In this document: piece after piece, positions 1 to 64,000 of the stretch
Numbering within the stretch: position 1 is the first letter of the stretch
Layout of the letters: the number at the start of each line of letters is the position of its first letter
From: a virus
DNA: 64,000 nt
Reading direction: 5' to 3' (one strand)
IMG/VR virus record: IMGVR_UViG_3300032323_003835
Location: 47,206-111,205 of that record
The notes under the pieces: generated by a model
What the model saw: only the letters and a program-made list of their open reading frames with translations
What the model was told of the DNA's origin: nothing
Databases searched by the model: none
Translations under genes and position numbers: made by a program

Positions 1-172
1 CATTCATTGCAACCTCATTAGTTACAAATGCGGACTGCAATTTAATTCCAACATTACTTGATATGCTAAGCTCTGGTTTGATCTGCTCATGCACACTTGG
101 ATAGATGTCATCTTTAGTACATCCTGCTACAAAGAATGCCATTCCGAAAGATACGATTAATACTTTTTTCAT
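1..172 (-). CDS. Putative lipoprotein, partial (runs off window start)
   Basis: ATG at 172 reads MKKVLIVSFGMAFFVAGCTKDD..., with lipobox VAGC; resembles the adjacent 181..525 lipoprotein. Confidence 0.7.
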   Translation of the reverse strand, partial: MKKVLIVSFGMAFFVAGCTKDDIYPSVHEQIKPELSISSNVGIKLQSAFVTNEVAMN

Positions 173-180
173 TTTTTTTA

Positions 181-525
181 TTATTTTATTATTACGGTCG
201 TTTTTGCTATTTCTTTCTTGAGGGAATCCTCTAATAATAGATATAGGTATTTCGATTGTATTGAGTTTGTGTATATTTTTTTTACAACTTCACCTGCACT
301 ACTTGTGAATCTTTCTCTACTGATTACCTGATTTGTTTCTTTGTCAATTAGTGTAAGTGTATACACACCATCGAAAGGTACATTAAAATAGATAGATTGG
401 CCATTAGTTACGGAGCTTTCCTTAACACTGAATATGTCGTCTTTAGCTAATACATCAGGCAGTGGTAGTTCTGGTTTAGTACATCCAGCTAATAAAATCA
501 ACGATATCAAGATTATTTTTTTCAT
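181..525 (-). CDS. Putative lipoprotein
   Basis: MKKIILISLILLAGC lipobox signal; its start overlaps the stop of the upstream gene. Confidence 0.75.
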   Translation of the reverse strand: MKKIILISLILLAGCTKPELPLPDVLAKDDIFSVKESSVTNGQSIYFNVPFDGVYTLTLIDKETNQVISRERFTSSAGEVVKKIYTNSIQSKYLYLLLEDSLKKEIAKTTVIIK

Positions 526-1418
526 TAGAATTTAAAATTAGTTCCTATCATAAACATTATTGGGTTACTCTTTTTATATCCAACAGATTCACTTAGTTTA
601 TCCCAGGTTGTGTTATATCTGATATTGGTGTTTAGTATAAACCTTTTAGTTATTTTCCAATCGATAGATGTACCATAGTATAAGTCTAGATTAAAATCAT
701 CCAGATACCCTAAATCAGATTCGGTTCCATCTTTAAAAACTTTATACACATCACTCATTGCAAATATTTGAGGCGATATGTTTACCCTCTTCGTTTCGAA
801 TGTATATGTGTACATCGCCATACCTCTATATGTCATTTCGCTCGATGGAGGTATTTGTGGATAAATTAAATCCAAAAAATTGCCATCAACATCTACTGTA
901 TATTTTCCTTCCCATTCACCTGGATAACTTCCCCAGAATGATTTAGATGCAATTAAGCTATAACCGAACGTTCCCCACTTCTTAGTTCGAAATACATCTA
1001 TGAATGATAGTGTAATATCTTTTTGGAAGTTAAAATCCGTAGAGTAGAATGATTGTAAAGTCGTAGTCCTTTTCTGTGTGTTTTTACTAACACCATAACC
1101 TACACCGTAATAATTCCATATTGGATTTATTGATGCTGCAAAAGTGTGTCCCCATTTTCCGTTTATAGATGATTTATGGTATCCTAGATTAAGAGTAGTT
1201 GATACTTGTTTTCCTATAATACCTACTGAAAGGTTCGAAGACGAAAGGACATCCTTTGAAAAATTAACATAAGATTGTAATATACCCACATCGTTCCAAT
1301 CATCGCTTTCACCAAATAATTCTTTTGGAGACAGCTGTAATGTATCAGGTTTTTGTATTTGTGCATTTGATACAAATACAATTAAAAATAAAAATATGGT
1401 TAATACTATTTTTTTCAT
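525..1418 (-). CDS. Putative outer-membrane beta-barrel protein
   Basis: Signal peptide ending SNA-Q (Bacteroidota-type), alternating aromatic/hydrophobic strands, C-terminal Phe (GTNFKF). Confidence 0.6.
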   Translation of the reverse strand: MKKIVLTIFLFLIVFVSNAQIQKPDTLQLSPKELFGESDDWNDVGILQSYVNFSKDVLSSSNLSVGIIGKQVSTTLNLGYHKSSINGKWGHTFAASINPIWNYYGVGYGVSKNTQKRTTTLQSFYSTDFNFQKDITLSFIDVFRTKKWGTFGYSLIASKSFWGSYPGEWEGKYTVDVDGNFLDLIYPQIPPSSEMTYRGMAMYTYTFETKRVNISPQIFAMSDVYKVFKDGTESDLGYLDDFNLDLYYGTSIDWKITKRFILNTNIRYNTTWDKLSESVGYKKSNPIMFMIGTNFKF

Positions 1419-3715
1419 TAGTTTATTTTTACCTTTAATTGTGTTCCGTTCTTATTAACAGCATCTGTTGTTGATACTGATGTTAAACCTAATATGTTAT
1501 TAATTCCTATTAATGGAACGAATGTTATTTTATATTCGGTTTTGCTGTCTAATGTTGTTGATCCGTCTGTTATTAACGAGCCAAGCGTTACTGAAGATCC
1601 TCTATTAGCACCAAAATTGGTTGGATTACCCTTTGTTGTAAAATCAACTTTTTCAAAACTTAAAGCAGTATTATCATAGTTTAATTGAAATTGTGTTCCT
1701 ACAACTTCCTGCTGAAGAGGATCTAAAGATATTGTTATTATAACTTTTCCTCCAACTATTTCCCCCATTAAATAAGCCTTTATCTCATTAGAAGTTGATG
1801 TACTCATAGTTTTTAAACTCATACTTCTAACAGAATTACCGGCAACAGTACTTACACTTTGTTGTGCAGAATGGGATAAATTTACATCACCAACCCATGT
1901 TATGTTTACATTATAAGTATTGTTAAGTGTTCCTGTATTCAAACTGAACGGAAATAGACTTCTGGTTGAATTAAATTGTGTGTTCCAATTAGATTTCGTT
2001 ATTGCATCATAATCAGATTTACTATACAATTTCATCAAATAAGTTAATGCTGAAAACTGCGTAAGAGACTGTGCCCCAGTTAAGTGCTGTAATAGTCTAT
2101 ACGTATCAGCTTCGTTGAATATACCATTTCCGTCTACGTCTGCGTTCATAAACTGAATACCTGACGTAAATTCATTTCCGCTTTCATTACCAAATAATCC
2201 GCCTAATGATAATTCTTTAAATGCCAAATAAACATCAGATACTGTTACAATACTATTGTATAAAGAGTTTAATTCTGTTTGATTAGAATAAGACAATTCA
2301 ATCCCGTGTTGTTTAAATATTGTATTTGGGGAAAATGAATAATCTGCTTTAAATGCATACCATCCGTCCTGTAATCTTATATTGCTTTGGAACGAACTTG
2401 CAGCAACTTTACTAGCCAAATTAATATTTCCGGGTACTACCCATTGTTTCCACCATCCATTAAAATCCATTGGTGTAATTGGACCTTCGTAGATATCAAA
2501 TAACTTTACATATTTTACATTGTTTAAGTTAATACCAGTTCCACTAAATACTCTTTCATCAATTTGTAATCTATGCCCGTTTCTTGATTGTTCGTACGGA
2601 TTTATAAGCGACCATTCTACTTGACCCGGAACTATCGTTGCTCTGACTCCGTCGGATATCTTTGCTGTATCTAAATCGTTTGTAATATCAACTTTACCCA
2701 ATCCACTTATTGATCTTGATACATTAGTTGTTGTACCCCATACATTGTTTACATAAGTATTTGCTTTTGCTGAGAATTTAGTTTCATCTACATTACTACC
2801 AAAATCAAAATTGAATCTTGCGGTAAGGACTTCTCCGTTTGAGTGAGTTACTGAATTGGTATAGAACTCTGTAAATGTTGCATCGTCAGGATTAGTCCAA
2901 GTTCCATATTCGATTACATACGGATTACTAAAGTTATTAGGTAAATCGTTCCATTGAGAACCATTCCATTTTGTTACTGCGTAATCTTCATTACCAGAAT
3001 TGTTTGGTTCGCCCGGTGCCCAGTTATTATATTGTCCGGGTATGTTTCCGTTTGTTTGTCCATTATTTATTTTAATTAAAGTTCCTTTTTCAGGACCAGC
3101 ATCAATCACCCATCTGGCTTCACTTGCTTCATCAGTTAGTGCAAACCATATATTTGATTGAGGTACATTATTAAAAATAAAAGCATCTTCATCTGGTGAA
3201 GTGATTGTTACCAAATATCCTTTTTGACCTTTAAATGTTGTTAATTCAGCGGCAGCCCTTGCGTTTGTATAAGTTGCTCCGGTTGATATTGGTCTATAAA
3301 AGTGTCCGTTTGTTCCATTATAAAAGAAACCCGTTGGATTTACAGTTGCCGCTACTGATAATGCAATATTACCTCTTACCGAACCTGTGTTTACTTTAAG
3401 AGATGTTAATGCCGTATTAATACTTGCCATTGTGCCGGTTACCACTAAACGGGTCTTATTACCTGCTAATGTAAAACCACTTGCTGCGGTTAGACCTGTT
3501 GTTATGGTTAGGTTAAATGTTGTACCTGTTGGTGGATTAACTAAACTGATTGATGCTAATAGAGTTGATGTAGAAGTAAAACCACTTAATACGAATCCAC
3601 TAGCATCTTGTCCGGCAGTAGATGGTAAAAAAGATTTAGAGTCCGGAGCAGATACACTCTGTCCGAACCCTAAAAATGAAATTAGTAAAAAAAATATTAC
3701 TAATAATTTCTTCAT
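1418..3715 (-). CDS. Secreted protein with C-type lectin-like, dockerin-like and C-terminal cohesin-like segments
   Basis: Signal peptide; lectin motifs GYLVTITS, YNNWAPGEPNN, WND; EF-hand-like ADVDGNGIFNEAD; cohesin-like VGTQFQLNYDNTALSF. Confidence 0.7.
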   Translation of the reverse strand: MKKLLVIFFLLISFLGFGQSVSAPDSKSFLPSTAGQDASGFVLSGFTSTSTLLASISLVNPPTGTTFNLTITTGLTAASGFTLAGNKTRLVVTGTMASINTALTSLKVNTGSVRGNIALSVAATVNPTGFFYNGTNGHFYRPISTGATYTNARAAAELTTFKGQKGYLVTITSPDEDAFIFNNVPQSNIWFALTDEASEARWVIDAGPEKGTLIKINNGQTNGNIPGQYNNWAPGEPNNSGNEDYAVTKWNGSQWNDLPNNFSNPYVIEYGTWTNPDDATFTEFYTNSVTHSNGEVLTARFNFDFGSNVDETKFSAKANTYVNNVWGTTTNVSRSISGLGKVDITNDLDTAKISDGVRATIVPGQVEWSLINPYEQSRNGHRLQIDERVFSGTGINLNNVKYVKLFDIYEGPITPMDFNGWWKQWVVPGNINLASKVAASSFQSNIRLQDGWYAFKADYSFSPNTIFKQHGIELSYSNQTELNSLYNSIVTVSDVYLAFKELSLGGLFGNESGNEFTSGIQFMNADVDGNGIFNEADTYRLLQHLTGAQSLTQFSALTYLMKLYSKSDYDAITKSNWNTQFNSTRSLFPFSLNTGTLNNTYNVNITWVGDVNLSHSAQQSVSTVAGNSVRSMSLKTMSTSTSNEIKAYLMGEIVGGKVIITISLDPLQQEVVGTQFQLNYDNTALSFEKVDFTTKGNPTNFGANRGSSVTLGSLITDGSTTLDSKTEYKITFVPLIGINNILGLTSVSTTDAVNKNGTQLKVKIN

Positions 3716-3716
3716 A

Positions 3717-5357
3717 TTATTCTATAATTAAATTTATTTTGTTACCAGCTCCATCAACAGCATCTGATAAAACGAAATAAAATAAACCTGCGGTATTTGT
3801 TAATTGAACCTTAGGTGTGAAAATTAATCTATATGGTTTTCCTGTTTTAATTCTAGCGGTTTTTATCTGATCGATTGAACCGAAAGTTAATCTACCATCT
3901 TTATGTGTAGAGAAATTTGTCATGGTTGATCCTGAATCAAAGATTACATTATCTAATGTCAATTTAGATTCGTCATAATTCATAATAACCTCTAATCCTG
4001 CTAATCCTTCTTTTGTTAGGTTTGTAGTTAATACAACTTTACCACCTTCTAATGTTGATGTTACACTCAATTTAGCAGTCTCTAATGCCTCAGTTCTATA
4101 AGCCATTGATTGAGTTGACATAGTTGTCTTGGCGTTAATAGAATTTACAGAATTTGTAAATTGACCAGCATTAATTCTACTTAAAATTTCTGAAGGATCT
4201 GATGAATGTGACCAGTTCAAATCACCACCCCACGCAAATACCGCATAAACTTCCTTAACCGGGGTATCAATTTTAACTTTATTTTTAACATTACCGTCTA
4301 ACCAATCTTGATTTAATAAACCACTTTGCCATCTCCATGAAGTTGCAGTTGATGTTGGGATGAATGCGTTTGCTGAAACGTCTTGTCCCATAACATAAGC
4401 GAATGAATAATATGAATCCGATTCATTAAATACTGCATCATTCCTAGTTATATTACCGACTTTCTTCTCCAAATTAGGATACGTAAAGAAATTAGAATTA
4501 CCACTAATATCAGTTTGTGAGTGGCCTAAAAATGATTTATAAGCATCTGATACAGTAATGACGTTATTCATCCAAGCTTTTTGAGAAGCAGGACTTACGA
4601 ATACTCCAACAGAATCACCAACTTTAACCTGTGTTGTAAATAGTGCTTCTCCGGTAGCATCCAATGGTAATTGTGCAACTGGTGGTACCGCCCAATCAAT
4701 TGTTCCGTCGGTTTTTAATTTCATCAGCTGAACATTATGATCTGCGATTGTATAACCTTGCGGGAATAAAACTTTAACCTTGAATTGAGAAGTATTACCA
4801 ACCACATTTGTTAATGATAGATTAGTAGAATTTCTAGTGATCGGAGAAATGTTTGCAGACAAATCGCTGATAGCATACGCTAAATCCAATTTGTGTATAT
4901 CATTATAGGTATTTTGATCTTTTAACACATATTTTTGTGTTGCAATATCTCCGTTAATTGATGCATCAGCTCTTTGAACTGTTAATTGTCCAACGTTCCA
5001 ATCGTTGTTTAAGATGTAAGCCCAAGGAGTAGCTTGATATTGACCATATAAATTAGTAGCTGTCACATTTGGGGCAGGTGTAAATGAGTAATTGTTCCAT
5101 CCAGTAAAGAACGTTTGGGTTGAACTACCCTGTGTAAACGCAGTGCTGTTTGGCACCATTGCCAGTGCTTTGTTATTAAAGGAATATCTTAACCAAAAAT
5201 AACGCGGAAGAGAAGTACCCCTGTCTACTGTGTACTTTACTGTTAATGTATCACCAACTTTATAGGGAGGAGCAGGTGTTACCGATTGAAACACGTTAAT
5301 TTGAGCAAATGACGATAGGGACATTAACATTCCCAGGACTGTTAGTAGTTTTTTCAT
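3717..5357 (-). CDS. Secreted protein with dockerin-like and C-terminal cohesin-like segments
   Basis: Signal peptide (SFA-Q); ITVSDAY and GDLNWSHS motifs shared with 1418..3715; C-terminal LAGLEVIMNYDESKL. Confidence 0.65.
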   Translation of the reverse strand: MKKLLTVLGMLMSLSSFAQINVFQSVTPAPPYKVGDTLTVKYTVDRGTSLPRYFWLRYSFNNKALAMVPNSTAFTQGSSTQTFFTGWNNYSFTPAPNVTATNLYGQYQATPWAYILNNDWNVGQLTVQRADASINGDIATQKYVLKDQNTYNDIHKLDLAYAISDLSANISPITRNSTNLSLTNVVGNTSQFKVKVLFPQGYTIADHNVQLMKLKTDGTIDWAVPPVAQLPLDATGEALFTTQVKVGDSVGVFVSPASQKAWMNNVITVSDAYKSFLGHSQTDISGNSNFFTYPNLEKKVGNITRNDAVFNESDSYYSFAYVMGQDVSANAFIPTSTATSWRWQSGLLNQDWLDGNVKNKVKIDTPVKEVYAVFAWGGDLNWSHSSDPSEILSRINAGQFTNSVNSINAKTTMSTQSMAYRTEALETAKLSVTSTLEGGKVVLTTNLTKEGLAGLEVIMNYDESKLTLDNVIFDSGSTMTNFSTHKDGRLTFGSIDQIKTARIKTGKPYRLIFTPKVQLTNTAGLFYFVLSDAVDGAGNKINLIIE

Positions 5358-5358
5358 T

Positions 5359-5862
5359 TTAATTTAATAATTGTTTTATTGCTGTTCCGCATACCTTTTT
5401 AATAACAGTTGAAACGGATTGTTGATTCATCTTTCCTCCCTCGTCAACTATTAATGTTGACACTGAAATTTCGGATGCTTTTTCGGTTATTAAACATTCT
5501 TTTATTTTTTTCCCCTTGCTATCTAGGAGGTATGCTTTTATTTTTAATACGGTTTCAGCGTTGTTCTTATGGAATACAGCAACGCTAGATTTTGTTGTTT
5601 CAACATCAAAGAATAAAAGATCTATATTGATTTTATAATCAAATTTGGTCTCATCTTCTACTATGTCAAAATTTGTTTCTTGGAGATATTCTTCTAGGAG
5701 ATTTTTGAATCCAAAAGTTAACGGCCTGGATCCTGCTAAATTACCGATCATGATCTTATTGTTTATTTCTCCAATAAGAACAGACTTTCCCTGCCCGAAT
5801 GATGAAAGGGCAAAAAGGGAAACTACTAAAGTTAGTGTGAGAGATTTAAAGAGGTTTGGCAT
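5359..5862 (-). CDS. Secreted hypothetical protein, first gene of the surface-protein operon
   Basis: Signal peptide ending SFG-Q; 1 bp from the next gene; GATATATA motif upstream (~6023-6032). Confidence 0.6.
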   Translation of the reverse strand: MPNLFKSLTLTLVVSLFALSSFGQGKSVLIGEINNKIMIGNLAGSRPLTFGFKNLLEEYLQETNFDIVEDETKFDYKINIDLLFFDVETTKSSVAVFHKNNAETVLKIKAYLLDSKGKKIKECLITEKASEISVSTLIVDEGGKMNQQSVSTVIKKVCGTAIKQLLN

Positions 5863-6069
5863 TTTTTCCTATTTTATTAGGAAAAAACCCGGCATTCCCC
5901 CTAAGGAGGGCTTCAAATAAAGATCATTTCTGATTGGGGATCGTGTTTCCCAAAGAGAGACCTTTATGATTTGCTGGTAAAAAAATTGTTTGCTTTTTTA
6001 CCGAATGAGGATTTTTTCGAGTTTATATATCTAATACAACTCTGAAAATCCACATAGTAAAAATAATAT

Positions 6070-6459
6070 TTATAATGATATTTGGAAACGGTCTTTCATC
6101 CTTTTAAGAGTATCGTCAGGTACCCCGTGTAAATTTTTATTCCCATGACGATTTTCTATTATAATAGAAAAAACCTGATATTCATACTTTTCTGCCAGAT
6201 CATAGTATGCTTTCATTTCCCAATCCTGTGTGAATGTATTAGAAACTGCAATTTTATGTTTTCCCCACACCATTGCAGATTCGGTCTTTGATCTACACCA
6301 TTCATGAGCATCCTTTATTTTTGATGCATCAAAAGAATATTCGCCTGACTGGTTTATAAAATATTGATCCGCTTCAAAATATGTATCAGTAATTTGAGAT
6401 GCGAAAGTTGACTTACCTGATCCTGGTAATCCCCTAACAATAAATAAAGATTTCTCCAC
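6070..6459 (-). CDS. P-loop AAA_33-like kinase/ATPase
   Basis: Walker A GLPGSGKST; SNTF and HGVP motifs typical of phage AAA_33 proteins. Confidence 0.8.
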   Translation of the reverse strand: MEKSLFIVRGLPGSGKSTFASQITDTYFEADQYFINQSGEYSFDASKIKDAHEWCRSKTESAMVWGKHKIAVSNTFTQDWEMKAYYDLAEKYEYQVFSIIIENRHGNKNLHGVPDDTLKRMKDRFQISL

Positions 6460-6510
6460 TTGCTTAATTTTTAAGCAATTTAAAATAAAATAACGGTAAA
6501 CAAAAATGTA

Positions 6511-6639
6511 TTATCTTCCTTGTCCTCTGTAGTTCTTCTCTTTACGATCGCTCTTGTTGCGATTCTTCTTAGCAGTTCCTCTTCTTCTTTTACCGAAGGT
6601 AACTTTTTGACTGCTGGAGGTTCCTTTTGCCTTTGCCAT
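6511..6639 (-). CDS. Small basic protein (42 aa) ending YRGQGR
   Basis: Read by eye, below the ORF-track cutoff: MAKAKGTSSSQKVTFGKRRRG...NYRGQGR; similar peptides occur in T4-like phages. Confidence 0.6.
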   Translation of the reverse strand: MAKAKGTSSSQKVTFGKRRRGTAKKNRNKSDRKEKNYRGQGR

Positions 6640-6681
6640 TATTTGGGGTTTTTTACTATATATTCCCCAAAGTTAATTTTT

Positions 6682-7149
6682 TTAATGTCCAAAGGGAACT
6701 ACATATATGTCGTCCCATTCTTCACCTTTCATTCCATCAAGTATGGATTTGGCTAGTGAGAATCTTCTATAAGAATCATATTTTAATTCCTGCTCTATTG
6801 CAGATAAAACTTGTAATAATGGAATTGCCGGTAAGGGATCTCCGTAGAGATCCTCTTTAATTTTTTCATCTCCTTCCCAGATCTCGACATTAACATAATC
6901 CATTCCAAGATCGAACAATTCTGCTGATTTAGAATCCAATCCCAGATGCGATCCCTTAACACTATTTAAAAATCTCCAATCATTAAATTCAGGGGATATT
7001 TCCTTGCCCTTGGAAAAAAGAATTAATTTAGATAGTGCACCTATCCCTATTTTAGAAAGGTCAACCCTAGCTACCTCTAGAAACGATTTATCTCTTAACA
7101 CTCCAACAATTAATTTAATCTCGTACCCCATATCACCGGAACTATTCAA
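6682..7149 (-). CDS. Hypothetical protein
   Basis: 155-aa ORF in a co-oriented run. Confidence 0.6.
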   Translation of the reverse strand: MNSSGDMGYEIKLIVGVLRDKSFLEVARVDLSKIGIGALSKLILFSKGKEISPEFNDWRFLNSVKGSHLGLDSKSAELFDLGMDYVNVEIWEGDEKIKEDLYGDPLPAIPLLQVLSAIEQELKYDSYRRFSLAKSILDGMKGEEWDDIYVVPFGH

Positions 7150-7351
7150 AATAACTTTTGCTGAAAACTGACGTAACTAATTTGTCGGAATGGATTATTC
7201 TTAAGTACTTTTCCTGATCTATCCCGGATTGATCCTGGTGTATCCAAACTTTCTCGGAAGGCTTAAGTGGATTGGGTAGATGCAAGTTCCAACCTTTTTC
7301 TGAAATCCCTTTTTTAAGGGTTACTGTTTTTAAATTTTCTATAGATTCCAT
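7142..7351 (-). CDS. Hypothetical protein
   Basis: Tightly packed ORF. Confidence 0.55.
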   Translation of the reverse strand: MESIENLKTVTLKKGISEKGWNLHLPNPLKPSEKVWIHQDQSGIDQEKYLRIIHSDKLVTSVFSKSYFE

Positions 7352-7353
7352 GT

Positions 7354-7575
7354 TTAATATTTATTATGATCCGTGAATAATGGATCTATTGACTGATCGA
7401 TCTGTGTTGATTTTTTTCTTTCTATGTAGTCTAGTGCAGATTTTCCCATATGATCCATAAAATCGAAATTATCATTGAAGATATCTTTTTTAATCCCCGG
7501 ATTTAATCCGTTTATCTTATTAAAAGAATCTAATTTTTTAGATATCTGTTCTAAATATTCCTTGCTCGGTATCAT
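7354..7575 (-). CDS. Hypothetical protein
   Basis: Tightly packed ORF. Confidence 0.55.
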   Translation of the reverse strand: MIPSKEYLEQISKKLDSFNKINGLNPGIKKDIFNDNFDFMDHMGKSALDYIERKKSTQIDQSIDPLFTDHNKY

Positions 7576-7585
7576 ATTTTATAAT

Positions 7586-8272
7586 TTATATTTTCCAAAA
7601 ATATAATAGGGTCTGATGACCAGCCCCGTGTATCCATCCATTAAAACCTGCCTGATTTATTCTGTTAACAAATGCTTCCATTAGCTTTGTGTTTGAATTC
7701 TCGGTAATCCCGGATACGTTGTGCCACTCAATAAATATTCTATCAATCTTTCTTAGCGTATCGTCTGTTATTGTATTAAAACAGGATCTTTCTGCTCCCT
7801 CTATGTCAACCTTAAGAAAATCTATTCGGTCTAGTTTGCAAATAGAAAACACATCATCCAGTGTTATAGCTTCGACAAGTGCTTTTTCTTGTAAAGATGG
7901 CCAAAGCCCTATTTCAAACATACCTCTGTGGTCCGTGATTGCTTTATTATAGGTTTTCCAATTAACACCCTTATTCATCAATAAAGACTCGTAAACAACC
8001 GGATCTGCCTCGAATGAATATATTTCTTTAACCCCAATCCTTTCCGCATATCTAGAGGACATACCTATATTAGACCCAAGATCGACAAAAATATCCCCGG
8101 GTTTGACCGAGCATTCCGGTTGAAAGCTTAGTTCAGTGTGATGAAAGGTAGACCAATACATACATGCCTCCCATCCATATTCTCTTTCGACATCAGATTG
8201 TGAAACATTGAAATTAACATTATCGAAATCCATTAATTTTCCACCTATGGTGTGGAATTTTTCTCTCATCAT
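7586..8272 (-). CDS. FkbM-family SAM-dependent methyltransferase
   Basis: VDLGSNIG, SFEADP, IDFLKVDIEGAE and IEWH motifs. Confidence 0.85.
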   Translation of the reverse strand: MMREKFHTIGGKLMDFDNVNFNVSQSDVEREYGWEACMYWSTFHHTELSFQPECSVKPGDIFVDLGSNIGMSSRYAERIGVKEIYSFEADPVVYESLLMNKGVNWKTYNKAITDHRGMFEIGLWPSLQEKALVEAITLDDVFSICKLDRIDFLKVDIEGAERSCFNTITDDTLRKIDRIFIEWHNVSGITENSNTKLMEAFVNRINQAGFNGWIHGAGHQTLLYFWKI

Positions 8273-8283
8273 ATTCTGTATAT

Positions 8284-8973
8284 TTATTTAGTTCTGTAGT
8301 AATTTTTAAAGTTGTCTGAGAATGCTTTCGTGTACTTTTGGATCTCTTTGGTATCAAAAGAAGAATATAAACCAGTAGATAAAATTGCTTGAATTTCGTC
8401 ACAAATTATTTTATCATCATCAGCATATCCCATTTTAATCAACGATTTTTTTATCGAATTGTAATCCTTCTTTTTCATTTCCGATATTAAAATATCGCAG
8501 GATTTTTTATATTTCTTATTTGTGAAATATAGACCATGTGCTATTTCATGGTCCATAGTTTGGGATTTAAAACCATCAGCTCCTATTAGGTACCAATTCG
8601 TCCTTATTCCTGCGTTTTTATTCTGCGAATCAAGAGAGCAATAAAAATAAATATCATTCATCACAACATCATATTCCGTTTCTTTGTAAAACAGATTGTG
8701 TGCTTTTTTAAGAATATTTGATGGTATATTATACCCGGACCAGTCCCACGGATAGTTAAATACTTTTGATCCACGTTCGGTCTTGTATAATTTCATGAAT
8801 TCGAACAGGGTAAAGTATTTTCCTCTTATTTTTTTGAAGGGTGATTCATAAAACTCTTGATATCTACAAAAAAGCATAGCCCTATCGTAATGATCCTTTA
8901 TAGCTGCTCCGTATATTTTTGGAGCTATTTCTTTAACAGTGCCACTCACAAGTCTGCTTTTTATTTTATGCAT
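8284..8973 (-). CDS. Hypothetical protein with HEXXH zinc motif
   Basis: DHEIAHG followed downstream by DEIQA. Confidence 0.6.
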   Translation of the reverse strand: MHKIKSRLVSGTVKEIAPKIYGAAIKDHYDRAMLFCRYQEFYESPFKKIRGKYFTLFEFMKLYKTERGSKVFNYPWDWSGYNIPSNILKKAHNLFYKETEYDVVMNDIYFYCSLDSQNKNAGIRTNWYLIGADGFKSQTMDHEIAHGLYFTNKKYKKSCDILISEMKKKDYNSIKKSLIKMGYADDDKIICDEIQAILSTGLYSSFDTKEIQKYTKAFSDNFKNYYRTK

Positions 8974-9127
8974 TCTTAAGATATTAAATTAATCAAAAAT
9001 ACGAACAATTCTCGAGGAATTAAAACGTTTAAAATTGTAGCTATTATTTACCAAATATTTCAGTGATAGGGAATTTTTAATAAAATCCTACATTTTTTTT
9101 GAATATATAAATCAAATAACAAAAATT

Positions 9128-9427
9128 ATGGGAATATTAATATTAGCGGTCGCAATATGTTCTTTGTATTTAATTTACGTAAGCAAAACAAAAAAAGATA
9201 AACCTAAAGTACAGGAAGCCCCAGAAAAAATAGAACCTACTACAAACATAGAGATTGTGCAAGATGTAGAGTTACCAGTTAAAAAAACAAGAAAGCCAGC
9301 AGCTAAGAAGCCAGAGGTTAAAAAACCAGCAGCTAAAAAACCAACAGCTAAGAAGCCAGAATCTAAAAAACCAGCAGTTAAAAAAACTAAGGCTGAACCG
9401 GCTAAATCAAAGAAGTCTAAAAAGTAA
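9128..9427 (+). CDS. Membrane-anchored Lys/Ala/Pro-rich (histone H1-like) protein
   Basis: N-terminal hydrophobic helix, then KKPxx pentapeptide repeats; GAATATATAA motif upstream at ~9101. Confidence 0.7.
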   Translation: MGILILAVAICSLYLIYVSKTKKDKPKVQEAPEKIEPTTNIEIVQDVELPVKKTRKPAAKKPEVKKPAAKKPTAKKPESKKPAVKKTKAEPAKSKKSKK

Positions 9428-9453
9428 TAAGGATCACCAAGAATCTGGACGAT

Positions 9454-10611
9454 TTAAATATCATCTAGTATACCCGCCTGTATTAAATCGGATACATTAT
9501 TTATAGATTTCTGGAATGTTTTATTGGTGTTTCTGCTAGTAATCTCTTTAATTACCCTCTGTTTTATGTGAACCGGAAGTCTGTCATAGATCTTTGTTAT
9601 CTTGATAGGGTCCTTAGAATAACTACCATAAATATAGTCAGATACATCCATATAATCTAAAAATCTACTTAGATGCTCTTGATCTCTGTAATCGATAAGA
9701 TCCCACGATAAAGCAATTGCAACATTGTAAGGTGTACCAGTAGAAACATCTTTAGCTAGTAGATTGAGTGTTTTTTCAGAAACTATATTACCAGATAAAA
9801 CCAAATTTTCTGGGTTCATTACGGGAAGTCCCTCTAAAGAATTTAAAAGATTCGAAGAGCAATTGAATCCAGATTCTACCGTTTGTGGGGATCCCTTAAG
9901 ATTTTCTAATAAATTATTATTACACACAAAATCACCGAGTACTATTGATGGGCCAAGATCAAGAGAGGATAAACTATTATTAGAGCATATAAACTTACCA
10001 TTTAGTTTATTGGGGGATCCTTTTAGGGTTTCAAGATTATTTTCTGAACAGTTGTACAGTTTTCCTACATTTTTTGGTCCTCCCACTAACGATGTTAATA
10101 GGTTGTTTTCGCATTGGAAAAACCCACCGACTTCTTTTGGAGATCCAATAAGGGATGTTAATTTATTAACAGTTACTCGATAATCCCCGTTGACTTTAAT
10201 TGGTCCTCCTTCTAGAGATGTTAATTCATTAAAATCTGCTATGAAATTTCCTGGTATCTCCTGAGTACATCCCTTTAATGTTTCTATCTCGTTGTACATA
10301 CAATCGAAATTTGACCCAACGATTATTGGGGAATATTTTAGGGATTTTAGTTTATTAGAAGAGCATCTGAATGATCCCCCAATCTCTTCTGGGCAATTTA
10401 TGAGGGATTCTAAATTATTATTGGAGCAATTAAAATTGCCGGTGATTTTTTTAATTCCTACTTTAGGTAAAGTTTTTTGTTCAGGTTTCAGACCGTTTGA
10501 ACAATCAAAATCCCCATCTATTAAAACTGAACCTTCATTGGTAAGGATCCAAGAACCTGATACAAATTTATTTAAAAATTCTATTAAAGATGAGGATAGC
10601 TTTTTTGACAT
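9454..10611 (-). CDS. 22-residue LRR-like repeat protein
   Basis: Repeats of FxCxxNxLxSLxGxPxxVGG. Confidence 0.8.
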   Translation of the reverse strand: MSKKLSSSLIEFLNKFVSGSWILTNEGSVLIDGDFDCSNGLKPEQKTLPKVGIKKITGNFNCSNNNLESLINCPEEIGGSFRCSSNKLKSLKYSPIIVGSNFDCMYNEIETLKGCTQEIPGNFIADFNELTSLEGGPIKVNGDYRVTVNKLTSLIGSPKEVGGFFQCENNLLTSLVGGPKNVGKLYNCSENNLETLKGSPNKLNGKFICSNNSLSSLDLGPSIVLGDFVCNNNLLENLKGSPQTVESGFNCSSNLLNSLEGLPVMNPENLVLSGNIVSEKTLNLLAKDVSTGTPYNVAIALSWDLIDYRDQEHLSRFLDYMDVSDYIYGSYSKDPIKITKIYDRLPVHIKQRVIKEITSRNTNKTFQKSINNVSDLIQAGILDDI

Positions 10612-10615
10612 TCAT

Positions 10616-10894
10616 TTATCTATCAATAGATATTTTTTCAAATGGTATAATTGGACTCATTCCGGTTTCTCTAAAATATGTAGATCTTATTTTTTTACCG
10701 AGTTCCATGTCGTTTGGTGTATCTAGGATGACCCGATAATCTATCATGATGTGAGACCTTGAGGATCCTTGGTAACAAGGTGTGCATAATTGTCCTACCC
10801 CCTCTACGTATCCATATCTTATATCGATATGGTCAGATATGCTGTATTTTGTGAGGATCCCACATATAACACATTTTTCTTTACCTGAATTCAT
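10616..10894 (-). CDS. Small zinc-finger-like hypothetical protein
   Basis: CxxC...YVEGVGQLCxxC. Confidence 0.6.
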   Translation of the reverse strand: MNSGKEKCVICGILTKYSISDHIDIRYGYVEGVGQLCTPCYQGSSRSHIMIDYRVILDTPNDMELGKKIRSTYFRETGMSPIIPFEKISIDR

Positions 10895-10912
10895 ACACTT
10901 AAGTATTATTGG

Positions 10913-11107
10913 TTATTCATTAGATGTATTGATCATCCTCTGTTTATAGATGGCATCTAGAACTTCCTTTCTTCGGGTAACTGAGGGTTTTGTGTAGCTC
11001 TGTCTTTCCCTTAGTTGATTGATAAGCTTAGTTTTAGATACCTTGTTCTTATAAACCTTTAGAGCCTGATCTATAGATCCGTACTTTGTTGCGTCTATTA
11101 TAATCAT
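10913..11107 (-). CDS. rpsU: Ribosomal protein bS21 (phage-encoded)
   Basis: SIDQALKVYKNK...LRERQSYTKPSVTRR matches the Bacteroidota-type bS21 pattern. Confidence 0.85.
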   Translation of the reverse strand: MIIIDATKYGSIDQALKVYKNKVSKTKLINQLRERQSYTKPSVTRRKEVLDAIYKQRMINTSNE

Positions 11108-11156
11108 AACATAATATCTATCCCTAAATAAATAAAAAGTTCCAAAACAGCAATAT

Positions 11157-11615
11157 CTAATTTTTATTATTTTCGGAAGGAATCCAATAGTTAAAATAAA
11201 AATCTCGGATAAAGTCTAGGGTTATATTTCCGCTCAGGAATCTATCCCTAAGCCCAAAATCCCTAAAGTTGATAACATTCCCGTTTATTAGGAATTTATA
11301 AAGAGGTTTAATTTGCTCTAGATCGTCTCTTTCGTTTAACGAGATTATTTCAGTGGATGTAAATTGTAAAAGGTCCCGGTTGTTTAGGAGTAATCTAAAT
11401 TTAGTAGTAGTTGTTGTTCCCTCTTTGAAGACTCTGGCTGACAAGTATACTGGTTTAATATGCCTTTTATCAAGATCAAATATATCTATAGCGGTATCCC
11501 CTAGATCCTTTATGTCCCGGCGATCTTTTATCTCGCCAATCCATTTAACATATTCATCGTTTGAACAATCATATATCATTGTTTCACATTGGCTTAACAC
11601 TGTCTCCTTTATCAT
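11157..11615 (-). CDS. Hypothetical protein
   Basis: 152-aa ORF overlapping the carbamoyltransferase stop. Confidence 0.6.
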   Translation of the reverse strand: MIKETVLSQCETMIYDCSNDEYVKWIGEIKDRRDIKDLGDTAIDIFDLDKRHIKPVYLSARVFKEGTTTTTKFRLLLNNRDLLQFTSTEIISLNERDDLEQIKPLYKFLINGNVINFRDFGLRDRFLSGNITLDFIRDFYFNYWIPSENNKN

Positions 11616-13291
11616 TTTTTTGAAATTAAATAATTACCTAAAACTAAGAAATCCATTTCGGAATCTAAAAATCTTATTATAGCATCTTTCGGATATAGCG
11701 TTATAGTTTGGTCCTTGAAATTGAAAGATGTGTTAAGTAATATTGGGTATCCTGATAATTCTCCAAAAGTTTTTAATAAACGATAGAATCTTGGATTTTC
11801 GTACGATGTTACAGTCTGAACTCTTGCTGTTCCATCCACGTGTGTTATTGCAGGTAAATCCCACTCTTCTTTAACCTTTACTACCATATTCATATACGGA
11901 ATGGACGATTCTGTTTCAAAAAATTTAGATGCTTCATCGAGGGTGACTGAGGGAGCGAAGGGCCTAAACATCTCCCTTTTCTTTATCACCGAATTTATTC
12001 TATCCTGCATGTGAGGATAGAGTGGTGAAGCTAGAATAGATCTATTTCCAAGTGCTCTGGCTCCAAACTCCATTTTACCCTGAAACCATCCTATAACATT
12101 TCCTTCGTTAAGAAGATTGGAACACTTGAAAATAAGATCTGTTGGATCCATATGATCGTAATTAATTCTATCTCCGAAATTTTTAAAGGATGCTTCTATT
12201 TCTTCTCTATCAAATGAAGGTCCCTGATACGCATCAAACGGTCCCTTTCTCTTCCATTCTTTTACTACGTTTATATAATGGAGACATGCTCCTATAGCGG
12301 ATCCCCCGTCGGACGGAGATAAAGGAACCCAGACGTTTTCATAATTTGATGAGGAGGATATTTTAGAATTTGCTACACCATTATAAGCGCATCCTCCGCC
12401 CAGACACAAATTACTAGTGTTATTAAGCTCGTAGCTAAACTTTATCACCTCAATCAATATTTCTTCATATATCTTCTGAACAGAGGCAGCTATGTGCTTG
12501 TGATGAGCTTCTATGGCATCATTAGAGAATCTTGGGTGGATATTAAGAAGAATAGATAGGTTCTCGTTAAACATTATTCTGTCCGAATAATTCCACGAGA
12601 AATATTTCATATTTACCCTGATTTTACCATTATCATAGGCTATGGTTTTTTTGATGGCATCATAATAGACGGAGGGATCACCATAAGAGGCCAATCCCAT
12701 TACCTTGTATTCTCCTTCGTTGGGCCTAAATCCAAGAAAGGCGGTAAATGCAGAATAAAAAAGCCCGAGGGAGTGCGGGTAATTTATCGAATGTAATTTA
12801 GTTATCCTATTTTTGGTTGCTTTAGAAATAGTAACTGTTTCCTTTTCACCAACGCCATCGACGGTTACTATATTACATTCCGAAAAATTAGACGTGAAGT
12901 ATGCTAAAGACGCGTGGGATAGGTGATGATCTACGAAATAGATTTTTTTAGAAAATCCCAGTTCGTCCAATAAAACGTCTTCCACTGATTTCTTTTTTCC
13001 GCTAAAGATGTAATCTACAATTCTTCTAAAATTTTTGATTGGATTCTTTCTGAAGGTTTCGATTACCCTCTCTCTTTTCTTTATGGGGTTTTCGTACCAA
13101 CAAACTACACTTATATCTTTTGCGGATATTCTATTGGATTTTAGTAGCCATTTAATAGTTTCCTTAGGGAATGAGCTATCACCCTTAACCCCGGTGAATC
13201 TTTCCTCCTCTGCTGCTCCCAGCAAGGTATTATTCCTATATAAACATGCTGCAGAATCGTGGTAAAATGCAGAGATTCCAAGTATATACAT
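11612..13291 (-). CDS. O-carbamoyltransferase, NodU/CmcH family
   Basis: ILGISAFYHDSAA, EEERF, HHLSHA, EYKVMGLA, EFGARALGNRS, FRPFAP, HVDGTARVQT, LNTSFN. Confidence 0.92.
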   Translation of the reverse strand: MYILGISAFYHDSAACLYRNNTLLGAAEEERFTGVKGDSSFPKETIKWLLKSNRISAKDISVVCWYENPIKKRERVIETFRKNPIKNFRRIVDYIFSGKKKSVEDVLLDELGFSKKIYFVDHHLSHASLAYFTSNFSECNIVTVDGVGEKETVTISKATKNRITKLHSINYPHSLGLFYSAFTAFLGFRPNEGEYKVMGLASYGDPSVYYDAIKKTIAYDNGKIRVNMKYFSWNYSDRIMFNENLSILLNIHPRFSNDAIEAHHKHIAASVQKIYEEILIEVIKFSYELNNTSNLCLGGGCAYNGVANSKISSSSNYENVWVPLSPSDGGSAIGACLHYINVVKEWKRKGPFDAYQGPSFDREEIEASFKNFGDRINYDHMDPTDLIFKCSNLLNEGNVIGWFQGKMEFGARALGNRSILASPLYPHMQDRINSVIKKREMFRPFAPSVTLDEASKFFETESSIPYMNMVVKVKEEWDLPAITHVDGTARVQTVTSYENPRFYRLLKTFGELSGYPILLNTSFNFKDQTITLYPKDAIIRFLDSEMDFLVLGNYLISKK

Positions 13292-13312
13292 TTAGATTTT
13301 AAATTTATATTT

Positions 13313-13519
13313 CTAGGAATCTAGATGTTTCCATCTGTCCTTGTTTACTATTGCAGAAATGCTTCTTCTTGACATCCCAAATTTTTCTGCCAATTGAATC
13401 ATAGTAACAGATCCAGATTTATAAATTTTTCTGATTTCCTGAACCTCTGATTCAGTGAGCTTAGAATTTGGATTCTTTTCCCCACTTAAAAAGGGATTGA
13501 TTGATTTTTCTTCTTTCAT
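13313..13519 (-). CDS. Small HTH protein (resembles HNH-endonuclease C-terminal HTH)
   Basis: GEKNPNSKLTESEV...LAEKFGMSRRSISAIV...W. Confidence 0.65.
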   Translation of the reverse strand: MKEEKSINPFLSGEKNPNSKLTESEVQEIRKIYKSGSVTMIQLAEKFGMSRRSISAIVNKDRWKHLDS

Positions 13520-13697
13520 ATCCCTTATATATCAAAAACGCGAACACGCGCATTATTCAGTAGATTCTTCCTTTTTTTCTTCGGATTCTCTAATCTTTTT
13601 TTCGTGGATTATTTTTTCTCCCATGATTTTTGCTGCCGCTTTTCTCATGGCTCTTTTATCCTCTTCTGACATTTTTTTGAGGTCTTTCTTTTTCATC

Positions 13698-13991
13698 CTA
13701 TTCCCATTCTTTTATTTGTAAGACTAGATCCCCAGATCCTTTTATAACTCTGTGCCATGTCAGACTAGGTATTGTTATGTTATCAAAGGATTTAGGTAGT
13801 TCATTTTCCATCTGGATTTTCCAGTCCTTACCCTCTAATATTTTAACACTTCTGTTTTTCAGATCCCTATGCCATAACAATTCTACTGGATCTATTTCCT
13901 GTGAGAACCTTCTTATTACAGAATCCTCAGAGTCAATGTCAATATATGGTTTAATCTCTACCAAAATCCAGGATAAGTTTTTCCTCCCCAC
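13698..13991 (-). CDS. Cupin-like hypothetical protein
   Basis: WHRD...WKIQMENELP...WHRVIKG. Confidence 0.55.
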   Translation of the reverse strand: MGRKNLSWILVEIKPYIDIDSEDSVIRRFSQEIDPVELLWHRDLKNRSVKILEGKDWKIQMENELPKSFDNITIPSLTWHRVIKGSGDLVLQIKEWE

Positions 13992-14485
13992 AAGTGAGCA
14001 TATCTATTAGCTCTACAAGCCCAATATCCTGGTTTAGTTTTGTCCTTCTTTTTATGACACTGATGTCTAGCAGCAAAACTTCTTCTGCGCTCTGGATCAC
14101 TAACCTTTGCTCTCATTCCCGGTATACCAAATTGAACCTTGATAACTTTTCCATTCTTGTTTTTAACGTAAACATAAAACTTCTTACTTCCTCCTCTCAT
14201 AGGATATGAAAGCTTAACATTCTTCCCCTGATATAATGCTTCATCAAGTATTTCTAGGGGCATATCAAGGGGAACTATAAGTCCCTCGTAGATCCCGGTT
14301 AATCCTAGATCACTAGTTTCGAAAAGCAAAGCTGTTTGCCTATCAACGGTTAGATCCCCCTTTAGATATAAGGATCTAGATTCACTTAAAAGATCAACAT
14401 GAGAATTGCTTCCTGGTCTGAATATTGATTCCGCAATACAGATTCTGTTGTCGATGTGAAATTGTAGGTGTTCTGATAATAACAT
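13958..14485 (-). CDS. Phage hypothetical protein with basic C-terminal domain
   Basis: KKFYVYV...FG...RRSFAARHQC...GYWAC. Confidence 0.6.
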   Translation of the reverse strand: MLLSEHLQFHIDNRICIAESIFRPGSNSHVDLLSESRSLYLKGDLTVDRQTALLFETSDLGLTGIYEGLIVPLDMPLEILDEALYQGKNVKLSYPMRGGSKKFYVYVKNKNGKVIKVQFGIPGMRAKVSDPERRRSFAARHQCHKKKDKTKPGYWACRANRYAHLWGGKTYPGFW

Positions 14486-14486
14486 A

Positions 14487-15407
14487 TTAAACCATATTTT
14501 TAGCTAGCATATCATCTCTGAAAGCAGTTGATTTTGCTAGGGTTTCTTGGAATATAGGCTTACTTAAATCGTTACCTAATCCGGCGTTAACGTGAAAGAC
14601 AGCTTTGAGAGCTGCATCTTTATTCGGAAATTCATTAGGATCATTTGATCCGTACAGGGATTTAACTTTAGGGTTTTTTAAATTCTCTATAAAATAAAGT
14701 ACTGCAACTTCTGCTGCAACATCTAGCTCGTTTAAGGCATCGGGATTGGTAACAAAGTTTATTGACCTTCCAAGTTTTCCATTTTCGTTATAGATCTTTT
14801 GCATTTTTTCATATCCGGCTTTAAAAGTAATTCCATTGAATCCTATTCCCGCATATTTTGATCCATCACCTGGTTGGGTGTTTCCCATTTTTTGAGAAGC
14901 CCCTGTAGGATCATCTGGACCATAAACCCTATCCCAAAATTTAGAAGGATCAGCTTTTAATGTATTAAGCTCAGCGTCAGTTAAAGTGGCGACTCTTTTA
15001 CCAAAGATTTTTCTGATTCTGTCATTACTAGTATTAGTATAAGGAACCTCATTCTGTGGTGCCCAACCGCACTCTTTACCGATAACACCCTGAATGGATG
15101 CTCTCATATTTTTATCGGTAATTCCGTGTCTGTCCATTGCCTTGTTTACTTCCTCTACGCCCTTTTTAACATCCTCCGCGGAAGGAACTTTAGCACCGCT
15201 TCCTTGTAATCTTTCGCCCCATGATGTACCACCACCTTCAGGATCATCCCCTAAGAAATCACCAAATCCTGCTCCTTTGATTATTTCTGCAGCCTTTTTT
15301 AATTGGTCTATCATTGTAGCACCCGACCCAGTAGGATCTTTCATTGGGTCTTCTTTTTTTACTTCCTGCTCATTTATAAAGCCTGAAAATTGTTTTAGGT
15401 ATTTCAT
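14487..15407 (-). CDS. Lysozyme/GH19-like protein with N-terminal MKYLKQF..NE peptide
   Basis: IGKECG (catalytic Glu-like), GNTQPGDGSKYAGIGFNGITFKAGY resembling the GH19 motif, NPDAL. Confidence 0.6.
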   Translation of the reverse strand: MKYLKQFSGFINEQEVKKEDPMKDPTGSGATMIDQLKKAAEIIKGAGFGDFLGDDPEGGGTSWGERLQGSGAKVPSAEDVKKGVEEVNKAMDRHGITDKNMRASIQGVIGKECGWAPQNEVPYTNTSNDRIRKIFGKRVATLTDAELNTLKADPSKFWDRVYGPDDPTGASQKMGNTQPGDGSKYAGIGFNGITFKAGYEKMQKIYNENGKLGRSINFVTNPDALNELDVAAEVAVLYFIENLKNPKVKSLYGSNDPNEFPNKDAALKAVFHVNAGLGNDLSKPIFQETLAKSTAFRDDMLAKNMV

Positions 15408-15408
15408 A

Positions 15409-15723
15409 TTAATTTCTAAATTTATGTGGGAATAGCAATCTTAATTCGTGCCCTTGTGGAATGTCTTTTTTTCTGATTCCAAATATTTTTTCTTCAGGAC
15501 AGGGATCTTCCCCGTTCCATTTAAATCCATTATTACATGCCCAGGTTTTCATTCCAGCGTTTACAGTCTGTCCGACCGAATATGGAAATCTAATACCAGC
15601 ATCATTATTTATCTCTGTAATTCTACCACCAGTGACAGAAACTATAATTTCTCTTCCCTGTCTAGAAACCAGATTAATTTTATTCTCTCCTGAATATGCT
15701 TCGTATATTTCTATATGCCTCAT
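15409..15723 (-). CDS. Hypothetical protein with MRHIEIYE N-terminus
   Basis: Shared N-terminal peptide; GATATATAGA upstream at ~15741-15750. Confidence 0.65.
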   Translation of the reverse strand: MRHIEIYEAYSGENKINLVSRQGREIIVSVTGGRITEINNDAGIRFPYSVGQTVNAGMKTWACNNGFKWNGEDPCPEEKIFGIRKKDIPQGHELRLLFPHKFRN

Positions 15724-15815
15724 TTTCTTGTTATTGTAATTCTATATATCAGATACATAAATCGATCCTTTGGAAACAATGATTGTAAAATAAACTAAAA
15801 TAATTAAAAGAAAAG

Positions 15816-16226
15816 ATGACCGAAAGAAAATATTTGCCAACATTAGCAGAATTGGTCGACAGACTAAGTATATCGCAATTAAAGGAGGTTTTTATTCCCC
15901 AACATAAGGATGAATACGCACAAGAAATAAGCGATATAGTGCATGATATTCAGGTTTTATTGGATTCAAGTGAAAAGGTAAACGCAGATACAATCAGGGC
16001 TATTGTGGTTCTTTCCCAAATGAATCTTCATATTTGGCACAACGAATCCAATTATAGAAAGGGAATAAAGGACGGAAATAACCTAGAACTTACCCACGGT
16101 CTGAATGGGATAAGAAACACGGCAAAGAACAAGATCCAAGAAATAGTGGGCGGAAGAAAGGATTACAAGATTGATTGCTTAGCTGCTGATTTTAAAGACT
16201 GGGAAATTAGCTGGAATAATGGGTAG
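15816..16226 (+). CDS. Hypothetical protein
   Basis: 136-aa helical ORF (TLAELVDRLSI...NLHIWHNE) next to the sugar-pathway genes. Confidence 0.65.
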   Translation: MTERKYLPTLAELVDRLSISQLKEVFIPQHKDEYAQEISDIVHDIQVLLDSSEKVNADTIRAIVVLSQMNLHIWHNESNYRKGIKDGNNLELTHGLNGIRNTAKNKIQEIVGGRKDYKIDCLAADFKDWEISWNNG

Positions 16227-17064
16227 GATATTTTTATTCGGCGATTCTTTTACCTTCAATCTGTATGAGAGAGCAAGGAATGTAAAAGAACCAGGGGTTA
16301 GTGAAAGACCGATATTAAAGTATATGGATCTCTTAACAAAAGAGTTGAACCCAGATCCATTACATTTTTCAGACTATTTAAAGAAATTTGGATATGATGT
16401 TTATAATTACGGGGGAAATGGAATATCGATATACTCGATCATTTACTACTTTAAAGCATTAGCAGATTTCAAATTCAAAGAGGGAGACAGAATAATAGTC
16501 AATCTTACCTCATTCTCTAGGTTCGATCTGATAGACGATAAAGGGGAGAACCACACAGCTGTCTGTGAAAACGTAGGCGACTGGACAGAGGATCTAACAA
16601 TAAAAAGATTTATTGTAGATCAAAGATTAAATAGACTCTACAGTTTAGACAATCGTGGGTATATTGGATGGGAACTTTTAAACTTTTTAAAATATTTCTT
16701 AGATCTACATAAAGAATATAGACCGATTCTTTGGTCGCCATTTCCTGAAAATATAAAACCTTTTGAAGATTGCAGGTGGTTTGTTAGAGACATTTCAGAC
16801 CCCATTTTTAAATCGATTTGTCCAGAGCATGATAAAATAAGAATATGGGACGAAACCCATAATTTAATTTATGATGAGCATTACAGCAGATATGGTAACT
16901 ACTATAATGCTCATATATTTAAATCTGTTTTAGAATCTGGACTGGATGGATTTTATCTTTCTGATGAAGATTTAAATTCTAAAATTTTTGACATTGTTTC
17001 AAAAGAATCTGGATTTACCCCAATAAAAGAAAGAGCAATTAATAGATTTAGGAATCTCATTTAA
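16219..17064 (+). CDS. SGNH/GDSL-like hydrolase-fold protein
   Basis: FGDSF block I and DxH(YS) block V; paralog of 60696..61541. Confidence 0.6.
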   Translation: MGRIFLFGDSFTFNLYERARNVKEPGVSERPILKYMDLLTKELNPDPLHFSDYLKKFGYDVYNYGGNGISIYSIIYYFKALADFKFKEGDRIIVNLTSFSRFDLIDDKGENHTAVCENVGDWTEDLTIKRFIVDQRLNRLYSLDNRGYIGWELLNFLKYFLDLHKEYRPILWSPFPENIKPFEDCRWFVRDISDPIFKSICPEHDKIRIWDETHNLIYDEHYSRYGNYYNAHIFKSVLESGLDGFYLSDEDLNSKIFDIVSKESGFTPIKERAINRFRNLI

Positions 17065-17088
17065 AACCAACAGGTAATATTTAGAAAA

Positions 17089-17634
17089 TTAGGAATAATA
17101 CAATTCCGGATATTCAACTATAACGTGGATGCCTCCTTTATTATAGACATCTTTATAAATTGATTCAATAGATTCCCATCCAGAAAGATCCCAGAATTTG
17201 ATATTAGGACACATGGATCTGAATTCGCTGAAATAATTTCCTCTGTGCTGATGTCCCGGATCTAATGGTTTATCTGATCCTTTTCCCAATCGTATAATCA
17301 TATTCGGATTCCACTTTCCTTGGCTCATCAATCCTATCTTATCAACATGATTAACTAGTTGATTCGTTGCGCATATTAAAAAATCCCATCTTGGATAAAA
17401 CGTGATTACAAAATTTCCAGTCATCGCCATTCCTAAAGACATTCCCATTTGGGATTCTTCCATTACAGGAACTTCGATCAGCTTATCTTTTGGTACGTCC
17501 CCGATAGTGGTACTCATCGGATTGCCGTGCCACAATACTTGTTGCCCGATGAATACAGTATCTTCTTTATCGGCAAGAAATTTCATGGATGCTGTTAGTG
17601 CATCTTTATAAGGGGTGTATTGGGGTTGTGCCAT
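17089..17634 (-). CDS. TPP-dependent enzyme beta subunit (transketolase/E1-beta pyrimidine-binding domain, short)
   Basis: VFIGQ, EVPVMEE...GMSLGMA, NQLVNH, PGHQH. Confidence 0.75.
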   Translation of the reverse strand: MAQPQYTPYKDALTASMKFLADKEDTVFIGQQVLWHGNPMSTTIGDVPKDKLIEVPVMEESQMGMSLGMAMTGNFVITFYPRWDFLICATNQLVNHVDKIGLMSQGKWNPNMIIRLGKGSDKPLDPGHQHRGNYFSEFRSMCPNIKFWDLSGWESIESIYKDVYNKGGIHVIVEYPELYYS

Positions 17635-17795
17635 ATTTAATTTATTTTAACATGAAAGAATAAAGAATCAAATTTAGAATGGGCAAGAAATCTAGATCCA
17701 TCTTTACATTCATACATGTTTACTTGTTTACCATTTACAATGTCTGTAAATTTATATTTAATGAATTTAGCAAATAATCTTTTCATATCTATCGA

Positions 17796-18428
17796 TTAAA
17801 AAACTACCCATTTACCAGTTCCGTAATGGGGCCATTCTTTTTCATATTCATACCAGATAACATCTTCTGGGATTTCTCTTTTGGTTCCTCCCCAGGTTTC
17901 TATTGTTGGAGTATTGGTTGAAACGTGATTGTCTTCAACTACAAACACTATTGGAAGATTTAAATTTTTAGCATACTTGTGCATCTCATAAAATCCTCCA
18001 GTTTCGAAAGCCATATCCCCAATAAAACACCAAACTTTATCTTTGCGATTTTCCCTCTTATTAGAAAGAGCAACCCCTGTTGCTATCGGAATTATAGCTC
18101 CCACTATAGCAGACGCATAAAATCTTTCTTCCTGACTTACTATTGTGATAGATCTTCCTGCTATAATTTCTTCTTCTAGCCAAACCGGACATACTCCTTT
18201 AATTAGAGCATGATAATGTGATCTCCACGTGGAAAAAACCCAATCGGTTGGTCTAATCCTTCTTCCGATTTCAATTAATTGATCCTCATTTCCACCGCTT
18301 AAATGTACCGGTCCTTTGATTTTTCCCGCTTCCCAGTGGTCTGCGATTAATCTCTCAAACTTTGATAAATCCTCTTTGGTGTATATGGGATCAGTAACAA
18401 CCGGGTATTTGTCTAAATTCTTTATCAT
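17796..18428 (-). CDS. TPP-dependent enzyme alpha subunit (E1-alpha-like, short)
   Basis: GPVHLSGGNE, STWRSHYH, GD(M)...EDN TPP-binding motif. Confidence 0.8.
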   Translation of the reverse strand: MIKNLDKYPVVTDPIYTKEDLSKFERLIADHWEAGKIKGPVHLSGGNEDQLIEIGRRIRPTDWVFSTWRSHYHALIKGVCPVWLEEEIIAGRSITIVSQEERFYASAIVGAIIPIATGVALSNKRENRKDKVWCFIGDMAFETGGFYEMHKYAKNLNLPIVFVVEDNHVSTNTPTIETWGGTKREIPEDVIWYEYEKEWPHYGTGKWVVF

Positions 18429-18431
18429 AAA

Positions 18432-18977
18432 TTAAATTAATCTTTTTACGTAATCTAAATTTTTTCTATATCTTCTAGATACATTCATATCTTCTATATG
18501 TTTTGGATTTTCTATATTTAAAAAATTACATATCTTAGGTATGTCCGTTTTATTTTCGAACAATCCTTCGTACGTTAATATAACATTATAATCCATCTTT
18601 CGTATTTTATTATTTTCCGAGGATATCCTTTCAGATAATACTTCCAATTTACTTTTATTAAAAACTATCCAATTCTCCGTAATAGAATATGGATTGTGCC
18701 AATTATTTGTTTCTGTAGCGTGCAAATGACTTATTGCACAATTTGATATATCTTCCCTTATTAATCCTATTGTTATTTTTTCTCCCTTTATATTTTCAAG
18801 GTGCTCTGGTTCCATTTTTATAATAAAGTTAGAGTTTGAAAAATCTACATTTCCGTATTTTTCTAAATGATATGGGTGATAAGGTTCATGAATATATTCC
18901 TTACTAAGTTCTTTACTAATCCAATTACAAAATGTTGTACCCCCGGTCCTCCCGTATGATAGAATACATATATTCAT
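18432..18977 (-). CDS. Sulfotransferase-like P-loop protein
   Basis: RTGGT PAPS-binding-like loop, HEP, TYE. Confidence 0.5.
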   Translation of the reverse strand: MNICILSYGRTGGTTFCNWISKELSKEYIHEPYHPYHLEKYGNVDFSNSNFIIKMEPEHLENIKGEKITIGLIREDISNCAISHLHATETNNWHNPYSITENWIVFNKSKLEVLSERISSENNKIRKMDYNVILTYEGLFENKTDIPKICNFLNIENPKHIEDMNVSRRYRKNLDYVKRLI

Positions 18978-19522
18978 TATCTGTCTCTCTTTTGTAATAT
19001 CGGTTTATCGGTTGGCCACTCCATTTGATATTCAGGGTCATTCCATTTAACCACACCTTGCTCATCCGCATCAACATATCTGTCTTTATAAAATAGATTA
19101 TAATGGAACATACAATCTGTTAAGGCATAATGTCCATTAGCAAATCCGGGCGGAACGAGAACTTGGTTCCTGTCTTTCTCTGTGATCATAAAAGATTCCC
19201 AATCTCCATAAGTTGGTGATTGCTTTCTCATATCTAGCACAATCAAATAAATGTCACCGACTGCCGCTTGAACCAATTTCCATGTTTTACTGTCGTAATG
19301 TAATCCTCTCAATACCCCTTTGTATGATTTTGAAAATCTTCCGTGTATACTGATTTCGTTCTTATCGTAATGTATGTGTCTCATTACCGGATGCTCTTCA
19401 CTATGAAATGTGGTAAATATCTCTCCTCTATATTCTCTATAGATCGAAGGGGTAAATGTTGGAACTTCGTATCCAAACTTTTTTGAAGGTGTTTCTTTAA
19501 ATTCGTCCCACTTGCTACTCAT
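18977..19522 (-). CDS. rmlC: dTDP-4-dehydrorhamnose 3,5-epimerase family
   Basis: GVLRGLHY, LDMRKQSPTYG, VPPGFANG, WNDP...W, DR; start taken at MSSKW (19522). Confidence 0.85.
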   Translation of the reverse strand: MSSKWDEFKETPSKKFGYEVPTFTPSIYREYRGEIFTTFHSEEHPVMRHIHYDKNEISIHGRFSKSYKGVLRGLHYDSKTWKLVQAAVGDIYLIVLDMRKQSPTYGDWESFMITEKDRNQVLVPPGFANGHYALTDCMFHYNLFYKDRYVDADEQGVVKWNDPEYQMEWPTDKPILQKRDR

Positions 19523-19526
19523 TGTC

Positions 19527-20498
19527 TTACATATTATTTGCGTATCCCAGTGGGAATCCATTTCTGAATTCCGCACCCATTTTTGGTACAATCATTTGAT
19601 AACCCATTATCAATTCCTCTATTCCTCTATCTATATCCCACTCAGGAGACCAGCCTGTTGATTCTATTTTTGCATTTGATACAATATAATCTCTTTTGTC
19701 AGGATCCTCGTAATAGTCGTTATAAGAAACAGCAAAGTTCTTAACATGATTCTGTATCTTTTCAAGCAATTCTTGTTTACTTAAATTTGCAGTAGTTAAA
19801 CCAACATTAAAAATCTCACCTCTATATCTCTCATAATTTTCCAACATAAACAAGAAGACATTTGCAACATCCTGTATATGAATGAAATTTCTTTTAAAGT
19901 TCTTCTCAAAAACCACAATGTATTTGTCAGTAATGGCTTTATATGTGAAATCATTAACTAACAAATCAGTTCTCATTCTTGGGGATACACCGAATACAGT
20001 TGCTAATCTAAAGATGATAGCATCAGTACTGGATTTTAATAAATCCTCAGCATTACATTTTGTTTTTCCGTAAATCGATATTGGATTTAAAGGTGATTCC
20101 TCTGTACATTCCGTTTGTCCCACACCGATACCATATCCACTGTTAGTGTTGGGGTACAGAATTTTTTTATTTTTACCTAATGTAAATTTAAAAATATTGA
20201 ATATTTGTTTATAGTTAATTTCCTCGGCCAATTCAGGTTCAGCATCACATGCAGGAAATCCAACGACCGCAGCTAAAGGGATGATTGCATCAACCTCGTT
20301 GCAAAGTTTTTCTAATAATGATTCATTTCTGACATCCCCGTGAATGAATCTAAAATTAGGGTTCGAGGTGTAAACTAATAGAGATGTCTGATTGAATATC
20401 AATTTATCCAAAACGACAACTTCATGACCGGCATTTAATATCTTTCCGGTGATAACAGAGCCTAAATATCCAGCCCCTCCTGTGATCAAAATCTTCAT
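19527..20498 (-). CDS. NAD-dependent sugar epimerase/dehydratase
   Basis: TGGAGYLGS, YGKTK, RLATVFG, RNFIHIQD. Confidence 0.9.
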   Translation of the reverse strand: MKILITGGAGYLGSVITGKILNAGHEVVVLDKLIFNQTSLLVYTSNPNFRFIHGDVRNESLLEKLCNEVDAIIPLAAVVGFPACDAEPELAEEINYKQIFNIFKFTLGKNKKILYPNTNSGYGIGVGQTECTEESPLNPISIYGKTKCNAEDLLKSSTDAIIFRLATVFGVSPRMRTDLLVNDFTYKAITDKYIVVFEKNFKRNFIHIQDVANVFLFMLENYERYRGEIFNVGLTTANLSKQELLEKIQNHVKNFAVSYNDYYEDPDKRDYIVSNAKIESTGWSPEWDIDRGIEELIMGYQMIVPKMGAEFRNGFPLGYANNM

Positions 20499-20560
20499 AA
20501 TAATTATAGATATAAAGCATCAATGAATTCAATTAAATCCCTAAATATTTAGGGATTGCA

Positions 20561-20588
20561 CAAAAAACCCTGGATTTACCAGGGTTTA
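20561..20588 (-). terminator. Intrinsic terminator
   Basis: AAACCCTGG-attta-CCAGGGTTT hairpin, followed on the minus strand by a T-tract. Confidence 0.65.
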
Positions 20589-20608
20589 TGATTAGATTAG
20601 AAATTGAT

Positions 20609-20842
20609 TTATTCTTCTTCGGTCTCTCCTTCTTCCTCTTCAGCTTCTTCAGCTTCATAATCATAAGGATCGTACTCAGCTTTAAATTCAGCTTCTTCCT
20701 CTTCTGGAGTTTCTTCCTCGAAATCTTCTGCGTATGACGGAGATGGACCTTCATTAGGATCTACCAGATTGTCAGCATCATACATGAATTGTGTCTCCTC
20801 TTTTACGTCGTCCCAACTTTCGAATAATTTAATGTGTTTCAT
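20609..20842 (-). CDS. Highly acidic small protein with MKHIKLFE N-terminus
   Basis: Shared N-terminal peptide; Glu-rich tail. Confidence 0.7.
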   Translation of the reverse strand: MKHIKLFESWDDVKEETQFMYDADNLVDPNEGPSPSYAEDFEEETPEEEEAEFKAEYDPYDYEAEEAEEEEGETEEE

Positions 20843-20880
20843 TTGCGTTATTATTTTTATATGTATTCCGAACCTATACC

Positions 20881-21711
20881 CTATCTTAACTCGTCGAAGG
20901 TATTTTTTACGTCTGTGGCAGTTTGGATGTCAGTCGGTTTGTTTGCATTAGCAGTTGCCGAAAGTATATTACCAAGAGCCTGCTGCATTAACTTAGAGCT
21001 TGGATCCTCCGGTGCTTTTCCAAACTCTCCTCCAACAGTTTCATCGTCAGGATAAACATCTTGTCCAGTTAATGGTGAAAGATTTGAGGCTTGACCTGTT
21101 AATGCTTTAGATATATTAGTTTCAAATTCCGGAGTTCTACTACTTTTAAAATAGTCGATAAATCCAACGAGGTTAGTACCGTCTATCTTTCTTTTGTTGA
21201 TCCCAACTCTATCTCCTTCACCGCTGAGCTGATCGTTGGTGTTACCCTCCATAGAAGTGAAAGATCTATCCTTCTCGTCAACCGAAACTACAATACCAGT
21301 ATGACCTAGACCTTTCCCTGGACGGGTCATAATAAAGATCTGACCAGGTCTGATTAAGCTTGGATTAGATTTTATTCGATCAACCGGAATTTTAGTATCA
21401 GCAGGAGCTTGGTTCCAGTGATTCAAACATCCTCCTGTTTTAACTACGCTTGTTGTTTTACCCAATCTCTTACAAAGCTCATCGAAGATATAGTAAACAA
21501 AGGCCATGCACCAAGGAAGACCTCCCGAAAGACCCACTGATTGTAAATATTTAGTAACCTCTGGACCCTTATTACTTCCCTTAGGTTGTTCTTTCGCGTC
21601 CTTATGGGATGCAAGAACACCAGCGAAAGTTTCACCTGCCCCGGAAGGGTCGCTAAGTGGAATTTGCTGTGCTTCCTGTACAAACAGGCTAAAATTTTTA
21701 ATTCTTCTCAT
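20881..21711 (-). CDS. CHAP-domain amidase with N-terminal MRRIKNF..QE peptide
   Basis: PWCMAFV, GHTGIV, SMEGNT; GGATATATAGA directly upstream. Confidence 0.8.
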   Translation of the reverse strand: MRRIKNFSLFVQEAQQIPLSDPSGAGETFAGVLASHKDAKEQPKGSNKGPEVTKYLQSVGLSGGLPWCMAFVYYIFDELCKRLGKTTSVVKTGGCLNHWNQAPADTKIPVDRIKSNPSLIRPGQIFIMTRPGKGLGHTGIVVSVDEKDRSFTSMEGNTNDQLSGEGDRVGINKRKIDGTNLVGFIDYFKSSRTPEFETNISKALTGQASNLSPLTGQDVYPDDETVGGEFGKAPEDPSSKLMQQALGNILSATANANKPTDIQTATDVKNTFDELR

Positions 21712-21769
21712 GATTCTATATATCCGGTTGCATTTTTTTGTTTCGTAGAATCTTTATATATTTGGACAT

Positions 21770-22393
21770 ATGCAAAGATTTATATTAATTATTTTCTGCT
21801 TGATGTCAATTAGAGCAAACTCACAGGTAGTAATTATTGCGGGGGATCTTACCAGGGCAGGGGATCTTATCGATAATAGAATAGTCTACGATAATAAACT
21901 TGGATGGAGGATAGATTGTAAAAAACTAGAGGATATTATTATCTCAGATTTAAATAGATTCAGAAGAAAAAACAATCTTAATAGATTAAAGATTTCAGAG
22001 AGATGCGACAGCGTGGCCAGAGAGCAAACAAGATACATGATAAAGAGTGGCAATTTTTCACACGAGAGAGATTCATTAGATTTCACGCAAAGAATAAGAC
22101 TAGTCATAGGAAAGGGTCACTTTGGGGAAAATCTATTTCGGGAAGAAACCCCTGCTCCCTTAGACCTTTATAGAGAAAATTACGAGAAGATAAAATCGAA
22201 GTATCCAGGATTTAATTTCATGTGGGAAGCAGATAGAGCGACCTACACCATGCTTGCAAGTGAGATCATAAAAAAGTGGATTGATTCTCCTTCCCATTAT
22301 AAGAATTTGATCAATCCACTTTGGAATTATTTTTCGGTCAGTTCAGTTTCGACAGGTAAAGGAATTTATGTTACCCTTGTATTCGAAGAATGA
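21770..22393 (+). CDS. CAP/SCP-domain secreted protein
   Basis: Signal peptide; LNRFR, FSH, GENL, WIDSPSHYKNL. Confidence 0.75.
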   Translation: MQRFILIIFCLMSIRANSQVVIIAGDLTRAGDLIDNRIVYDNKLGWRIDCKKLEDIIISDLNRFRRKNNLNRLKISERCDSVAREQTRYMIKSGNFSHERDSLDFTQRIRLVIGKGHFGENLFREETPAPLDLYRENYEKIKSKYPGFNFMWEADRATYTMLASEIIKKWIDSPSHYKNLINPLWNYFSVSSVSTGKGIYVTLVFEE

Positions 22394-23677
22394 TTAAAAC
22401 TTAGGACAAGACATGCTGCCCCATTTTCTTTTACTTTCCAATCTGTAAAATAACATGTTCCAGTCAATATTGAGTCTAAGCTTAGGTATCCTAAATTTAG
22501 GTTTCTTACCTGCTGTAATAGTCACGAAGAAAGCTTTTTCCTTAACCTCTATTGGTTTTTTAGGATCTACCTTAATTGGTTCTGGTTTAGTTTCTGCTCC
22601 TTTAACCGGTTCTTCCTTTTTAGTGTCATTAAAAACTATTCCAGCTTCTACCGAAACTTTTTGATACTTCTTCAGAGCTTGTTTATTTGCATCGGTTTTA
22701 TCCCATTCTTCACCGGATGTCCCAGTTAAATCCGTTCCAACAGGCTGAGACGCATAAGCAACCGTGGATTTTTTACCTGCATTGGTGCCTTTAGTCGATT
22801 TTTCTATTTTGGTGTCACCGTCAATTAATACCCCAATCTTAGCTAATTCTTCTTTTAAATACTTAATGGTAGATTCTGCTCTAAGATCAGAGAGTTCGGC
22901 AAAAGTATGTTTCTTTTTATCCTCAGGAGAAACTCCGTTTGGAATAGTAGAAGAAGATGTTGTAATCTTCAGAGAATTAAGATATGATTTAGGTTTGCCG
23001 TCCGGCGGGTTTAATTTAGAGATTGCTTCCTTAGAAGGATTTATCACATTTTCAGTTAACCACGTTTTAAATTTCTCCGAAAGTGTCCAACTATTAAACT
23101 CAAAGAAATCTGAAGTGTCAATATCTTGAGGAATTTCTAGTTTAACCTCTGGGTATAATATCGGAGGAGTGTCAGAAGATTTAGGATCTGTTGATTCGCC
23201 AGGAGCTCCAGGGGTTTCGCGATTATTATAAAAATCAGCAGCATATATTTTTACATTCTTACCTAGATCTAATGGTGCTTTTCTATCCACTGGTTCTCCC
23301 TTGTAATCCTTCGGAAGCTTGTCATGAGTTGCATACACAATAAACATGGCATACTTCTCTGGAAATTTTTCTTTAAACCCCTCAAGAGCTGTCTTAGATT
23401 GATCGTCGCCAACAATTTTCAAAACTCTTTCTTCACAATCTGTAAATCCTTCGGTGTTCATCCAGTCTAAAAGGCTCATATCTTTGGTTAGTCCTTTTGC
23501 TAATGGATATCCCTCTGCCTTGTAATTATTATAGGATTTCAATGATGAAAATCCAACTTTACTTGTTCCAGAAGCGTCCTGATCGTTTGCTTTGAATCCC
23601 CACACGTAGTAAGGATCTTCTTGCTCGTTCATTGCACTTTCATCATTCCATGATTTAAATTCTACTAAATACTTCAT
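22394..23677 (-). CDS. Hypothetical protein with MKYLVEF..E N-terminus
   Basis: 427-aa ORF; GGATATATAAG upstream; LSDLRA resembles an OmpA-like motif (weak). Confidence 0.65.
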   Translation of the reverse strand: MKYLVEFKSWNDESAMNEQEDPYYVWGFKANDQDASGTSKVGFSSLKSYNNYKAEGYPLAKGLTKDMSLLDWMNTEGFTDCEERVLKIVGDDQSKTALEGFKEKFPEKYAMFIVYATHDKLPKDYKGEPVDRKAPLDLGKNVKIYAADFYNNRETPGAPGESTDPKSSDTPPILYPEVKLEIPQDIDTSDFFEFNSWTLSEKFKTWLTENVINPSKEAISKLNPPDGKPKSYLNSLKITTSSSTIPNGVSPEDKKKHTFAELSDLRAESTIKYLKEELAKIGVLIDGDTKIEKSTKGTNAGKKSTVAYASQPVGTDLTGTSGEEWDKTDANKQALKKYQKVSVEAGIVFNDTKKEEPVKGAETKPEPIKVDPKKPIEVKEKAFFVTITAGKKPKFRIPKLRLNIDWNMLFYRLESKRKWGSMSCPKF

Positions 23678-23715
23678 GTTTTTATTATTTCACTTATATA
23701 TCCAAGGAATGTCGA

Positions 23716-24147
23716 TTAGAGTTGCTCGATCGAAATAATATCGTCGCCCTGCTTAATCTGATCCAGTACATCTAATCCTCCTATTACCTTTCCAAAACAG
23801 GTATGATTATGATCTAGGTGTTGTGTACCCTGACGGTTAAAGCAGATGAAGAATTGAGATCCCCCAGTGTTACGACCAGCATGTGCCATACTTAATACTC
23901 CACGATCATGAACCTGCATTTGACCCCCGGTCTCGCATGGGATTGTCCATCCTGGTCCACCGTCTCCTCTTTTATTAGGACAACCTCCTTGTGCTACAAA
24001 TCCCGGAATCACCCTATGGAAGTTTAATCCGTTATAGAATCCTTGATTGGATAGTTTTAAAAAGTTAGCAACAGTAACTGGGGTTGCCTCATCATAAAGG
24101 TCTGCGATCATTTCGCCCTTTGTAGTTGTAATTTTAACTTGACTCAT
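23716..24147 (-). CDS. Cyclophilin-type peptidyl-prolyl isomerase
   Basis: FHRVIPGFVAQGG, SMAHAGRNTGGSQFF, HLD..HTCFGKV. Confidence 0.92.
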   Translation of the reverse strand: MSQVKITTTKGEMIADLYDEATPVTVANFLKLSNQGFYNGLNFHRVIPGFVAQGGCPNKRGDGGPGWTIPCETGGQMQVHDRGVLSMAHAGRNTGGSQFFICFNRQGTQHLDHNHTCFGKVIGGLDVLDQIKQGDDIISIEQL

Positions 24148-24584
24148 ATATTTGTTTTTAAATGTTAACGTATCTCATCCAGTAATAAAGAATGACTATC
24201 AGCAAAACTGTGATTGCTAATTTCTCTTGTGGGGTGGGTTCTGGATTATCCTTTCTCTTCATTTTTCTTATCAAATGTAATTTTAACGGCATCTCTCTCT
24301 AGCTTAGAGATTCTTCTAGAGATCTCTTCGGTTCTATCTTCTTGCTCACCGATCATAGAAAATATTTTATATACCAGAACCACAAACACAACACATATAA
24401 ATACTGCCATAGAATTTTTAATTTAACTATTATAGCTCTTCGTGTCAGTATATTTCAGAAATTGTCTAAATGTGTCACAGCACTTGAATCAACCACCAGA
24501 CTAGAAATCCGAGCAAAAGAGCGGAGGAAAGAGCGAATAATGCCTTTTTCATACCTATTTTAATTTACACATCTGCACATTCTT

Positions 24585-25715
24585 TTAAAATCCAAGCTCA
24601 CCTAGATCTGCAAGGGTTGAAGCCGCGTCTCCAATTCTCTTGGAAACAGCATCAAATGCCTCCGGATAATTTTTCTTAAGCAGAATCATCGCTTCTGGGG
24701 TAAGATATTTGGCATCAATATTCGATGCTCTATCTAAAATAAACGGACCAAAAAGATTAGGATGCACACTTAAACCCTCCAGCCATCCTTCAAAATTCCA
24801 TTTCTTTATTTCGAAGGTATCCATCTTTTTTGGCCAATCTGGTGCATATTCGAACTTTCCCCCTATTTTTAAAGGTGCCCCAAATAATGAGGTAAGTTTT
24901 GAGCCGATAAAAAATCTTCCGCCAACCCTTAGAGGTGATCCTTCTAATGAATATAGGTTACTTCCTGTGCAAAGAAATTCTCTTCCAACATCCAAAGGTC
25001 CTCCTTTTAGTGAGGTAAGTTTATCATTACCGTATAATCTAAATGATGCTCCTACCTTCTCAGGAGATCCTTCTAATGAGGTAAGTCCTATATCCATGGC
25101 CACAAAATCATGGAGAATCTCACCAAACTTAACTCCTCTAAATCCAAGATTGGTTCCTTGTGCTTCAAAATTTCCTAGAACGTCAATTTTTCCGGTTGTT
25201 TCGTTGATCCTCCATGTTTTCTTTGATGATTTATCCAGCCAATTAACTATGGATGGTGTAAGATTATATTTTTTATAAAGATCACCAAGAGGATCATCAA
25301 TCCCTGTTCTATCCAAAATCTCTTCCCTAATTTTTGGAAGTTCATCCAGATATTTTATCATCTCCGGGTTGTTCTTCATAAGGGTATCTAAATCATCAAT
25401 GGATACCTGGGTAATTCCTTTTTTAATAAATCTAGTAATCACATACCCTAACATTTTGGGCATTGGATTTTCCAATTGATATTGATAAACATAACCTTGA
25501 CTAGATGTTCTCACATATCCAGCTGAAGTAATTCTAAGTTTTACCCCGGAGTATGGACTATGTATTGTAAGGGTTCCGTTTTTATTGATGTCATAAATTT
25601 CAAAACCCATTAGCCTTAGAAATTTCCATTCGGGAAGATCTTGCCATGCACCAGCCCAGTCCTCTACTGTAACAATTTTAGATTCAAATATTTTAAAATT
25701 CTTTAGATGCTTCAT
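24585..25715 (-). CDS. LRR-like repeat protein with MKHLKNFKIFE N-terminus and ADLGELGF C-terminus
   Basis: LTSLEGSPxxVG repeats; start taken at 25715. Confidence 0.75.
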   Translation of the reverse strand: MKHLKNFKIFESKIVTVEDWAGAWQDLPEWKFLRLMGFEIYDINKNGTLTIHSPYSGVKLRITSAGYVRTSSQGYVYQYQLENPMPKMLGYVITRFIKKGITQVSIDDLDTLMKNNPEMIKYLDELPKIREEILDRTGIDDPLGDLYKKYNLTPSIVNWLDKSSKKTWRINETTGKIDVLGNFEAQGTNLGFRGVKFGEILHDFVAMDIGLTSLEGSPEKVGASFRLYGNDKLTSLKGGPLDVGREFLCTGSNLYSLEGSPLRVGGRFFIGSKLTSLFGAPLKIGGKFEYAPDWPKKMDTFEIKKWNFEGWLEGLSVHPNLFGPFILDRASNIDAKYLTPEAMILLKKNYPEAFDAVSKRIGDAASTLADLGELGF

Positions 25716-25719
25716 ACCT

Positions 25720-26142
25720 TTATCTTTTTCCTTCGAGAACAACCTTTAGTCCATTGTTTCTGTCGATGTACATCCATTCACATGAAATGAGACCAAATTG
25801 GTCAAAATGATCTAGCACCTCGTCAGCTGAAAATTGTGAACATGAATAAATGTCAAATTGGAAGAAAGCAGGATCTTTGGCATCCCAAACGTGGATGGCT
25901 GCATGTGAAGTAGCTAATGTAACAGTACCTGTGATACCTTCGTTACCTGGTTCATTCACGTAAACCGAGGTTGGTCCGGCAACAACTACCATTCTAACTC
26001 TTTCGACTAGATCTTTTAGCCACTGGTTTAAAACCTCTTCCTCTCTGGGAGGATTTTGAATATGACCTCTAACTAGGAGGTGGAGGTGATTGGGAACGAA
26101 CCCCGCTAATGTTTCTTTTTCTGTATGTGTATTCTCTTGCAT
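25720..26142 (-). CDS. speD: Pyruvoyl-dependent S-adenosylmethionine decarboxylase-like proenzyme
   Basis: HLL, GITG...LATSHAAIHVW, DIYSC. Confidence 0.7.
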   Translation of the reverse strand: MQENTHTEKETLAGFVPNHLHLLVRGHIQNPPREEEVLNQWLKDLVERVRMVVVAGPTSVYVNEPGNEGITGTVTLATSHAAIHVWDAKDPAFFQFDIYSCSQFSADEVLDHFDQFGLISCEWMYIDRNNGLKVVLEGKR

Positions 26143-26154
26143 GGATCTATATAT

Positions 26155-27387
26155 TTAAAATCCTAACTCTCCTAAATCTGCAAGAGTTGAAGCACCGTCT
26201 CCAATTTTCTTGGAAACAATATTGAATCCCTCCGGAGAATTTTTTTTAAGCATAATCATTATTTCTGGAGTAATAAATGGTCTAAGATCTTTGACATCTA
26301 TCTCTTGTACCCTATCTAAAAGGAATTCGCTAAAAAGCCTTGGACTTATTCTGAAACTATCAATCCATCCCTTTAAATTCCATTTAATTCTATTTATGTG
26401 ATTATCATAACCAAAAAGTCCACCAATCTTCAGAGGTGCTCCCTCCATGGAGTCAAATGGATTTCCATGACAAGCAAAATTACCTTCAACCTCCAGCGGT
26501 GCTCCTTCTAGGGAGGTAAGTAGATTATTACTACAATGAAAACCCCCACCTATCTTCTGCGGAGATCCTTTTAGAGAAACGAGTTTATTGTTATAGCAAT
26601 TAAAATCACCACCAACACTCTGTGGTGCTCCTTCTAGAGACGTAAGTTTATTTCCCGAACAATCAAATTTCCCACCAACCTCTGTTGGTGATCCCGCTAA
26701 AGAGGTAATTTTATTGTTATGGCAATCAAAATCCCAACCTACCTCTTGAGGTGCTCCCGTCAGGGAAGTAAGTTGATTTCCCCCACAATCAAAATGCCTT
26801 CCTATCCTCCGAGGTGCTCCTACTAGGGATGTAAGACGATTACGAGAACAATCAAAAAACCCTTCAACCTCCAGCGGTGCTCCCTCTAGAGAGGTAAGTT
26901 CATTATCAGAACAATAGAAAGTACCCCCGACCTCTTGCGGTGATCCTTTTAGAGAAGCGAGTTTATTGTTATAGCAATTAAAATCACCACCAACACTCTG
27001 TGGTGCTCCCTCTAGAGAAATTAGTTTATTACTGTAACAATGAAAGTTCCCACCAACCTTCCGCGGTGCTCCGTTTAACGAAGTAAGTTTATTATCGTTA
27101 CAGACAAAATTCCCTCCTACCTCTTGGGGTGCTCCTTTTAGAGAGGTAAGATTGTTTACGATATCAAAAACAATAAAATCACCAGTCACCACTCCAAAGG
27201 AAACAGGCAGCACTTTTTTCTTACTATCCGAGATCATAAAGTCACCATCAACATCAATTAGTCCAGTTTGCGGATTTAAAGACCATGTACCTGTACCCGA
27301 ATGGGTTCCCATATTCAGAAAAGACCTCTGTGACGGGGTTAAGTCGGAAGCAGATTCAAACAAGGAAAATTTCTTTAGATATTTCAT
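26155..27387 (-). CDS. LRR-like repeat protein with MKYLKKFSLFE N-terminus and ADLGELGF C-terminus
   Basis: About 12 repeats of 22 aa (LTSLxGAPxxVGGxFxCxxN). Confidence 0.8.
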   Translation of the reverse strand: MKYLKKFSLFESASDLTPSQRSFLNMGTHSGTGTWSLNPQTGLIDVDGDFMISDSKKKVLPVSFGVVTGDFIVFDIVNNLTSLKGAPQEVGGNFVCNDNKLTSLNGAPRKVGGNFHCYSNKLISLEGAPQSVGGDFNCYNNKLASLKGSPQEVGGTFYCSDNELTSLEGAPLEVEGFFDCSRNRLTSLVGAPRRIGRHFDCGGNQLTSLTGAPQEVGWDFDCHNNKITSLAGSPTEVGGKFDCSGNKLTSLEGAPQSVGGDFNCYNNKLVSLKGSPQKIGGGFHCSNNLLTSLEGAPLEVEGNFACHGNPFDSMEGAPLKIGGLFGYDNHINRIKWNLKGWIDSFRISPRLFSEFLLDRVQEIDVKDLRPFITPEIMIMLKKNSPEGFNIVSKKIGDGASTLADLGELGF

Positions 27388-27571
27388 TCCTTTATATATT
27401 TAAAATCCTAACTCACAACCGGACAAAGTTATAATATTTATATTTTTATCAAATCGGAAAAATTATCGGATCTATCATTTCGAATATGCTTGTAATAAGA
27501 GATAGAAAAAGATTCGGTCCTTAATTTATTCCATGTAGTAGCGAATATATATTATAGTCAATAAAATAAAA

Positions 27572-28084
27572 ATGATGAGGTATATTAAAAGCTACGACGA
27601 AAAATCAAATATAAACGAATCTGAAGAATATCCCGGATTGTACAAGGTATCAATAGATTTAATGCTCGACAGTGATTATGTAGATCCTATAATATATTTG
27701 CAGGAAATAATTGATCAGTTCCATGTTCAAATTATAAATATGCATCCCATAGGTCAAGGAGGGGGTAGCACAGAAGTAGTTTTTAGAGGGAAAGCTACTG
27801 ACATTATGAGACTATTAAAATATCAAGAGGATCGTGCAAATTTTACCGGAGAAGAAACCAAGGATTTTGTAACAATTACAAATTTACCAAATCCTGCCGA
27901 GGATGATGGGTGGGAATATTTCGAAGAATTTGCAGTACCAGATTCCCCTATCCCTTTCAGTGTTCAATCTCTTCCTAGATTTTCTACAGACAAGAATAGA
28001 AGATATATCAATTTGGACGGAACAGCAATTGATGCATCAGGAAGAGAACGACTCAAAGATATGTTCTCAACTAAGAACAATTAA
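27572..28084 (+). CDS. Hypothetical protein with MRYIKSY..INE N-terminus
   Basis: Opposite-strand gene between two LRR paralogs; GAATATATA upstream. Confidence 0.65.
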   Translation: MMRYIKSYDEKSNINESEEYPGLYKVSIDLMLDSDYVDPIIYLQEIIDQFHVQIINMHPIGQGGGSTEVVFRGKATDIMRLLKYQEDRANFTGEETKDFVTITNLPNPAEDDGWEYFEEFAVPDSPIPFSVQSLPRFSTDKNRRYINLDGTAIDASGRERLKDMFSTKNN

Positions 28085-28103
28085 GAAGATTATCACTCGA
28101 AAT

Positions 28104-29258
28104 TTAAAATCCTAGATCACCTAGGTCTGCAGCGGTGGTAGCTCCTTCCCCAAATCTCTTAGCCAGAATCTTAAAGGTCTCTGGTAATTTTTTTCTGATG
28201 ATATTAAGGTCTTCCGGAGAGAGATCTCTAGGATCTATTTTTTCCGCCATGTTTGCAATAAAAGGTAAAAAAAGATCTGGGTCTTGCTCCATTCCCTGTA
28301 GCCAACCTTTTATATTCCATTTAATATCCGAAAAACGAGGGTGATATGAAAAATTACCTCCGATTCTCATCGGTGCACCCTCTAGAGAGGTAAGCGGATT
28401 GTATACACAGAGAAAATTTCTTCCGACCTCGATCGGCGCTCCTTCTAGAGAAGTGAGCTCGTTACTTTCACAACTAAAATTATCACTAACACCCTGTGGT
28501 GATCCTATTAAAGAGGTAAGATTATTTCTATCACAACGAAAATAAGGTCTAATTCCCTGTGGTGCTCCTACTAGGGATGTAAGACGATTACTACTACAAT
28601 CAAAACCACCCCCGATCTTAGAAGGTATTCCCTCCAGAGAGGTAAGCTCGTTGTTGCCACAATCGAAACCCCCTCCTACATCCTGTGGTGCTCCCTCTAA
28701 GGAGGTAAGTTGATTAGTATAACATATAAAATCGCCACCAACACTCGGGGGTGCTCCTGCTAGAGACGTAAGTTTATTTCCCGAACAATCAAATACCCCA
28801 CCAACCTCTGTTGGGGATCCCGCTAAAGAGGTAATTTTATTTTCCCGACATCTAAAATTCCCTCCTACATTCTGAGGTGCTCCTGTCAGAGAAGTAAGTT
28901 CATTTCCCCCACAATCAAAATTCCCTCCTATCCTCCGAGGTGCTCCCTCTAGAGAGGTAAGACGGATAACCCTACAAATAAAATTTCCTCCAACCTCTTG
29001 GGGAGCTCCTTTTAGGGAGGTGAAACTGTTTTTATATTGTTTAAAAGCAAAATTTCCCGACACAACACCAAATGAAACTGGCAGTAATGTTCTGGTAGTT
29101 TCACCAACACTAAAATCTCCATCAACGTCAATCAGACCGGTTTGAGAATTTAATGACCAGGTTCCACCACTTTGGGTTCCTTTGTTTAGGAAAGCTATCT
29201 GAGGGACGGATAGTTTGAAAGAGGATTCAAATAAGGAAAATTTCTTTAGATATTTCAC
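28104..29258 (-). CDS. LRR-like repeat protein, paralog of 26155..27387
   Basis: Same N-terminal 12 aa, about 11 repeats of 22 aa, C-terminus ADLGDLGF. Confidence 0.8.
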   Translation of the reverse strand: MKYLKKFSLFESSFKLSVPQIAFLNKGTQSGGTWSLNSQTGLIDVDGDFSVGETTRTLLPVSFGVVSGNFAFKQYKNSFTSLKGAPQEVGGNFICRVIRLTSLEGAPRRIGGNFDCGGNELTSLTGAPQNVGGNFRCRENKITSLAGSPTEVGGVFDCSGNKLTSLAGAPPSVGGDFICYTNQLTSLEGAPQDVGGGFDCGNNELTSLEGIPSKIGGGFDCSSNRLTSLVGAPQGIRPYFRCDRNNLTSLIGSPQGVSDNFSCESNELTSLEGAPIEVGRNFLCVYNPLTSLEGAPMRIGGNFSYHPRFSDIKWNIKGWLQGMEQDPDLFLPFIANMAEKIDPRDLSPEDLNIIRKKLPETFKILAKRFGEGATTAADLGDLGF

Positions 29259-29269
29259 CCTGTATATAT

Positions 29270-29926
29270 TTAGAATCCTAACTCGCCTAGGTCTGCAATT
29301 GTGTTAGCGCCTGGGTTGGCACTCAGGGTCTGCCAGATGGCGGGAAATCTTTGACGCAGGACTCTTGCAACTTCTGGTTTAACTTTCGCGGATAGAATCC
29401 CCTTCAGATGTGTGATAAGAAATTTAAGATCCTCTATGTCATAGGCATGTCCCTCAAAGAGCGAGATGTTAGAATTAATAAGCTCTACGTGTTCTTTCCT
29501 AATGAGGGTATCAGGGAAGATCTCCGCGTCACAAATGAGAAGGACAAGATCCGTCCAAAGGGATCTTAAACAATCTTCTGCTGTGGGAAAGTCCCCTCCA
29601 TGAAAATATACATTACCATATCCACTAACAGGCCTATATCCCCAGGACCACATAATATCTACATCGGAGGTTGTTAAATTAGGACCAAAATTGGCATTTT
29701 TCTTTATATAATTGGTTTCAACAGTAGGAAATACCGTAGTACCACCACGTTTAACGTACGAAAATCTAGCCCAGGTCTTAAACTTTTCCGAAGCCATGCC
29801 TGTAGTTTTATTAATAGCAAGCAGATCTCTGCCCGCCTGGGTTTCTTCTAGAGCATACTTAAGTTCACTCTCAAGATCTTGTCTTGTCTTATTTTCGTAG
29901 AGTGTATAGGTCTGGAGGTGTTTCAT
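29270..29926 (-). CDS. Hypothetical protein with MKHLQTYTLYE N-terminus and ADLGELGF C-terminus
   Basis: Shares both terminal tags with the LRR paralogs but has no LRR. Confidence 0.7.
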   Translation of the reverse strand: MKHLQTYTLYENKTRQDLESELKYALEETQAGRDLLAINKTTGMASEKFKTWARFSYVKRGGTTVFPTVETNYIKKNANFGPNLTTSDVDIMWSWGYRPVSGYGNVYFHGGDFPTAEDCLRSLWTDLVLLICDAEIFPDTLIRKEHVELINSNISLFEGHAYDIEDLKFLITHLKGILSAKVKPEVARVLRQRFPAIWQTLSANPGANTIADLGELGF

Positions 29927-29997
29927 TGACTTATATATCTTTGTTCATCTAGATCAAGACCCCTAAATGGGTTTGGAAAACAGGATCCCGGAAAGGA

Positions 29998-30714
29998 CTA
30001 GTCCCAATAGTTGTGATGGTGTTTAAAGAATGATGGATTTTTGCGATTGAGATAAGATTTGATCATAATGCTAAACATCCAAAGAATTCCCTTGGATCTA
30101 AATCTTCTGGGAGAGGTGTAAACCCCATCGATGCGGTGGATTCTAAAATCTCTCACCCCCACCTTCTGAGAGAGTGAGTAGTCCTCGGCAAATCTCTCCG
30201 ACGGATCATATCCTCCTACCCTCCAATAGGTCTCTCTTTTCCATAATTGAAATCCACCAACTGCAAAAGGGGTGCCCAGAAGTTTGGATAGATGTTGGAA
30301 CGCATCAAATGCTCTGAACACCCAGCGGTAGGGGGGATCTGTATGAAATGGAACTGTTAGCAGTCCAGGATTGAGACCCACACATTCTTTTAGAATATCC
30401 GGCTGGGTGAGAAACACATCAGCATCTAGAAAAAGAAGCTGGGGGGTGGTAACAAGTTCACTTCCCTTCAGTCTGCCCTCACTAGGAAATCCTCCCTCAA
30501 TCACTTCAATATTTAATATGTGGGAAAAGTCCTTCACCGCTCTCCTCACCCATTTAAGGGATTCTTTGGTGTCGGAGACATCCGCTATAATGATTCGGGT
30601 TCCTTCGATGTATAATTGGCGGGAGAGATGATAGACACAGTCCCAAAGGGTGCGTGATTCATTCTTAGCCGGGATCACAATAGTTAAATTATCCTTTAAT
30701 GACTCTGTACTCAT
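29998..30714 (-). CDS. Glycosyltransferase family 2
   Basis: IVIPAKNE, LFLDAD, GGYD...AEDY, TSPRRF. Confidence 0.88.
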   Translation of the reverse strand: MSTESLKDNLTIVIPAKNESRTLWDCVYHLSRQLYIEGTRIIIADVSDTKESLKWVRRAVKDFSHILNIEVIEGGFPSEGRLKGSELVTTPQLLFLDADVFLTQPDILKECVGLNPGLLTVPFHTDPPYRWVFRAFDAFQHLSKLLGTPFAVGGFQLWKRETYWRVGGYDPSERFAEDYSLSQKVGVRDFRIHRIDGVYTSPRRFRSKGILWMFSIMIKSYLNRKNPSFFKHHHNYWD

Positions 30715-31378
30715 TCTTGTTGTATATGATATATGAATTGTTTTCTATCCAGTCTCCTGTGTTTAAATATCTAATGCCATCTATATGCCTATCTTCCGGG
30801 TGATGAATGTGTCCGCAGATAACAGTGTGACATCCTTGTTTTCTGGCTTGTCTTGCCAGTTCAACCTCAAATTGAGTGATAAACTTAACCGCTTCCTTTA
30901 CCTTGTTCTTCAGGAACTTGCTTAGGCTTCTTCTCATGCCCCATTTTTTCAATGTCCGGTCAATAGAGATAGCAGCGTCATATCCGATGGATCCAAGTAC
31001 ACCTAACCATTTAAGGCTCACCACGCCATCATATAGATCTCCGTGAGTGATAAGGGTGTCTTTCCAAATGTACTCGTTATGAATCTCTATATTGCCAAAG
31101 GAGAATTCAAGGTACTCCCTAACAAACTCATCATGATTGCCGGGAATGTAAATTACCTTGGTGTTGTGCTTGGAATAAGAAAGAATCTTACGAATAACAT
31201 TGGTGTGAGACTGAGGCCAGCGAAACTTGCGTTTAAGTAACCATCCATCTATAATATCCCCGACCAGGAAAAGTGTTTCAGGCTCATATCTTTTTAGGAG
31301 AGCCAGGACATCATCTGCATTACTTCCTTTACTGCCTAGATGCACATCGCTAATAAAGAGTGCTTCGATTTTTTCCAT
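30689..31378 (-). CDS. Metallophosphoesterase, PlcP/LpxH-like
   Basis: SDVHLG, GDIIDGW, GNHD, HGD, GHIH, NTGDW. Confidence 0.85.
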   Translation of the reverse strand: MEKIEALFISDVHLGSKGSNADDVLALLKRYEPETLFLVGDIIDGWLLKRKFRWPQSHTNVIRKILSYSKHNTKVIYIPGNHDEFVREYLEFSFGNIEIHNEYIWKDTLITHGDLYDGVVSLKWLGVLGSIGYDAAISIDRTLKKWGMRRSLSKFLKNKVKEAVKFITQFEVELARQARKQGCHTVICGHIHHPEDRHIDGIRYLNTGDWIENNSYIIYNKNEYRVIKG

Positions 31379-31600
31379 GGATTATGTTATATCTCTTATT
31401 TATCCCCGGATCTCTATTTAGTAAGGGAATACCACGCGAACAAATGATTAATATTAAAAGGGGGCGGGGGGCCGAATCTCCAGTCCACTGGAAAGCGCGC
31501 CCTTAAAAATACCGAGGAGAATCTCAGAAACCGCCCCGTATGGCCATAAAAAAAGATCTGACCGGTTAAGATCAGATCTCTTTCACTATAAGACAATCCC

Positions 31601-32104
31601 CTACTGACGTGGAGGAAATATCCCTTGAGTGGCAATAATAAAGTAAACGCCTAGATAAGGAGGTTGGGTACTTAGAGGCTGGGAAGGGCCTTGACCAAAC
31701 AGGGGAGTTCTAACTCCTACTCCCGTAGTGCTCTGAGCCGCACTTAGAGTTCCATTAGGAACATAAGGAAGATTATTAGGAGAGATCACAACAGACGCTG
31801 AGCCTCCTTTTTGTCCAGCTCTAATATCAGGCACTCCAGCAACTCCCTGTGATGGGTGAATGGGTAAACGACCACGGAGATCTGGTAAAGCGAAGGTGCT
31901 GATTCCATCTCCGCCATACGTGGTACCCAATAAGACGAAGAGAGCTTGGTTCTGTGCGACAGACAGAAGTTGACCATTACACATCTCCCAGCCTTGAGGA
32001 GCAAAGTTAAAGCCTACCATACGGATCTCTCCGATGTAAGGATCCTGTGCCTGGGCAGAGAATGCCACGAAGGCAAAGCAAATGATTAGTAAGAACTTTT
32101 TCAT
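31601..32104 (-). CDS. Phage tail-collar-domain protein (MdpB-like) with signal peptide
   Basis: YIGEIRMVGFNFAPQGW..CNGQLL...LLGTTYGGDG..TFALPDLRGR; C-terminal QPPYL...FIIA..GIFP. Confidence 0.8.
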   Translation of the reverse strand: MKKFLLIICFAFVAFSAQAQDPYIGEIRMVGFNFAPQGWEMCNGQLLSVAQNQALFVLLGTTYGGDGISTFALPDLRGRLPIHPSQGVAGVPDIRAGQKGGSASVVISPNNLPYVPNGTLSAAQSTTGVGVRTPLFGQGPSQPLSTQPPYLGVYFIIATQGIFPPRQ

Positions 32105-32178
32105 GAATTTAAGTTATATTACCCATTATAGCACGGAGATCCAAGAAAGGTTCAGAACACGCGGTTAGGAACATCGGG

Positions 32179-32428
32179 TCAGACCTCTATAGACTGCCAG
32201 CATCCCTGCATGCGCCAAACCACCTCGTCATGCATAGTATCCCAGACAGTGGGCATGTATCCACGCTCCAGTTGTTCAACAGTGTAGCGCTCCTCTAGAT
32301 GCCGAATGATGTTAATCAGGTGATCGTCCTTAAGATCCTTAATGAGAGTGTCCTCGATGGGACCTTTACCTAGGATCCCATAGGAACGCCAAGTCTTTCT
32401 CTCTGATAATAGAATGCTCTGTGTGCAT
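32179..32428 (-). pseudogene. Hypothetical phage gene with an apparent frameshift near its start
   Basis: The promoter-proximal ATG at 32428 (MHTEHSIIRE) is out of frame with the long downstream frame (KTWRSYG...). Confidence 0.4.
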
Positions 32429-32499
32429 GGTTTAAAAATAAGGAAGAATACCGAGATAGAAAAATGTGGGATCCAAACCAACCAGCCCGGAAGAATCTA

Positions 32500-33380
32500 T
32501 TTTAAAATATCCGAATGGATAGGCCAGTCAGTGTGCGTACGCGCATTGGTAGACACTTACTACGTGCGCGGGTCCGTATCTAAATTATAATAACAAGCCG
32601 TACTTATACTATAATATGTCGTCATGAATATGACGCCCCGGTCATGTGCGTACGCGCATAGGTAGGGTCAGGTCTCCTGCAAAAGAAAAACGGAAAGGAA
32701 GAAGGGACCCCCTGCGGAAACCCTAGTTCTATATTTTAAAGTATCATCTCAAGAACTATATCTTTAAAAAACATTAAAAATGAGCATATACGGCCCCCCT
32801 TTTTTACCCCCCTAAAAGCCCCACTTTTACCCCCCTATTTTAGGGCCCTTTTTAGGCCCCGTTCCCCCCAGGCTCCCCTAGGGCTAAATAATGGGCCTTT
32901 TTGGTGGGCCCGCCCCGGGGATCTAATAGGGGTTTTTCACATCCTTTTTTAGGTGTGAGTCCTCCCCTTACTATAGAAAGGATTTACAAGCCGGTGGGGG
33001 CACCCCGAATTGGAATTCTAGGAATTTCCCTTTTTCCTACTTTTTCCGCGGGGGCACCCCGAACTGATATAAATAGGAATTCCCTGTTTTTTAAACTTCA
33101 TGCTTTTTTGAGTGAGCCCGCCCTCGGTGTAAGATAAACTCAAATTTCCAACTGTATGGTTTTTGAGTGAGGGCGCCTACTATAGTAATTACCTATTTTT
33201 CCCTTTTTCCATTTTCCCCGTGGGGGCACCCCGATTTGAAAAACCACAAAAATGGGTTTATTTGGTTTTTTTGGAAACTTAAGGTTTTCCATGTGGAGGT
33301 GCCCTCTCCACGATAGCCTATAAGTTTGATTCTAAACCTTACCCCATAAAAAAACCTTCCAATTTCTTGGAAGGCTTCTC
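32500..33380. other. GC-rich non-coding left boundary of the cassette block
   Basis: No credible ORF; C/G homopolymer runs at 32793-32935; direct repeat TGTGCGTACGCGCAT at 32532 and 32645; six 16-bp palindromes at 32994-33308. Confidence 0.7.
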
Positions 33381-33577
33381 GTTAACTCAACACTTATTAA
33401 CTAACCACAAACACTATTTTCTTTCTATTCTTTTTCTGGCTCTTTCTTTCGGTCTGGGATGGGTATTGATTTTACCACATGAGCAAACACTTGATTTATA
33501 TTCCTCGTTCCGTTTGAACATGATTGTGTAACCATGCCTACATGCGGAGCAGATAACGTACTTGTCTCTTAGTCCTG

Positions 33578-33823
33578 TCATCTTAGAGATTTTTCTCCTT
33601 TAACCCAATCCTCCATTGTCTTATAACTCCAGTAGGTTGTTTCTCCATCTCTTGATCTTTCGCTGTAGAAATTTTCAAATATGTATTCCCACACTTTCTT
33701 ATATGAGGAGGCTTTAAATTCCCAGAGGAAGTAAGCCGTGCCTATGAGTAGGAAGGCTAATAACTTCCATACTAGATAAGCATAACCGAGGATGTATTTT
33801 AATACTTCAAAAATCCATTTCAT
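33578..33823 (-). CDS. Small membrane protein
   Basis: Hydrophobic N-terminal half; own promoter motif upstream. Confidence 0.6.
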   Translation of the reverse strand: MKWIFEVLKYILGYAYLVWKLLAFLLIGTAYFLWEFKASSYKKVWEYIFENFYSERSRDGETTYWSYKTMEDWVKGEKSLR

Positions 33824-33868
33824 GTCCTTGTGTTTTATAAGGTAAATGTAAGTCTTTTCCTCGTGTAA

Positions 33869-34072
33869 TTAAAACGTCTGAGGACCGTTTTTTCTACGGA
33901 AGGGTTTGAATCCGTTGGCTTCAATTGCTATCTTAATACAACCCCATGCCACAATGGCTAGGCTTCCTACAGCCATCGATAGGGTTGGGTGTTCTAGATA
34001 TAACACGTAACAGAAAATTAAAGTGGCTGCAAGGTAAAGTACCGATCCGATAATAAAAGTTGTTTTTGTCAT
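33869..34072 (-). CDS. Small two-TM membrane protein
   Basis: Two hydrophobic segments; promoter motif upstream. Confidence 0.6.
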   Translation of the reverse strand: MTKTTFIIGSVLYLAATLIFCYVLYLEHPTLSMAVGSLAIVAWGCIKIAIEANGFKPFRRKNGPQTF

Positions 34073-34148
34073 AGTGGGGTTATTTGATTATGAAGCTAAA
34101 TTAAATAAAACCCGCGGAAGTAAAAAATGTTTCCGCGGGTTGGTGTGA

Positions 34149-34313
34149 TTAACCTCCTTTAAGAATAAGTTCTATTCTAGCAGGGATTACCTTTTCTGCA
34201 TTACATTCGTCGCAGCACTCTTCATCCTCCTCACCTAGATTTCCTAGCGGTTCTGGGTTGTTCCCGAATCCTTCTACTTCCTTGTCGCAAAGACAGCATT
34301 TAAACTTTTCCAT
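34149..34313 (-). CDS. Small zinc-finger protein
   Basis: CCLC...GNNPEP...CCDECN; start at 34313 after an ACACAC leader. Confidence 0.7.
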   Translation of the reverse strand: MEKFKCCLCDKEVEGFGNNPEPLGNLGEEDEECCDECNAEKVIPARIELILKGG

Positions 34314-34552
34314 GTGTGTGTTTTTAAGTGTGAGGTAAAAGTATGAATAATCCGCGAAAGAAAAAAATGTGCATGGAAAGAATTCCAAGAATTCCAGTGA
34401 GGGCGCCTTTACAAGGATAATCCAAAAAATCCAAACTTTGGTTTTTTCCGTGGGGGTGCTCTCACGCGGTTTAGCTAAGATTTAGCTTTCACTTGCCACA
34501 AAAAAAACCTTGGAAAATTCCAAGGTTTTTAAAAAGCATGTAATACTAGTTA

Positions 34553-34945
34553 TTACATTTTCCAAATACTATCTAATAAAGCTTCTTTAAAATCTTTATA
34601 GGTTTCTATATTTACACGCATTTGCATAAATTCATATTCATGATTATCAAAATCTGCAACAACTAATCTATAGTATTTTTCTTCAGGTGTTAACAGGTAT
34701 GCACAAGGACAATTTTGATAATACACAATTGCTAGTACACACATAGGTTGTACATTTTCAAAATTATCAAGGTTTTCTGCATAACCTGATTTTTTCCATT
34801 TTTCACTTTCACTAGGATTTTCCCAAATTAGCATTAAATATTCGCTATCAGAATCATCAATTGATAATTTGTAATCTTTCATTTTAGAATCTTTTGCTAG
34901 TGATTCAAGCATTTTTTCTGTGAAATCTTTTAATAGTGCTTTCAT
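34553..34945 (-). CDS. Hypothetical protein
   Basis: Single-gene cassette with promoter and terminator. Confidence 0.7.
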   Translation of the reverse strand: MKALLKDFTEKMLESLAKDSKMKDYKLSIDDSDSEYLMLIWENPSESEKWKKSGYAENLDNFENVQPMCVLAIVYYQNCPCAYLLTPEEKYYRLVVADFDNHEYEFMQMRVNIETYKDFKEALLDSIWKM

Positions 34946-35185
34946 GTGTTTGTGTGTTTAAGTACATATAAATATAAGCATTTTCCCCGAAAATTAAAAA
35001 TGCCCCGTAAAATAAATTCAAGCTATACACTTACCCGTGAGGGCGCCTTTACGATGATAATCCAAAAAATCCAAATTTTGGTTTTTTCTCCGAGGGTGCC
35101 CTCACTAACAGTTAATGGAATTTTTCAAGAAAGCTATCCCCACAAAAAAAGTCCCTAAGGACTTTTTTAAATCTGTGAGTTTGGA

Positions 35186-35362
35186 TTAAACCCTTACCTT
35201 CCTTAGTTTTGAAACTGCTGCTTTTAAAAAGGTAAAGATTATGTAAACAACTGTTCCGTAAAACAGAGCTACACATAAACCCCAAAATGAAAATGCTGCT
35301 TTTTCTACTCCATCTAAAGATTGGAATAAGTTTAATGCTTCGGTGAATTTTTCTGATAACAT
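35186..35362 (-). CDS. Small membrane protein (58 aa)
   Basis: Read by eye: MLSEKFTEALNLFQSLDGVEKAAFSFWGLCVALFYG...; flanked by promoter and terminator. Confidence 0.6.
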   Translation of the reverse strand: MLSEKFTEALNLFQSLDGVEKAAFSFWGLCVALFYGTVVYIIFTFLKAAVSKLRKVRV

Positions 35363-35672
35363 GTCGTGTTTTTTTAGTGATTAATTACAAGGCAAATATA
35401 GGATATTTCCCCGAAATAAAAAAATGTATTTGAGGTTAATTATACAAAATACCTCATTTCGGGGTGCCCTCTCCGATTGATGTGTTTTTGATGTATTTGC
35501 GTAACTCATTAGTTATTAACATGTTAACTCAGTTGGGGGCGGACTCACTAGAGTTACGCATAGGGAAGATTAGGGAAAATACCCCTTCGCGAGCGCGGGG
35601 TCCTCTCCCCCTCCCCTCCACAAAAAAAAGTCTGAGATTGCTCTCAGACTCTTTGTTTCCTCTTTCTTTTGC

Positions 35673-35891
35673 TTAGAAGTACTTTCTTCTTACATGCTTT
35701 GGTGTTCCTGGAGGTCCTATGGATTCTCCCCCTGCATCTAGAAACATAAACCCTTTATATGAATCGCTTCGCATTAGAACATGCTCCAGTACACAAATCA
35801 TGCCTTGCTTTTCATCTAAGGTGTTTCCATCGTTAGCGAGTTGCTCATTAACGAATGCCTTTATCCTTTCTATCTCAAAAGTCTTTCTCAT
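35673..35891 (-). CDS. Hypothetical protein
   Basis: 72-aa ORF ending at a terminator. Confidence 0.6.
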   Translation of the reverse strand: MRKTFEIERIKAFVNEQLANDGNTLDEKQGMICVLEHVLMRSDSYKGFMFLDAGGESIGPPGTPKHVRRKYF

Positions 35892-35893
35892 GC

Positions 35894-36070
35894 CTAATCT
35901 TTTAAAGCCATTTGTTTAGCTACTAGAACCTTAGCGTAATGTTCCCAGTTAATGTTATCTGTTTGTAAACCTTCTTGTTCCATCTTACATCTTCGAATTT
36001 GTACCAGAAGAGGAAGATTGATAACTGAATCTCTTGTAATGTAATTGAGAATGTTTTCGAATTGAATCAT
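35894..36070 (-). CDS. Hypothetical protein
   Basis: Start taken at MIQFE (36070), below the promoter. Confidence 0.55.
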   Translation of the reverse strand: MIQFENILNYITRDSVINLPLLVQIRRCKMEQEGLQTDNINWEHYAKVLVAKQMALKD

Positions 36071-36224
36071 GACGTTGTGTATTAGTATGAGGCTAATGTA
36101 AACCATTTCCGCGACAAATAAAAATGTGGAAGGAAAGAATCCCAAACACGGATCCACCGTGGTGAGGGCACGCCCACAAAAAACCTCCGGTTGGAGGTTT
36201 CTTTTCTTTTTATGTTCCTATGAC

Positions 36225-36590
36225 TTAGTAGTATTTCTCCTGGCTCATTCTACGAAGAGCATTATAAAGTAATACTGCTTCTTCCTCTATATTATGTAAG
36301 TCTAATACATTACCTCTGTACATAATCTCTGGTGCATTCTTATCAACTGTTACGGATGTGTTAAGAACGCTAGCTACTATTACACCAGGTTTAATTTCTC
36401 TTACGTTACTTACATAACCATACATATCTGAGCTACCAATAGCTTTATGAATGGAACGTAGTGACTTGCGATCTTCCTCGTTTTCATATCCCATTGCGTG
36501 TTTAGCTCCCTTTGCTAATCTAGAAAACAAGCCTTCAGGCTTTCTCATTGGACCTTCTTGGAAGTTTTCATATATCTGAAGATGTTTCAT
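36225..36590 (-). CDS. Hypothetical protein with MKHLQIYE N-terminus
   Basis: GGATATATAAA upstream; lies between palindromes. Confidence 0.7.
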   Translation of the reverse strand: MKHLQIYENFQEGPMRKPEGLFSRLAKGAKHAMGYENEEDRKSLRSIHKAIGSSDMYGYVSNVREIKPGVIVASVLNTSVTVDKNAPEIMYRGNVLDLHNIEEEAVLLYNALRRMSQEKYY

Positions 36591-36797
36591 GCTCCTATTG
36601 TTTTCATTTATATATCCAAACCAACATCCGCAAACCGGGTGAGGGCGCCTTTCCGAGGATAATCCGAAAATTCCATTTTTTCTCCTTCTTCCGTCGAGGC
36701 GTCCTCACCCCGCTTAGCTAAGGTTAAGCTGAAGTAATCCCACAAAAAAACTCAGGACAAAGTCCTGAGTCTTTAATAGTTTAAACTTTAACCCAAT

Positions 36798-37088
36798 CTA
36801 ACTATAATATGGATATACTCCCTCACAAAGATTAAGATATGAATCTATAAAGAAACCATACCCTGCATCTTTTAATGCTTTACTTACATTATGACAGATA
36901 TGACCTCTCGGTTCAGTGTCATGCACTTCAGGGTAAATGAGACCGATGAGGGTTTGTCCCTGCTCTATCTCTCCCAGTATTTCTTCTCTTGTGACCCTAA
37001 CGTTTGAATGAATCTTTTTGCAGATTCGATTAACTAGTGTTTCGCATGCCTTATCTCCGGCTGCTGAGTACATTTCATAACTTTTCAT
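36798..37088 (-). CDS. Hypothetical protein
   Basis: Start at MKSYEM (37088); YPEVHDTEPR motif. Confidence 0.6.
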   Translation of the reverse strand: MKSYEMYSAAGDKACETLVNRICKKIHSNVRVTREEILGEIEQGQTLIGLIYPEVHDTEPRGHICHNVSKALKDAGYGFFIDSYLNLCEGVYPYYS

Positions 37089-37547
37089 ATGTGTGGTTTT
37101 AGAATACAAATATAACATGGACGTGCGGGGAATAAAAATGCAAAAACCCCCTTCGCGAGCGCGGGGTCCTCTCCCCCTCCCCTCTGTGTGTATTCTATCG
37201 GGAATGAGAATCAAAACATTATTATCGAGGTGAGGGCACCCTCGGATGATTTCCAAATCCGATCAAAAGGTTATATCTCTATGTGGTTGCGCCCTCACCT
37301 CGATTACGCTAGCGTAAAGTGCTTTCCACCGCGCACAAAAATGGCCTGAGATAAAATCCCAGGCCATTCTCGATTAGTTTAATCTATTGATGTTGGAGAT
37401 AACTATTTCGCCAACTTCATTCTTTAGGGTTTCCCAATCCTCTGGGGCTAGTGCATCCTCGATGCCTATTCCTTCCAACAGACTTATTAGGTCTTCCTGC
37501 ATTTGTTCTTTTAATTCTTGGATACTCATACATTTTTATTGAAGATT

Positions 37548-37952
37548 CTAAAATGAGCTTGCTAGTTGTGACCAAGTCTGGGCTTTGTGAATCGGTCCAT
37601 TCCAAAGATTCATTTGACCCCAAACCTCTGCCAGTCCTGTGTGTCCACACTTAGGTGTAACAGTGAAAACATTGTCACCAGTTTCTAAAGAGGCAATACG
37701 AAAATCATCGTATAATGGTCCGTTCATTGGACAGTTGTTCTTGAACCAAACATAATGTCTGTCTAGATCTATTCCTTTGGCTTTAGCAAATTTAATAACC
37801 TTGGGCATTAGATTCATTGCTTTGCCTTCTAAGGCTTTTTCTGAACAGAACCAATCGTAAAATCCCCAGCAATGTTCGTAATCGCCAACGATTCTTTTTT
37901 CTAATTCAAATGCTTCGATTTGTTCTCTGAGTGTTACTTGAAAGTTTACCAT
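37548..37952 (-). CDS. Hypothetical protein
   Basis: FYDWFC...WFKNNCP..GPLYDDFR; promoter upstream. Confidence 0.7.
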   Translation of the reverse strand: MVNFQVTLREQIEAFELEKRIVGDYEHCWGFYDWFCSEKALEGKAMNLMPKVIKFAKAKGIDLDRHYVWFKNNCPMNGPLYDDFRIASLETGDNVFTVTPKCGHTGLAEVWGQMNLWNGPIHKAQTWSQLASSF

Positions 37953-38230
37953 TTTTTTAATTTTTTAAGGTTTGTGGATTTAAGTACAAGGCAAATATAT
38001 GAATAATCCCCGAAAGAAAAAAATGTTTCGGAAAAATGTTTCAAATCTCTTGGAATGTTTCGGATTCAAGACGGGGTGAGGGCACCTCCTCGGATAAAAC
38101 CCCAAAAAAGGAAAAACTTGGTCTTTTCCGTCGGGGCGCCCTCCAATGATTTTTGGGACGACCCCTAATTTGGATGCCACAAAAAAACCAAACGCACGGT
38201 TTGGTTTTTTGAATGAGAGTTATGGAGAAG

Positions 38231-38512
38231 TTACATAGACCAAGCTGGATTAGCAACTATTAAAATTCCGTTTTCTATTCTTGGAATCTCTTTGGTTGAA
38301 TAAGCATCATCATATTGGATTTGATTCGGATAAAATTTTTGTCCTTTGAATACCACATAGTTTTCATCAGAATCATCCTTGCCCATATGACTATGTCCCT
38401 GACCTCTTAATGAGTCATGAGCTGCATCTTTTACCGTGGGTTTACCGAATATGCTATTCCAAAAGCTTTCGTTAACTTCTGATTGTTCTCCGTACTTTTT
38501 AAGGTGTTTCAT
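38231..38512 (-). CDS. Hypothetical protein with MKHLKKY..VNE N-terminus
   Basis: Start at 38512; AGATATATAAA upstream. Confidence 0.65.
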   Translation of the reverse strand: MKHLKKYGEQSEVNESFWNSIFGKPTVKDAAHDSLRGQGHSHMGKDDSDENYVVFKGQKFYPNQIQYDDAYSTKEIPRIENGILIVANPAWSM

Positions 38513-38730
38513 TATCTGAGTTATTTTGTGATTTATATATCTTTCCAAATATAGGTAACCTGGGCGAAATATAAAAATGCCCCGTGGAAAATCATGAAGC
38601 GATCGGTTAAGCGATTGCTAAGCGGCGTGAGGGCGCCCACTCTCTGTGTTACATCTGTTCCCTTCCAAAGGCCACAAAAAAAAATCTAGACGAATTTGTC
38701 TAGATTTTGAATTTTAAAATGAAGATGAGA

Positions 38731-38913
38731 TTAACCCAGGATTAGTATTCCTCTTTCTTGTATACCTGATTTTATTTCATCAGTTAACAGAGTAGAACCA
38801 ACAGAAGTGAAAATAAATGTGGGTCCTTGAAGAGAAACGAGGTAATGTTCCTGATTAAATATCCCTCTTTCTTCTAGAAATTTGATTCCTGCATCAATAA
38901 TTTTCCTTTTCAT
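38731..38913 (-). CDS. Hypothetical protein
   Basis: Single-gene cassette. Confidence 0.6.
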   Translation of the reverse strand: MKRKIIDAGIKFLEERGIFNQEHYLVSLQGPTFIFTSVGSTLLTDEIKSGIQERGILILG

Positions 38914-39103
38914 ATTATATGTGTGTTTAAATACAAGGCAAATATAGAATAAATCCTCGGGATAAAAAAATGTATGAATTCGGACATCTACGGATCATTA
39001 TCGGGGTGTGGGTGCCCTCACCATCTCTTTCTGACTTATATCTTTCGATTTTCCATCGTACGCGTGCGGGGTCCTTCCCCTAGCCCCCTACGGGATAAAA
39101 GGA

Positions 39104-39289
39104 TTAATCAGGTTCTCCTTCATAGTAAACCTTGTTATCTGCTCCACACTTGTGACAAACATAAAGGTCTTCCTCTGATGACTCGGTGGAATTCCAGTTC
39201 CAGCCACATTTATTGCATTCTATTTGGGTAGGAGCCTCATAAGGTTCAACTTCAATCCCAAAGTTCTCGTAGATCTGTAGGTGTTTCAT
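39104..39289 (-). CDS. Small zinc-ribbon protein with MKHLQIYE N-terminus
   Basis: CNKCGW...CHKCG; start at 39289. Confidence 0.65.
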   Translation of the reverse strand: MKHLQIYENFGIEVEPYEAPTQIECNKCGWNWNSTESSEEDLYVCHKCGADNKVYYEGEPD

Positions 39290-39540
39290 AATTCTATGTA
39301 TCCCAAATTCGATTCTAAGCATCGTGAGGGCACCGTGCCCTCACGGAGCCGTTTAACATTTTGTTTAATCTTTTAAACAGAAGGCCCGAACAATACTCTA
39401 ACAATATAAATTCATTCTCTGCGTGAGGGCGCCCACTCGCTGTGTTACGTCGTCCCTCGCTAGAGTTTTACCCACAAAAAAACCCAGACCTAAGTCTGGG
39501 CTTTTAAATCTGTTTGGGATTTAGAAGTGTTTAAGCAATT

Positions 39541-39825
39541 CTAGAATAGCCTGAGTTGATGAAGATTGGTTGTGAGCCCAATGTGCCATTCAATTTCCTC
39601 GTCCATGGAAAGTTTGCGGTATTCTTTCCAATCATAAATTGTGAAAACGATTCCTTCTCCAAGTTCCAGTTCCCATTCCATGTTTACTTTACCTTCTCCA
39701 TCATTGTTAGAATAGGAAGGAGGTCCAAAGGTATCAATCAATTGCTGTGGAGATGCACTGAAAACATCGTCATAGAATGAAGTACCGTTAATCGTTTTTT
39801 CTTCTGATAATTTTTTAATGTTCAT
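39541..39825 (-). CDS. Hypothetical protein (possible frameshifted C-terminus)
   Basis: FGPP...KVNMEW...TIYDWK...WHIG; an alternative frame runs to 39521. Confidence 0.65.
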   Translation of the reverse strand: MNIKKLSEEKTINGTSFYDDVFSASPQQLIDTFGPPSYSNNDGEGKVNMEWELELGEGIVFTIYDWKEYRKLSMDEEIEWHIGLTTNLHQLRLF

Positions 39826-40040
39826 GTGAGTGTGTGTTTAAGTATAAAGCAAATATAAGAAAAAGAGGCGTAATAAAAAAATGCCTCGAAAATAAATTTG
39901 AAAGTTAGTGTCACAAAAAACACGCTAACATCGGTGAGGGTGCCCCGACTGGTTTTAGCATGGCGTTTACATCTTTGGGTTTGACCCATAAAAAAAAGTC
40001 CTAGAAAATCTAGGACTTTTTGGTTTAATAGGTTTTCTTA

Positions 40041-40310
40041 TTATCCAAAAACCAATTGGCCAACTTGAATACTTCTCCAAGCGAACTTTTCCAAATCATA
40101 GAATGGAAGAATTTTGGGAGAAGCCTCGTTTCCAGATTTAGGTTGTTGGTCTGCTGGAATATTAGACATGTCTAAAGTTCCATAGGCTAATCTTAACGAA
40201 CCATCTTTTTTTCGGAATGCGAAATTAACTGGTCCTGATTTTAATCTTTGTCTTAGGTCTTCAATTGATGATTCAGGAATTGAAGGACCGGGTGTCGTGT
40301 TTGTTAACAT
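40041..40310 (-). CDS. WYL_2/SH3-like beta-barrel protein
   Basis: VNFAFRKKDGSLRLAYGTL...FYDLEKFAWRS. Confidence 0.7.
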   Translation of the reverse strand: MLTNTTPGPSIPESSIEDLRQRLKSGPVNFAFRKKDGSLRLAYGTLDMSNIPADQQPKSGNEASPKILPFYDLEKFAWRSIQVGQLVFG

Positions 40311-40616
40311 GGTTATTTGTTTTTAAGTACGAGGTAAAATTAATAATAAACCTCGAAATAAAAAAATGTTTGGAATAATTTTTTTTCCACCCAAAACCTA
40401 GCTATGTTCACCTCGTGGACCGGCGTGAGGGCACCCTCGGATGATGTCTTTCGATTCCTCCTCCCGAATTTCGGCTGGAGGACCGATGTATCCGATTACG
40501 AGGGCGCCCCGACTCAACACTACGTGCAGATGTTTGGAAGAGTAAGTCCACAAAAAAACCTAGAACTTTTGGTTCCAGGTTTGGCTGTGTTTTACTTCCA
40601 GGTTTGGCAGATTTCC

Positions 40617-40892
40617 CTATTCAATCACTGCTGATATACCAGCATCAGTTAGGGCTTCTTTCATGGGTTGTAATTTGGTTTTACTTCCTGATTTAACTTG
40701 GCATTTACCTTTCGTATGAATCAATAAAGCGCACTGTTCTGCTTGTTCTGGTGTATGCTTAAGATAATTACATAGACAAGTTATGACCCAGTCAAACGTG
40801 TTAAAATCATCGTTATACACGATTAATTTGGATTCAATGAAGTCTTCTACTGAGACATCTGATAATTCTACTTCATCTAATTGAGTTGACAT
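40617..40892 (-). CDS. clpS: ATP-dependent Clp protease adaptor ClpS
   Basis: LIVYNDDFNTFDWV...EQAEQCALLIHTKGKC. Confidence 0.88.
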   Translation of the reverse strand: MSTQLDEVELSDVSVEDFIESKLIVYNDDFNTFDWVITCLCNYLKHTPEQAEQCALLIHTKGKCQVKSGSKTKLQPMKEALTDAGISAVIE

Positions 40893-40984
40893 ATACATAT
40901 TTATTTGAGAAAGCAAATATAGGATTATATCGCGGAAAATTAAAATGTTTCCCTCGTACGCGTGCGGGGTCCTCCCACCATCCC

Positions 40985-41452
40985 CTAGAACAAAATACTC
41001 AGTGCCTTTGCTGTATCCTTCTCCTGTTGCTGAGGAGTTGGCGTGTCCTGGGGTAGATTTAGATATTCCTTAAGTATACCCCAATCTTTAGATCCAACAT
41101 TAGGAATAGTGATTAGCATAGGTAGCATATCTTCGTGGCTACATCTAAGGTAATCTAATTCCTTCTCCCTCATATAACCAATAATAAATGCCGATATCTT
41201 TTCACTTAGGCAGTTGTCGATTGAGAACTTAGCTCCATAATGATGTTTCCAAAAATCCTCTCTCTTATCAGAGGAGTGTAGTTTTAGTCCTAACGTGGAT
41301 GCTACCTTGCTTATCTGTTTACTGGTTGTCCTAGAATACTTACCTCTTGCTTGGATGTGACCGTCTTTGATATCAGCAACATGTGTTTCATAACTGATAA
41401 CCTTATTACCTTGTAGGAATATGTTGTTACCTAATTTAAAATTTAGTTGCAT
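40985..41452 (-). CDS. Hypothetical protein
   Basis: SYETHVA...YSRTTSKQ motif. Confidence 0.65.
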   Translation of the reverse strand: MQLNFKLGNNIFLQGNKVISYETHVADIKDGHIQARGKYSRTTSKQISKVASTLGLKLHSSDKREDFWKHHYGAKFSIDNCLSEKISAFIIGYMREKELDYLRCSHEDMLPMLITIPNVGSKDWGILKEYLNLPQDTPTPQQQEKDTAKALSILF

Positions 41453-41454
41453 GA

Positions 41455-41646
41455 TTAGAAGTTTATCGGGTTAGGATAAGGAGTAGTTGTGGTCATCCAT
41501 TCACAATTTGTTAAAGAGTAATCTAGCATCTCTTCGATGAATTCATGTGCGTCGTCGCTTGGATTCATGTCATGTAAAGATAGGATATCAACCTTACCCG
41601 TTTCGAAGTTAAGGATAACTGCATACGATGTTTTTTGTGTACTCAT
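41455..41646 (-). CDS. Hypothetical protein
   Basis: First gene below a promoter. Confidence 0.6.
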   Translation of the reverse strand: MSTQKTSYAVILNFETGKVDILSLHDMNPSDDAHEFIEEMLDYSLTNCEWMTTTTPYPNPINF

Positions 41647-41831
41647 GTCGTGTTTATTTTATGATGTAAATATATGAAAATGAGGCGGAAAGAAAAAATG
41701 TCCTCGGAAGTATTCATGAATGCAGATAGACTGCACACTTAGGAGTGAGGGCGCCCTGACGATAGACCACAGTTTCTATTTGGATTCCTCCACACACAAA
41801 AAACCCTTACCATTTCTGATAAGGGATTTTA

Positions 41832-42776
41832 CTATATTTTTTCTAGAACTATTCCTGTTTGGTATAAAGGTATCTGTGATGCGCTTGGGTTCTGTTTGGG
41901 ATAGGATAGCATAAAGACTGTTTGGGGTATATGCTTATGTATAAAGGATCCATAATATTTAAGCTCATCGGTTGCCCCTAATATTTCGTCTATTACCATC
42001 TTGTGCAATAAATATGGTTGTCCCCCTTGTACCATATCTTTAATTAGGATTACCATCTTAGCACCCTTCCCCATAAAAGGTATGCATTGTATATACATCG
42101 TTCTTATTAAATCCCAAAACTCTTCACCTTTTTGCAATCCAAAGTTTTCGTTATTTTGGTAATTAAAAGTCTTTTCTGTTTTTACTCCATCCTTTATTCT
42201 TAATGTTCTTTGAGGTGCATCTGATGAATATCCAGACGCCATTCTAGGATATGGGGTACCATTTAACACTAAAGATATCTGTCCATTTTTTATACCATTT
42301 CTCCCCAATATGTCGGTCAAATTTCTCGCATCACCATTCTCAAATATATTTTTTCCAGTAGCAGGATCTGTCAATCTCTTATATTGGTGTTTTATATTTG
42401 CTGATGATATCTGGGGGAATTCAAGTTCGATCCCTATCCCATTTCTCCCGTGATTTATAGATTCGACTATTGCTGTACCCGTTCCTACCGTAGGATCAAA
42501 TACCCAGTCACCCTCTTTGGTGAAATTTTGAATTGCCCATCTATATCCAAGAAAATGCCCAGGTGCAATATGTTTCTCTGCACTTGGATTGTAGTAATTA
42601 TTTCTTGCTAATTGGGAATAATATTTATCTATATCGGTATTGTATATTTCACCCAAGAAGTTTGTTCTACAATATTCGCACGTACAGTGATAATCCTGGG
42701 GTATCCTATCTCTAGACAGGAGTATCTCCGTTATATCAACATTACTGTCGTATTGATTTTTTAAATTTTTTAGCAT
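41832..42776 (-). CDS. Amino (N4C/N6A) DNA methyltransferase-like protein
   Basis: VFDPTVGTGT SAM motif, IGIEL, GDAR, and LNGTPY at the catalytic (T/N)PPY position. Confidence 0.65.
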   Translation of the reverse strand: MLKNLKNQYDSNVDITEILLSRDRIPQDYHCTCEYCRTNFLGEIYNTDIDKYYSQLARNNYYNPSAEKHIAPGHFLGYRWAIQNFTKEGDWVFDPTVGTGTAIVESINHGRNGIGIELEFPQISSANIKHQYKRLTDPATGKNIFENGDARNLTDILGRNGIKNGQISLVLNGTPYPRMASGYSSDAPQRTLRIKDGVKTEKTFNYQNNENFGLQKGEEFWDLIRTMYIQCIPFMGKGAKMVILIKDMVQGGQPYLLHKMVIDEILGATDELKYYGSFIHKHIPQTVFMLSYPKQNPSASQIPLYQTGIVLEKI

Positions 42777-43501
42777 CTTTTTTTGTTAACATTTATTATA
42801 GATATTAAATCATTTAAGATTTCTTTAGTTCCTGAAAAATTTCTTTTTCTTAATCTTTCTATATTACCAATCACAGTTTCGGGATTGTTGGACTCGTTTA
42901 TATATTTTATAATTTCATCCGAATCACACATGTTTAATAATTCAACATTGGCTTTTTTGTAATCATTCTTCCAGTCCCCTATTGATGATTTGAGTTGAAA
43001 TTCCTGAAGCCTCGTATTTTCTGTTACTGTAACGACGTTGCATTTTCTCGCTTCATCCATCAGGTTAAAAAATTCCTTCCAAAGCAAAGATGCCCCATTC
43101 TCATGTATATGTGTTAACACCTTGTATTGATTTTCCCTGTGTTCGTCAACACAGAATTTTTTTTCGTCCAATGACATTAACAGAACCCCAGAAGAGACAT
43201 AGAATGTTTCTTTATCATCTTCTATATTAACAAACTTTTTTGTTATGTTATGTATATGCTTTTGATATCCCTGTGTAAGATAATGTTCAAAATTGCCAAG
43301 ACTAAATGCTAATTTACTTGGTATGTTATTTTTCCAACAGTATTCCCACTTGTCTTCTTTTAATTCTATAAAGAGAGATTTTATTTGTTGAGTTTTTAAA
43401 ACGGGAAATCTGGGATCCTGATAATCCGCAAATTTATTAGATTCTTCTTCTGTACCAAAAATAAATTCGATAAAGTCTTTTGAAATTGATTGATTTTTCA
43501 T
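42770..43501 (-). CDS. Hypothetical protein coupled to the methyltransferase
   Basis: 243-aa ORF overlapping the methyltransferase start. Confidence 0.65.
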   Translation of the reverse strand: MKNQSISKDFIEFIFGTEEESNKFADYQDPRFPVLKTQQIKSLFIELKEDKWEYCWKNNIPSKLAFSLGNFEHYLTQGYQKHIHNITKKFVNIEDDKETFYVSSGVLLMSLDEKKFCVDEHRENQYKVLTHIHENGASLLWKEFFNLMDEARKCNVVTVTENTRLQEFQLKSSIGDWKNDYKKANVELLNMCDSDEIIKYINESNNPETVIGNIERLRKRNFSGTKEILNDLISIINVNKKRC

Positions 43502-43728
43502 GTCGTGTGTTTTTAATTATGATGTAAATATATGAAAACGGGGCGTAATAAAAAAATGTCCTCAGGATTTATAGAACCCATACCAATGTTTCCAAGAATT
43601 GATTCAGCCGTTAGTCAGGGCGCCCTCACCACACTATACGCTTTCCCTATGGAGGAAGAAACCTCCACACACAAAAAAGGCCAGACTAATCTGACCTTCC
43701 CTGTTTACTTACTAACACCTAACCTTCC

Positions 43729-44016
43729 TTATACCTCAACAACCTCTGGTTGTGAAATTTTGTATTCTTTTTTAACCTTTGGCTTTTCTTCGTATCCTAA
43801 ACCGGTGATACACTTATCCATACAACCTACGATTAAATCTGGAGAGATAATATGTCTTTCGTATTTCTTAGGATTTACTACGATATCCTGTTTCGTGATT
43901 TCACAAATATGTAAAATCCTTTCTCTTACAATTGTTAACTCTAATGGGCTTAATTCTTTTATTAGATTTCTAATCAGCAACGAAGCTGATTTTCCTTTCT
44001 TAGGTCTTCTTGGCAT
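43729..44016 (-). CDS. Hypothetical protein
   Basis: Operon member upstream of a terminator. Confidence 0.55.
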   Translation of the reverse strand: MPRRPKKGKSASLLIRNLIKELSPLELTIVRERILHICEITKQDIVVNPKKYERHIISPDLIVGCMDKCITGLGYEEKPKVKKEYKISQPEVVEV

Positions 44017-44022
44017 TTCTTT

Positions 44023-44238
44023 TTATTTATTTTGCAAATTTAATACTTCTACTCGAGAATTAATAATGTTCTGACTCGGTTCCCATTTATGCATTCTCTG
44101 AACTAGGAACTCCGCTGATTGTAGATTATCCGCGGGAATTAAAAGTCCTTTACCTACCGCATAATATCCATCATTCAATCTAAGAACTCTTGGCTCTCCT
44201 GAGGTGTCTATACTGATCCCGTCTGAAAATCTTAACAT
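44023..44238 (-). CDS. Hypothetical protein
   Basis: FSDGISIDTSG...DGYYAVGKG. Confidence 0.6.
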   Translation of the reverse strand: MLRFSDGISIDTSGEPRVLRLNDGYYAVGKGLLIPADNLQSAEFLVQRMHKWEPSQNIINSRVEVLNLQNK

Positions 44239-44239
44239 A

Positions 44240-44452
44240 TTAATTTGTTTTAGGAGCGAACATTTTTCGTCCCATGTTTATAAAGTTATCGTACTCTTCT
44301 TCTCCCATCGCGGATTTTAATTCTTCGACATGAGAGTTATGCTCTTTAATTTTTTCGAGAGCATCCAGCCACTTTCCTGATTCTTTTAATTCTTTTACTT
44401 CCCAGTTGGTGTCTAACACCTTCCTGAAGATTAGAGATTGTTCGTTTGTCAT
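44240..44452 (-). CDS. Hypothetical protein
   Basis: Start at MTNEQ (44452); C-terminus resembles that of 46321..46518. Confidence 0.6.
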   Translation of the reverse strand: MTNEQSLIFRKVLDTNWEVKELKESGKWLDALEKIKEHNSHVEELKSAMGEEEYDNFINMGRKMFAPKTN

Positions 44453-44528
44453 CGTTTGATTTATTTTATGATGCAAATGTATAAGGGAAGTGCGGGTTTT
44501 AAAAATGTTTTCCCCGCATTTCCTAGAT

Positions 44529-44756
44529 TTAAACAAATAAAGCCATTTCTCCTGGATCCATACTTTCCAAATCGTTAGATCTGATTTCATCATAGGTGTA
44601 ACCATCAATGGTAACTATGGTAACTCGGTCTTCATCTTTTTTGGATACATCCTTGACAAAGCAAGGTGTTCCTATCCAGTGCATCATTTCTCTGCCGTTT
44701 AGTTCCCTGAAGAAATCAAAATTCGGGTTCGTGGTTTGGGGTTTTTTTGGTTTCAT
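44529..44756 (-). CDS. Hypothetical protein
   Basis: Promoter upstream. Confidence 0.55.
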   Translation of the reverse strand: MKPKKPQTTNPNFDFFRELNGREMMHWIGTPCFVKDVSKKDEDRVTIVTIDGYTYDEIRSNDLESMDPGEMALFV

Positions 44757-45006
44757 TGTTAGGTTTTTATCTGTTAGTAAATTATAGTACGAATTTATAA
44801 CATTTCCGCGGGAATAAAAAATGTTATTCCCCTACAGGGGGAACATGGGGTACTTCAGGTACATGTGGAACATCTGGTACATACAACCGGTGAGGGCGCC
44901 CTGACGTGTTTTACGCCCAGCGTACATCACTAATTCTAGGGCATAAAAAAACCCCAGACTATAAGTCTGAGGTTTAAAACTAAAAATAAACAAAAACTAT
45001 CTCACA

Positions 45007-45660
45007 TTACCAAAGACCATATGAACTGAATAGGTCTAAATCTTTAATCCATTCGTTTGAACGACGAACTGTTTCTGGTATGTATATTTTTTCAAAGCAA
45101 TCTGGGCGTTTATCAACTGCATTAATGACCTGCTGGTTATAACTTAATCCTGGTACTAGAATACCAATTTCTTCCATGAACTTTAGGGATTTGGCTTCTC
45201 TATACTTTTTACATTGAGGACCAATTCCGTTTTCAATACTCTCAGGAACAGTTAGAGGTAATCCACATTTGCAACAAATACCTTGATGGTACATGCCTAG
45301 TTTTCCTCCTCCTTCCAACCTTTCCAAATCACCCCAACTTCTTATTAGCCAATTCATGGTTTGTATTCCAACGTGATCGTTAGCAACATATCCAGATGGT
45401 TTAAACGTTTTCATCTTTCTATCAACTCGTCCAATGTACTTCAAACCCTGATACTGGTCATTCAGTGCACGTACATGAACATCAAAGAGTCTTGTCTCTT
45501 CGGGTTGGTCTCGCTTTCTTTTAAGTTTCTGAACCTTAAATGTGATGTAGGTTCCTTTCTCTTTGTTCTCAAGCGTAAATAGAGCTTTACCCTGAAAGAT
45601 GAACGTCTTGAATGCTGCTGCATCCAACTTGTGGCTTGTCGCGTGTTTTAGATATCCCAT
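45007..45660 (-). CDS. DUF6011-like zinc-finger protein
   Basis: CCKCGLPLTVPESIENGIGPQC. Confidence 0.7.
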   Translation of the reverse strand: MGYLKHATSHKLDAAAFKTFIFQGKALFTLENKEKGTYITFKVQKLKRKRDQPEETRLFDVHVRALNDQYQGLKYIGRVDRKMKTFKPSGYVANDHVGIQTMNWLIRSWGDLERLEGGGKLGMYHQGICCKCGLPLTVPESIENGIGPQCKKYREAKSLKFMEEIGILVPGLSYNQQVINAVDKRPDCFEKIYIPETVRRSNEWIKDLDLFSSYGLW

Positions 45661-45664
45661 GTTG

Positions 45665-46048
45665 TTATTTTGTGTAATAAGGATCCAAATCTGGGTTTGG
45701 AATCATCTTCCAATTCTTCTCTGCTGCACCCTTTGTGGTTCCATAGGTACCTAGCATTATCTCTGTTGAGCAAGACTTAATCTCTCTCAGTGCAGCTTCG
45801 TAATCTCCTCCTTTAATAAACGATTCAATTACTTCAATCTGTGATTGTGGTATTGCTGCTCTATAAACAACAGCATGTCTTTGCTGATTAGCCTGAGCAC
45901 GTAGACACATCGCAAACTGCTTAGAATTCTTCTCTTTCTTATCACTATCATTAAAGAATAGAGCTGCTGAAGCATCGTCTATATCATGTACGAACGATTC
46001 TACACCGTGACAATCTGCTAATCCGTAAAACCAATGAGTTAATTCCAT
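45665..46048 (-). CDS. Hypothetical protein
   Basis: GLADCHGVESF...ANQQRHAVVY...IPNPDLDPY. Confidence 0.65.
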   Translation of the reverse strand: MELTHWFYGLADCHGVESFVHDIDDASAALFFNDSDKKEKNSKQFAMCLRAQANQQRHAVVYRAAIPQSQIEVIESFIKGGDYEAALREIKSCSTEIMLGTYGTTKGAAEKNWKMIPNPDLDPYYTK

Positions 46049-46320
46049 ATTCTATCTTTTTATAGGATAAAAATAAAGAATTTCCTCGGTGAATAAAAAT
46101 GTAATTCGATTTACACCCGTACGCGTGCGGGGTCCTTCCCATATCCCCTTCCTAATATGCAAAGCCAAACCTCCTTTAAATGCAAAGCCATATGCACACT
46201 GAGTCGGGGCGCCCTCGTGGTGTTTTTCGACAGTCAAGAATCGAAAACCTTAGGGCACGAAAAAGCCCTCCATTGCTGGTAGGGCGATTTCTGCTAACTG
46301 GGGGGAGTCAGCGAAGTGAC

Positions 46321-46518
46321 TTATGAAAACAGAGGAGATACTTTTACCATGAATTTGATGTAGTCCCTGAAGGCCATAGTATTCATGAGCTTATTCTTTT
46401 TCTCTTCTATTTTGTATTGAATGTGTGTTTTCCTATCTTCATCTCTTTCTGTTTTTAGGGAGTAAAACAAATCTAATATGTTATTAAATATTTCTTGCTG
46501 TTCCGAGTTAAGGTTCAT
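46321..46518 (-). CDS. Hypothetical protein
   Basis: 65-aa ORF upstream of a terminator. Confidence 0.5.
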   Translation of the reverse strand: MNLNSEQQEIFNNILDLFYSLKTERDEDRKTHIQYKIEEKKNKLMNTMAFRDYIKFMVKVSPLFS

Positions 46519-46565
46519 ACAATTGAATCTAATGATGAAATGATAACTATTATATCTTACACATT

Positions 46566-46892
46566 TTAGATTGTTTCGAATTGGGGTTTGAACTTTTTAA
46601 CTTGTCCGTAATCCCTAGCATAAACCATAATACGAATTGCTTTAACGATTGTGGAATCTGCTCTGGAAAAGGCTGCTCCCAATTTATCTTCCAGAATTGA
46701 TTGAACGAATCCTCCACCGATACGATATGCGTGCTGAGTCATGTAGATGGAAGCTACAATATCAGTAACATGGCTAATCTGTGAATCATTAAAATCCTCT
46801 CGTGAAGGATATGCAAAACCTTTAAAGAAATCATTAACAGTTTCAGCTGCGCTTGTGCGAAAATCTTGTTCATCGAATTTTTGTGTGTTCAT
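46566..46892 (-). CDS. Hypothetical protein
   Basis: ACACGAC leader and promoter upstream; GGGFVQS..AD motif. Confidence 0.65.
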   Translation of the reverse strand: MNTQKFDEQDFRTSAAETVNDFFKGFAYPSREDFNDSQISHVTDIVASIYMTQHAYRIGGGFVQSILEDKLGAAFSRADSTIVKAIRIMVYARDYGQVKKFKPQFETI

Positions 46893-47496
46893 GTCGTGTA
46901 TTTTTATTTAAGGTAAATGTAATGATTTTCCGCGCGGATAAAAAATGAGAGGTATAAAAAAACCCAAGCTAATAGCTTGGGTATTTTTTTGAAAATGAAT
47001 TCACACGACTAAATTCACATTCGGTAATTGTTGCTGAAAGAATCCTCATTCGTTAAAGCAGATTACCCTTCATTGTTAGATGGTTACCCATCCTATTTTG
47101 AAGCTCTTATATTCCTGAAACAACTTGTACCAATAAGATGTTTCTGGGTTGTAAATATTGTTATGATTATGCTCCTTCATTATCTTTTACTGCTTTCTCT
47201 TTGGTTTGTTTCACCGGACGAGTAGCTTCTTTCCAAACACTTTTTGGAACGAATTTGTATCCACGATTCTTAACCATCAATTCAGCTTCGTCATCATTTA
47301 CTCTTCTGATATCATTTGCCTTTTGTACCGTCTTCATACTTCTTTAATTTGATTCTGAGTTTGTGATTTTCTCTACATAATAGTCTGTTACGACATTTTA
47401 GTTTCATGGTTTCTTTACCAGAAATAACAAGAGAAATCAGAAGAACCAATATTGCAAGGCCGGCGCTGATTATTGGGAAAGCCATCTTTGGGATTT

Positions 47497-47724
47497 TTAT
47501 TTAGATACTCTATAATATCCGTCAGGACTCAAGGTACTGTAAATTCGTGTTTCTCCGTCTTCAAAATCAACTATGATGTTATTACCCTGCCACATTGCTC
47601 TAACTGGCTGACCACTAGTTTCGATACTATAAGGGTTGTACTGGTCGATCCATGGACGGAAACATCTTTGTCCATAAGGGATGTCGATTAGACCGAACAT
47701 CCTGGCTTTTTCAAAATTACTCAT
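47497..47724 (-). CDS. Hypothetical protein
   Basis: Coupled to the upstream gene. Confidence 0.55.
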   Translation of the reverse strand: MSNFEKARMFGLIDIPYGQRCFRPWIDQYNPYSIETSGQPVRAMWQGNNIIVDFEDGETRIYSTLSPDGYYRVSK

Positions 47725-47933
47725 ACCATTTGGAATTTGATTTTTTCAATCTCGGAAAGGAGCATATCATACTTCTCCTTCCTGTCCTTGTTCTCTTCTG
47801 TTAATTTTTCGCAAAGAAATTTTGCTTGTGTTTTCGCTGCGTTAAATACCTCTTCAAGGTCTTTCTGAGACACGAGGTCCCATTTAAGACTGTGATAGAT
47901 TTTACGAACTAAATCTAGTGCTTCTTTTTTCAT
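47721..47933 (-). CDS. Hypothetical protein
   Basis: Start at MKKEAL (47933) after an ACACGAC leader. Confidence 0.6.
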   Translation of the reverse strand: MKKEALDLVRKIYHSLKWDLVSQKDLEEVFNAAKTQAKFLCEKLTEENKDRKEKYDMLLSEIEKIKFQMV

Positions 47934-47985
47934 GTCGTGTGTTTTATGAGGCAAAAGTAATACAGTTTCGGGGTAGCAAAAAATG

Positions 47986-48222
47986 CTAATAGATTCCGTA
48001 ATCAACTAACTGACATTCGTGATCTTCTAACTTTCTAAGGTCCTTTAGATGAATCTCTGGAAACATATACCACATTGCTTCGTGGAGAGGTGAAGGTAAT
48101 ACTGCGGGTTGGATTGATGTGACACTACTAGTCTCCCATACCCTAACAACCGTACCAGCAGGAAATCTGTGTCCTCTGAGATTGATTGTTGATCTTACAA
48201 TTGCTAATTTAGTGTTTATCAT
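47986..48222 (-). CDS. Hypothetical protein
   Basis: Start at MINTK (48222). Confidence 0.5.
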   Translation of the reverse strand: MINTKLAIVRSTINLRGHRFPAGTVVRVWETSSVTSIQPAVLPSPLHEAMWYMFPEIHLKDLRKLEDHECQLVDYGIY

Positions 48223-48307
48223 GGTGCAAAAGTAACGATCAGGTGCCGGTAATAAAAATGTAGACAGAAAACATCCGCGGAAGTATCCGCAGTGATGGTG
48301 AGGGCGC

Positions 48308-48808
48308 CTACTCCTCGGTCCAATGGAGAAACATCTGAACGACGTATTCATCTTCTCCACACACTAAAGGTTCTCTCCAATGTTCCAACGTCCGTCCAGC
48401 AACGAGGTTGCCCTCACCGGTTATCGTACGGAATTCGACATTGCCTTCCTCTCCTTTTACTATCAAAGGCCAATCATGTTTTAAATTAGTGAATAGACAA
48501 ACAGAAACTGTCCAATCTAAGCCATCGCGGTCTTTGTGTGGATGAAGTGTTGACTCATTATTGTATATGCGGCAATAGGGATTAGCTTCTTTTAATTTTC
48601 TACCACTTACTTCAGTTACGAGTGGTGTAAATCTTCTAAGACATTCCCAAGCACCGGGGGTGGATCCACCAAACGAATTCTTGTAATACTTGGTGTCTTT
48701 TTCTTCGACTATGGAACCACTTTTAAGGTGTTCAAAGACTTCCAGAGCAAGGTTCTCGCATTCTTCAGGTGATAGAATGCTTCCTAAATTGAAATATAGA
48801 TTGTTCAT
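48308..48808 (-). CDS. 2OG-Fe(II) oxygenase-like protein
   Basis: RIY...LHPHKDR (HxD), HWREPL, QMFLHW. Confidence 0.75.
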   Translation of the reverse strand: MNNLYFNLGSILSPEECENLALEVFEHLKSGSIVEEKDTKYYKNSFGGSTPGAWECLRRFTPLVTEVSGRKLKEANPYCRIYNNESTLHPHKDRDGLDWTVSVCLFTNLKHDWPLIVKGEEGNVEFRTITGEGNLVAGRTLEHWREPLVCGEDEYVVQMFLHWTEE

Positions 48809-49177
48809 GTGTGTTATAGACGTATTTACCTATATGTATTCACGTACGCGTGCGGGGTCCTTCCCATAGCCCCATACACAAAAAAGGCCAGCATTGCTGC
48901 TGGCCCGAGATTCCAAAGAATCTCCACACACACGTCTTTATTTATACGGAGGTTTAACTATAAGGGAAAGTAACACAAGATAGATGTGTTTGATCCAACC
49001 TCTAACGGTATTCTGCCTCTCGTAATTTTCATACTTCTTATTGTAGTAATCGTGATCTTTCATTGCCCTTGGATTTTTTTGGTTTAGGTTTAGGCTTAGG
49101 TTTTCTCACACTTCCCCCAGGAGTTCCCTTAACAACATCATAGTATCCCATATCTCTTATATTAAAAGGTTAAAAAA

Positions 49178-49504
49178 TTACTCAGTCTGGTGATTATAGA
49201 ACTCCTCAAAATCCTTAGCAGCTTTTGGATTGATCTCTTTTAAAAACTCCAAAGATAATTCATATCTGCCGTTAACCGTAGACGTGTGAAAGTACTCATC
49301 ATGCAGTTCTAAATTTTTCTGGGTCAGTTCCTCAATTTTCAGGTTCAATTCCTCAATGTCGTTTTCTTGATTGCTTACTTTAACCATTAACCAAATTGCA
49401 ACAAGAGAGCTGATGACAAACATCAAAGCCCATCTGCTACGGATTCTTCTTTCTCTAGCAGTCATACCTCTAGTGTATGTCTCGAATGGATTGTTAATCT
49501 TCAT
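49178..49504 (-). CDS. Membrane-anchored coiled-coil protein
   Basis: One TM segment, then heptad repeats. Confidence 0.6.
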   Translation of the reverse strand: MKINNPFETYTRGMTARERRIRSRWALMFVISSLVAIWLMVKVSNQENDIEELNLKIEELTQKNLELHDEYFHTSTVNGRYELSLEFLKEINPKAAKDFEEFYNHQTE

Positions 49505-49931
49505 CTTCGTCGTTTATATTATTTAATGCAGAGCTGATTGTTTTCCAGCCTGAATATCTATCATATGTATCACGAAAAGTCCATTCTCCATCTTTAAAAA
49601 GATATAGGTAAGGCCAATTGAGATTGGTTTGGAATTCTTCTAGCGTGACAATCTTGGATTCCATCTTCGATTCTCCGCGATCTCTTCCGTACGCTAAACA
49701 CCAATTTTGATTCTGGGATGTGAAATCGTTGAAGTCTTGCTTCTCTCCGATTTCTTTTCCTAGAGCGGATAGATTGCCTAAGTCTAGTAGCGAATCTACC
49801 TTTGATGAATCGCTATAGTAATTTAACAAATCTTCTCCGACTCCTCCTTCTACATATCCGTCCCAGTGACATGTAATAGCTCTTACTTTTCCGTCTGGAA
49901 GTAATTTTCCGATTCTTGAATTAGTTGACAT
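49494..49931 (-). CDS. Phage hypothetical protein (CHWDGY motif)
   Basis: MSTNSRIG...CHWDGY...G..L...LG.LS.L...AYGRDRGE. Confidence 0.7.
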   Translation of the reverse strand: MSTNSRIGKLLPDGKVRAITCHWDGYVEGGVGEDLLNYYSDSSKVDSLLDLGNLSALGKEIGEKQDFNDFTSQNQNWCLAYGRDRGESKMESKIVTLEEFQTNLNWPYLYLFKDGEWTFRDTYDRYSGWKTISSALNNINDEDED

Positions 49932-50406
49932 ATCGTGTGTGTTTTATGTTGTTCAAATATATGAAACTTTTTCGGGAGGAAAAAACGCGCACAAAAAAAG
50001 AGAGGAACCACCCTCTCTTTTATAACTTACTAACCCTAACCATTTAACTAAACACTGGCAAGTGTTTAATTCTATTGATCCCAAATGTAATCAATAGAAT
50101 CCGTAAATAAAAATTATTTGTCGTTCTTACTATTAATAATATCCGATGCTATCTTTAGCACGAAAGCAATAATACCGGCTGCGAAAGTTATCTTGATTAA
50201 AAAGACAACGACATCTACAAAATTTTCTACGCTCATGATTTTGATTTTACATTATATACCCATTCGGGAAAAAGATTTCAAGCCATATGGATAATCCGCG
50301 AGGGCGCCCCGACTGGGTTTGTACCGAGCGGTTTGGGTTCGATTCATTAGCCCACAAAAAAAGAGCCTCATCTTTCGATGAGACCCTCGGAACTTAAAAC
50401 CAAGTC

Positions 50407-50952
50407 TTATGCCACTCTGAAAATTCTATGGAATTTCTTATCTGGAGAAGTTGCAGAGGTTTTAATTTTGTAAGCGGGAAATTCTTTGTCCGTGATATAC
50501 TTAGCCACGTGAACCATCTTCTGTGGAACCACAAAGGATTGGCCAACCTCCATTTTACCGAAGAGGTTTCTCATTTGATTACGAACTTCTTCGTTTGCAC
50601 CACCTCTTGAAGGAAGTGGAACGTTTGATTCCATTTGGAATAATTGTAATCCCTTTGGTGCCTTTTCAGTTACCATTTGTGATACTTTGGTTGAAGGAGT
50701 TTTGATTGTTTTGATTCCTTTACCTTTTGCGCTAGGGAATCTTCCTTCGATACCTAAGATCCATTTGCGGTTTTTAACTGAGTGTTCAGTGCGACCTAAT
50801 TTGGAAGCCACTGTACCTGCACAGATACCTTTTTCAACTGCCATACGAAGGTAGTTGTCTTCGGCTGCTGACCATTGGGAATTCTTGTTGTCTGCTTGAG
50901 ACTTGTTGCGTCCCATTGGGACACCTTTTTTGGAAAATGTTACGTTTGCCAT
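50407..50952 (-). CDS. Myb-like/HTH DNA-binding protein
   Basis: WSAAEDNYL...VASKLGRTEHSVKNR..ILG; basic overall. Confidence 0.65.
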   Translation of the reverse strand: MANVTFSKKGVPMGRNKSQADNKNSQWSAAEDNYLRMAVEKGICAGTVASKLGRTEHSVKNRKWILGIEGRFPSAKGKGIKTIKTPSTKVSQMVTEKAPKGLQLFQMESNVPLPSRGGANEEVRNQMRNLFGKMEVGQSFVVPQKMVHVAKYITDKEFPAYKIKTSATSPDKKFHRIFRVA

Positions 50953-51031
50953 GTGAGTTAAATTTTTATGGTTTTAAATTATTAACAAGGTAAATATATG
51001 ACCCAAATGCGGAAAGAAAAAATGTTTCCCA

Positions 51032-51520
51032 TTATGTGGTCTTTAGATTTTTTAATGTGGAATGAAATAAATCTAGAAATGCATGGCTCTTCTTATGATT
51101 GTATAGAGAGCAATAGAATCCCCAAATCAAATCACTGAAGGGTACCCAATCTGGATTTTCCTTGGCCTTAAGGTCAATGTAATAAAGAGCTATCTGAAAA
51201 TTATTAAAGTGATTTCCAAATGATCCAACCTCTCTATTAAGGATTTCCAGTTTGTATGCATCTCCTTGACTGTGAATATAATGGTTATAATGATCACTTA
51301 GACTCCTACACATATCTCTAGTGTTTTCATGAACCTTGAAATAAATGTAATCTGAATATATTGGTGCGGTGGCTAGGAAGTGTAGGAAAGCTGCGCACTT
51401 AAGTGAGTAGTCATCCTCTGGATCATTCAGAATACTATTGGAAATAGCATTGATTGATTCCAAAAGAGTTAGACTGTGTGGATCCTGTGGGATCTTTGGG
51501 AATTGAACTTCTTTTGACAT
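51032..51520 (-). CDS. Hypothetical protein
   Basis: Promoter and ACACGAT leader upstream. Confidence 0.6.
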   Translation of the reverse strand: MSKEVQFPKIPQDPHSLTLLESINAISNSILNDPEDDYSLKCAAFLHFLATAPIYSDYIYFKVHENTRDMCRSLSDHYNHYIHSQGDAYKLEILNREVGSFGNHFNNFQIALYYIDLKAKENPDWVPFSDLIWGFYCSLYNHKKSHAFLDLFHSTLKNLKTT

Positions 51521-51739
51521 ATCGTGTGAGTTTTATAACAATGCTAAAGTAATAAAATGTTTCGAAAATAAAAAATGCCTCGGTGAAACATTTCAAAAAA
51601 GTTTCAGATGTTGGAAAGCGCCCAGCCAGCGGTCAGGGCGCCCTCACCAGAAATCCAGCCATATGGCGATTCTCTGTGGGAAAGGCCACAAAAAACCAGA
51701 CACTAGGTCTGGTTTTAAAGTTATAGAATTTGGATTTTA

Positions 51740-52306
51740 TTACATTCTAGCAGCAGGTCCTTCTTCCTCATCATCTCTGAATTGCATGAAGTGTTCCATA
51801 GCTCCTGTTTTTAACTCTTGTCCCCATGATTGAATTTCCATGAATTGATCACCATCAACAAGTTCAACAGCATACATAGTGTCACTATGTTCTCCTACTA
51901 CTTCTCCGTTCCTGTTATAAATAAGGACAGGAGTCTCGTTTCCTTGTAATAGACTAAGATCGTAAGCTGTAGTGATTAAAGCCTGGCCGCCTTCAAATCC
52001 TGGTACGTTAACTGCAGGAAATCCTAGCTGAGCGTCTCCTGGATTTGTTACTTCTGAAATAGAGTCAACTAGCAAATAGATAGAACCTCCTGTTTTAGCT
52101 TTTAAAGATTCTAGAGACTCGCCTAAATCAAATCTGAATGGTAGGTAGTAATCTGATTGTAAGCTTGAAAGATGTTGCCAAATCATGTTTGCTTCTTTAG
52201 CTGGGAAAACTGCAACGTCTACACCTTCGCTAATTACACCAATAACTATCTGTCCTTCCATTGCAGGATCTTCGTTGAAAGCTTCGAATAATTTAATGTG
52301 TTTCAT
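51740..52306 (-). CDS. Acidic hypothetical protein with MKHIKLFE N-terminus
   Basis: GATATATAG upstream; flanked by near-identical intergenic blocks. Confidence 0.7.
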   Translation of the reverse strand: MKHIKLFEAFNEDPAMEGQIVIGVISEGVDVAVFPAKEANMIWQHLSSLQSDYYLPFRFDLGESLESLKAKTGGSIYLLVDSISEVTNPGDAQLGFPAVNVPGFEGGQALITTAYDLSLLQGNETPVLIYNRNGEVVGEHSDTMYAVELVDGDQFMEIQSWGQELKTGAMEHFMQFRDDEEEGPAARM

Positions 52307-52769
52307 TTTTTTTTTATTTTATCTATATATCGATCGTGTTTCTTCTTTTTATTACTGTGCTAATATATGAAAAAATTCCGCGGGGAAAAAATGTGGGATC
52401 TAAAGATTCTAAAGGTTTTCATCCAGCCATTGGTGAGGGCGCCCTGACCAGAAATCCCGCCATATGGCGATTTCCTGTAGGAAAGGCCACAAAAAAATCC
52501 GAGGGATTAGTTCGGATTTTTAAGTGGGTACTTAGTTTTGGTTTTTCCTAGCTATTTTTTATATGAAAATAGATGCATGAATAAGACCTTCCCATCTCTT
52601 GGGCAATCACCTTGATTGCCTTTCCCTCACGTCTCTTCTCCTGAATCAATTCTCTTTGATAGTCAGTTAAGTTTCTTCCTCTCTCTTTCATTTCGGTTAA
52701 TTTGACTTAACATATCAATGGAACCCCAAATAGCAACAAAAGCTAGAAGTGCTAATGCTAAAATTGTTA

Positions 52770-53081
52770 TCATGGCTTAATAGTTGGATTATAACTGTGA
52801 CCTACTCTTTCGTAGGAAACTAAATTTTCCAGGGGTTTGAAAAGATGAAAACAACTCCTCTTGCTAGGATAGCCAAACTTGTCCTGGGTGAAAAGCTGAG
52901 TCTCTCCTTCATTAACAACATAGCTAGCGTTAACTGCTGGAATGGTAATGTGGGTAAATCGGTTCGGTGCTTTTCCCGCAGTGTTCCAAATCTCATACTC
53001 TCCAGACTGTAAGATTACCTCTGGCATCTTTACCGGATCTTCCTGGCTTAGATATTCTTTAAGTGTCATTCGTCGTCCCAA
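52770..53081 (-). CDS. Hypothetical protein
   Basis: Operon member. Confidence 0.5.
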   Translation of the reverse strand: MGRRMTLKEYLSQEDPVKMPEVILQSGEYEIWNTAGKAPNRFTHITIPAVNASYVVNEGETQLFTQDKFGYPSKRSCFHLFKPLENLVSYERVGHSYNPTIKP

Positions 53082-53320
53082 TTTAAAGAGTCAATAATTT
53101 CCATACCGTAAACATCACCCTGACTTCCAAATCCGAAATCACTTAGGTTGTTAATACGACATAGTAGTGTCTTGTAATCGTCCCAACCAACTTCCTCTCG
53201 GTTGTTAACGGCATCGCTCCAGGATTTCACCTTCTTATCAAAGATGTATTGGGCGTCTTCTAATTTTCCAAAGAGAGCATATGAATCTCCATCTGGATCC
53301 AGGTTAAAGATGATATACAT
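53066..53320 (-). CDS. Hypothetical protein
   Basis: Operon member. Confidence 0.55.
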   Translation of the reverse strand: MYIIFNLDPDGDSYALFGKLEDAQYIFDKKVKSWSDAVNNREEVGWDDYKTLLCRINNLSDFGFGSQGDVYGMEIIDSLNWDDE

Positions 53321-53324
53321 GGGC

Positions 53325-53531
53325 TTAGTATTTAATTGTGTCTAGAATCGAAAAGATATAGTGCGTTGCCCTATTCAAATCCCCTTCGGTTTCATTCACC
53401 CACATGGAGACTTCTTCAACGAGTTCTCCTAAGGTTTCGCAATTCATTAATGTACCCACGTACTCGGTTGAGTGCCCGCGTTCAGCTTCTACCGTAGCGA
53501 AGCTTTCGATGATGGTTTTTACTAGTGTCAT
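53325..53531 (-). CDS. Hypothetical protein
   Basis: Start at MTLVK (53531), below the promoter. Confidence 0.55.
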   Translation of the reverse strand: MTLVKTIIESFATVEAERGHSTEYVGTLMNCETLGELVEEVSMWVNETEGDLNRATHYIFSILDTIKY

Positions 53532-53601
53532 AATTGTCGTGTTTTTAATTACCAGACAAATATACAACCCATCCGCGGAAATTTAAAATGTGCCCGGAAA
53601 A

Positions 53602-53853
53602 TTAAAGGGAAGCTCCTAGTGGAATAACAGGAACGTCATAGGCACCAAATACCTTTTTGCGATAACGCTCGTAGATATGACCTTCACGTATAGATTTGGA
53701 TTCAAGGTCAATTAGAAAATAGGAATAAGCTCTATCGTTTTTAACGTCAGCAAAAAGTATCTTGCCTTCTTGCTTTAGAGGTACTTGAATTAATTTACCG
53801 AGTGGGCGTCGCCCAAAGTTAAGTAAACGGCTTCGAAGTTCTGAACTTGTCAT
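53602..53853 (-). CDS. Hypothetical protein
   Basis: 83-aa ORF. Confidence 0.5.
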   Translation of the reverse strand: MTSSELRSRLLNFGRRPLGKLIQVPLKQEGKILFADVKNDRAYSYFLIDLESKSIREGHIYERYRKKVFGAYDVPVIPLGASL

Positions 53854-53992
53854 TAAATTACTTTTTAGTTAAGAATTACATTGCTTCTAATCATTCCGCA
53901 AATATAACACTTATATTTTGGTATGTTCCTATGAGTTTCAAACTTTTTCATCATATGTTTAACTTTTTTCTAATTCCGTTAAACACATTTCT

Positions 53993-54208
53993 TTAAATCG
54001 CCCCAGTTTGTTCCTCATTCAGGGTTTGCCACTCATCAGGATGAGAGCTGTACTTTACTAGGGCTTGAACATAGAGAGCTCCATTAGAACTAAGTGAAAC
54101 TGCGGGTTGACCCCAGGGTTGCCAACCTTCATCAATGGCTAGGTTAACATCCTTCTCCAAGTCCGCCGCTGTGTAATTCGATTTGACTATTTTATATTCT
54201 GTTATCAT
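53993..54208 (-). CDS. DUF1737-like small protein
   Basis: YKIV...LEKDVNLAIDEGWQPWG...YVQALVK. Confidence 0.7.
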   Translation of the reverse strand: MITEYKIVKSNYTAADLEKDVNLAIDEGWQPWGQPAVSLSSNGALYVQALVKYSSHPDEWQTLNEEQTGAI

Positions 54209-54700
54209 TTACATCCAATAAGCTAGGACACCTCTTTTAATCACATATCCAATACTTAACTCCTCTAATGCCTTTAGGTCCTTAGCAAACTTCGTCTTGA
54301 GAATTTCCTCTGCTCCATCTAACTGAGGGAGTTTACTTATGATACCAAACCCGTTGTCTTCATAGTACTTACCCCATTTGCCACTTTTGTGAGGGATTAG
54401 AATCTTGTCTAGTTCTTCACATCCCCAACCAAATCCATTTGGCCAATTAAAGACGTCAGAGAATTCATGTTCGACATCTGCCATGTCCCAACGTTTCTCA
54501 GCCTTGAGCTTCTCTACTATGAGTTGAATAGGCTTGCCACATGAAGGACAGAACTTAGCTTTCGTGGTCAAGTACTCATGATCGCACTTCTTCTTGCAAT
54601 CGGGGGTAGAGAATCTTTCATTCTCGACTTCTTCCCAAACAATAGGGAGCTTTGTTACTTCTATATAAGCTCCAACATAAACCATTAAATCTTGTGACAT
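54209..54700 (-). CDS. Zinc-ribbon-containing hypothetical protein
   Basis: KFCPSCGKP. Confidence 0.6.
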   Translation of the reverse strand: MSQDLMVYVGAYIEVTKLPIVWEEVENERFSTPDCKKKCDHEYLTTKAKFCPSCGKPIQLIVEKLKAEKRWDMADVEHEFSDVFNWPNGFGWGCEELDKILIPHKSGKWGKYYEDNGFGIISKLPQLDGAEEILKTKFAKDLKALEELSIGYVIKRGVLAYWM

Positions 54701-54752
54701 ATGTGTGTTTTAGAAGGTAAAAGTAAAGCCCGTGGGCGGATTAAAAAAATGC

Positions 54753-55004
54753 CTAGAGAACTTCTCCCATTCGCTTGGGAATAATCTTATATGCCCAGGC
54801 CTCCTCAAAATCGTCTGCTAGCTCCTCCTCATCCTCACCTACCCAGTCCGCTTTGACTTGGTCATATAGATGCTCTTCCGAGTCCGCTCGCCAAAGACTA
54901 ACATTACTATCCTCGGTGTCTTCTTCATCTACTGAGATAACTGCCCAAAGGATTTTTCCTTCTCCGTGGGGTTGGCCCCAATCAAGGTTTAATCTAATTT
55001 CCAT
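54753..55004 (-). CDS. Acidic hypothetical protein
   Basis: Operon member. Confidence 0.55.
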   Translation of the reverse strand: MEIRLNLDWGQPHGEGKILWAVISVDEEDTEDSNVSLWRADSEEHLYDQVKADWVGEDEEELADDFEEAWAYKIIPKRMGEVL

Positions 55005-55186
55005 TGTTCTCTTAATTTAGTGGTGAAATGAATGATAGAGTCTAGGCTCTTATTAAGAGCTACTAGTTCTTTTACCTTTACGTCCTCAGGCAAGTCAGGT
55101 TGCATAAGGTTGTGTGTCTTCTCTAAGACTGTAGCGGAATGGTACTGGATTTTGGGTAGGTACCCGTGTTCATACTTTTTTGACAT
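54989..55186 (-). CDS. Hypothetical protein, first gene of the leftward cassette block
   Basis: Start at MSKKYE (55186), below a canonical promoter. Confidence 0.6.
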   Translation of the reverse strand: MSKKYEHGYLPKIQYHSATVLEKTHNLMQPDLPEDVKVKELVALNKSLDSIIHFTTKLREQWKLD

Positions 55187-55259
55187 GGTCGTGTGTGTTT
55201 TAATTACAAGGCAAATATAAGAATGAACCCCGCATAATAAAAATGTATCGGGGAAAATG

Positions 55260-56500
55260 CGGGAACAGGCCTCGCTCAGTGAGGGCGCCCACACATCCTT
55301 TTGGGTGCTAGCCAAAATGGATGTGTGAACGGGGATTTTTAGGAATTCCCCGCTGGTCATTTTTAGACTCCGTCGCTACTCAGTTTTAGACCCAGGATAT
55401 GGTCATGGGGTGAGGGCACCTCGGCTAAGAAAAGACGGGGAATTCCAAAGAGAATTCGTACCCCCGAAACTTTTTTATGAAACTTTTGTTACGGGTTCTT
55501 TTCGGGGAGAATCCAAGGTATATCCCCAGAAAGTGAGGGCGCCCCAACAGATTTTTGCCCATTTCGGTTTTTTCGCCCACTCCACAGGATTTCCCGTAGC
55601 ATACAGGGATTCTCTCAGAGGGAGGGAAGCGGGGAGCTCTCGGATACCTACCGGGGAGCACTCACCAAGAAATATAGGGCAATGCCCTGTATTTCTAGAT
55701 CTCTGAGTTAGATCCTTATATCTAGGATTAACTTCGTCGGGGCACCCTCGCAGACAATCGTTGACTCCCGCAACTATCCCTGTTCTCCCAGGGTTCTCCT
55801 GGTTCTTCCCAGACTTCCCAGAGGTCTAGGACTTAGTGGAAAGAATTCCTAGAAAATCTGGGTTATACTGGAAAGAATTCGTGAAGGCACCCCCGCATCT
55901 AAGTCCTTATTGGAAAAAATTTCGGGGCGGCTTCACCGAGAGAATTCAAGGATTACCGTGATAAATTTCGGTAGGGATCCAGGATACCATGCCCTATGGG
56001 GTCCCCCGGGGAGCCCCCTGTCCAAAACGCACGCAGAGGAGGGGGTTACTCAAGAGCACTTTTAGGGGTCTTCTAACGAGGTCTTCTCTAAGTCTGCCCA
56101 AGGGTGTCTTATATAGGGTTTTTTAATCGTACGGGTATTTTTTGACACTTTTCCCCACTTCTTACCACTTTGCCACACTATCCGCCTCGATATACGGGGT
56201 ATTATGTAAGATATCCAAGTAATGCCCTAGTCTGCCCCGTTCTACGCCTCAATACGGGGCGACTACAAGACTTTACGGGGCGAATCATAGTCTAATACGG
56301 GGCGAGAATTCGAGGCGTGCTATATGGTGTTTAAATGAGGGTAATAGAAGGATGGGATGCCACAAAAAGACCCCTTGAAAGGGGTCCTGGGTAAGACCCT
56401 ATTGCTAGGGTCTAGGTGATTTTGCTTCTTATATATCACGGCCATAGGCCTAGGCGTTGGAGCGGATTCTAGGGGCTTGATCCTGGATGGTCTAAGGGAG
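55260..56500. other. GC-rich non-coding right boundary of the cassette block
   Basis: About 1.2 kb without a credible ORF; six palindromes, G/C runs and TACGGGGCGA repeats; divergent transcription on either side. Confidence 0.7.
56193..56305 (+). repeat. Iteron-like direct repeats TACGGGG(CGA)
   Basis: Copies at 56193, 56253, 56274, 56296; an inverted partial copy at ~56234. Confidence 0.65.
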
Positions 56501-56533
56501 TCTCTGGATATATAATGAAAATAATACAGCAAC

Positions 56534-56887
56534 ATGAAACATCTAAGAGTCTTTGAAGCCAATGCATGGCCTGTTCAGGAAGATGCACTACCTAAGGATA
56601 ATATGTCCTCTAAAAAAGGAGAGCACACCAAGAAGATGGCTAACTTCTTTAACAAGTATTATAAAATGAATCTTCCACTAGACGGCAACGCGAAGAATCC
56701 GGAATACATCAAAGCTTTTACTAGATTCTGTACCGAGAAAAAGATTACCATCTGGACATGTAAGCCAGGCGATGGCTGGTGTTCAGACGCACAAGCAGGT
56801 GAGGTAACTATCAAAGACCCAATTGCTAAATCAAAATTTGATAAGATCCTTAAAAACACTTTGCTTACCTTACTGATGAAACCTTAG
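56534..56887 (+). CDS. Hypothetical protein with MKHLRVFE N-terminus
   Basis: GGATATATAA upstream; hairpin terminator at 56912-56940. Confidence 0.65.
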   Translation: MKHLRVFEANAWPVQEDALPKDNMSSKKGEHTKKMANFFNKYYKMNLPLDGNAKNPEYIKAFTRFCTEKKITIWTCKPGDGWCSDAQAGEVTIKDPIAKSKFDKILKNTLLTLLMKP

Positions 56888-56959
56888 GGTTCGACCTTAT
56901 TATAACACACCAAAAAGGCTTAGATGATTCTAAGCCTTTTCTTTGATTTATATATTCCC

Positions 56960-57520
56960 TTAAGCCTGTAGGTCTTTTAGACTTATGGTCTGCTTATCTG
57001 CTGGGAGTTCGTCTAGCATCTTTCCAATCTCGTCCCATTTGGATGGACCTTCATCTTGTGGCTCTCTTACGTATGCCGGGGTATCTTCTACCTTCTCCTC
57101 AGGAGGAAGCTTCTCTACCGGGATTGTCCCTAGTACCTTAATGGCAGATGGTGGTATACCCTGGTTGGTGTAGATTGCTACATAGGATAGAGAACTATCT
57201 GGATCCGCATAGAACTTATGATCGGTCAATTGTGGCAGATCTATCTCTAGTATATGGTATTTCTTTACCCTGTCCTTATATGAGCTAGAATGCCATAGAT
57301 CCCTCGCTAGGGTCTTAAGCGAGCTCGAAGGATTGAGATAAAGGTAGATTCTCTCTGGATGGGGAGCTAGCTTGCTTTCTGTGCGGGGTGTGAGTCCTTC
57401 TTTCTGGATACTCCCTAGGTAGATGTCCGGAGTAAGATGATAAGCCTTCTTCTTGCTTGGGAATATCTCCATTTCCTCTGTTGGGAAAAGAAAGTTCTCA
57501 TATAGTAGGATGTGTTTCAT
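56960..57520 (-). CDS. ADP-ribosyltransferase-like (Tpt1/KptA-type fold) protein with MKHILLYE N-terminus
   Basis: AYHLT...SIQKEGLTP...RIYL...ILEID...IPPSAI pattern. Confidence 0.55.
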   Translation of the reverse strand: MKHILLYENFLFPTEEMEIFPSKKKAYHLTPDIYLGSIQKEGLTPRTESKLAPHPERIYLYLNPSSSLKTLARDLWHSSSYKDRVKKYHILEIDLPQLTDHKFYADPDSSLSYVAIYTNQGIPPSAIKVLGTIPVEKLPPEEKVEDTPAYVREPQDEGPSKWDEIGKMLDELPADKQTISLKDLQA

Positions 57521-57754
57521 GTCCTTATATATTCCCGAACTTATGCCTTGGACGGATTAATATTTGCCTGGCCCGAAATAAGGTTTGAGCTGATGCCGAT
57601 TAGGGTACTTGCCGCTCTTGTGGTAGGGTCTTACTCCTAGTCTTCTGGATTTCTTGTGTAATATGACACAGCCACCTGCAAGAAGGGAAACAATTAGAAA
57701 TATGATGAGTTTTTTCATGGGGGTTTTTTATTATATATTCGAAGTCCGAATATA

Positions 57755-57955
57755 CTAACTACCCCCACATTGGGTGGTTGGCAATTCCCCAATCTCACAG
57801 TCTGCTAGGTAAAGAGCACCCGCAATCTTAGTCATTTGTTCTCTCGTTAGGGTGTAGCTCTCTTGCTCGTAAAGGACTGTGGTGCCTCCATGGTCATCGA
57901 ATCCTTCCATGATTTGGCGAGCCTCATTAATTGCTTTTTGTGCCGCTGATTCCAT
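57755..57955 (-). CDS. Hypothetical protein
   Basis: Promoter-like motif upstream. Confidence 0.5.
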   Translation of the reverse strand: MESAAQKAINEARQIMEGFDDHGGTTVLYEQESYTLTREQMTKIAGALYLADCEIGELPTTQCGGS

Positions 57956-58068
57956 CGTGTTTCATTTTTTGATTGAGTATTTTTATTTACGTATGGATCA
58001 AATTTATGAAATTTTCCAGGTAGTAAAAAATGTACGTGATATGACTGGGTTTAGTTAAGCAACGACAG

Positions 58069-58362
58069 CTACCCTTCCTTCACATTTCTGACCGGTAGAA
58101 GGAGATTGAGATTATCCAGAGGGTTGAGATACGTATTGCCTGTGTGAAATCCCTTGCTCCAAGCCCAGTCCTGGTCTTTCTTCTCTCCCCAGACACCATA
58201 ATTTCCTAGCGTGAGCCTGTCTTCCTGGCCTAACTGATGAATGTAGTCTAGTTCCTCTATTGTGGGTAGTCTCCATCCTCCTCCCAGTGATTGACAAAGA
58301 TCATGAGCTTCTTGCCATGTCCTGTACTCGTGGATTGTGTGGGGGTAAATCTCTATGCTCAT
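58069..58362 (-). CDS. DUF1566 (Lcl C-terminal)-like protein
   Basis: TWQEA...C..LGGGWRLPTIEEL...W...AW...PVR. Confidence 0.75.
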   Translation of the reverse strand: MSIEIYPHTIHEYRTWQEAHDLCQSLGGGWRLPTIEELDYIHQLGQEDRLTLGNYGVWGEKKDQDWAWSKGFHTGNTYLNPLDNLNLLLPVRNVKEG

Positions 58363-58373
58363 ATCTTGTGGAT

Positions 58374-58613
58374 CTAGAATAATGCCTTACTTCTAGGTAA
58401 TTCTGCTGTGGACTGACTGTCTGCTTTCGAATCAGGAAATCCTTCCCTTCTAATCTCAAGTATGCGTTGGTTCCTTTCTATCATGTTTGCCATGGTTGCT
58501 TTGATCCATGCATCATAGGATACCTTAATAGTGTATTCCTTCCACTCTTGGGTGGTTGTCTCATTTGGATGAGTCTGTTCTATCAGTAGTCTTACCTTCT
58601 CTTCCTTTCTCAT
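58374..58613 (-). CDS. Hypothetical protein
   Basis: ACACAC leader upstream. Confidence 0.55.
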   Translation of the reverse strand: MRKEEKVRLLIEQTHPNETTTQEWKEYTIKVSYDAWIKATMANMIERNQRILEIRREGFPDSKADSQSTAELPRSKALF

Positions 58614-58732
58614 GTGTGTGGTTTACTTTTATAGACTCAATAGATAAATTAGTTACCCGGAAATTTAAAACGTGCCCACAAAAAAGGCTTAGAGTTTATC
58701 TAAGCCTTTTCTTTTTATGTTTGATCTAATTT

Positions 58733-59287
58733 TTATTTGAAAATTACTCTTCTTGGGAAAGGTGTTCCACTTTGAGCAGCTTCGATAAATTCAGGTTCAA
58801 ATGTATATGAATCAAAAGATTCAGCCGCATCGCTGTCAAAATTTTCTGGTCCATTATAGATCTGATCGCATTGCTCTTTCATTGAAACCTCAATGTCAGC
58901 AGGATCGATTGAAGGATTGACGAACAATCTCACAATACCATCTCTTCTGTCCTGTCCAAATTGTGTTTTAAGTTTGCTCGAATAGATAGATTTGTCAGGA
59001 GCAGTGTAAGCACCATTTTGATCCCCGCCAAATATGTTCTCTGCAATATCTTCCATGTTATCTAAAGGCTCTTCCCCTTCCATTTCATAACCAGAAGGAA
59101 TTGGTGATCCTGCAGGTACATATTGGAAGATATATGTCATTGGAGCAATAAAATCACCGGCAAAGTCTTCCGCGAATTTGTCAGGATTTTTTAAAATGCC
59201 TGTCCAGTCTCCAGTAACTAATAATTGTGCTGGGGTTTCCTGGGACATCTCCTGATCCCATGCTTCGAATAATTTAACGTGTTTCAT
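58733..59287 (-). CDS. Acidic hypothetical protein with MKHVKLFE N-terminus
   Basis: Start at 59287; AGATATATAAA upstream; terminator at 58677-58710. Confidence 0.7.
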   Translation of the reverse strand: MKHVKLFEAWDQEMSQETPAQLLVTGDWTGILKNPDKFAEDFAGDFIAPMTYIFQYVPAGSPIPSGYEMEGEEPLDNMEDIAENIFGGDQNGAYTAPDKSIYSSKLKTQFGQDRRDGIVRLFVNPSIDPADIEVSMKEQCDQIYNGPENFDSDAAESFDSYTFEPEFIEAAQSGTPFPRRVIFK

Positions 59288-59391
59288 TTTTTTGTTATTT
59301 AGTTTATATATCTTTTTCACTTTACTGTTCTAAAGATTTATTTTACATTCCTGTTGGATTTTATAGGGTTGAATTCTATATATCAAATGTA

Positions 59392-59727
59392 TTATCTCCA
59401 ATAATCATTACCATAAACATCTCCTCCATCCTCAAGTTCTCTGGCTTTGATCATTTTTTGATTTCTCTGCTCTGCTTTTATCTCTTCTTTTTGATCGGGA
59501 GGCAATGAATTAACCCACCTCATAATTTTATCAGATCTTCTTTTTCGGCTTCTAGGAGTTGGTGCATTACGTGCGTAACCTATTAGATCTAACCATTTCT
59601 CTGTTATGGATTGTTTAGAGTGATTAATTATCATCCCGAACATGTAATCAAAATCCTCTTCTGAATGAGACAGGGATCCAGTATGGCTGTCATCGTCCCA
59701 ATTTTCGTATAATTTAATGTGTTTCAT
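59392..59727 (-). CDS. Hypothetical protein with MKHIKLYE N-terminus
   Basis: AGATATATAAT upstream. Confidence 0.7.
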   Translation of the reverse strand: MKHIKLYENWDDDSHTGSLSHSEEDFDYMFGMIINHSKQSITEKWLDLIGYARNAPTPRSRKRRSDKIMRWVNSLPPDQKEEIKAEQRNQKMIKARELEDGGDVYGNDYWR

Positions 59728-59769
59728 TTTTTAATACTATTAGATTATATATCTAAATTCAAAGGGGCA

Positions 59770-60213
59770 TTAAGTCGTAGCATTTTTTAATAGAGAGGAT
59801 GAGGATTGAATCTTTTCACCCATGCTATCTTCCATCCTTATGCCCAGCCATAAACATATCTCCCACTCTGCCACGTTCCGAGAGAATTGGTCCCCTCCGT
59901 TAACAAATACAAAACTCAAAGGATGTTGGTCGTATATTCCCTTATACTTGTAATAGACCATCTCTAAACTTTTTCTCACTGTCCGGTCCCTATCTATAGA
60001 GAGTTCGACGTGGTCCACCGCCCGTAAAGCTCCAATGATTCTAATCCTTTCTTCTTCGTCCTGAAATGCCTTAGATCCCTTTAGTTCCCTTTGCAGATCA
60101 TTATTAACAATAACCACAAGAATGTCTGAGATTCCCTTTGCTCTTTCAAAAAGATCGAGATGTCCTTTATGTACCGGGTTAAAGTAACCGCTGGCTATCG
60201 AGATGATTTTCAT
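59770..60213 (-). CDS. Cytidylyltransferase-like nucleotidyltransferase (TagD/RfaE-like)
   Basis: SGYFNPVHKGH, VNND, LKG, ER, NGGD, SSS. Confidence 0.85.
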   Translation of the reverse strand: MKIISIASGYFNPVHKGHLDLFERAKGISDILVVIVNNDLQRELKGSKAFQDEEERIRIIGALRAVDHVELSIDRDRTVRKSLEMVYYKYKGIYDQHPLSFVFVNGGDQFSRNVAEWEICLWLGIRMEDSMGEKIQSSSSLLKNATT

Positions 60214-60393
60214 ACCAAGGGGGATTGATTCTCCATTCTTATCTTAAGGGTTCTTAGCTCCCTTTCCCTGCTCCCTATCTCCTCCCTGATTCTTCTGGAG
60301 ATGTCTTTCTCATTTATCCTAATTGAATGATCCAGAAGATCCTTGAGATTACGAATCTGGGTCATGAGTTCTACCATTTGTGCTCTCATCCCT

Positions 60394-60609
60394 TTATCCG
60401 TTCATCTTGTAGTGAAACTCCTTGAGGATCTCTTCGACTTCATCCTCCGTTCCATCTCTGTCTTTCCAAGAGATATCTTCCGCGGTGGCATTCCAATCAT
60501 CCCAGTCATTCCAATTAGCTGTGATTGTGAATTCTTTTCCGTCTTCCGTTTGCCCGTCGAAGTCCATCGTCTTCGATATTAGTCTGGCAGAATCGTAATC
60601 AATTTGCAT
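60394..60609 (-). CDS. Acidic hypothetical protein
   Basis: Early-type promoter at ~60632-60667. Confidence 0.55.
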   Translation of the reverse strand: MQIDYDSARLISKTMDFDGQTEDGKEFTITANWNDWDDWNATAEDISWKDRDGTEDEVEEILKEFHYKMNG

Positions 60610-60695
60610 GTGCGATTTGTTTATTAGTTTATGCTAATATAAAAAGAATCCCCGAAAAATAAAAACGCGGGGATAACTTCCGAATATATAATTAT

Positions 60696-61541
60696 ATGGG
60701 AAAAAGAGTATTTTTATTGGGTGATTCCTTCACAGAAAATTTATATCAAACCCAATTGGAGGTTAGAAATACAGGAGGTCCTAGAATTGGAGAAATTCGT
60801 AAATATATTGATTATGTAATAGAGAACACTGGGGAGTGTCCATTATACTTTGACGACTGGCTTAGGAAATGGGGATACGAGGTTCACAACTTTGGAATGG
60901 GTGGTTGTTCCATTCACCATATATTTAATCAATTTGCACAGATTGATTCTGAATTTAGACCTGGCGATAGACTGATTGTGAATTGGACAGATCCTCAACG
61001 ATTGGATTGGCTTAGAGGTGATGGCAGGATTTCAACACTAGGTCCCAATCAATACGCCGAAGAGCCTAAGGTCATGCGTGCAATCCAGGATCAATTGATT
61101 CTTCGAATGAAATCAATACAGAATGAGGATGGGTATGGATACCTTAGAAATCAAACACTGTTTTTTGCATCAAAACTTGTAGACCTACACGCTAAATATA
61201 AGCCTATTCAATGGTCTCCTTTTGGTGATATATCAGAGGCTCTTCAAAGTTATGTGTGGTATTTCTTTGAACCACATCACAGAATGTTTAAAGATTTCAT
61301 ACCAGAGTGGGATATGCTTTTTATTGACTCAGAGACAGGCGGGATTTGTAACGATAAGCACTATTCCAGATTGGGTAACTATTATGTAGCTCTGGCATTT
61401 AAAACTATCATGGAAGAAGGAGATGAATTTAATGGTGATTGGAAAAATGAATCGCTATTAGAAAAAGTGTCTAGTGTGTTTAAGAATAACCCTCCCAATT
61501 TTGCTCCTATCAATTGGAAATTAAAAATTGCTAGAGGGTAA
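60696..61541 (+). CDS. SGNH/GDSL-like protein, paralog of 16219..17064
   Basis: LGDSF, GDRLIVNWT, DKHYSRLGNY. Confidence 0.6.
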   Translation: MGKRVFLLGDSFTENLYQTQLEVRNTGGPRIGEIRKYIDYVIENTGECPLYFDDWLRKWGYEVHNFGMGGCSIHHIFNQFAQIDSEFRPGDRLIVNWTDPQRLDWLRGDGRISTLGPNQYAEEPKVMRAIQDQLILRMKSIQNEDGYGYLRNQTLFFASKLVDLHAKYKPIQWSPFGDISEALQSYVWYFFEPHHRMFKDFIPEWDMLFIDSETGGICNDKHYSRLGNYYVALAFKTIMEEGDEFNGDWKNESLLEKVSSVFKNNPPNFAPINWKLKIARG

Positions 61542-61570
61542 CGGATATATAAATAAGTAAATTAAAAAAA

Positions 61571-62062
61571 ATGAAACACGTTAAACTTTACGAATCTTGG
61601 GACGAAGGCCAAGACAATTACCCTGATCCTGCAGTACTATCCCCCGATGAATTTGAGGCTGAAATAGAAAAAGCAATCCAAATGGAGGATCCAGTGGCAG
61701 GTGCTTTACGCATTCAGAAATTGATCAGAAATCTAAAAGATGCCCCGGAGGATATGAAGGTTTACAATTCAGTTAGAAAATATAAAGATTATACAGAAGG
61801 ATTAACTCCTCAGCAAAGGGAAGATATTAAAAAAGCTTTGGCATCTACTAAGAAATCCGAGGCGGATTGGGAAGCTGATGCAAATATATTGGAACCAAAA
61901 CTCAGATCTGCATTAAAGGCACAAAGAGACGATTTACTTTCTAAGCTCGATAAAAAGAATGATCAGGATCCGATGGAAAGAAACAAACAGCATAAATCTG
62001 ATATTCTTGATAAATTTGCAGCGGGCGAGATCACTAAAGAAGAAGCTTTAGCAGCATTATAA
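61571..62062 (+). CDS. Hypothetical protein with MKHVKLYE N-terminus
   Basis: GGATATATAAAT upstream; bidirectional terminator at 62074-62107. Confidence 0.7.
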   Translation: MKHVKLYESWDEGQDNYPDPAVLSPDEFEAEIEKAIQMEDPVAGALRIQKLIRNLKDAPEDMKVYNSVRKYKDYTEGLTPQQREDIKKALASTKKSEADWEADANILEPKLRSALKAQRDDLLSKLDKKNDQDPMERNKQHKSDILDKFAAGEITKEEALAAL

Positions 62063-62126
62063 CTACACAAAACAAAAAAAAGACCTAGAGAAATCTAGGT
62101 CTTTTTTGTGGAATTGGTTAGACGAA

Positions 62127-62510
62127 CTATTTATAATAGGAGTCTGGGGCTTCTATAACCCATAGAGGAGGATCTATACCCATTCTAACCAATCCTGCCA
62201 ATCTAGTATTACCTGACATGAGATCATAGTAATGATCGCTAAACTTAACCACGATGGGCAATTCAACCTTGCATTCCCTTATTGCTTTTTTAAAGCGTAA
62301 TTTCTTTGGTTCTTCCAATGAGTCAAAGTCCAAATCGACATTTCCTAATATCTCCTTGATCTCCGAATATTTTATTACATGTCCGCATGTAGCTAAATCC
62401 AGCCATTTTTCCTTTCCCACCTCTTCGAATTCTGGATATCTAATGGCTTCTTCCCATTCTAAATCGAAATTGGGTACTTTAAATTTGAGTCCTAGTGTTT
62501 CGTTTTTCAT
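62127..62510 (-). CDS. ParB/Srx-like N-terminal domain protein
   Basis: LPIVVK....YDLMSGNTRL motif; start taken at 62510. Confidence 0.5.
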   Translation of the reverse strand: MKNETLGLKFKVPNFDLEWEEAIRYPEFEEVGKEKWLDLATCGHVIKYSEIKEILGNVDLDFDSLEEPKKLRFKKAIRECKVELPIVVKFSDHYYDLMSGNTRLAGLVRMGIDPPLWVIEAPDSYYK

Positions 62511-62594
62511 TGGTATAAATTTATTGAAGGTATGCGGAATAATAAAATGCGTCATTATATATGGTAGGAGTAAAATTTTATTTACTTTTGAAAC

Positions 62595-62960
62595 ATGGCA
62601 GGACATTCACACAGACACATAGGGGATATCGAGGATCTGTATTACGTGGATCAAGAAAATGGATTTATTATAGTTTATAATTATGCATATAACAAAGGTG
62701 TTGTTCACGGTAAAGGTGGAAAGGTAGAGTTAAAAAGCTATTCTAGAATCACTATAGATATTAGTCTAGAAAATGGTAAGACTAGTAACAGACACACTGC
62801 AGTATACTATAAAAAACATGAGCCGGGAAATAAATTGATTACCAGATATTACTTCACTAAAAATGTTGGAAGTTCTATGGATATAGATCTTTCACCCGTT
62901 CCTAAAGATCTGTACGTAATAGAGAACGATTGCATGATTTGGGAAAGTATCCAGTCCTAA
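62595..62960 (+). CDS. Hypothetical protein
   Basis: 121-aa ORF. Confidence 0.5.
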   Translation: MAGHSHRHIGDIEDLYYVDQENGFIIVYNYAYNKGVVHGKGGKVELKSYSRITIDISLENGKTSNRHTAVYYKKHEPGNKLITRYYFTKNVGSSMDIDLSPVPKDLYVIENDCMIWESIQS

Positions 62961-63017
62961 CTTCGCAATAGGAACTATAATTACTTTAGATATATAAATA
63001 AAAAATAACAAAAAGTT

Positions 63018-64000
63018 ATGCAAAACAAGATTATGAACTTCAATGAGTTCTCTAGAGTTTATGAATCAAACTCGTATCTCACTGAAGAGGAAGCAGCAGC
63101 TCCACCTAAAGACAATGCAGAAACCGCAGTGGTTTCCGACGACGGATCCATAGGGGTACAGCCATCAGAAATTCTAGATCTTTTAAAAGAACTAGGAGGA
63201 AAAGAAGGCGAGGAAAAAGTAGAATCTACACCAGACGAAGAAACTCCAAACGAATCCCTAGTTGAACAGGAGGCAGTTAGCACACTTAAGGTTGCTAAAA
63301 TGGGAGAAAAAAGTGAAAGAGTAAAACAAATACAAAGCCTCTTAGGTCTTAAACCAAGCGGTAATTTCGATCAAGCTACTAAAGATAGCGTTATGAAATT
63401 CCAAACTGAACAGAAGAAAAAAGATTCAACAATTGTAGTTGATGGTATCGTTGGTGTTCAAACATATGGTTTAATGCTTAGAGTTAAAAAAGGAATGACT
63501 AGTAAGAGTGATATAGCAACCATGATAGATAAATTCCAAAAATCTGGTAAGACCGTGGTTTCTGTTGCTCCAGCAGGAAAAAACATAGCTCTTGATCCTA
63601 GATTGTATGAGGTTTTCGAAAAAATAGAAATCGTTACTAACAACGGAACAACCTACGTGGTAGCTACTCCTAGAAGAGATGCAGCAACCAAAGTCGCTGA
63701 ATTAAAGAAAGCGGGATTATTAGGCTCTGATTTCTCTTGGCTATTAGCAGTTCCTGCAGCTATTGGTAAAGCTATAGTATACACCGCAATCGGGGCAGTA
63801 GTTATTCAAGTAGAAATTGCTAAAGCAATGGTAAATGCTGCTATCGCAGCAGGTGCATATGTAGGTCAAGCATCAATGGCAGTTGCATCCAATATAGCTT
63901 ACGGGGTTGCTCAAATTGGTAACTGGGTTAAAGCTAAAGGAGTACAAGCTTGGGCCACTCTTAAACAAGACGCAAAAGAAGCACTTGCGGTTTGGGCAGG
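63018..64000 (+). CDS. Peptidoglycan-binding-domain protein, partial (runs off window end)
   Basis: Read by eye from ATG 63018: MQNKIMNFNEFSRVYE..., then GEKSERVKQIQSLLG...GNFDQATKDSVMKFQ...VDGIVGVQT (PG_binding_1-like), then an Ala-rich hydrophobic region; AGATATATAAAT upstream. Confidence 0.75.
   Translation, partial: MQNKIMNFNEFSRVYESNSYLTEEEAAAPPKDNAETAVVSDDGSIGVQPSEILDLLKELGGKEGEEKVESTPDEETPNESLVEQEAVSTLKVAKMGEKSERVKQIQSLLGLKPSGNFDQATKDSVMKFQTEQKKKDSTIVVDGIVGVQTYGLMLRVKKGMTSKSDIATMIDKFQKSGKTVVSVAPAGKNIALDPRLYEVFEKIEIVTNNGTTYVVATPRRDAATKVAELKKAGLLGSDFSWLLAVPAAIGKAIVYTAIGAVVIQVEIAKAMVNAAIAAGAYVGQASMAVASNIAYGVAQIGNWVKAKGVQAWATLKQDAKEALAVWA

Follow-up and report, generated by a model that had tools for sequence, protein, structure and literature searches.

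A short N-terminal peptide on about twenty unrelated late proteins is probably a capsid-targeting sequence of uncultured T4-type giant phages of Bacteroidota

About twenty otherwise unrelated late proteins of an uncultured giant phage share an N-terminal peptide of 8-13 residues with the consensus M-K-H-[LIV]-[KQ]-[LI]-[FY]-E-x-[FWY]-x-x-E. Many proteins, several cell-wall enzymes among them, are probably labelled by this tag for packing in the capsid and injection with the DNA. The sequence analysed was IMG/VR record IMGVR_UViG_3300032323_003835 (111,205 bp; G000), and the window, a stretch of 64,000 nt, corresponds to its positions 47,206-111,205; coordinates are window positions unless called genome positions. 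An expanded T4-type capsid-targeting system, by which the tagged proteins would be packaged and cleaved, is considered the best reading, and the tag probably serves as capsid-targeting sequence in a clade of uncultured giant phages of the T4 type that infect Bacteroidota. Directly established are the tag, selection at the peptide level, the link to a late promoter, T4-type head genes in the lineage and a cut-site motif.

A preliminary description of the window had listed 19 strict tags and one looser version. All 19 strict starts translate to M-[KR]-[HYR]-[ILV]-x-x-[FY], the one at 29258 by use of GTG and that of the ORF at 27572 from position 27575. The looser version did not hold up: with a PSSM score of -1.7 the tagged status of the gene at 63018..64000 (+), a late gene truncated by the contig end and encoding a peptidoglycan-binding/endolysin-like region, is doubtful. 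The genome scan that had been proposed was done in two ways. Every ATG, GTG or TTG with at least 40 codons downstream was considered in a six-frame scan of the whole record; it yielded 21 matches, 21/21 at real gene starts (19 in the window and two upstream of it, at genome positions 28049 and 34413), and none at non-start positions. A PSSM trained only on tags of other genomes, used with a threshold of 8 bits, recovered 17 of the 208 N-termini of G000 compared to 3 of 27,577 internal windows, with clearly bimodal scores.

At position 4 the tag has only L, I or V, and at position 7 only F or Y. The first eight codons differ synonymously (CAT/CAC, TTA/CTA/CTT/CTC/ATT/ATA/ATC, TTT/TTC/TAT/TAC, AAA/AAG), which indicates that it is the peptide that is conserved and under selection. 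Among orthologs both tag and body are conserved and the linker adjoining the tag is hypervariable with indels; the tag is kept across genomes whose other proteins are only about 35-40% identical. A hydrophobic-x-Glu sequence is present in the first 13 residues of 19/19 tagged vs 50/189 untagged proteins (p = 1e-10), compatible with the cleavage after Glu that the preliminary description had envisaged. Whereas a gp21-type cut site reads (L/I)-x-Glu, an aromatic residue (F, W or Y) frequently replaces L or I here, and the endings include F-I-N-E, F-L-T-E and F-V-Q-E. Unlike Sec, Tat or lipoprotein signal peptides, which have a basic N-terminus and then a hydrophobic stretch of about 10 residues or more, the tags are charged and amphipathic (K, H and E; positions 4, 6, 7 and 10 hydrophobic), and true signal peptides of the same record look unlike them. 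Conservation between G000 and a second genome, G006, was found for 8/13 tagged and 82/136 untagged genes, so that a faster turnover of tagged genes is unsupported.

BLAST agreed with the earlier statement that the protein bodies are unrelated apart from LRR paralogs, and added a short shared stretch in 29270..29926 (-) (218 aa). The tagged LRR-like paralogs are encoded at 24585..25715 (-) (376 aa; ATG at 25715), 26155..27387 (-) (410 aa; late motif 12 nt before the ATG) and 28104..29258 (-) (384 aa; the GTG start is kept in relative L007). LRR-like paralogs occur both with and without the tag, and the untagged one at 9454..10611 (-) shows the tag to be something added to a common body. Cell-wall-related proteins form part of the putative cargo. 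In the 306-aa product of 14487..15407 (-) a variable Pro/Lys-rich linker separates the tag, with its F-I-N-E end, from a lysozyme/endolysin-like body (phrog_181 endolysin, E 1e-18). The product of 20881..21711 (-) (276 aa) has a CHAP peptidoglycan-hydrolase domain (PF05257, E 2.8e-10). In an AlphaFold model of the 427-aa protein encoded at 22394..23677 (-), residues 1-22 are a disordered, low-confidence appendage preceding two folded domains, the second of which is OmpA/MotB-like (peptidoglycan-binding fold) according to a fold search. With this protein tblastn gave zero matches, and the best hit of a PDB sequence-profile search was only OmpA at E = 0.4; its distant homologs have other N-termini, yet [LIVM]-[NS]-E-[QE] is retained at the junction of tag and body. 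A signal peptide was found in none of the CHAP, lysozyme-like, OmpA-like and LRR proteins. Ejection could bring the CHAP, lysozyme-like and OmpA/MotB-like proteins to the outer side of the cell wall; the tagged cell-wall enzymes could instead act at lysis.

Many tagged proteins are acidic, such as those encoded at 20609..20842 (-) (77 aa; body 47% Asp+Glu), 51740..52306 (-) (188 aa; net charge -20) and 58733..59287 (-) (184 aa). A 61-aa protein with four Cys (39104..39289 (-)) is zinc-ribbon-like, and the late gene 36225..36590 (-) (121 aa) lies within an array of small early-type genes. The 104-aa protein of 15409..15723 (-), with a late motif at 15742-15750, is present in all close relatives. 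The remaining tagged ORFs are 27572..28084 (+) (170 aa; the tag begins at the second Met), 38231..38512 (-) (93 aa), 56534..56887 (+) (117 aa), 56960..57520 (-) (186 aa), 59392..59727 (-) (111 aa) and 61571..62062 (+) (163 aa).

The motif RATATATAR is present in 26 copies in the window (6023..62997) vs 7.0 +/- 2.6 expected, a 3.7-fold over-representation reached by 0/100 shuffles, and its copies are located 24-28 nt or 11-12 nt before start codons. In G011, a 245-kb relative collinear with G000 (91 proteins in common, mean identity 68%), it lies upstream of the genes for sheath, tube, portal and head protease, and it was therefore regarded as the late promoter. The preliminary description had noticed (G/A)ATATATA upstream of most tagged genes and had suggested testing its co-occurrence with the tag; ATATATA was indeed found no more than 50 nt upstream of 16/19 tagged vs 11/189 untagged genes (Fisher p = 3e-14). 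The variant ATACATA precedes two more tagged genes (20842 and 39289), and the tagged genes starting at 15407 and 25715, which have no promoter of their own, are second genes in late operons, the former together with 15409-15723. Judging from the shared motif, the tagged genes would be expressed late, together with the head genes. Promoter and tag had also been taken for one portable module. The late promoter was borne out by the structural genes of G011, but a fixed unit was not: the promoter also heads 11 untagged genes here as well as those structural genes, and each element occurs alone.

The capsid targeting sequence (CTS) of T4 internal proteins was reportedly described by Mullaney and Black in 1996. 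It is present on the internal proteins IPI, IPII, IPIII and Alt and is removed by the prohead protease gp21 (PMC3012670, PMC9026906). IPII and IPIII start with MKTYQEFIAE in the T4 record, the sequence quoted for T4 in the preliminary description, and IPI starts with MKTFKEF..., which gives the common frame M-K-x-[YF]-x-x-F. For IPIII it was shown experimentally that residues 4 and 7 (Tyr4, Phe7) carry targeting, and residues 8 and 10 processing (PMC9026906). The T4 CTS and the tag are alike in being short, extreme-N-terminal peptides on otherwise unrelated late proteins and in following the pattern M-K-x-hydrophobic-x-x-F/Y, with key residues 4 and 7 and a hydrophobic-x-Glu end; the cut sites F-L-T-E (gp23) and F-L-I-E (gp67) of the T4 record match tag endings found here. 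In both cases the cargo is diverse and varies between relatives, and a protease of the gp21 family, a capsid of the gp23 family and a cleavable scaffold are common to both lineages. The tag differs from the CTS in being longer and in its distinct consensus, in which position 3 is His/Tyr, position 8 is Glu and position 10 is a second aromatic residue. Carriers number about 21 in 111 kb as compared to a handful in T4, consistent with the much larger scale claimed at the outset. Unlike that of T4, the putative cargo includes cell-wall hydrolases or binders and LRR-like families; many of its members are acidic, whereas T4 IPII and IPIII are basic. The tag lineage further differs from T4 in its Bacteroidota hosts and genomes of 100-640 kb.

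No head genes are present in the 111-kb record, which is a fragment; the link to the protease comes from relatives such as G011 (~68% protein identity). G011 encodes a gp23-type major capsid protein (MCP) and a gp21-type Peptidase_S77 protease, whose alignment with T4 gp21 shows His85 and Ser140 (T4 numbering) to be invariant. Unlike in T4, this protease is fused to a scaffold part, consisting of 14 tandem 14-residue repeats, whose [LIV]xE density is 5.9 per 100 aa vs 1.6 in the proteome. gp23 was detected in 15/20 tag-bearing IMG/VR contigs, all of which were found through the tag alone, and in 6/6 contigs that are at least 90% complete. In one relative (G003) a tagged acidic 130-aa protein is encoded at the place of T4 gp67 and gp68, with the portal gene on one side and the protease gene on the other. 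Another (G008) has 12-13 dispersed copies of one tagged LRR-like family, some of them beside the protease gene; since the family is dispersed and multi-copy, their position is weak evidence. In the MCP alignment with T4 gp23, the clade has no Glu at the T4 Glu65 site, and only I/V-L/I-E near residue 19 is conserved in the propeptide.

We infer the following course for the tagged proteins. Their genes would be transcribed from the RATATATAR promoter alongside the head and tail genes, and the N-terminal peptide, chiefly its hydrophobic residues 4 and 7, would dock each protein on the scaffold core of the assembling prohead. The gp21-family protease, scaffold-fused in this clade, would then cut after the first hydrophobic-x-Glu and free the mature protein in the head. 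At infection the cargo would exit with the DNA. Besides several enzymes and binding proteins directed at the cell wall, it would comprise LRR-like proteins, small proteins of high acidity and many proteins with no assigned function. A simple docking model in which the tag mimics the scaffold repeat is unsupported, as a PSSM of tag positions 4-13 does not place the G011 repeats among the top internal matches.

It is unlikely that the tag directs docking or sorting in another late process, such as baseplate, tail or neck assembly, chaperone recruitment or targeting of lysis and cell-wall enzymes, with or without cleavage by the head protease. Such a role would be in keeping with the cell-wall targets of four of the larger tagged proteins, which have matches among 'endolysin' PHROGs, and with the lack of a cut site conserved with T4 in the MCP alignment. 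In addition, no enrichment of the tag regex was found in the cultured relatives Tenacibaculum PTm1, Flavobacterium MaF61, Sphingomonas PAU and Chryseobacterium MA9V-2, all of which share the head genes and the same protease; the tag is thus not a necessary companion of a gp21-family protease. However, the likeness to the T4 CTS falls on the mapped positions 4 and 7, hydrophobic-x-Glu is universal among the tags, and the tagged acidic protein of G003 is encoded between portal and protease. Most tagged proteins are moreover not lysis-like (LRR-like, zinc-ribbon-like or small and acidic), and no phage needs about 20 lysis proteins.

That the shared start has no function is improbable. It could have been spread by recombination as a cassette of promoter plus first codons, or be what common ancestry left of once related genes, and indeed the tag often lies next to the promoter, small genes form a plastic array in this region, and one tagged family is dispersed in 12-13 copies in G008. 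Conserved residues in spite of synonymous variation nevertheless point to purifying selection on the peptide. Tags without own promoter and promoters without tags both occur, and the tag has been retained where other proteins have diverged to about 35-40% identity and, among orthologs, next to a freely varying linker. Very improbable is a leader recognised by a modifying enzyme such as a radical-SAM maturase: three radical-SAM proteins are encoded in the record, but only at genome positions 7.5-17.7 kb (none in the window), so that the nearest tagged gene is at least 10 kb away and the main cluster >44 kb; their genes belong to a sugar/peptide tailoring operon, and no radical-SAM/SPASM maturase gene lies within a few genes of any tagged gene in the record. 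A translation-initiation feature of late, partly leaderless mRNAs is hardly credible, for although the late motif ends ~5 nt before the start codon in six tagged genes, whose mRNA would be nearly leaderless, structural late genes under the same promoter have ordinary N-termini, residues are kept while codons vary, and internal operon genes are also tagged.

A second type of phage with processed head cargo is represented by phiKZ and SPN3US, whose ejection proteins have long N-terminal propeptides that are cut by the prohead protease (PMC5694885, PMC10052503). These are likewise giant phages in which many head-loaded proteins are trimmed at x-x-Glu by a T4-related protease. Their propeptides, however, mostly comprise 80-130 residues rather than one shared short tag, they belong to another phage clade, and their processing was shown by mass spectrometry. 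In the literature on capsid targeting in huge, jumbo or megaphages only the SPN3US work was found. No published paper describing the tag was found, either for the uncultured huge phage LR756500 and Lak phages or by literal tag strings. The idea that T4-like phages can use a CTS to load proteins of various kinds has been published before (PMC3012670, PMC9026906), and the surprise is limited because the principle was known from T4.

If the tag is a capsid address, sequence alone labels otherwise unrecognisable injected proteins in a large group of uncultured giant phages, and candidates for host takeover, anti-defence and breaching of the cell wall could be listed directly. The T4 CTS principle would be ancient and scalable several-fold, and the tags would make up a natural set of CTS variants for testing recognition by scaffold core and gp21-type protease. 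Chances are about even that, clade-wide (100-640 kb, including LR756500), one portable 13-residue address loads 20-30 different proteins per virion, the cargo including several cell-wall enzymes, LRR-like families that have expanded and acidic proteins resembling DNA mimics. In that case the phage head would deliver effectors on a scale comparable to that of a bacterial secretion system, and the tag could be used as it stands to package foreign proteins in non-model phages.

Megablast of the window against GenBank phages gave zero matches, and no relatives were found by which the contig could be extended from its last gene. The nearest capsid proteins in GenBank are those of LR756500 (462 kb; 44% identity) and of Lak megaphages (39%); the LR756500 and Lak records are without annotation. 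LR756500 had 34 matches to the tag regex vs 3 in the control, mostly M-K-Y-I-K-E-Y, and Lak-A2 was weakly enriched (14 matches vs 6).

All 19 strict tags that the preliminary description had reported were recovered at their positions. In a six-frame scan of the whole virus record, in which every possible start was considered, the pattern M-[KR]-[HYR]-[ILV]-x-x-[FY] was matched 21 times, each time at a real gene start. A position-specific matrix (PSSM) trained only on tags of other genomes gave scores of at least 8 bits for 17 of the 208 N-termini of the record, as opposed to 3 of 27,577 internal windows. The looser tag proposed at 63018 failed the PSSM and is not supported. The consensus is M-K-H-[LIV]-[KQ]-[LI]-[FY]-E-x-[FWY]-x-x-E. 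As stated previously, the bodies of the tagged proteins are unrelated, with the exception of one LRR-like paralog group. An untagged paralog of this group (9454-10611) has a body that begins at the same point as the tagged bodies. The tagged paralog 28104-29258 starts with GTG, and the same GTG is present in a relative (stretch L007).

In the T4 record, internal proteins IPII and IPIII start with MKTYQEFIAE and IPI with MKTFKEF. Mutational work on this capsid targeting sequence (CTS) indicated that residues 4 and 7 mainly govern targeting while residues 8 and 10 govern processing (reviewed in PMC9026906). In the present tag, exactly these two targeting positions are invariant in character, hydrophobic at 4 and aromatic at 7. 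Likewise, the T4 cut sites F-L-T-E (gp23) and F-L-I-E (gp67) resemble the tag ends F-I-N-E, F-L-T-E and F-V-Q-E found in the record and its relatives. A hydrophobic-x-Glu motif is present within the first 13 residues of all 19 tagged proteins compared to 50 of 189 untagged ones. Scanning IMG/VR with one DNA spelling of the tag revealed more than 119 matching stretches, many of them on contigs of 100-640 kb. A gp23-family capsid gene was present in 15 of 20 tag-bearing IMG/VR contigs, including all six with a completeness of 90% or more. Two of the five gp23-negative contigs are fragments collinear with the record and with its relative G011. The principle of capsid loading is already published; the tag of the phage studied here probably acts by this mechanism. 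Literature searches found no paper that mentions the present tag or describes CTS expansion in huge Bacteroidota phages. Alternatively, the tag may serve a different late sorting function, a reading favoured a little by cultured relatives which possess the same protease without tag expansion.

No head genes were found in the 111,205-bp record. G011 (IMG/VR; 244,850 bp, 86% complete) has 91 proteins in common with it (mean identity 68%), and positions 79,640-9 of G011 match 459-80,619 of the record. Beyond the collinear part, G011 extends into a full virion module including tail sheath, tail tube and portal, and its major capsid protein is gp23-type. The module also encodes a head protease-scaffold protein of 693 aa (G011 161872-163953; L202:1872-3953), the N-terminal part of which is a gp21-type Peptidase_S77 domain; in an alignment with T4 gp21, His85 and Ser140 (T4 numbering) are invariant. 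Its C-terminal part contains 14 tandem copies of a 14-residue repeat (core Y-[LIV]-A-E-x-[LV]), and the [LIV]xE density there is 3.6 times that of the proteome. The repeat tail looks like a built-in, self-digesting scaffold. In contig G003, a very acidic 130-aa protein is encoded between the portal and protease genes (53445-53837; L137:13445-13837), in the place of T4 gp67 and gp68. Its tag is preceded by a 6-residue extension, and thus the true start may be an internal Met.

The window contains 26 occurrences of the motif RATATATAR (7 expected). Its core ATATATA is found in the 50 nt preceding 16 of the 19 tagged genes but only 11 of 189 untagged genes, in agreement with the association noted before. 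The variant ATACATA precedes two tagged genes, and two others are internal genes of late operons. RATATATAR is read as a late promoter because it is also located upstream of the sheath, tube, portal and head-protease genes of G011. The products of these structural genes lack the tag, which therefore does not mark late proteins in general. The preliminary description had regarded promoter and tag as one portable module: the two do co-occur at most tagged genes, but they are separable elements. It is unlikely that the tag is a translation signal, given that its codons vary synonymously while the residues are conserved, that operon-internal genes are tagged and that structural late genes are not. 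A function as leader for a radical-SAM enzyme is also unlikely, as the three radical-SAM genes of the record are far from the tagged genes. At 21711, 27387, 29258, 29926, 57520 and position 34413 of the record, only about 5 nt separate the late motif from the start codon, and the late mRNAs of these genes would have no leader or almost none. The remaining tagged genes have the motif at a distance of 24-28 nt upstream.

Orthologs of tagged proteins consist of the conserved tag, a hypervariable Pro/Lys-rich linker with indels, and a conserved body. The tag is conserved at the peptide level across genomes otherwise only ~35-40% identical, which is at odds with a functionless recombination cassette. 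The linker of 14487-15407 is a fast-changing low-complexity segment (Pro-Ala repeats in one relative, Lys-Asp-Pro repeats in another). Distant homologs of 22394-23677 have other N-termini, yet keep [LIVM]-[NS]-E-[QE] at the junction. In the AlphaFold model of this protein, residues 1-22 are of low confidence and are followed by two folded domains; all top Foldseek matches of the second are OmpA/MotB peptidoglycan-binding domains (probability up to 0.99, E only ~6e-3). Other tagged proteins include a CHAP hydrolase and a lysozyme/endolysin-like protein; three or four are LRR-like, several are very acidic, and one is a four-Cys mini-protein. No signal peptide was found in any of these candidate cargo proteins. 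Ejection from the virion would allow cell-wall enzymes made in the cytoplasm to meet the wall at entry; alternatively, these enzymes may have a role in lysis. In the tagged 77-aa protein 20609-20842, Asp and Glu make up 47% of the body, a composition that would suit a DNA mimic or anti-restriction protein as well as an acidic core peptide of the T4 gp67 kind.

The published 462-kb uncultured huge phage LR756500.1, which contains stretch L209, has 34 matches to the tag pattern (3 in the control), mostly M-K-Y-I-K-E-Y and many clustered at 11-17 kb and 313-318 kb. In contig G008 (L160-L172), one tagged LRR-like family is present in 12-13 dispersed copies (for example 89200-89721, 90366-91001 and 94707-95285) with ~60% mutual identity and at least the first 26 residues in common. 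This copy number is unusually high for a phage gene family. Some copies are located between head genes.

The record, of which the window is the final 64 kb, has a G+C content of 36% and contains sugar and peptide tailoring genes, genes for a Ro60-like protein and envelope proteins, and many small ORFs. Among GenBank phages there is no close match to the window. Contig G006 (IMG/VR, 132 kb) is collinear with the record, with 94 proteins in common (mean identity 58%). The closest capsid proteins in GenBank are those of LR756500 (44%), the Lak megaphages (39%), Tenacibaculum phages PTm1 and pT24, Flavobacterium phage MaF61, Chryseobacterium phages and Sphingomonas phage PAU. The small-gene array at 33-55 kb (33000-55500) is served by TAnnTTTG-type promoters, which correspond to the Bacteroidota sigma-A -7 box; the host is therefore most likely a member of Bacteroidota. 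In this array, lone late tagged genes are scattered among the small genes such that early and late units are interleaved.

Follow-up and report, generated by a model that had tools for sequence, protein, structure and literature searches.

A GC-rich near-palindrome of 16 bp, present in 43 copies and confined to a 23-kb array of small genes in an uncultured freshwater giant phage, occupies the junctions between successive transcription units, and we tentatively read it as a putative junction element bound by protein, in a cassette array that is hyperplastic and probably early. The window analysed is a stretch of 64,000 nucleotides (positions 47,206 to 111,205 of IMG/VR record IMGVR_UViG_3300032323_003835) from a 111-kb contig that CheckV rates as 33% complete, two thirds of the genome being missing; all positions given are those of the window.

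Sites were called over the whole 111-kb contig with an iterated symmetric position matrix at a cut-off of at least 14 bits. This yielded 43 sites, compared with 0.8 in composition shuffles, all of them between 32904 and 55936, the remaining 88 kb being free of the motif, confirming that the roughly 39 copies counted in the initial annotation are real and that they are restricted to this region, with dense clusters at both of its ends (Table 1). The consensus consists of the halves GTGAGGGC and GCCCTCAC; as a single sequence, GTGAGGGCGCCCTCAC, it is matched 22 times at up to three mismatches, against 0.03 expected, and 35 times at up to four. Each site has the palindromic core GGGYRCCC, with a centre step that is always pyrimidine-purine (CG in 24, TG in 11 and CA in 8), and all 18 occurrences of GGCGCC in the 111 kb fall between 33172 and 55538. 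The flanks of the sites carry no information content, which suggests that selection acts on the 16 bp alone. The copies had been described as essentially all intergenic, and 41 of the 43 are indeed non-coding in an array whose sequence is about 67% coding (binomial P 6e-18); the two coding copies, at 48402 and 54966, are the weakest of the set. Genes lie between the repeats, whose spacings are between 40 and 2533 bp. A CRISPR array, which would have identical, regularly spaced repeats rather than degenerate ones, was ruled out, and the earlier view that the element is neither CRISPR nor the end of an insertion sequence is upheld.

Table 1. Positions of the cassette array, its 16-bp sites and associated junction elements
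Feature	Position	Strand	Evidence
Cassette array, ~45 small genes, all minus strand, containing all motif copies	32904..55936	-	site and gene map
Downstream-end cluster, seven sites (32904, 32994, 33048, 33112, 33167, 33220, 33293)	32904..33308		matrix
Doublet, 53 bp; A/T-rich 37-bp linker, outer arms consensus, inner arms degenerate	34397..34465		family D10
Doublet, 53 bp; linker family as at 34397, single long hairpin	35037..35105		fold, z -3.0 to -4.0
Two weaker sites (35458, 35533), 75 bp apart	35458..35548		matrix
Single site fused to terminator tail (TTTTTTGTGGGCGTGCCCTCAC)	36162..36177		junction map
Doublet, 54 bp	36639..36708		fold, z -3.6
Doublet, 53 bp; different linker with own inner hairpin	37230..37298		fold, z -4.8
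Doublet, 54 bp	38076..38145		fold, z -2.3
Single site; terminator tail 29 nt before, promoter 47 nt after	38627..38642		distances
Single site; promoter 33 nt after	39006..39021		distances
Site pair, 99 bp apart; terminator precedes	39324..39438		matrix and distances
Single site; terminator 36 nt, promoter 50 nt	39934..39949		distances
Doublet, 73 bp; inner hairpin	40425..40513		fold, z -3.0
Promoter example, conserved 34-nt type	41667..41700	-	repeat families D1-D6
Single site GTGAGGGCGCCCTGAC, left end of variable two-gene cassette	41745..41760		population joint
Variable 1869-bp cassette: promoter, 243-aa gene, MTase-like gene, terminator	41748..43616	-	run X2
Intrinsic terminator example, tail TTTTTTGTG(TGT)GG; site follows	41793..41825	-	junction map
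Single site GTCAGGGCGCCCTCAC, right end of variable cassette	43614..43629		population joint
Single site; terminator tail 35 nt before	44890..44905		distances
Single site; terminator on one side, promoter at 46101 on other	46203..46218		junction map
Single site overlapping stop codon of gene 48308-48808; promoter 37 nt after	48298..48313		junction map
Weak coding-region copy, 15.4 bits, doubtful standing	48402..48417		matrix
Single site; terminator tail 38 nt before	50298..50313		distances
Single site; tail 38 nt before, promoter 54 nt after	51632..51647		distances
Single site; tail 38 nt before, promoter 39 nt after	52433..52448		distances
Upstream-end cluster, six sites (55279, 55410, 55533, 55736, 55881, 55921)	55279..55936		matrix

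The genes between the sites are ORFans together with ClpS-like, WYL_2, DUF1737, DUF6011, Zn-ribbon and MTase-like genes, and they are served by 29 copies of a 34-nt promoter with the consensus CATTTTT-N19/20-TAnnTTTG. Promoters of the TAnnTTTG type are those of Bacteroidota, and the phage host was assigned to this phylum on that basis. Host-type promoters of fixed 34-nt geometry, together with the scarcity of Shine-Dalgarno motifs (3 of 86 genes), fit a probably early region of a Bacteroidota phage, read by the host polymerase.

Read on the sense (minus) strand, a junction runs from the stop codon through an intrinsic terminator ending in TTTTTTGTGG, a gap of 29-39 nt, the site or sites and a gap of 27-56 nt to the 34-nt promoter and the next gene. 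Placement between one unit's terminator and the following promoter, as first proposed, is borne out by 17 of the 22 terminator tails in the region, each of which has a site 29-39 nt downstream, and terminator hairpins are enriched (32 versus 15.4 expected). The distance from terminator to site is tighter than that from site to promoter, and no helical phasing is apparent in the latter (27-56 nt), an unusual feature for an activator. Several sites have no adjoining promoter, including both end clusters; the upstream one sits in a 700-bp non-coding leader ahead of the first promoter of the array, and in the downstream one, where the GTGR arm is on the plus strand in most copies, the first spacing is 90 bp and the other five are 53-73 bp, corresponding to about five helical turns or more. 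Single sites are both the majority and the best conserved, scoring up to 27-28.6 bits as compared with 18-22 bits for members of doublets. Seven junctions carry a doublet, spaced by 53-54 bp (five helical turns) in five cases and by 73 and 99 bp in the others.

The initial annotation had described symmetric half-site variants and a palindrome of the type bound by dimeric proteins. Variants are present (GTCA, GTCG, GTGG and CCGA), but the symmetry does not hold, as none of the 43 sites is a perfect palindrome and the asymmetry is systematic, with no symmetric sites where 6.5 are expected (P 5e-5). GTGA, the consensus arm, is found in 31 sites and never twice in one, and every site joins one consensus arm to one deviating arm, in which it resembles natural operators. 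The consensus arm takes both orientations (21:10) in a region transcribed in one direction. Half-sites show no covariation (pair 4/13 is AT in 14, GC in 5, GT in 8 and AC in 10 sites), which makes a hairpin unlikely for single sites. With independent half-sites, about 5 of 8 positions complementary on average, no G-U excess on the sense strand and a pyrimidine-purine centre, recognition as duplex DNA is favoured over a hairpin; these marks and the 53-54-bp doublets sustain the protein-site part of the earlier proposal. Gene-facing arms are well kept while arms facing a neighbouring site are degenerate (P 1e-4 to 3e-4), and of 23 pairs of arms that face one another across a segment of genes, 8 are identical versus 3.8 expected (P 0.004), with a mean mismatch of 1.04 versus 1.57 (P 0.0003), all of these being post hoc statistics devised after inspection of the data. 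Neither this arm rule nor the fold-back of doublets is predicted by a simple operator model.

Multi-copy operators have precedents in the KorB OB sites of RK2 (PMC11790492) and the stoperators of cluster A mycobacteriophages (PMC9283540, PMC6550527), systems in which one protein controls many units, some from a distance, or stops elongation. The array resembles both in that a single 13-16-bp site recurs dozens of times in the short intergenic spaces of a mobile genome. Stoperators, however, have no symmetry and follow the direction of transcription, whereas the sites here are near-palindromic and lie in both orientations; moreover, they stand upstream of promoters rather than over them, and no ParB/KorB-like gene, repressor gene or other regulator gene for the site was found in the 111 kb. 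Sites of parS and KorB type are 13-16-bp palindromes read by an element-encoded protein of the ParB family; the 16-bp unit here is a near-palindrome, and a search for ParB_N over the 111 kb of this 33%-complete record gave no match. For the segregation or DNA-entry role once suggested, we found no evidence. No DNA-binding domain was detected in the approximately 40 array ORFs or the genes adjoining the array, the only hit being a sub-threshold HTH_3 match 20 kb away.

In organization, the array is close to the PeSL cassettes of T4-type phages, in which modules of a terminator and a host-type early promoter punctuate hyperplastic ORFan regions and mark where close relatives differ by insertion, deletion or replacement (PMC2839356, PMC4122927). 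Here too a composite of terminator and host-type promoter is repeated between genes, the region is ORFan-rich and hyperplastic, and joints fall in promoters, terminator tails and sites. In PeSL, in contrast, the GC-rich dyad is itself the terminator, while here a separate canonical hairpin lies 29-39 nt upstream and an additional 16-bp near-palindrome with sequence-specific arms is placed between terminator and promoter. The promoter here, moreover, is of Bacteroidota type.

The motif is specific to its lineage. It is absent from relatives that have the same promoter grammar and neighbouring genes 77-81% identical, in which a compact fusion of terminator and promoter lacks the 16-bp element. 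The original description of an undescribed, region-confined cis element at cassette junctions is supported; the coating or organizing of the region proposed along with it is conjectural. That relatives with the same promoter manage without the element counts against the protein-binding reading, as do the lack of a DNA-binding domain in the array ORFs, the missing helical phasing and the sites with no adjoining promoter.

In lake metagenomes, cassettes of the array are variably present. Most of the run X2 population lacks the variable cassette in Table 1 (depth 7-9 versus about 35), and the joint from 41747 to 43617 (depth 23) lies inside both flanking sites, which are exact reverse complements, shares 10 letters corresponding to the core and produces a perfect palindrome, the only one seen, although its shorter side comprises 25 letters at 80% likeness, a class that carries a tool warning. 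Gene-content breakpoints had been suggested as a check on the sites, and the outcome is partly positive: one indel has its two ends in two sites, but the ends of the remaining population joints lie within promoters, next to terminator tails or at stop codons, which fits general recombination between any repeated module.

The cassette loss could also point to dedicated, site-specific recombination that exchanges cassettes in the manner of integrons or shufflons, with the core as crossover, arms owned by the cassettes and a hybrid at every junction; we consider this unlikely. Beyond the joint itself, it would explain the lack of symmetric sites, the lineage specificity of the motif, the alike arms across gene segments (the pattern expected if the two ends of a cassette bear an arm type particular to it) and the tighter distance to the preceding terminator, as of attC to its cassette. 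Shufflon sfx sites likewise have one conserved and one variable arm, and with attC and sfx the sites share imperfect inverted repeats at the cassette 3' end, hybrid junctions and presence or absence of cassettes. Against it stand the single joint of this kind with its short, imperfect side, the joints elsewhere, the post hoc nature of the arm statistics, the uniform orientation of all array genes and the lack of inversion joints among those listed in the population data. Integron cassettes, in addition, are promoterless and each end in attC, whereas those here have their own promoters and terminators, and no integrase or Rci-like gene, attI/Pc or inversion was seen. Neither tyrosine nor serine recombinases (Phage_integrase, Resolvase) nor a Y1 transposase matched in the 111 kb, a weak objection with two thirds of the genome unseen. 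Somewhat more doubtful still is the full form of this proposal, a lytic jumbo phage with its own cassette-exchange system, in which a recombinase would cross within the GGGYRCCC core between cassette-specific arms, producing hybrid junctions, and cassette loss would restore the perfect palindrome. If true, a virus would contain an integron- or shufflon-like engine that reassorts genes for early functions, host takeover and anti-defence.

Another reading, which we regard as improbable, is that the element functions once folded as single-stranded DNA or RNA, a stem-loop of REP/REPIN or PeSL type that attenuates read-through, stabilizes or processes transcripts, or is mobilized as a hairpin. REP, BIME and REPIN elements are lineage-specific, GC-rich extragenic palindromes that serve as join-points of recombination (PMC3116915, PMC2817692), and REPINs are inverted doublets at fixed spacing that fold into one hairpin (PMC3116915). 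The sites are similarly extragenic, imperfectly palindromic, over-represented, clustered and located just past the 3' ends of transcription units, and the inverted doublets have conserved outer arms and unrelated linkers that each have their own inner hairpin. In folds of six doublets the two sites pair with each other to give a single long hairpin, with z -2.3 to -4.8 in seven of the eight folds; G-tract/C-tract hairpins adjoining early promoters in the ORFan regions of PeSL provide a precedent (PMC2839356). Single sites, however, allow a stem of 6 bp at most, junction folds are inconsistent, the spacer shows no significant structure, and a separate canonical terminator precedes each site, so that the element would be transcribed by read-through only. 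It also differs from REP in its length (16 bp versus 20-40), in its confinement to 23 kb of a phage genome rather than all extragenic space and in having singlets better conserved than doublets, where REPIN singlets are decayed remnants; the consensus lacks GTAG, no target-site duplications are visible at doublets, and no RAYT or Y1 transposase (PF01797) was found in the 111 kb of the 33%-complete record.

A target for a nuclease or DNA-modifying enzyme, whether a phage enzyme initiating nicking, replication or recombination or a decoy for host restriction, is very unlikely: GGYRCC, which is degenerate in the way that type II recognition sites often are, is present in every core, GCGC also figures in the core, GGCGCC occurs nowhere else in the contig, the centre is always CG or one of its products after methylation and deamination (TG, CA) and an MTase-like gene lies in the array, but the conserved 16 bp with specific arms exceed such recognition sites, that gene is common to relatives without the motif, no nuclease candidate was found and placement relative to terminators and promoters goes unexplained.

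Under the protein-binding reading, each site would be read on duplex DNA by a sequence-specific, probably dimeric protein, derived from the host or encoded by the phage, whether by one of the ORFans or in the two thirds of the genome that are missing. Nearly every junction would present one or two such sites, about 35 bp past the terminator and 30-55 bp ahead of the next promoter, itself probably read by host RNA polymerase. The bound protein may mark and insulate cassette boundaries and may switch many array promoters together, and cooperative higher-order complexes could form on the five-turn doublets and the end clusters. As short repeats at every junction, the sites may double as crossover points at which cassettes are added or removed, as the repeated promoters and terminators may. 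The element would most likely serve in this phage to dock a protein by which cassettes are insulated, co-regulated or reshuffled.

The 16-bp GC-rich near-palindrome that marks the cassette junctions (core GGGYRCCC, consensus arm GTGA) is real and far above chance expectation, with 22 matches at three or fewer mismatches compared to 0.03 expected. The initial annotation had counted about 39 copies; with a symmetric matrix, 43 sites score 14 bits or more, compared to 0.8 in composition shuffles. In a check of the whole contig, its claim of confinement also held, as all 43 sites lie in the array of roughly 45 small genes arranged in cassettes and none in the remaining 88 kb of the contig. Every one of the 18 occurrences of GGCGCC in the contig is likewise within the array. 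The sites are intergenic as described: coding sequence makes up approximately 67% of the array, yet just the two weakest sites reside in it (P = 6e-18). Scans of IMG/VR and 185,579 species genomes with the exact pattern GTSAGGGCGCCCTSAC yielded isolated single matches in high-GC DNA that are attributable to chance, a scan with GGGGGCACCCCGAA yielded no additional clusters, and a terminator-plus-core pattern gave noise only in IMG/VR. There was no match to the predicted empty-site junction, nor to 12 kb of the array in a megablast search of 50,697 phage records; three array proteins had no close relatives in IMG/VR, and a literature search with the motif strings returned nothing relevant.

All array genes are on the minus strand, and on this strand a junction reads from the stop codon through an intrinsic terminator hairpin with the tail TTTTTTGTGG, an unconserved spacer of 29-39 nt, the site or sites, a further 27-56 nt, a promoter, and an A-rich leader to the ATG. 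The placement of the motif between terminator and promoter was borne out, with 17 of the region's 22 terminator tails followed by a site. Seven junctions contain a second site, forming a doublet, 53-54 bp on in five cases and 73 and 99 bp on in the other two. Promoter geometry is fixed at 34 nt, CATTTTT-N19/20-TAnnTTTG; the array has 29 copies, and few lie outside it. Dense clusters at both array ends were also recovered, seven sites downstream, where five of the six spacings are 53-73 bp, and six sites upstream, in a 700-bp non-coding leader. Information is confined to the 16 bp, and the flanks carry none.

Several further observations concern the junctions. The promoters carry CG at positions 14-15, and in roughly half of the copies, pairing between positions 10-20 and the bases preceding CATTTTT leaves CATTTTT in a hairpin loop (-18 kcal/mol for the copy at 34129); in relatives, the promoter hairpin also acts as terminator for the gene upstream. 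No common structure emerged when the junctions were folded as RNA on both strands, and hairpins spotted by eye in the spacer fell short of significance (mean z -0.44, P = 0.09). The GTGG of the terminator tail was considered as a third half-site and dropped, as eight site-less terminators outside the array share the tail and the tail-to-site distance also varies by 10 bp. A second GC-rich repeat, GGGnnGGGAAGGACCCCGC(A/G)C(G/T)CG(TACG), is present in six copies, all in the array, usually directly after a stop codon or terminator. Coordinates are collected in the table.

Positions of the array and of features within and beside it
Feature	Position	Strand
HTH_3 frame	13334-13435	-
Promoter copies, full span	32433-55245	-
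Promoter copy, example	41667-41700	-
G-run stretch	32500-32870	-
TGCGCGTACGCACA copies	32532, 32645	
Array	32904-55936	-
Downstream-end site cluster	32904-33308	
Second GC-rich repeat	35590-35603	-
Second GC-rich repeat	37156-37169	-
Second GC-rich repeat	39061-39074	-
Second GC-rich repeat	40959-40972	-
Second GC-rich repeat	46122-46135	-
Second GC-rich repeat	48847-48860	-
WYL_2 protein gene	40041-40310	-
ClpS-like adaptor gene	40617-40916	-
MTase-like gene	41832-42776	
Low-complexity stretch	44840-44882	
Upstream-end site cluster	55279-55936	
TCGCCCCGTA direct repeats	56253-56305	-
117-aa protein gene	56534-56887	+

The core is intact in approximately 85% of copies, and the centre step is pyrimidine-purine in every copy (CG 24, TG 11, CA 8). 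Since the halves vary independently, with no pair showing covariation (pair 4/13: AT 14, GC 5, GT 8, AC 10), about 5 of 8 positions per site are complementary on average, and G-T pairs are not in excess on the sense strand, the sequences argue for duplex half-site recognition rather than a hairpin at single sites. Symmetric sites were unexpectedly lacking (0 of 43): the GTGA arm occurs in 31 of the 43 sites and never on both sides of one site, compared to 6.5 symmetric sites expected from random re-pairing of halves (P = 5e-5), and the best five copies all read GTGAGGGCGCCCTGAC on one strand or the other. In orientation and facing-arm tests devised post hoc, after inspection of the data, arms facing a gene-containing segment were near consensus (0.75 mismatches) compared to degenerate arms facing a site within 150 bp (1.63; P = 1e-4), and arm pairs across a gene segment were identical in 8 of 23 cases versus 3.8 expected by random flipping (P = 0.004), with a mean mismatch of 1.04 versus 1.57 (P = 0.0003). 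Within a doublet, the outer arms are those closer to consensus, and the two sites, taken as single strands, pair to form one long hairpin; of eight folds, from six doublets, seven had z of -2.3 to -4.8, the exception being the sense strand of the 34397 doublet (z -0.74). The doublet linkers are unrelated, yet each forms an inner hairpin. A MITE reading was unsupported, the doublet sequences having no visible target-site duplications.

The summed evidence is best fitted, tentatively, by a protein-binding site. This reading is suggested by the palindromic core with independently varying arms and flexible centre step, by the pairing of one strong with one weak arm as in natural operators, by doublets, and much of the downstream-end cluster, being spaced at five turns, and by the strict absence from coding DNA (the two weakest copies aside) with selection on the 16 bp alone. 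Because the sites separate each terminator from the promoter that follows, in an array read by the host polymerase, they would form a putative boundary or insulator, and a putative binder could act as a common switch for many array promoters. The operator sets of RK2 KorB (PMC11790492) and cluster A mycobacteriophages (PMC9283540) are alike in number and intergenic placement, but their orientation rule is unlike that of the array and no cognate protein was found here. Speaking against a simple operator are the unphased promoter distance, promoter-less sites, the orientation rules, the doublet fold-back, and the failure to find a DNA-binding domain.

The search for that domain covered about 40 array ORFs and the neighbouring genes and found none, and ParB, resolvase, integrase and RAYT families had no match in 111 kb of a 33% complete record, with two thirds of the genome outside it. 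The lone helix-turn-helix hint in the 111 kb was a 72-aa frame matching HTH_3 below threshold (21 bits, E = 4e-5), with no site nearby, 20 kb from the array. The sole plus-strand gene beside the array, divergent to it at the upstream end, encodes 117 aa starting MKHLRVFE; it is conserved in relatives, with values of 60-94% over ten protein clusters. It was set aside as a candidate binder, as its central NLPLDGN.KNPEY.KAF looks by eye more like a cell-wall-binding motif than a DNA-binding one.

The main rival to protein binding is dedicated site-specific recombination of cassettes at the sites, which we consider doubtful. Contigs of four lake metagenome runs (X1-X4) placed on 20 kb of the array differ in the presence or absence of cassettes. 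In X2, a joint linking 41747 to 43617 (depth 23) has both ends within sites (41745 and 43614), each the exact reverse complement of the other and sharing a 10-bp core; the joint's shorter side is just 25 letters at 80% likeness, a class that carries a warning from the tool. The 1869 bp between the two sites form a complete cassette of promoter, two genes and terminator, at depth 7-9 in X2 versus approximately 35 around it, and the joined form, GTGAGGGCGCCCTCAC, is the sole perfect palindrome seen. Other joints end in spacers directly after two terminator tails (40544 to 43658, seen in both X2 and X3, with a side of 43 and five filler letters), in two promoters (34343/35406; 37985/40323, run of another study), in stop-codon/terminator regions (51717/52537), or 6-8 nt from sites (36183/36631). 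The proposal that breakpoints fall at the sites thus stood for one joint and not for the others; because joints end in promoters, terminator regions, spacers and sites, breakpoints lie in repeated junction modules generally, and at least once in sites. Recombination by itself explains why sites are never symmetric, why arms match across cassettes, why sites are tied so tightly to the cassette 3' end, and how the site-to-site indel arose, but it rests on one modest joint and post-hoc statistics, with no recombinase found in 111 kb. That the array is a new cassette-exchange system is unlikely. Separately, a low-complexity stretch of the array draws many unrelated metagenome contigs continuing into (AGT/GGT/ACT)n repeats, and the depth of 300 in this bin is inflated by a mapping artefact.

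A hairpin or REPIN-like element, which we judge improbable, agrees with the doublets, but the better-conserved singlets do not fit. Like REP/REPIN sequences, the site is extragenic, imperfectly palindromic, lineage-specific and found in inverted doublets (PMC3116915); in contrast to REPINs, array doublets are not better conserved than singlets, the site is without GTAG, and the 111 kb has no RAYT match. A nuclease or modification target is very improbable, as GGYRCC and GCGC occur in every core but little of the junction grammar would be explained.

The MTase-like gene of the array has many homologues, and on metagenome contigs whose protein is 77-81% identical it is accompanied by the upstream 243-aa gene, with the promoter grammar unchanged. 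These contigs have the terminator hairpin joined directly to the CATTTTTTT promoter and lack the GC-rich palindrome. No comparable repeat was found among approximately 130 related loci, nor any motif copy in four distant jumbo relatives (538 kb total), a comparison that leaves out the closest relative, 94% identical (P0001, 17-kb contig), and the 322- and 343-kb relatives. Since relatives share the terminator-promoter junction but not the motif, the element is, on sequence comparison, a recent, lineage-specific addition to an older junction. An unrelated 64-kb phage contig of 43% G+C (L132, IMGVR_UViG_3300044984_000411; no shared proteins in 18 kb compared) carries six copies of GGGG(C/T)(G/A)CCCC at 13958-17664, in its last 4.4 kb, clustered among small ORFs at the contig end and flanked by conserved GCGACACGCC before and TAACG...TTTACGT after. 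Its variant GGGGGCACCCCGA(A/T) is the form seen in the downstream-end cluster here, and these repeats may be an analogous system.

Non-coding DNA borders the array on both sides. Just upstream, TCGCCCCGTA occurs as three direct repeats at 21-22 bp intervals, accompanied by a partial copy in inverted orientation; the set is iteron-like and may represent a replication origin or the site of a regulator. The 650-bp stretch at the downstream end contains five minus-strand runs of 5-6 G with A-tracts between them and two copies of TGCGCGTACGCACA, and may be bent or G-quadruplex-prone.

The source record is 111,205 bp, of which the window is the final 64 kb, with a CheckV completeness of 33% and a G+C content of approximately 36%. 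A tail collar domain, an endolysin-like gene and a Ro60/TROVE gene, the last nearest to its counterpart in Bacillus phage G, identify it as a phage, and it is probably a jumbo phage, since homologues of one array gene sit on 322-kb and 343-kb contigs. Seventeen studies contributed the 20 freshwater or lake metagenome runs in which parts of the array were detected. A Shine-Dalgarno-like core precedes just 3 of 86 genes, sigma-70 consensus promoters are not enriched, and the TAnnTTTG promoter end with rare Shine-Dalgarno sequences is what we take to be the Bacteroidota type; together these features point to a Bacteroidota host. Among the array genes are two plausible host-takeover genes, one for a ClpS-like protease adaptor (PF02617, E = 1e-16) and one for a WYL_2 protein (E = 3e-18). 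Rfam and tRNA scans over the window were empty.

Cassettes with PeSLs in T4-type phages combine a composite terminator-promoter motif, ORFan-rich hyperplastic regions and modular shuffling (PMC2839356, PMC4122927). This is the closest known concept and its logic is common to the array, which differs in having an extra sequence-specific element that PeSLs are without. Hyperplastic early-gene regions of phages store and exchange host-takeover and counter-defence genes, and to our knowledge little is known of how such regions are wired and reshuffled outside T4-type phages. The grammar here is unusually clean, a terminator, a specific 16-bp site and a promoter, with a lineage-specific site whose orientation rules are not predicted by simple operator models and, in at least one case, a natural gain or loss of a cassette that ends within sites. 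The promoter, terminator and site parts could become insulated expression modules for Bacteroidota. Under either reading, the 16-mer is a ready bait for the reader protein: if a protein reads the sites, it would serve about 45 genes as master switch or boundary factor, and if a recombinase does, the array would represent a new viral cassette-capture system.
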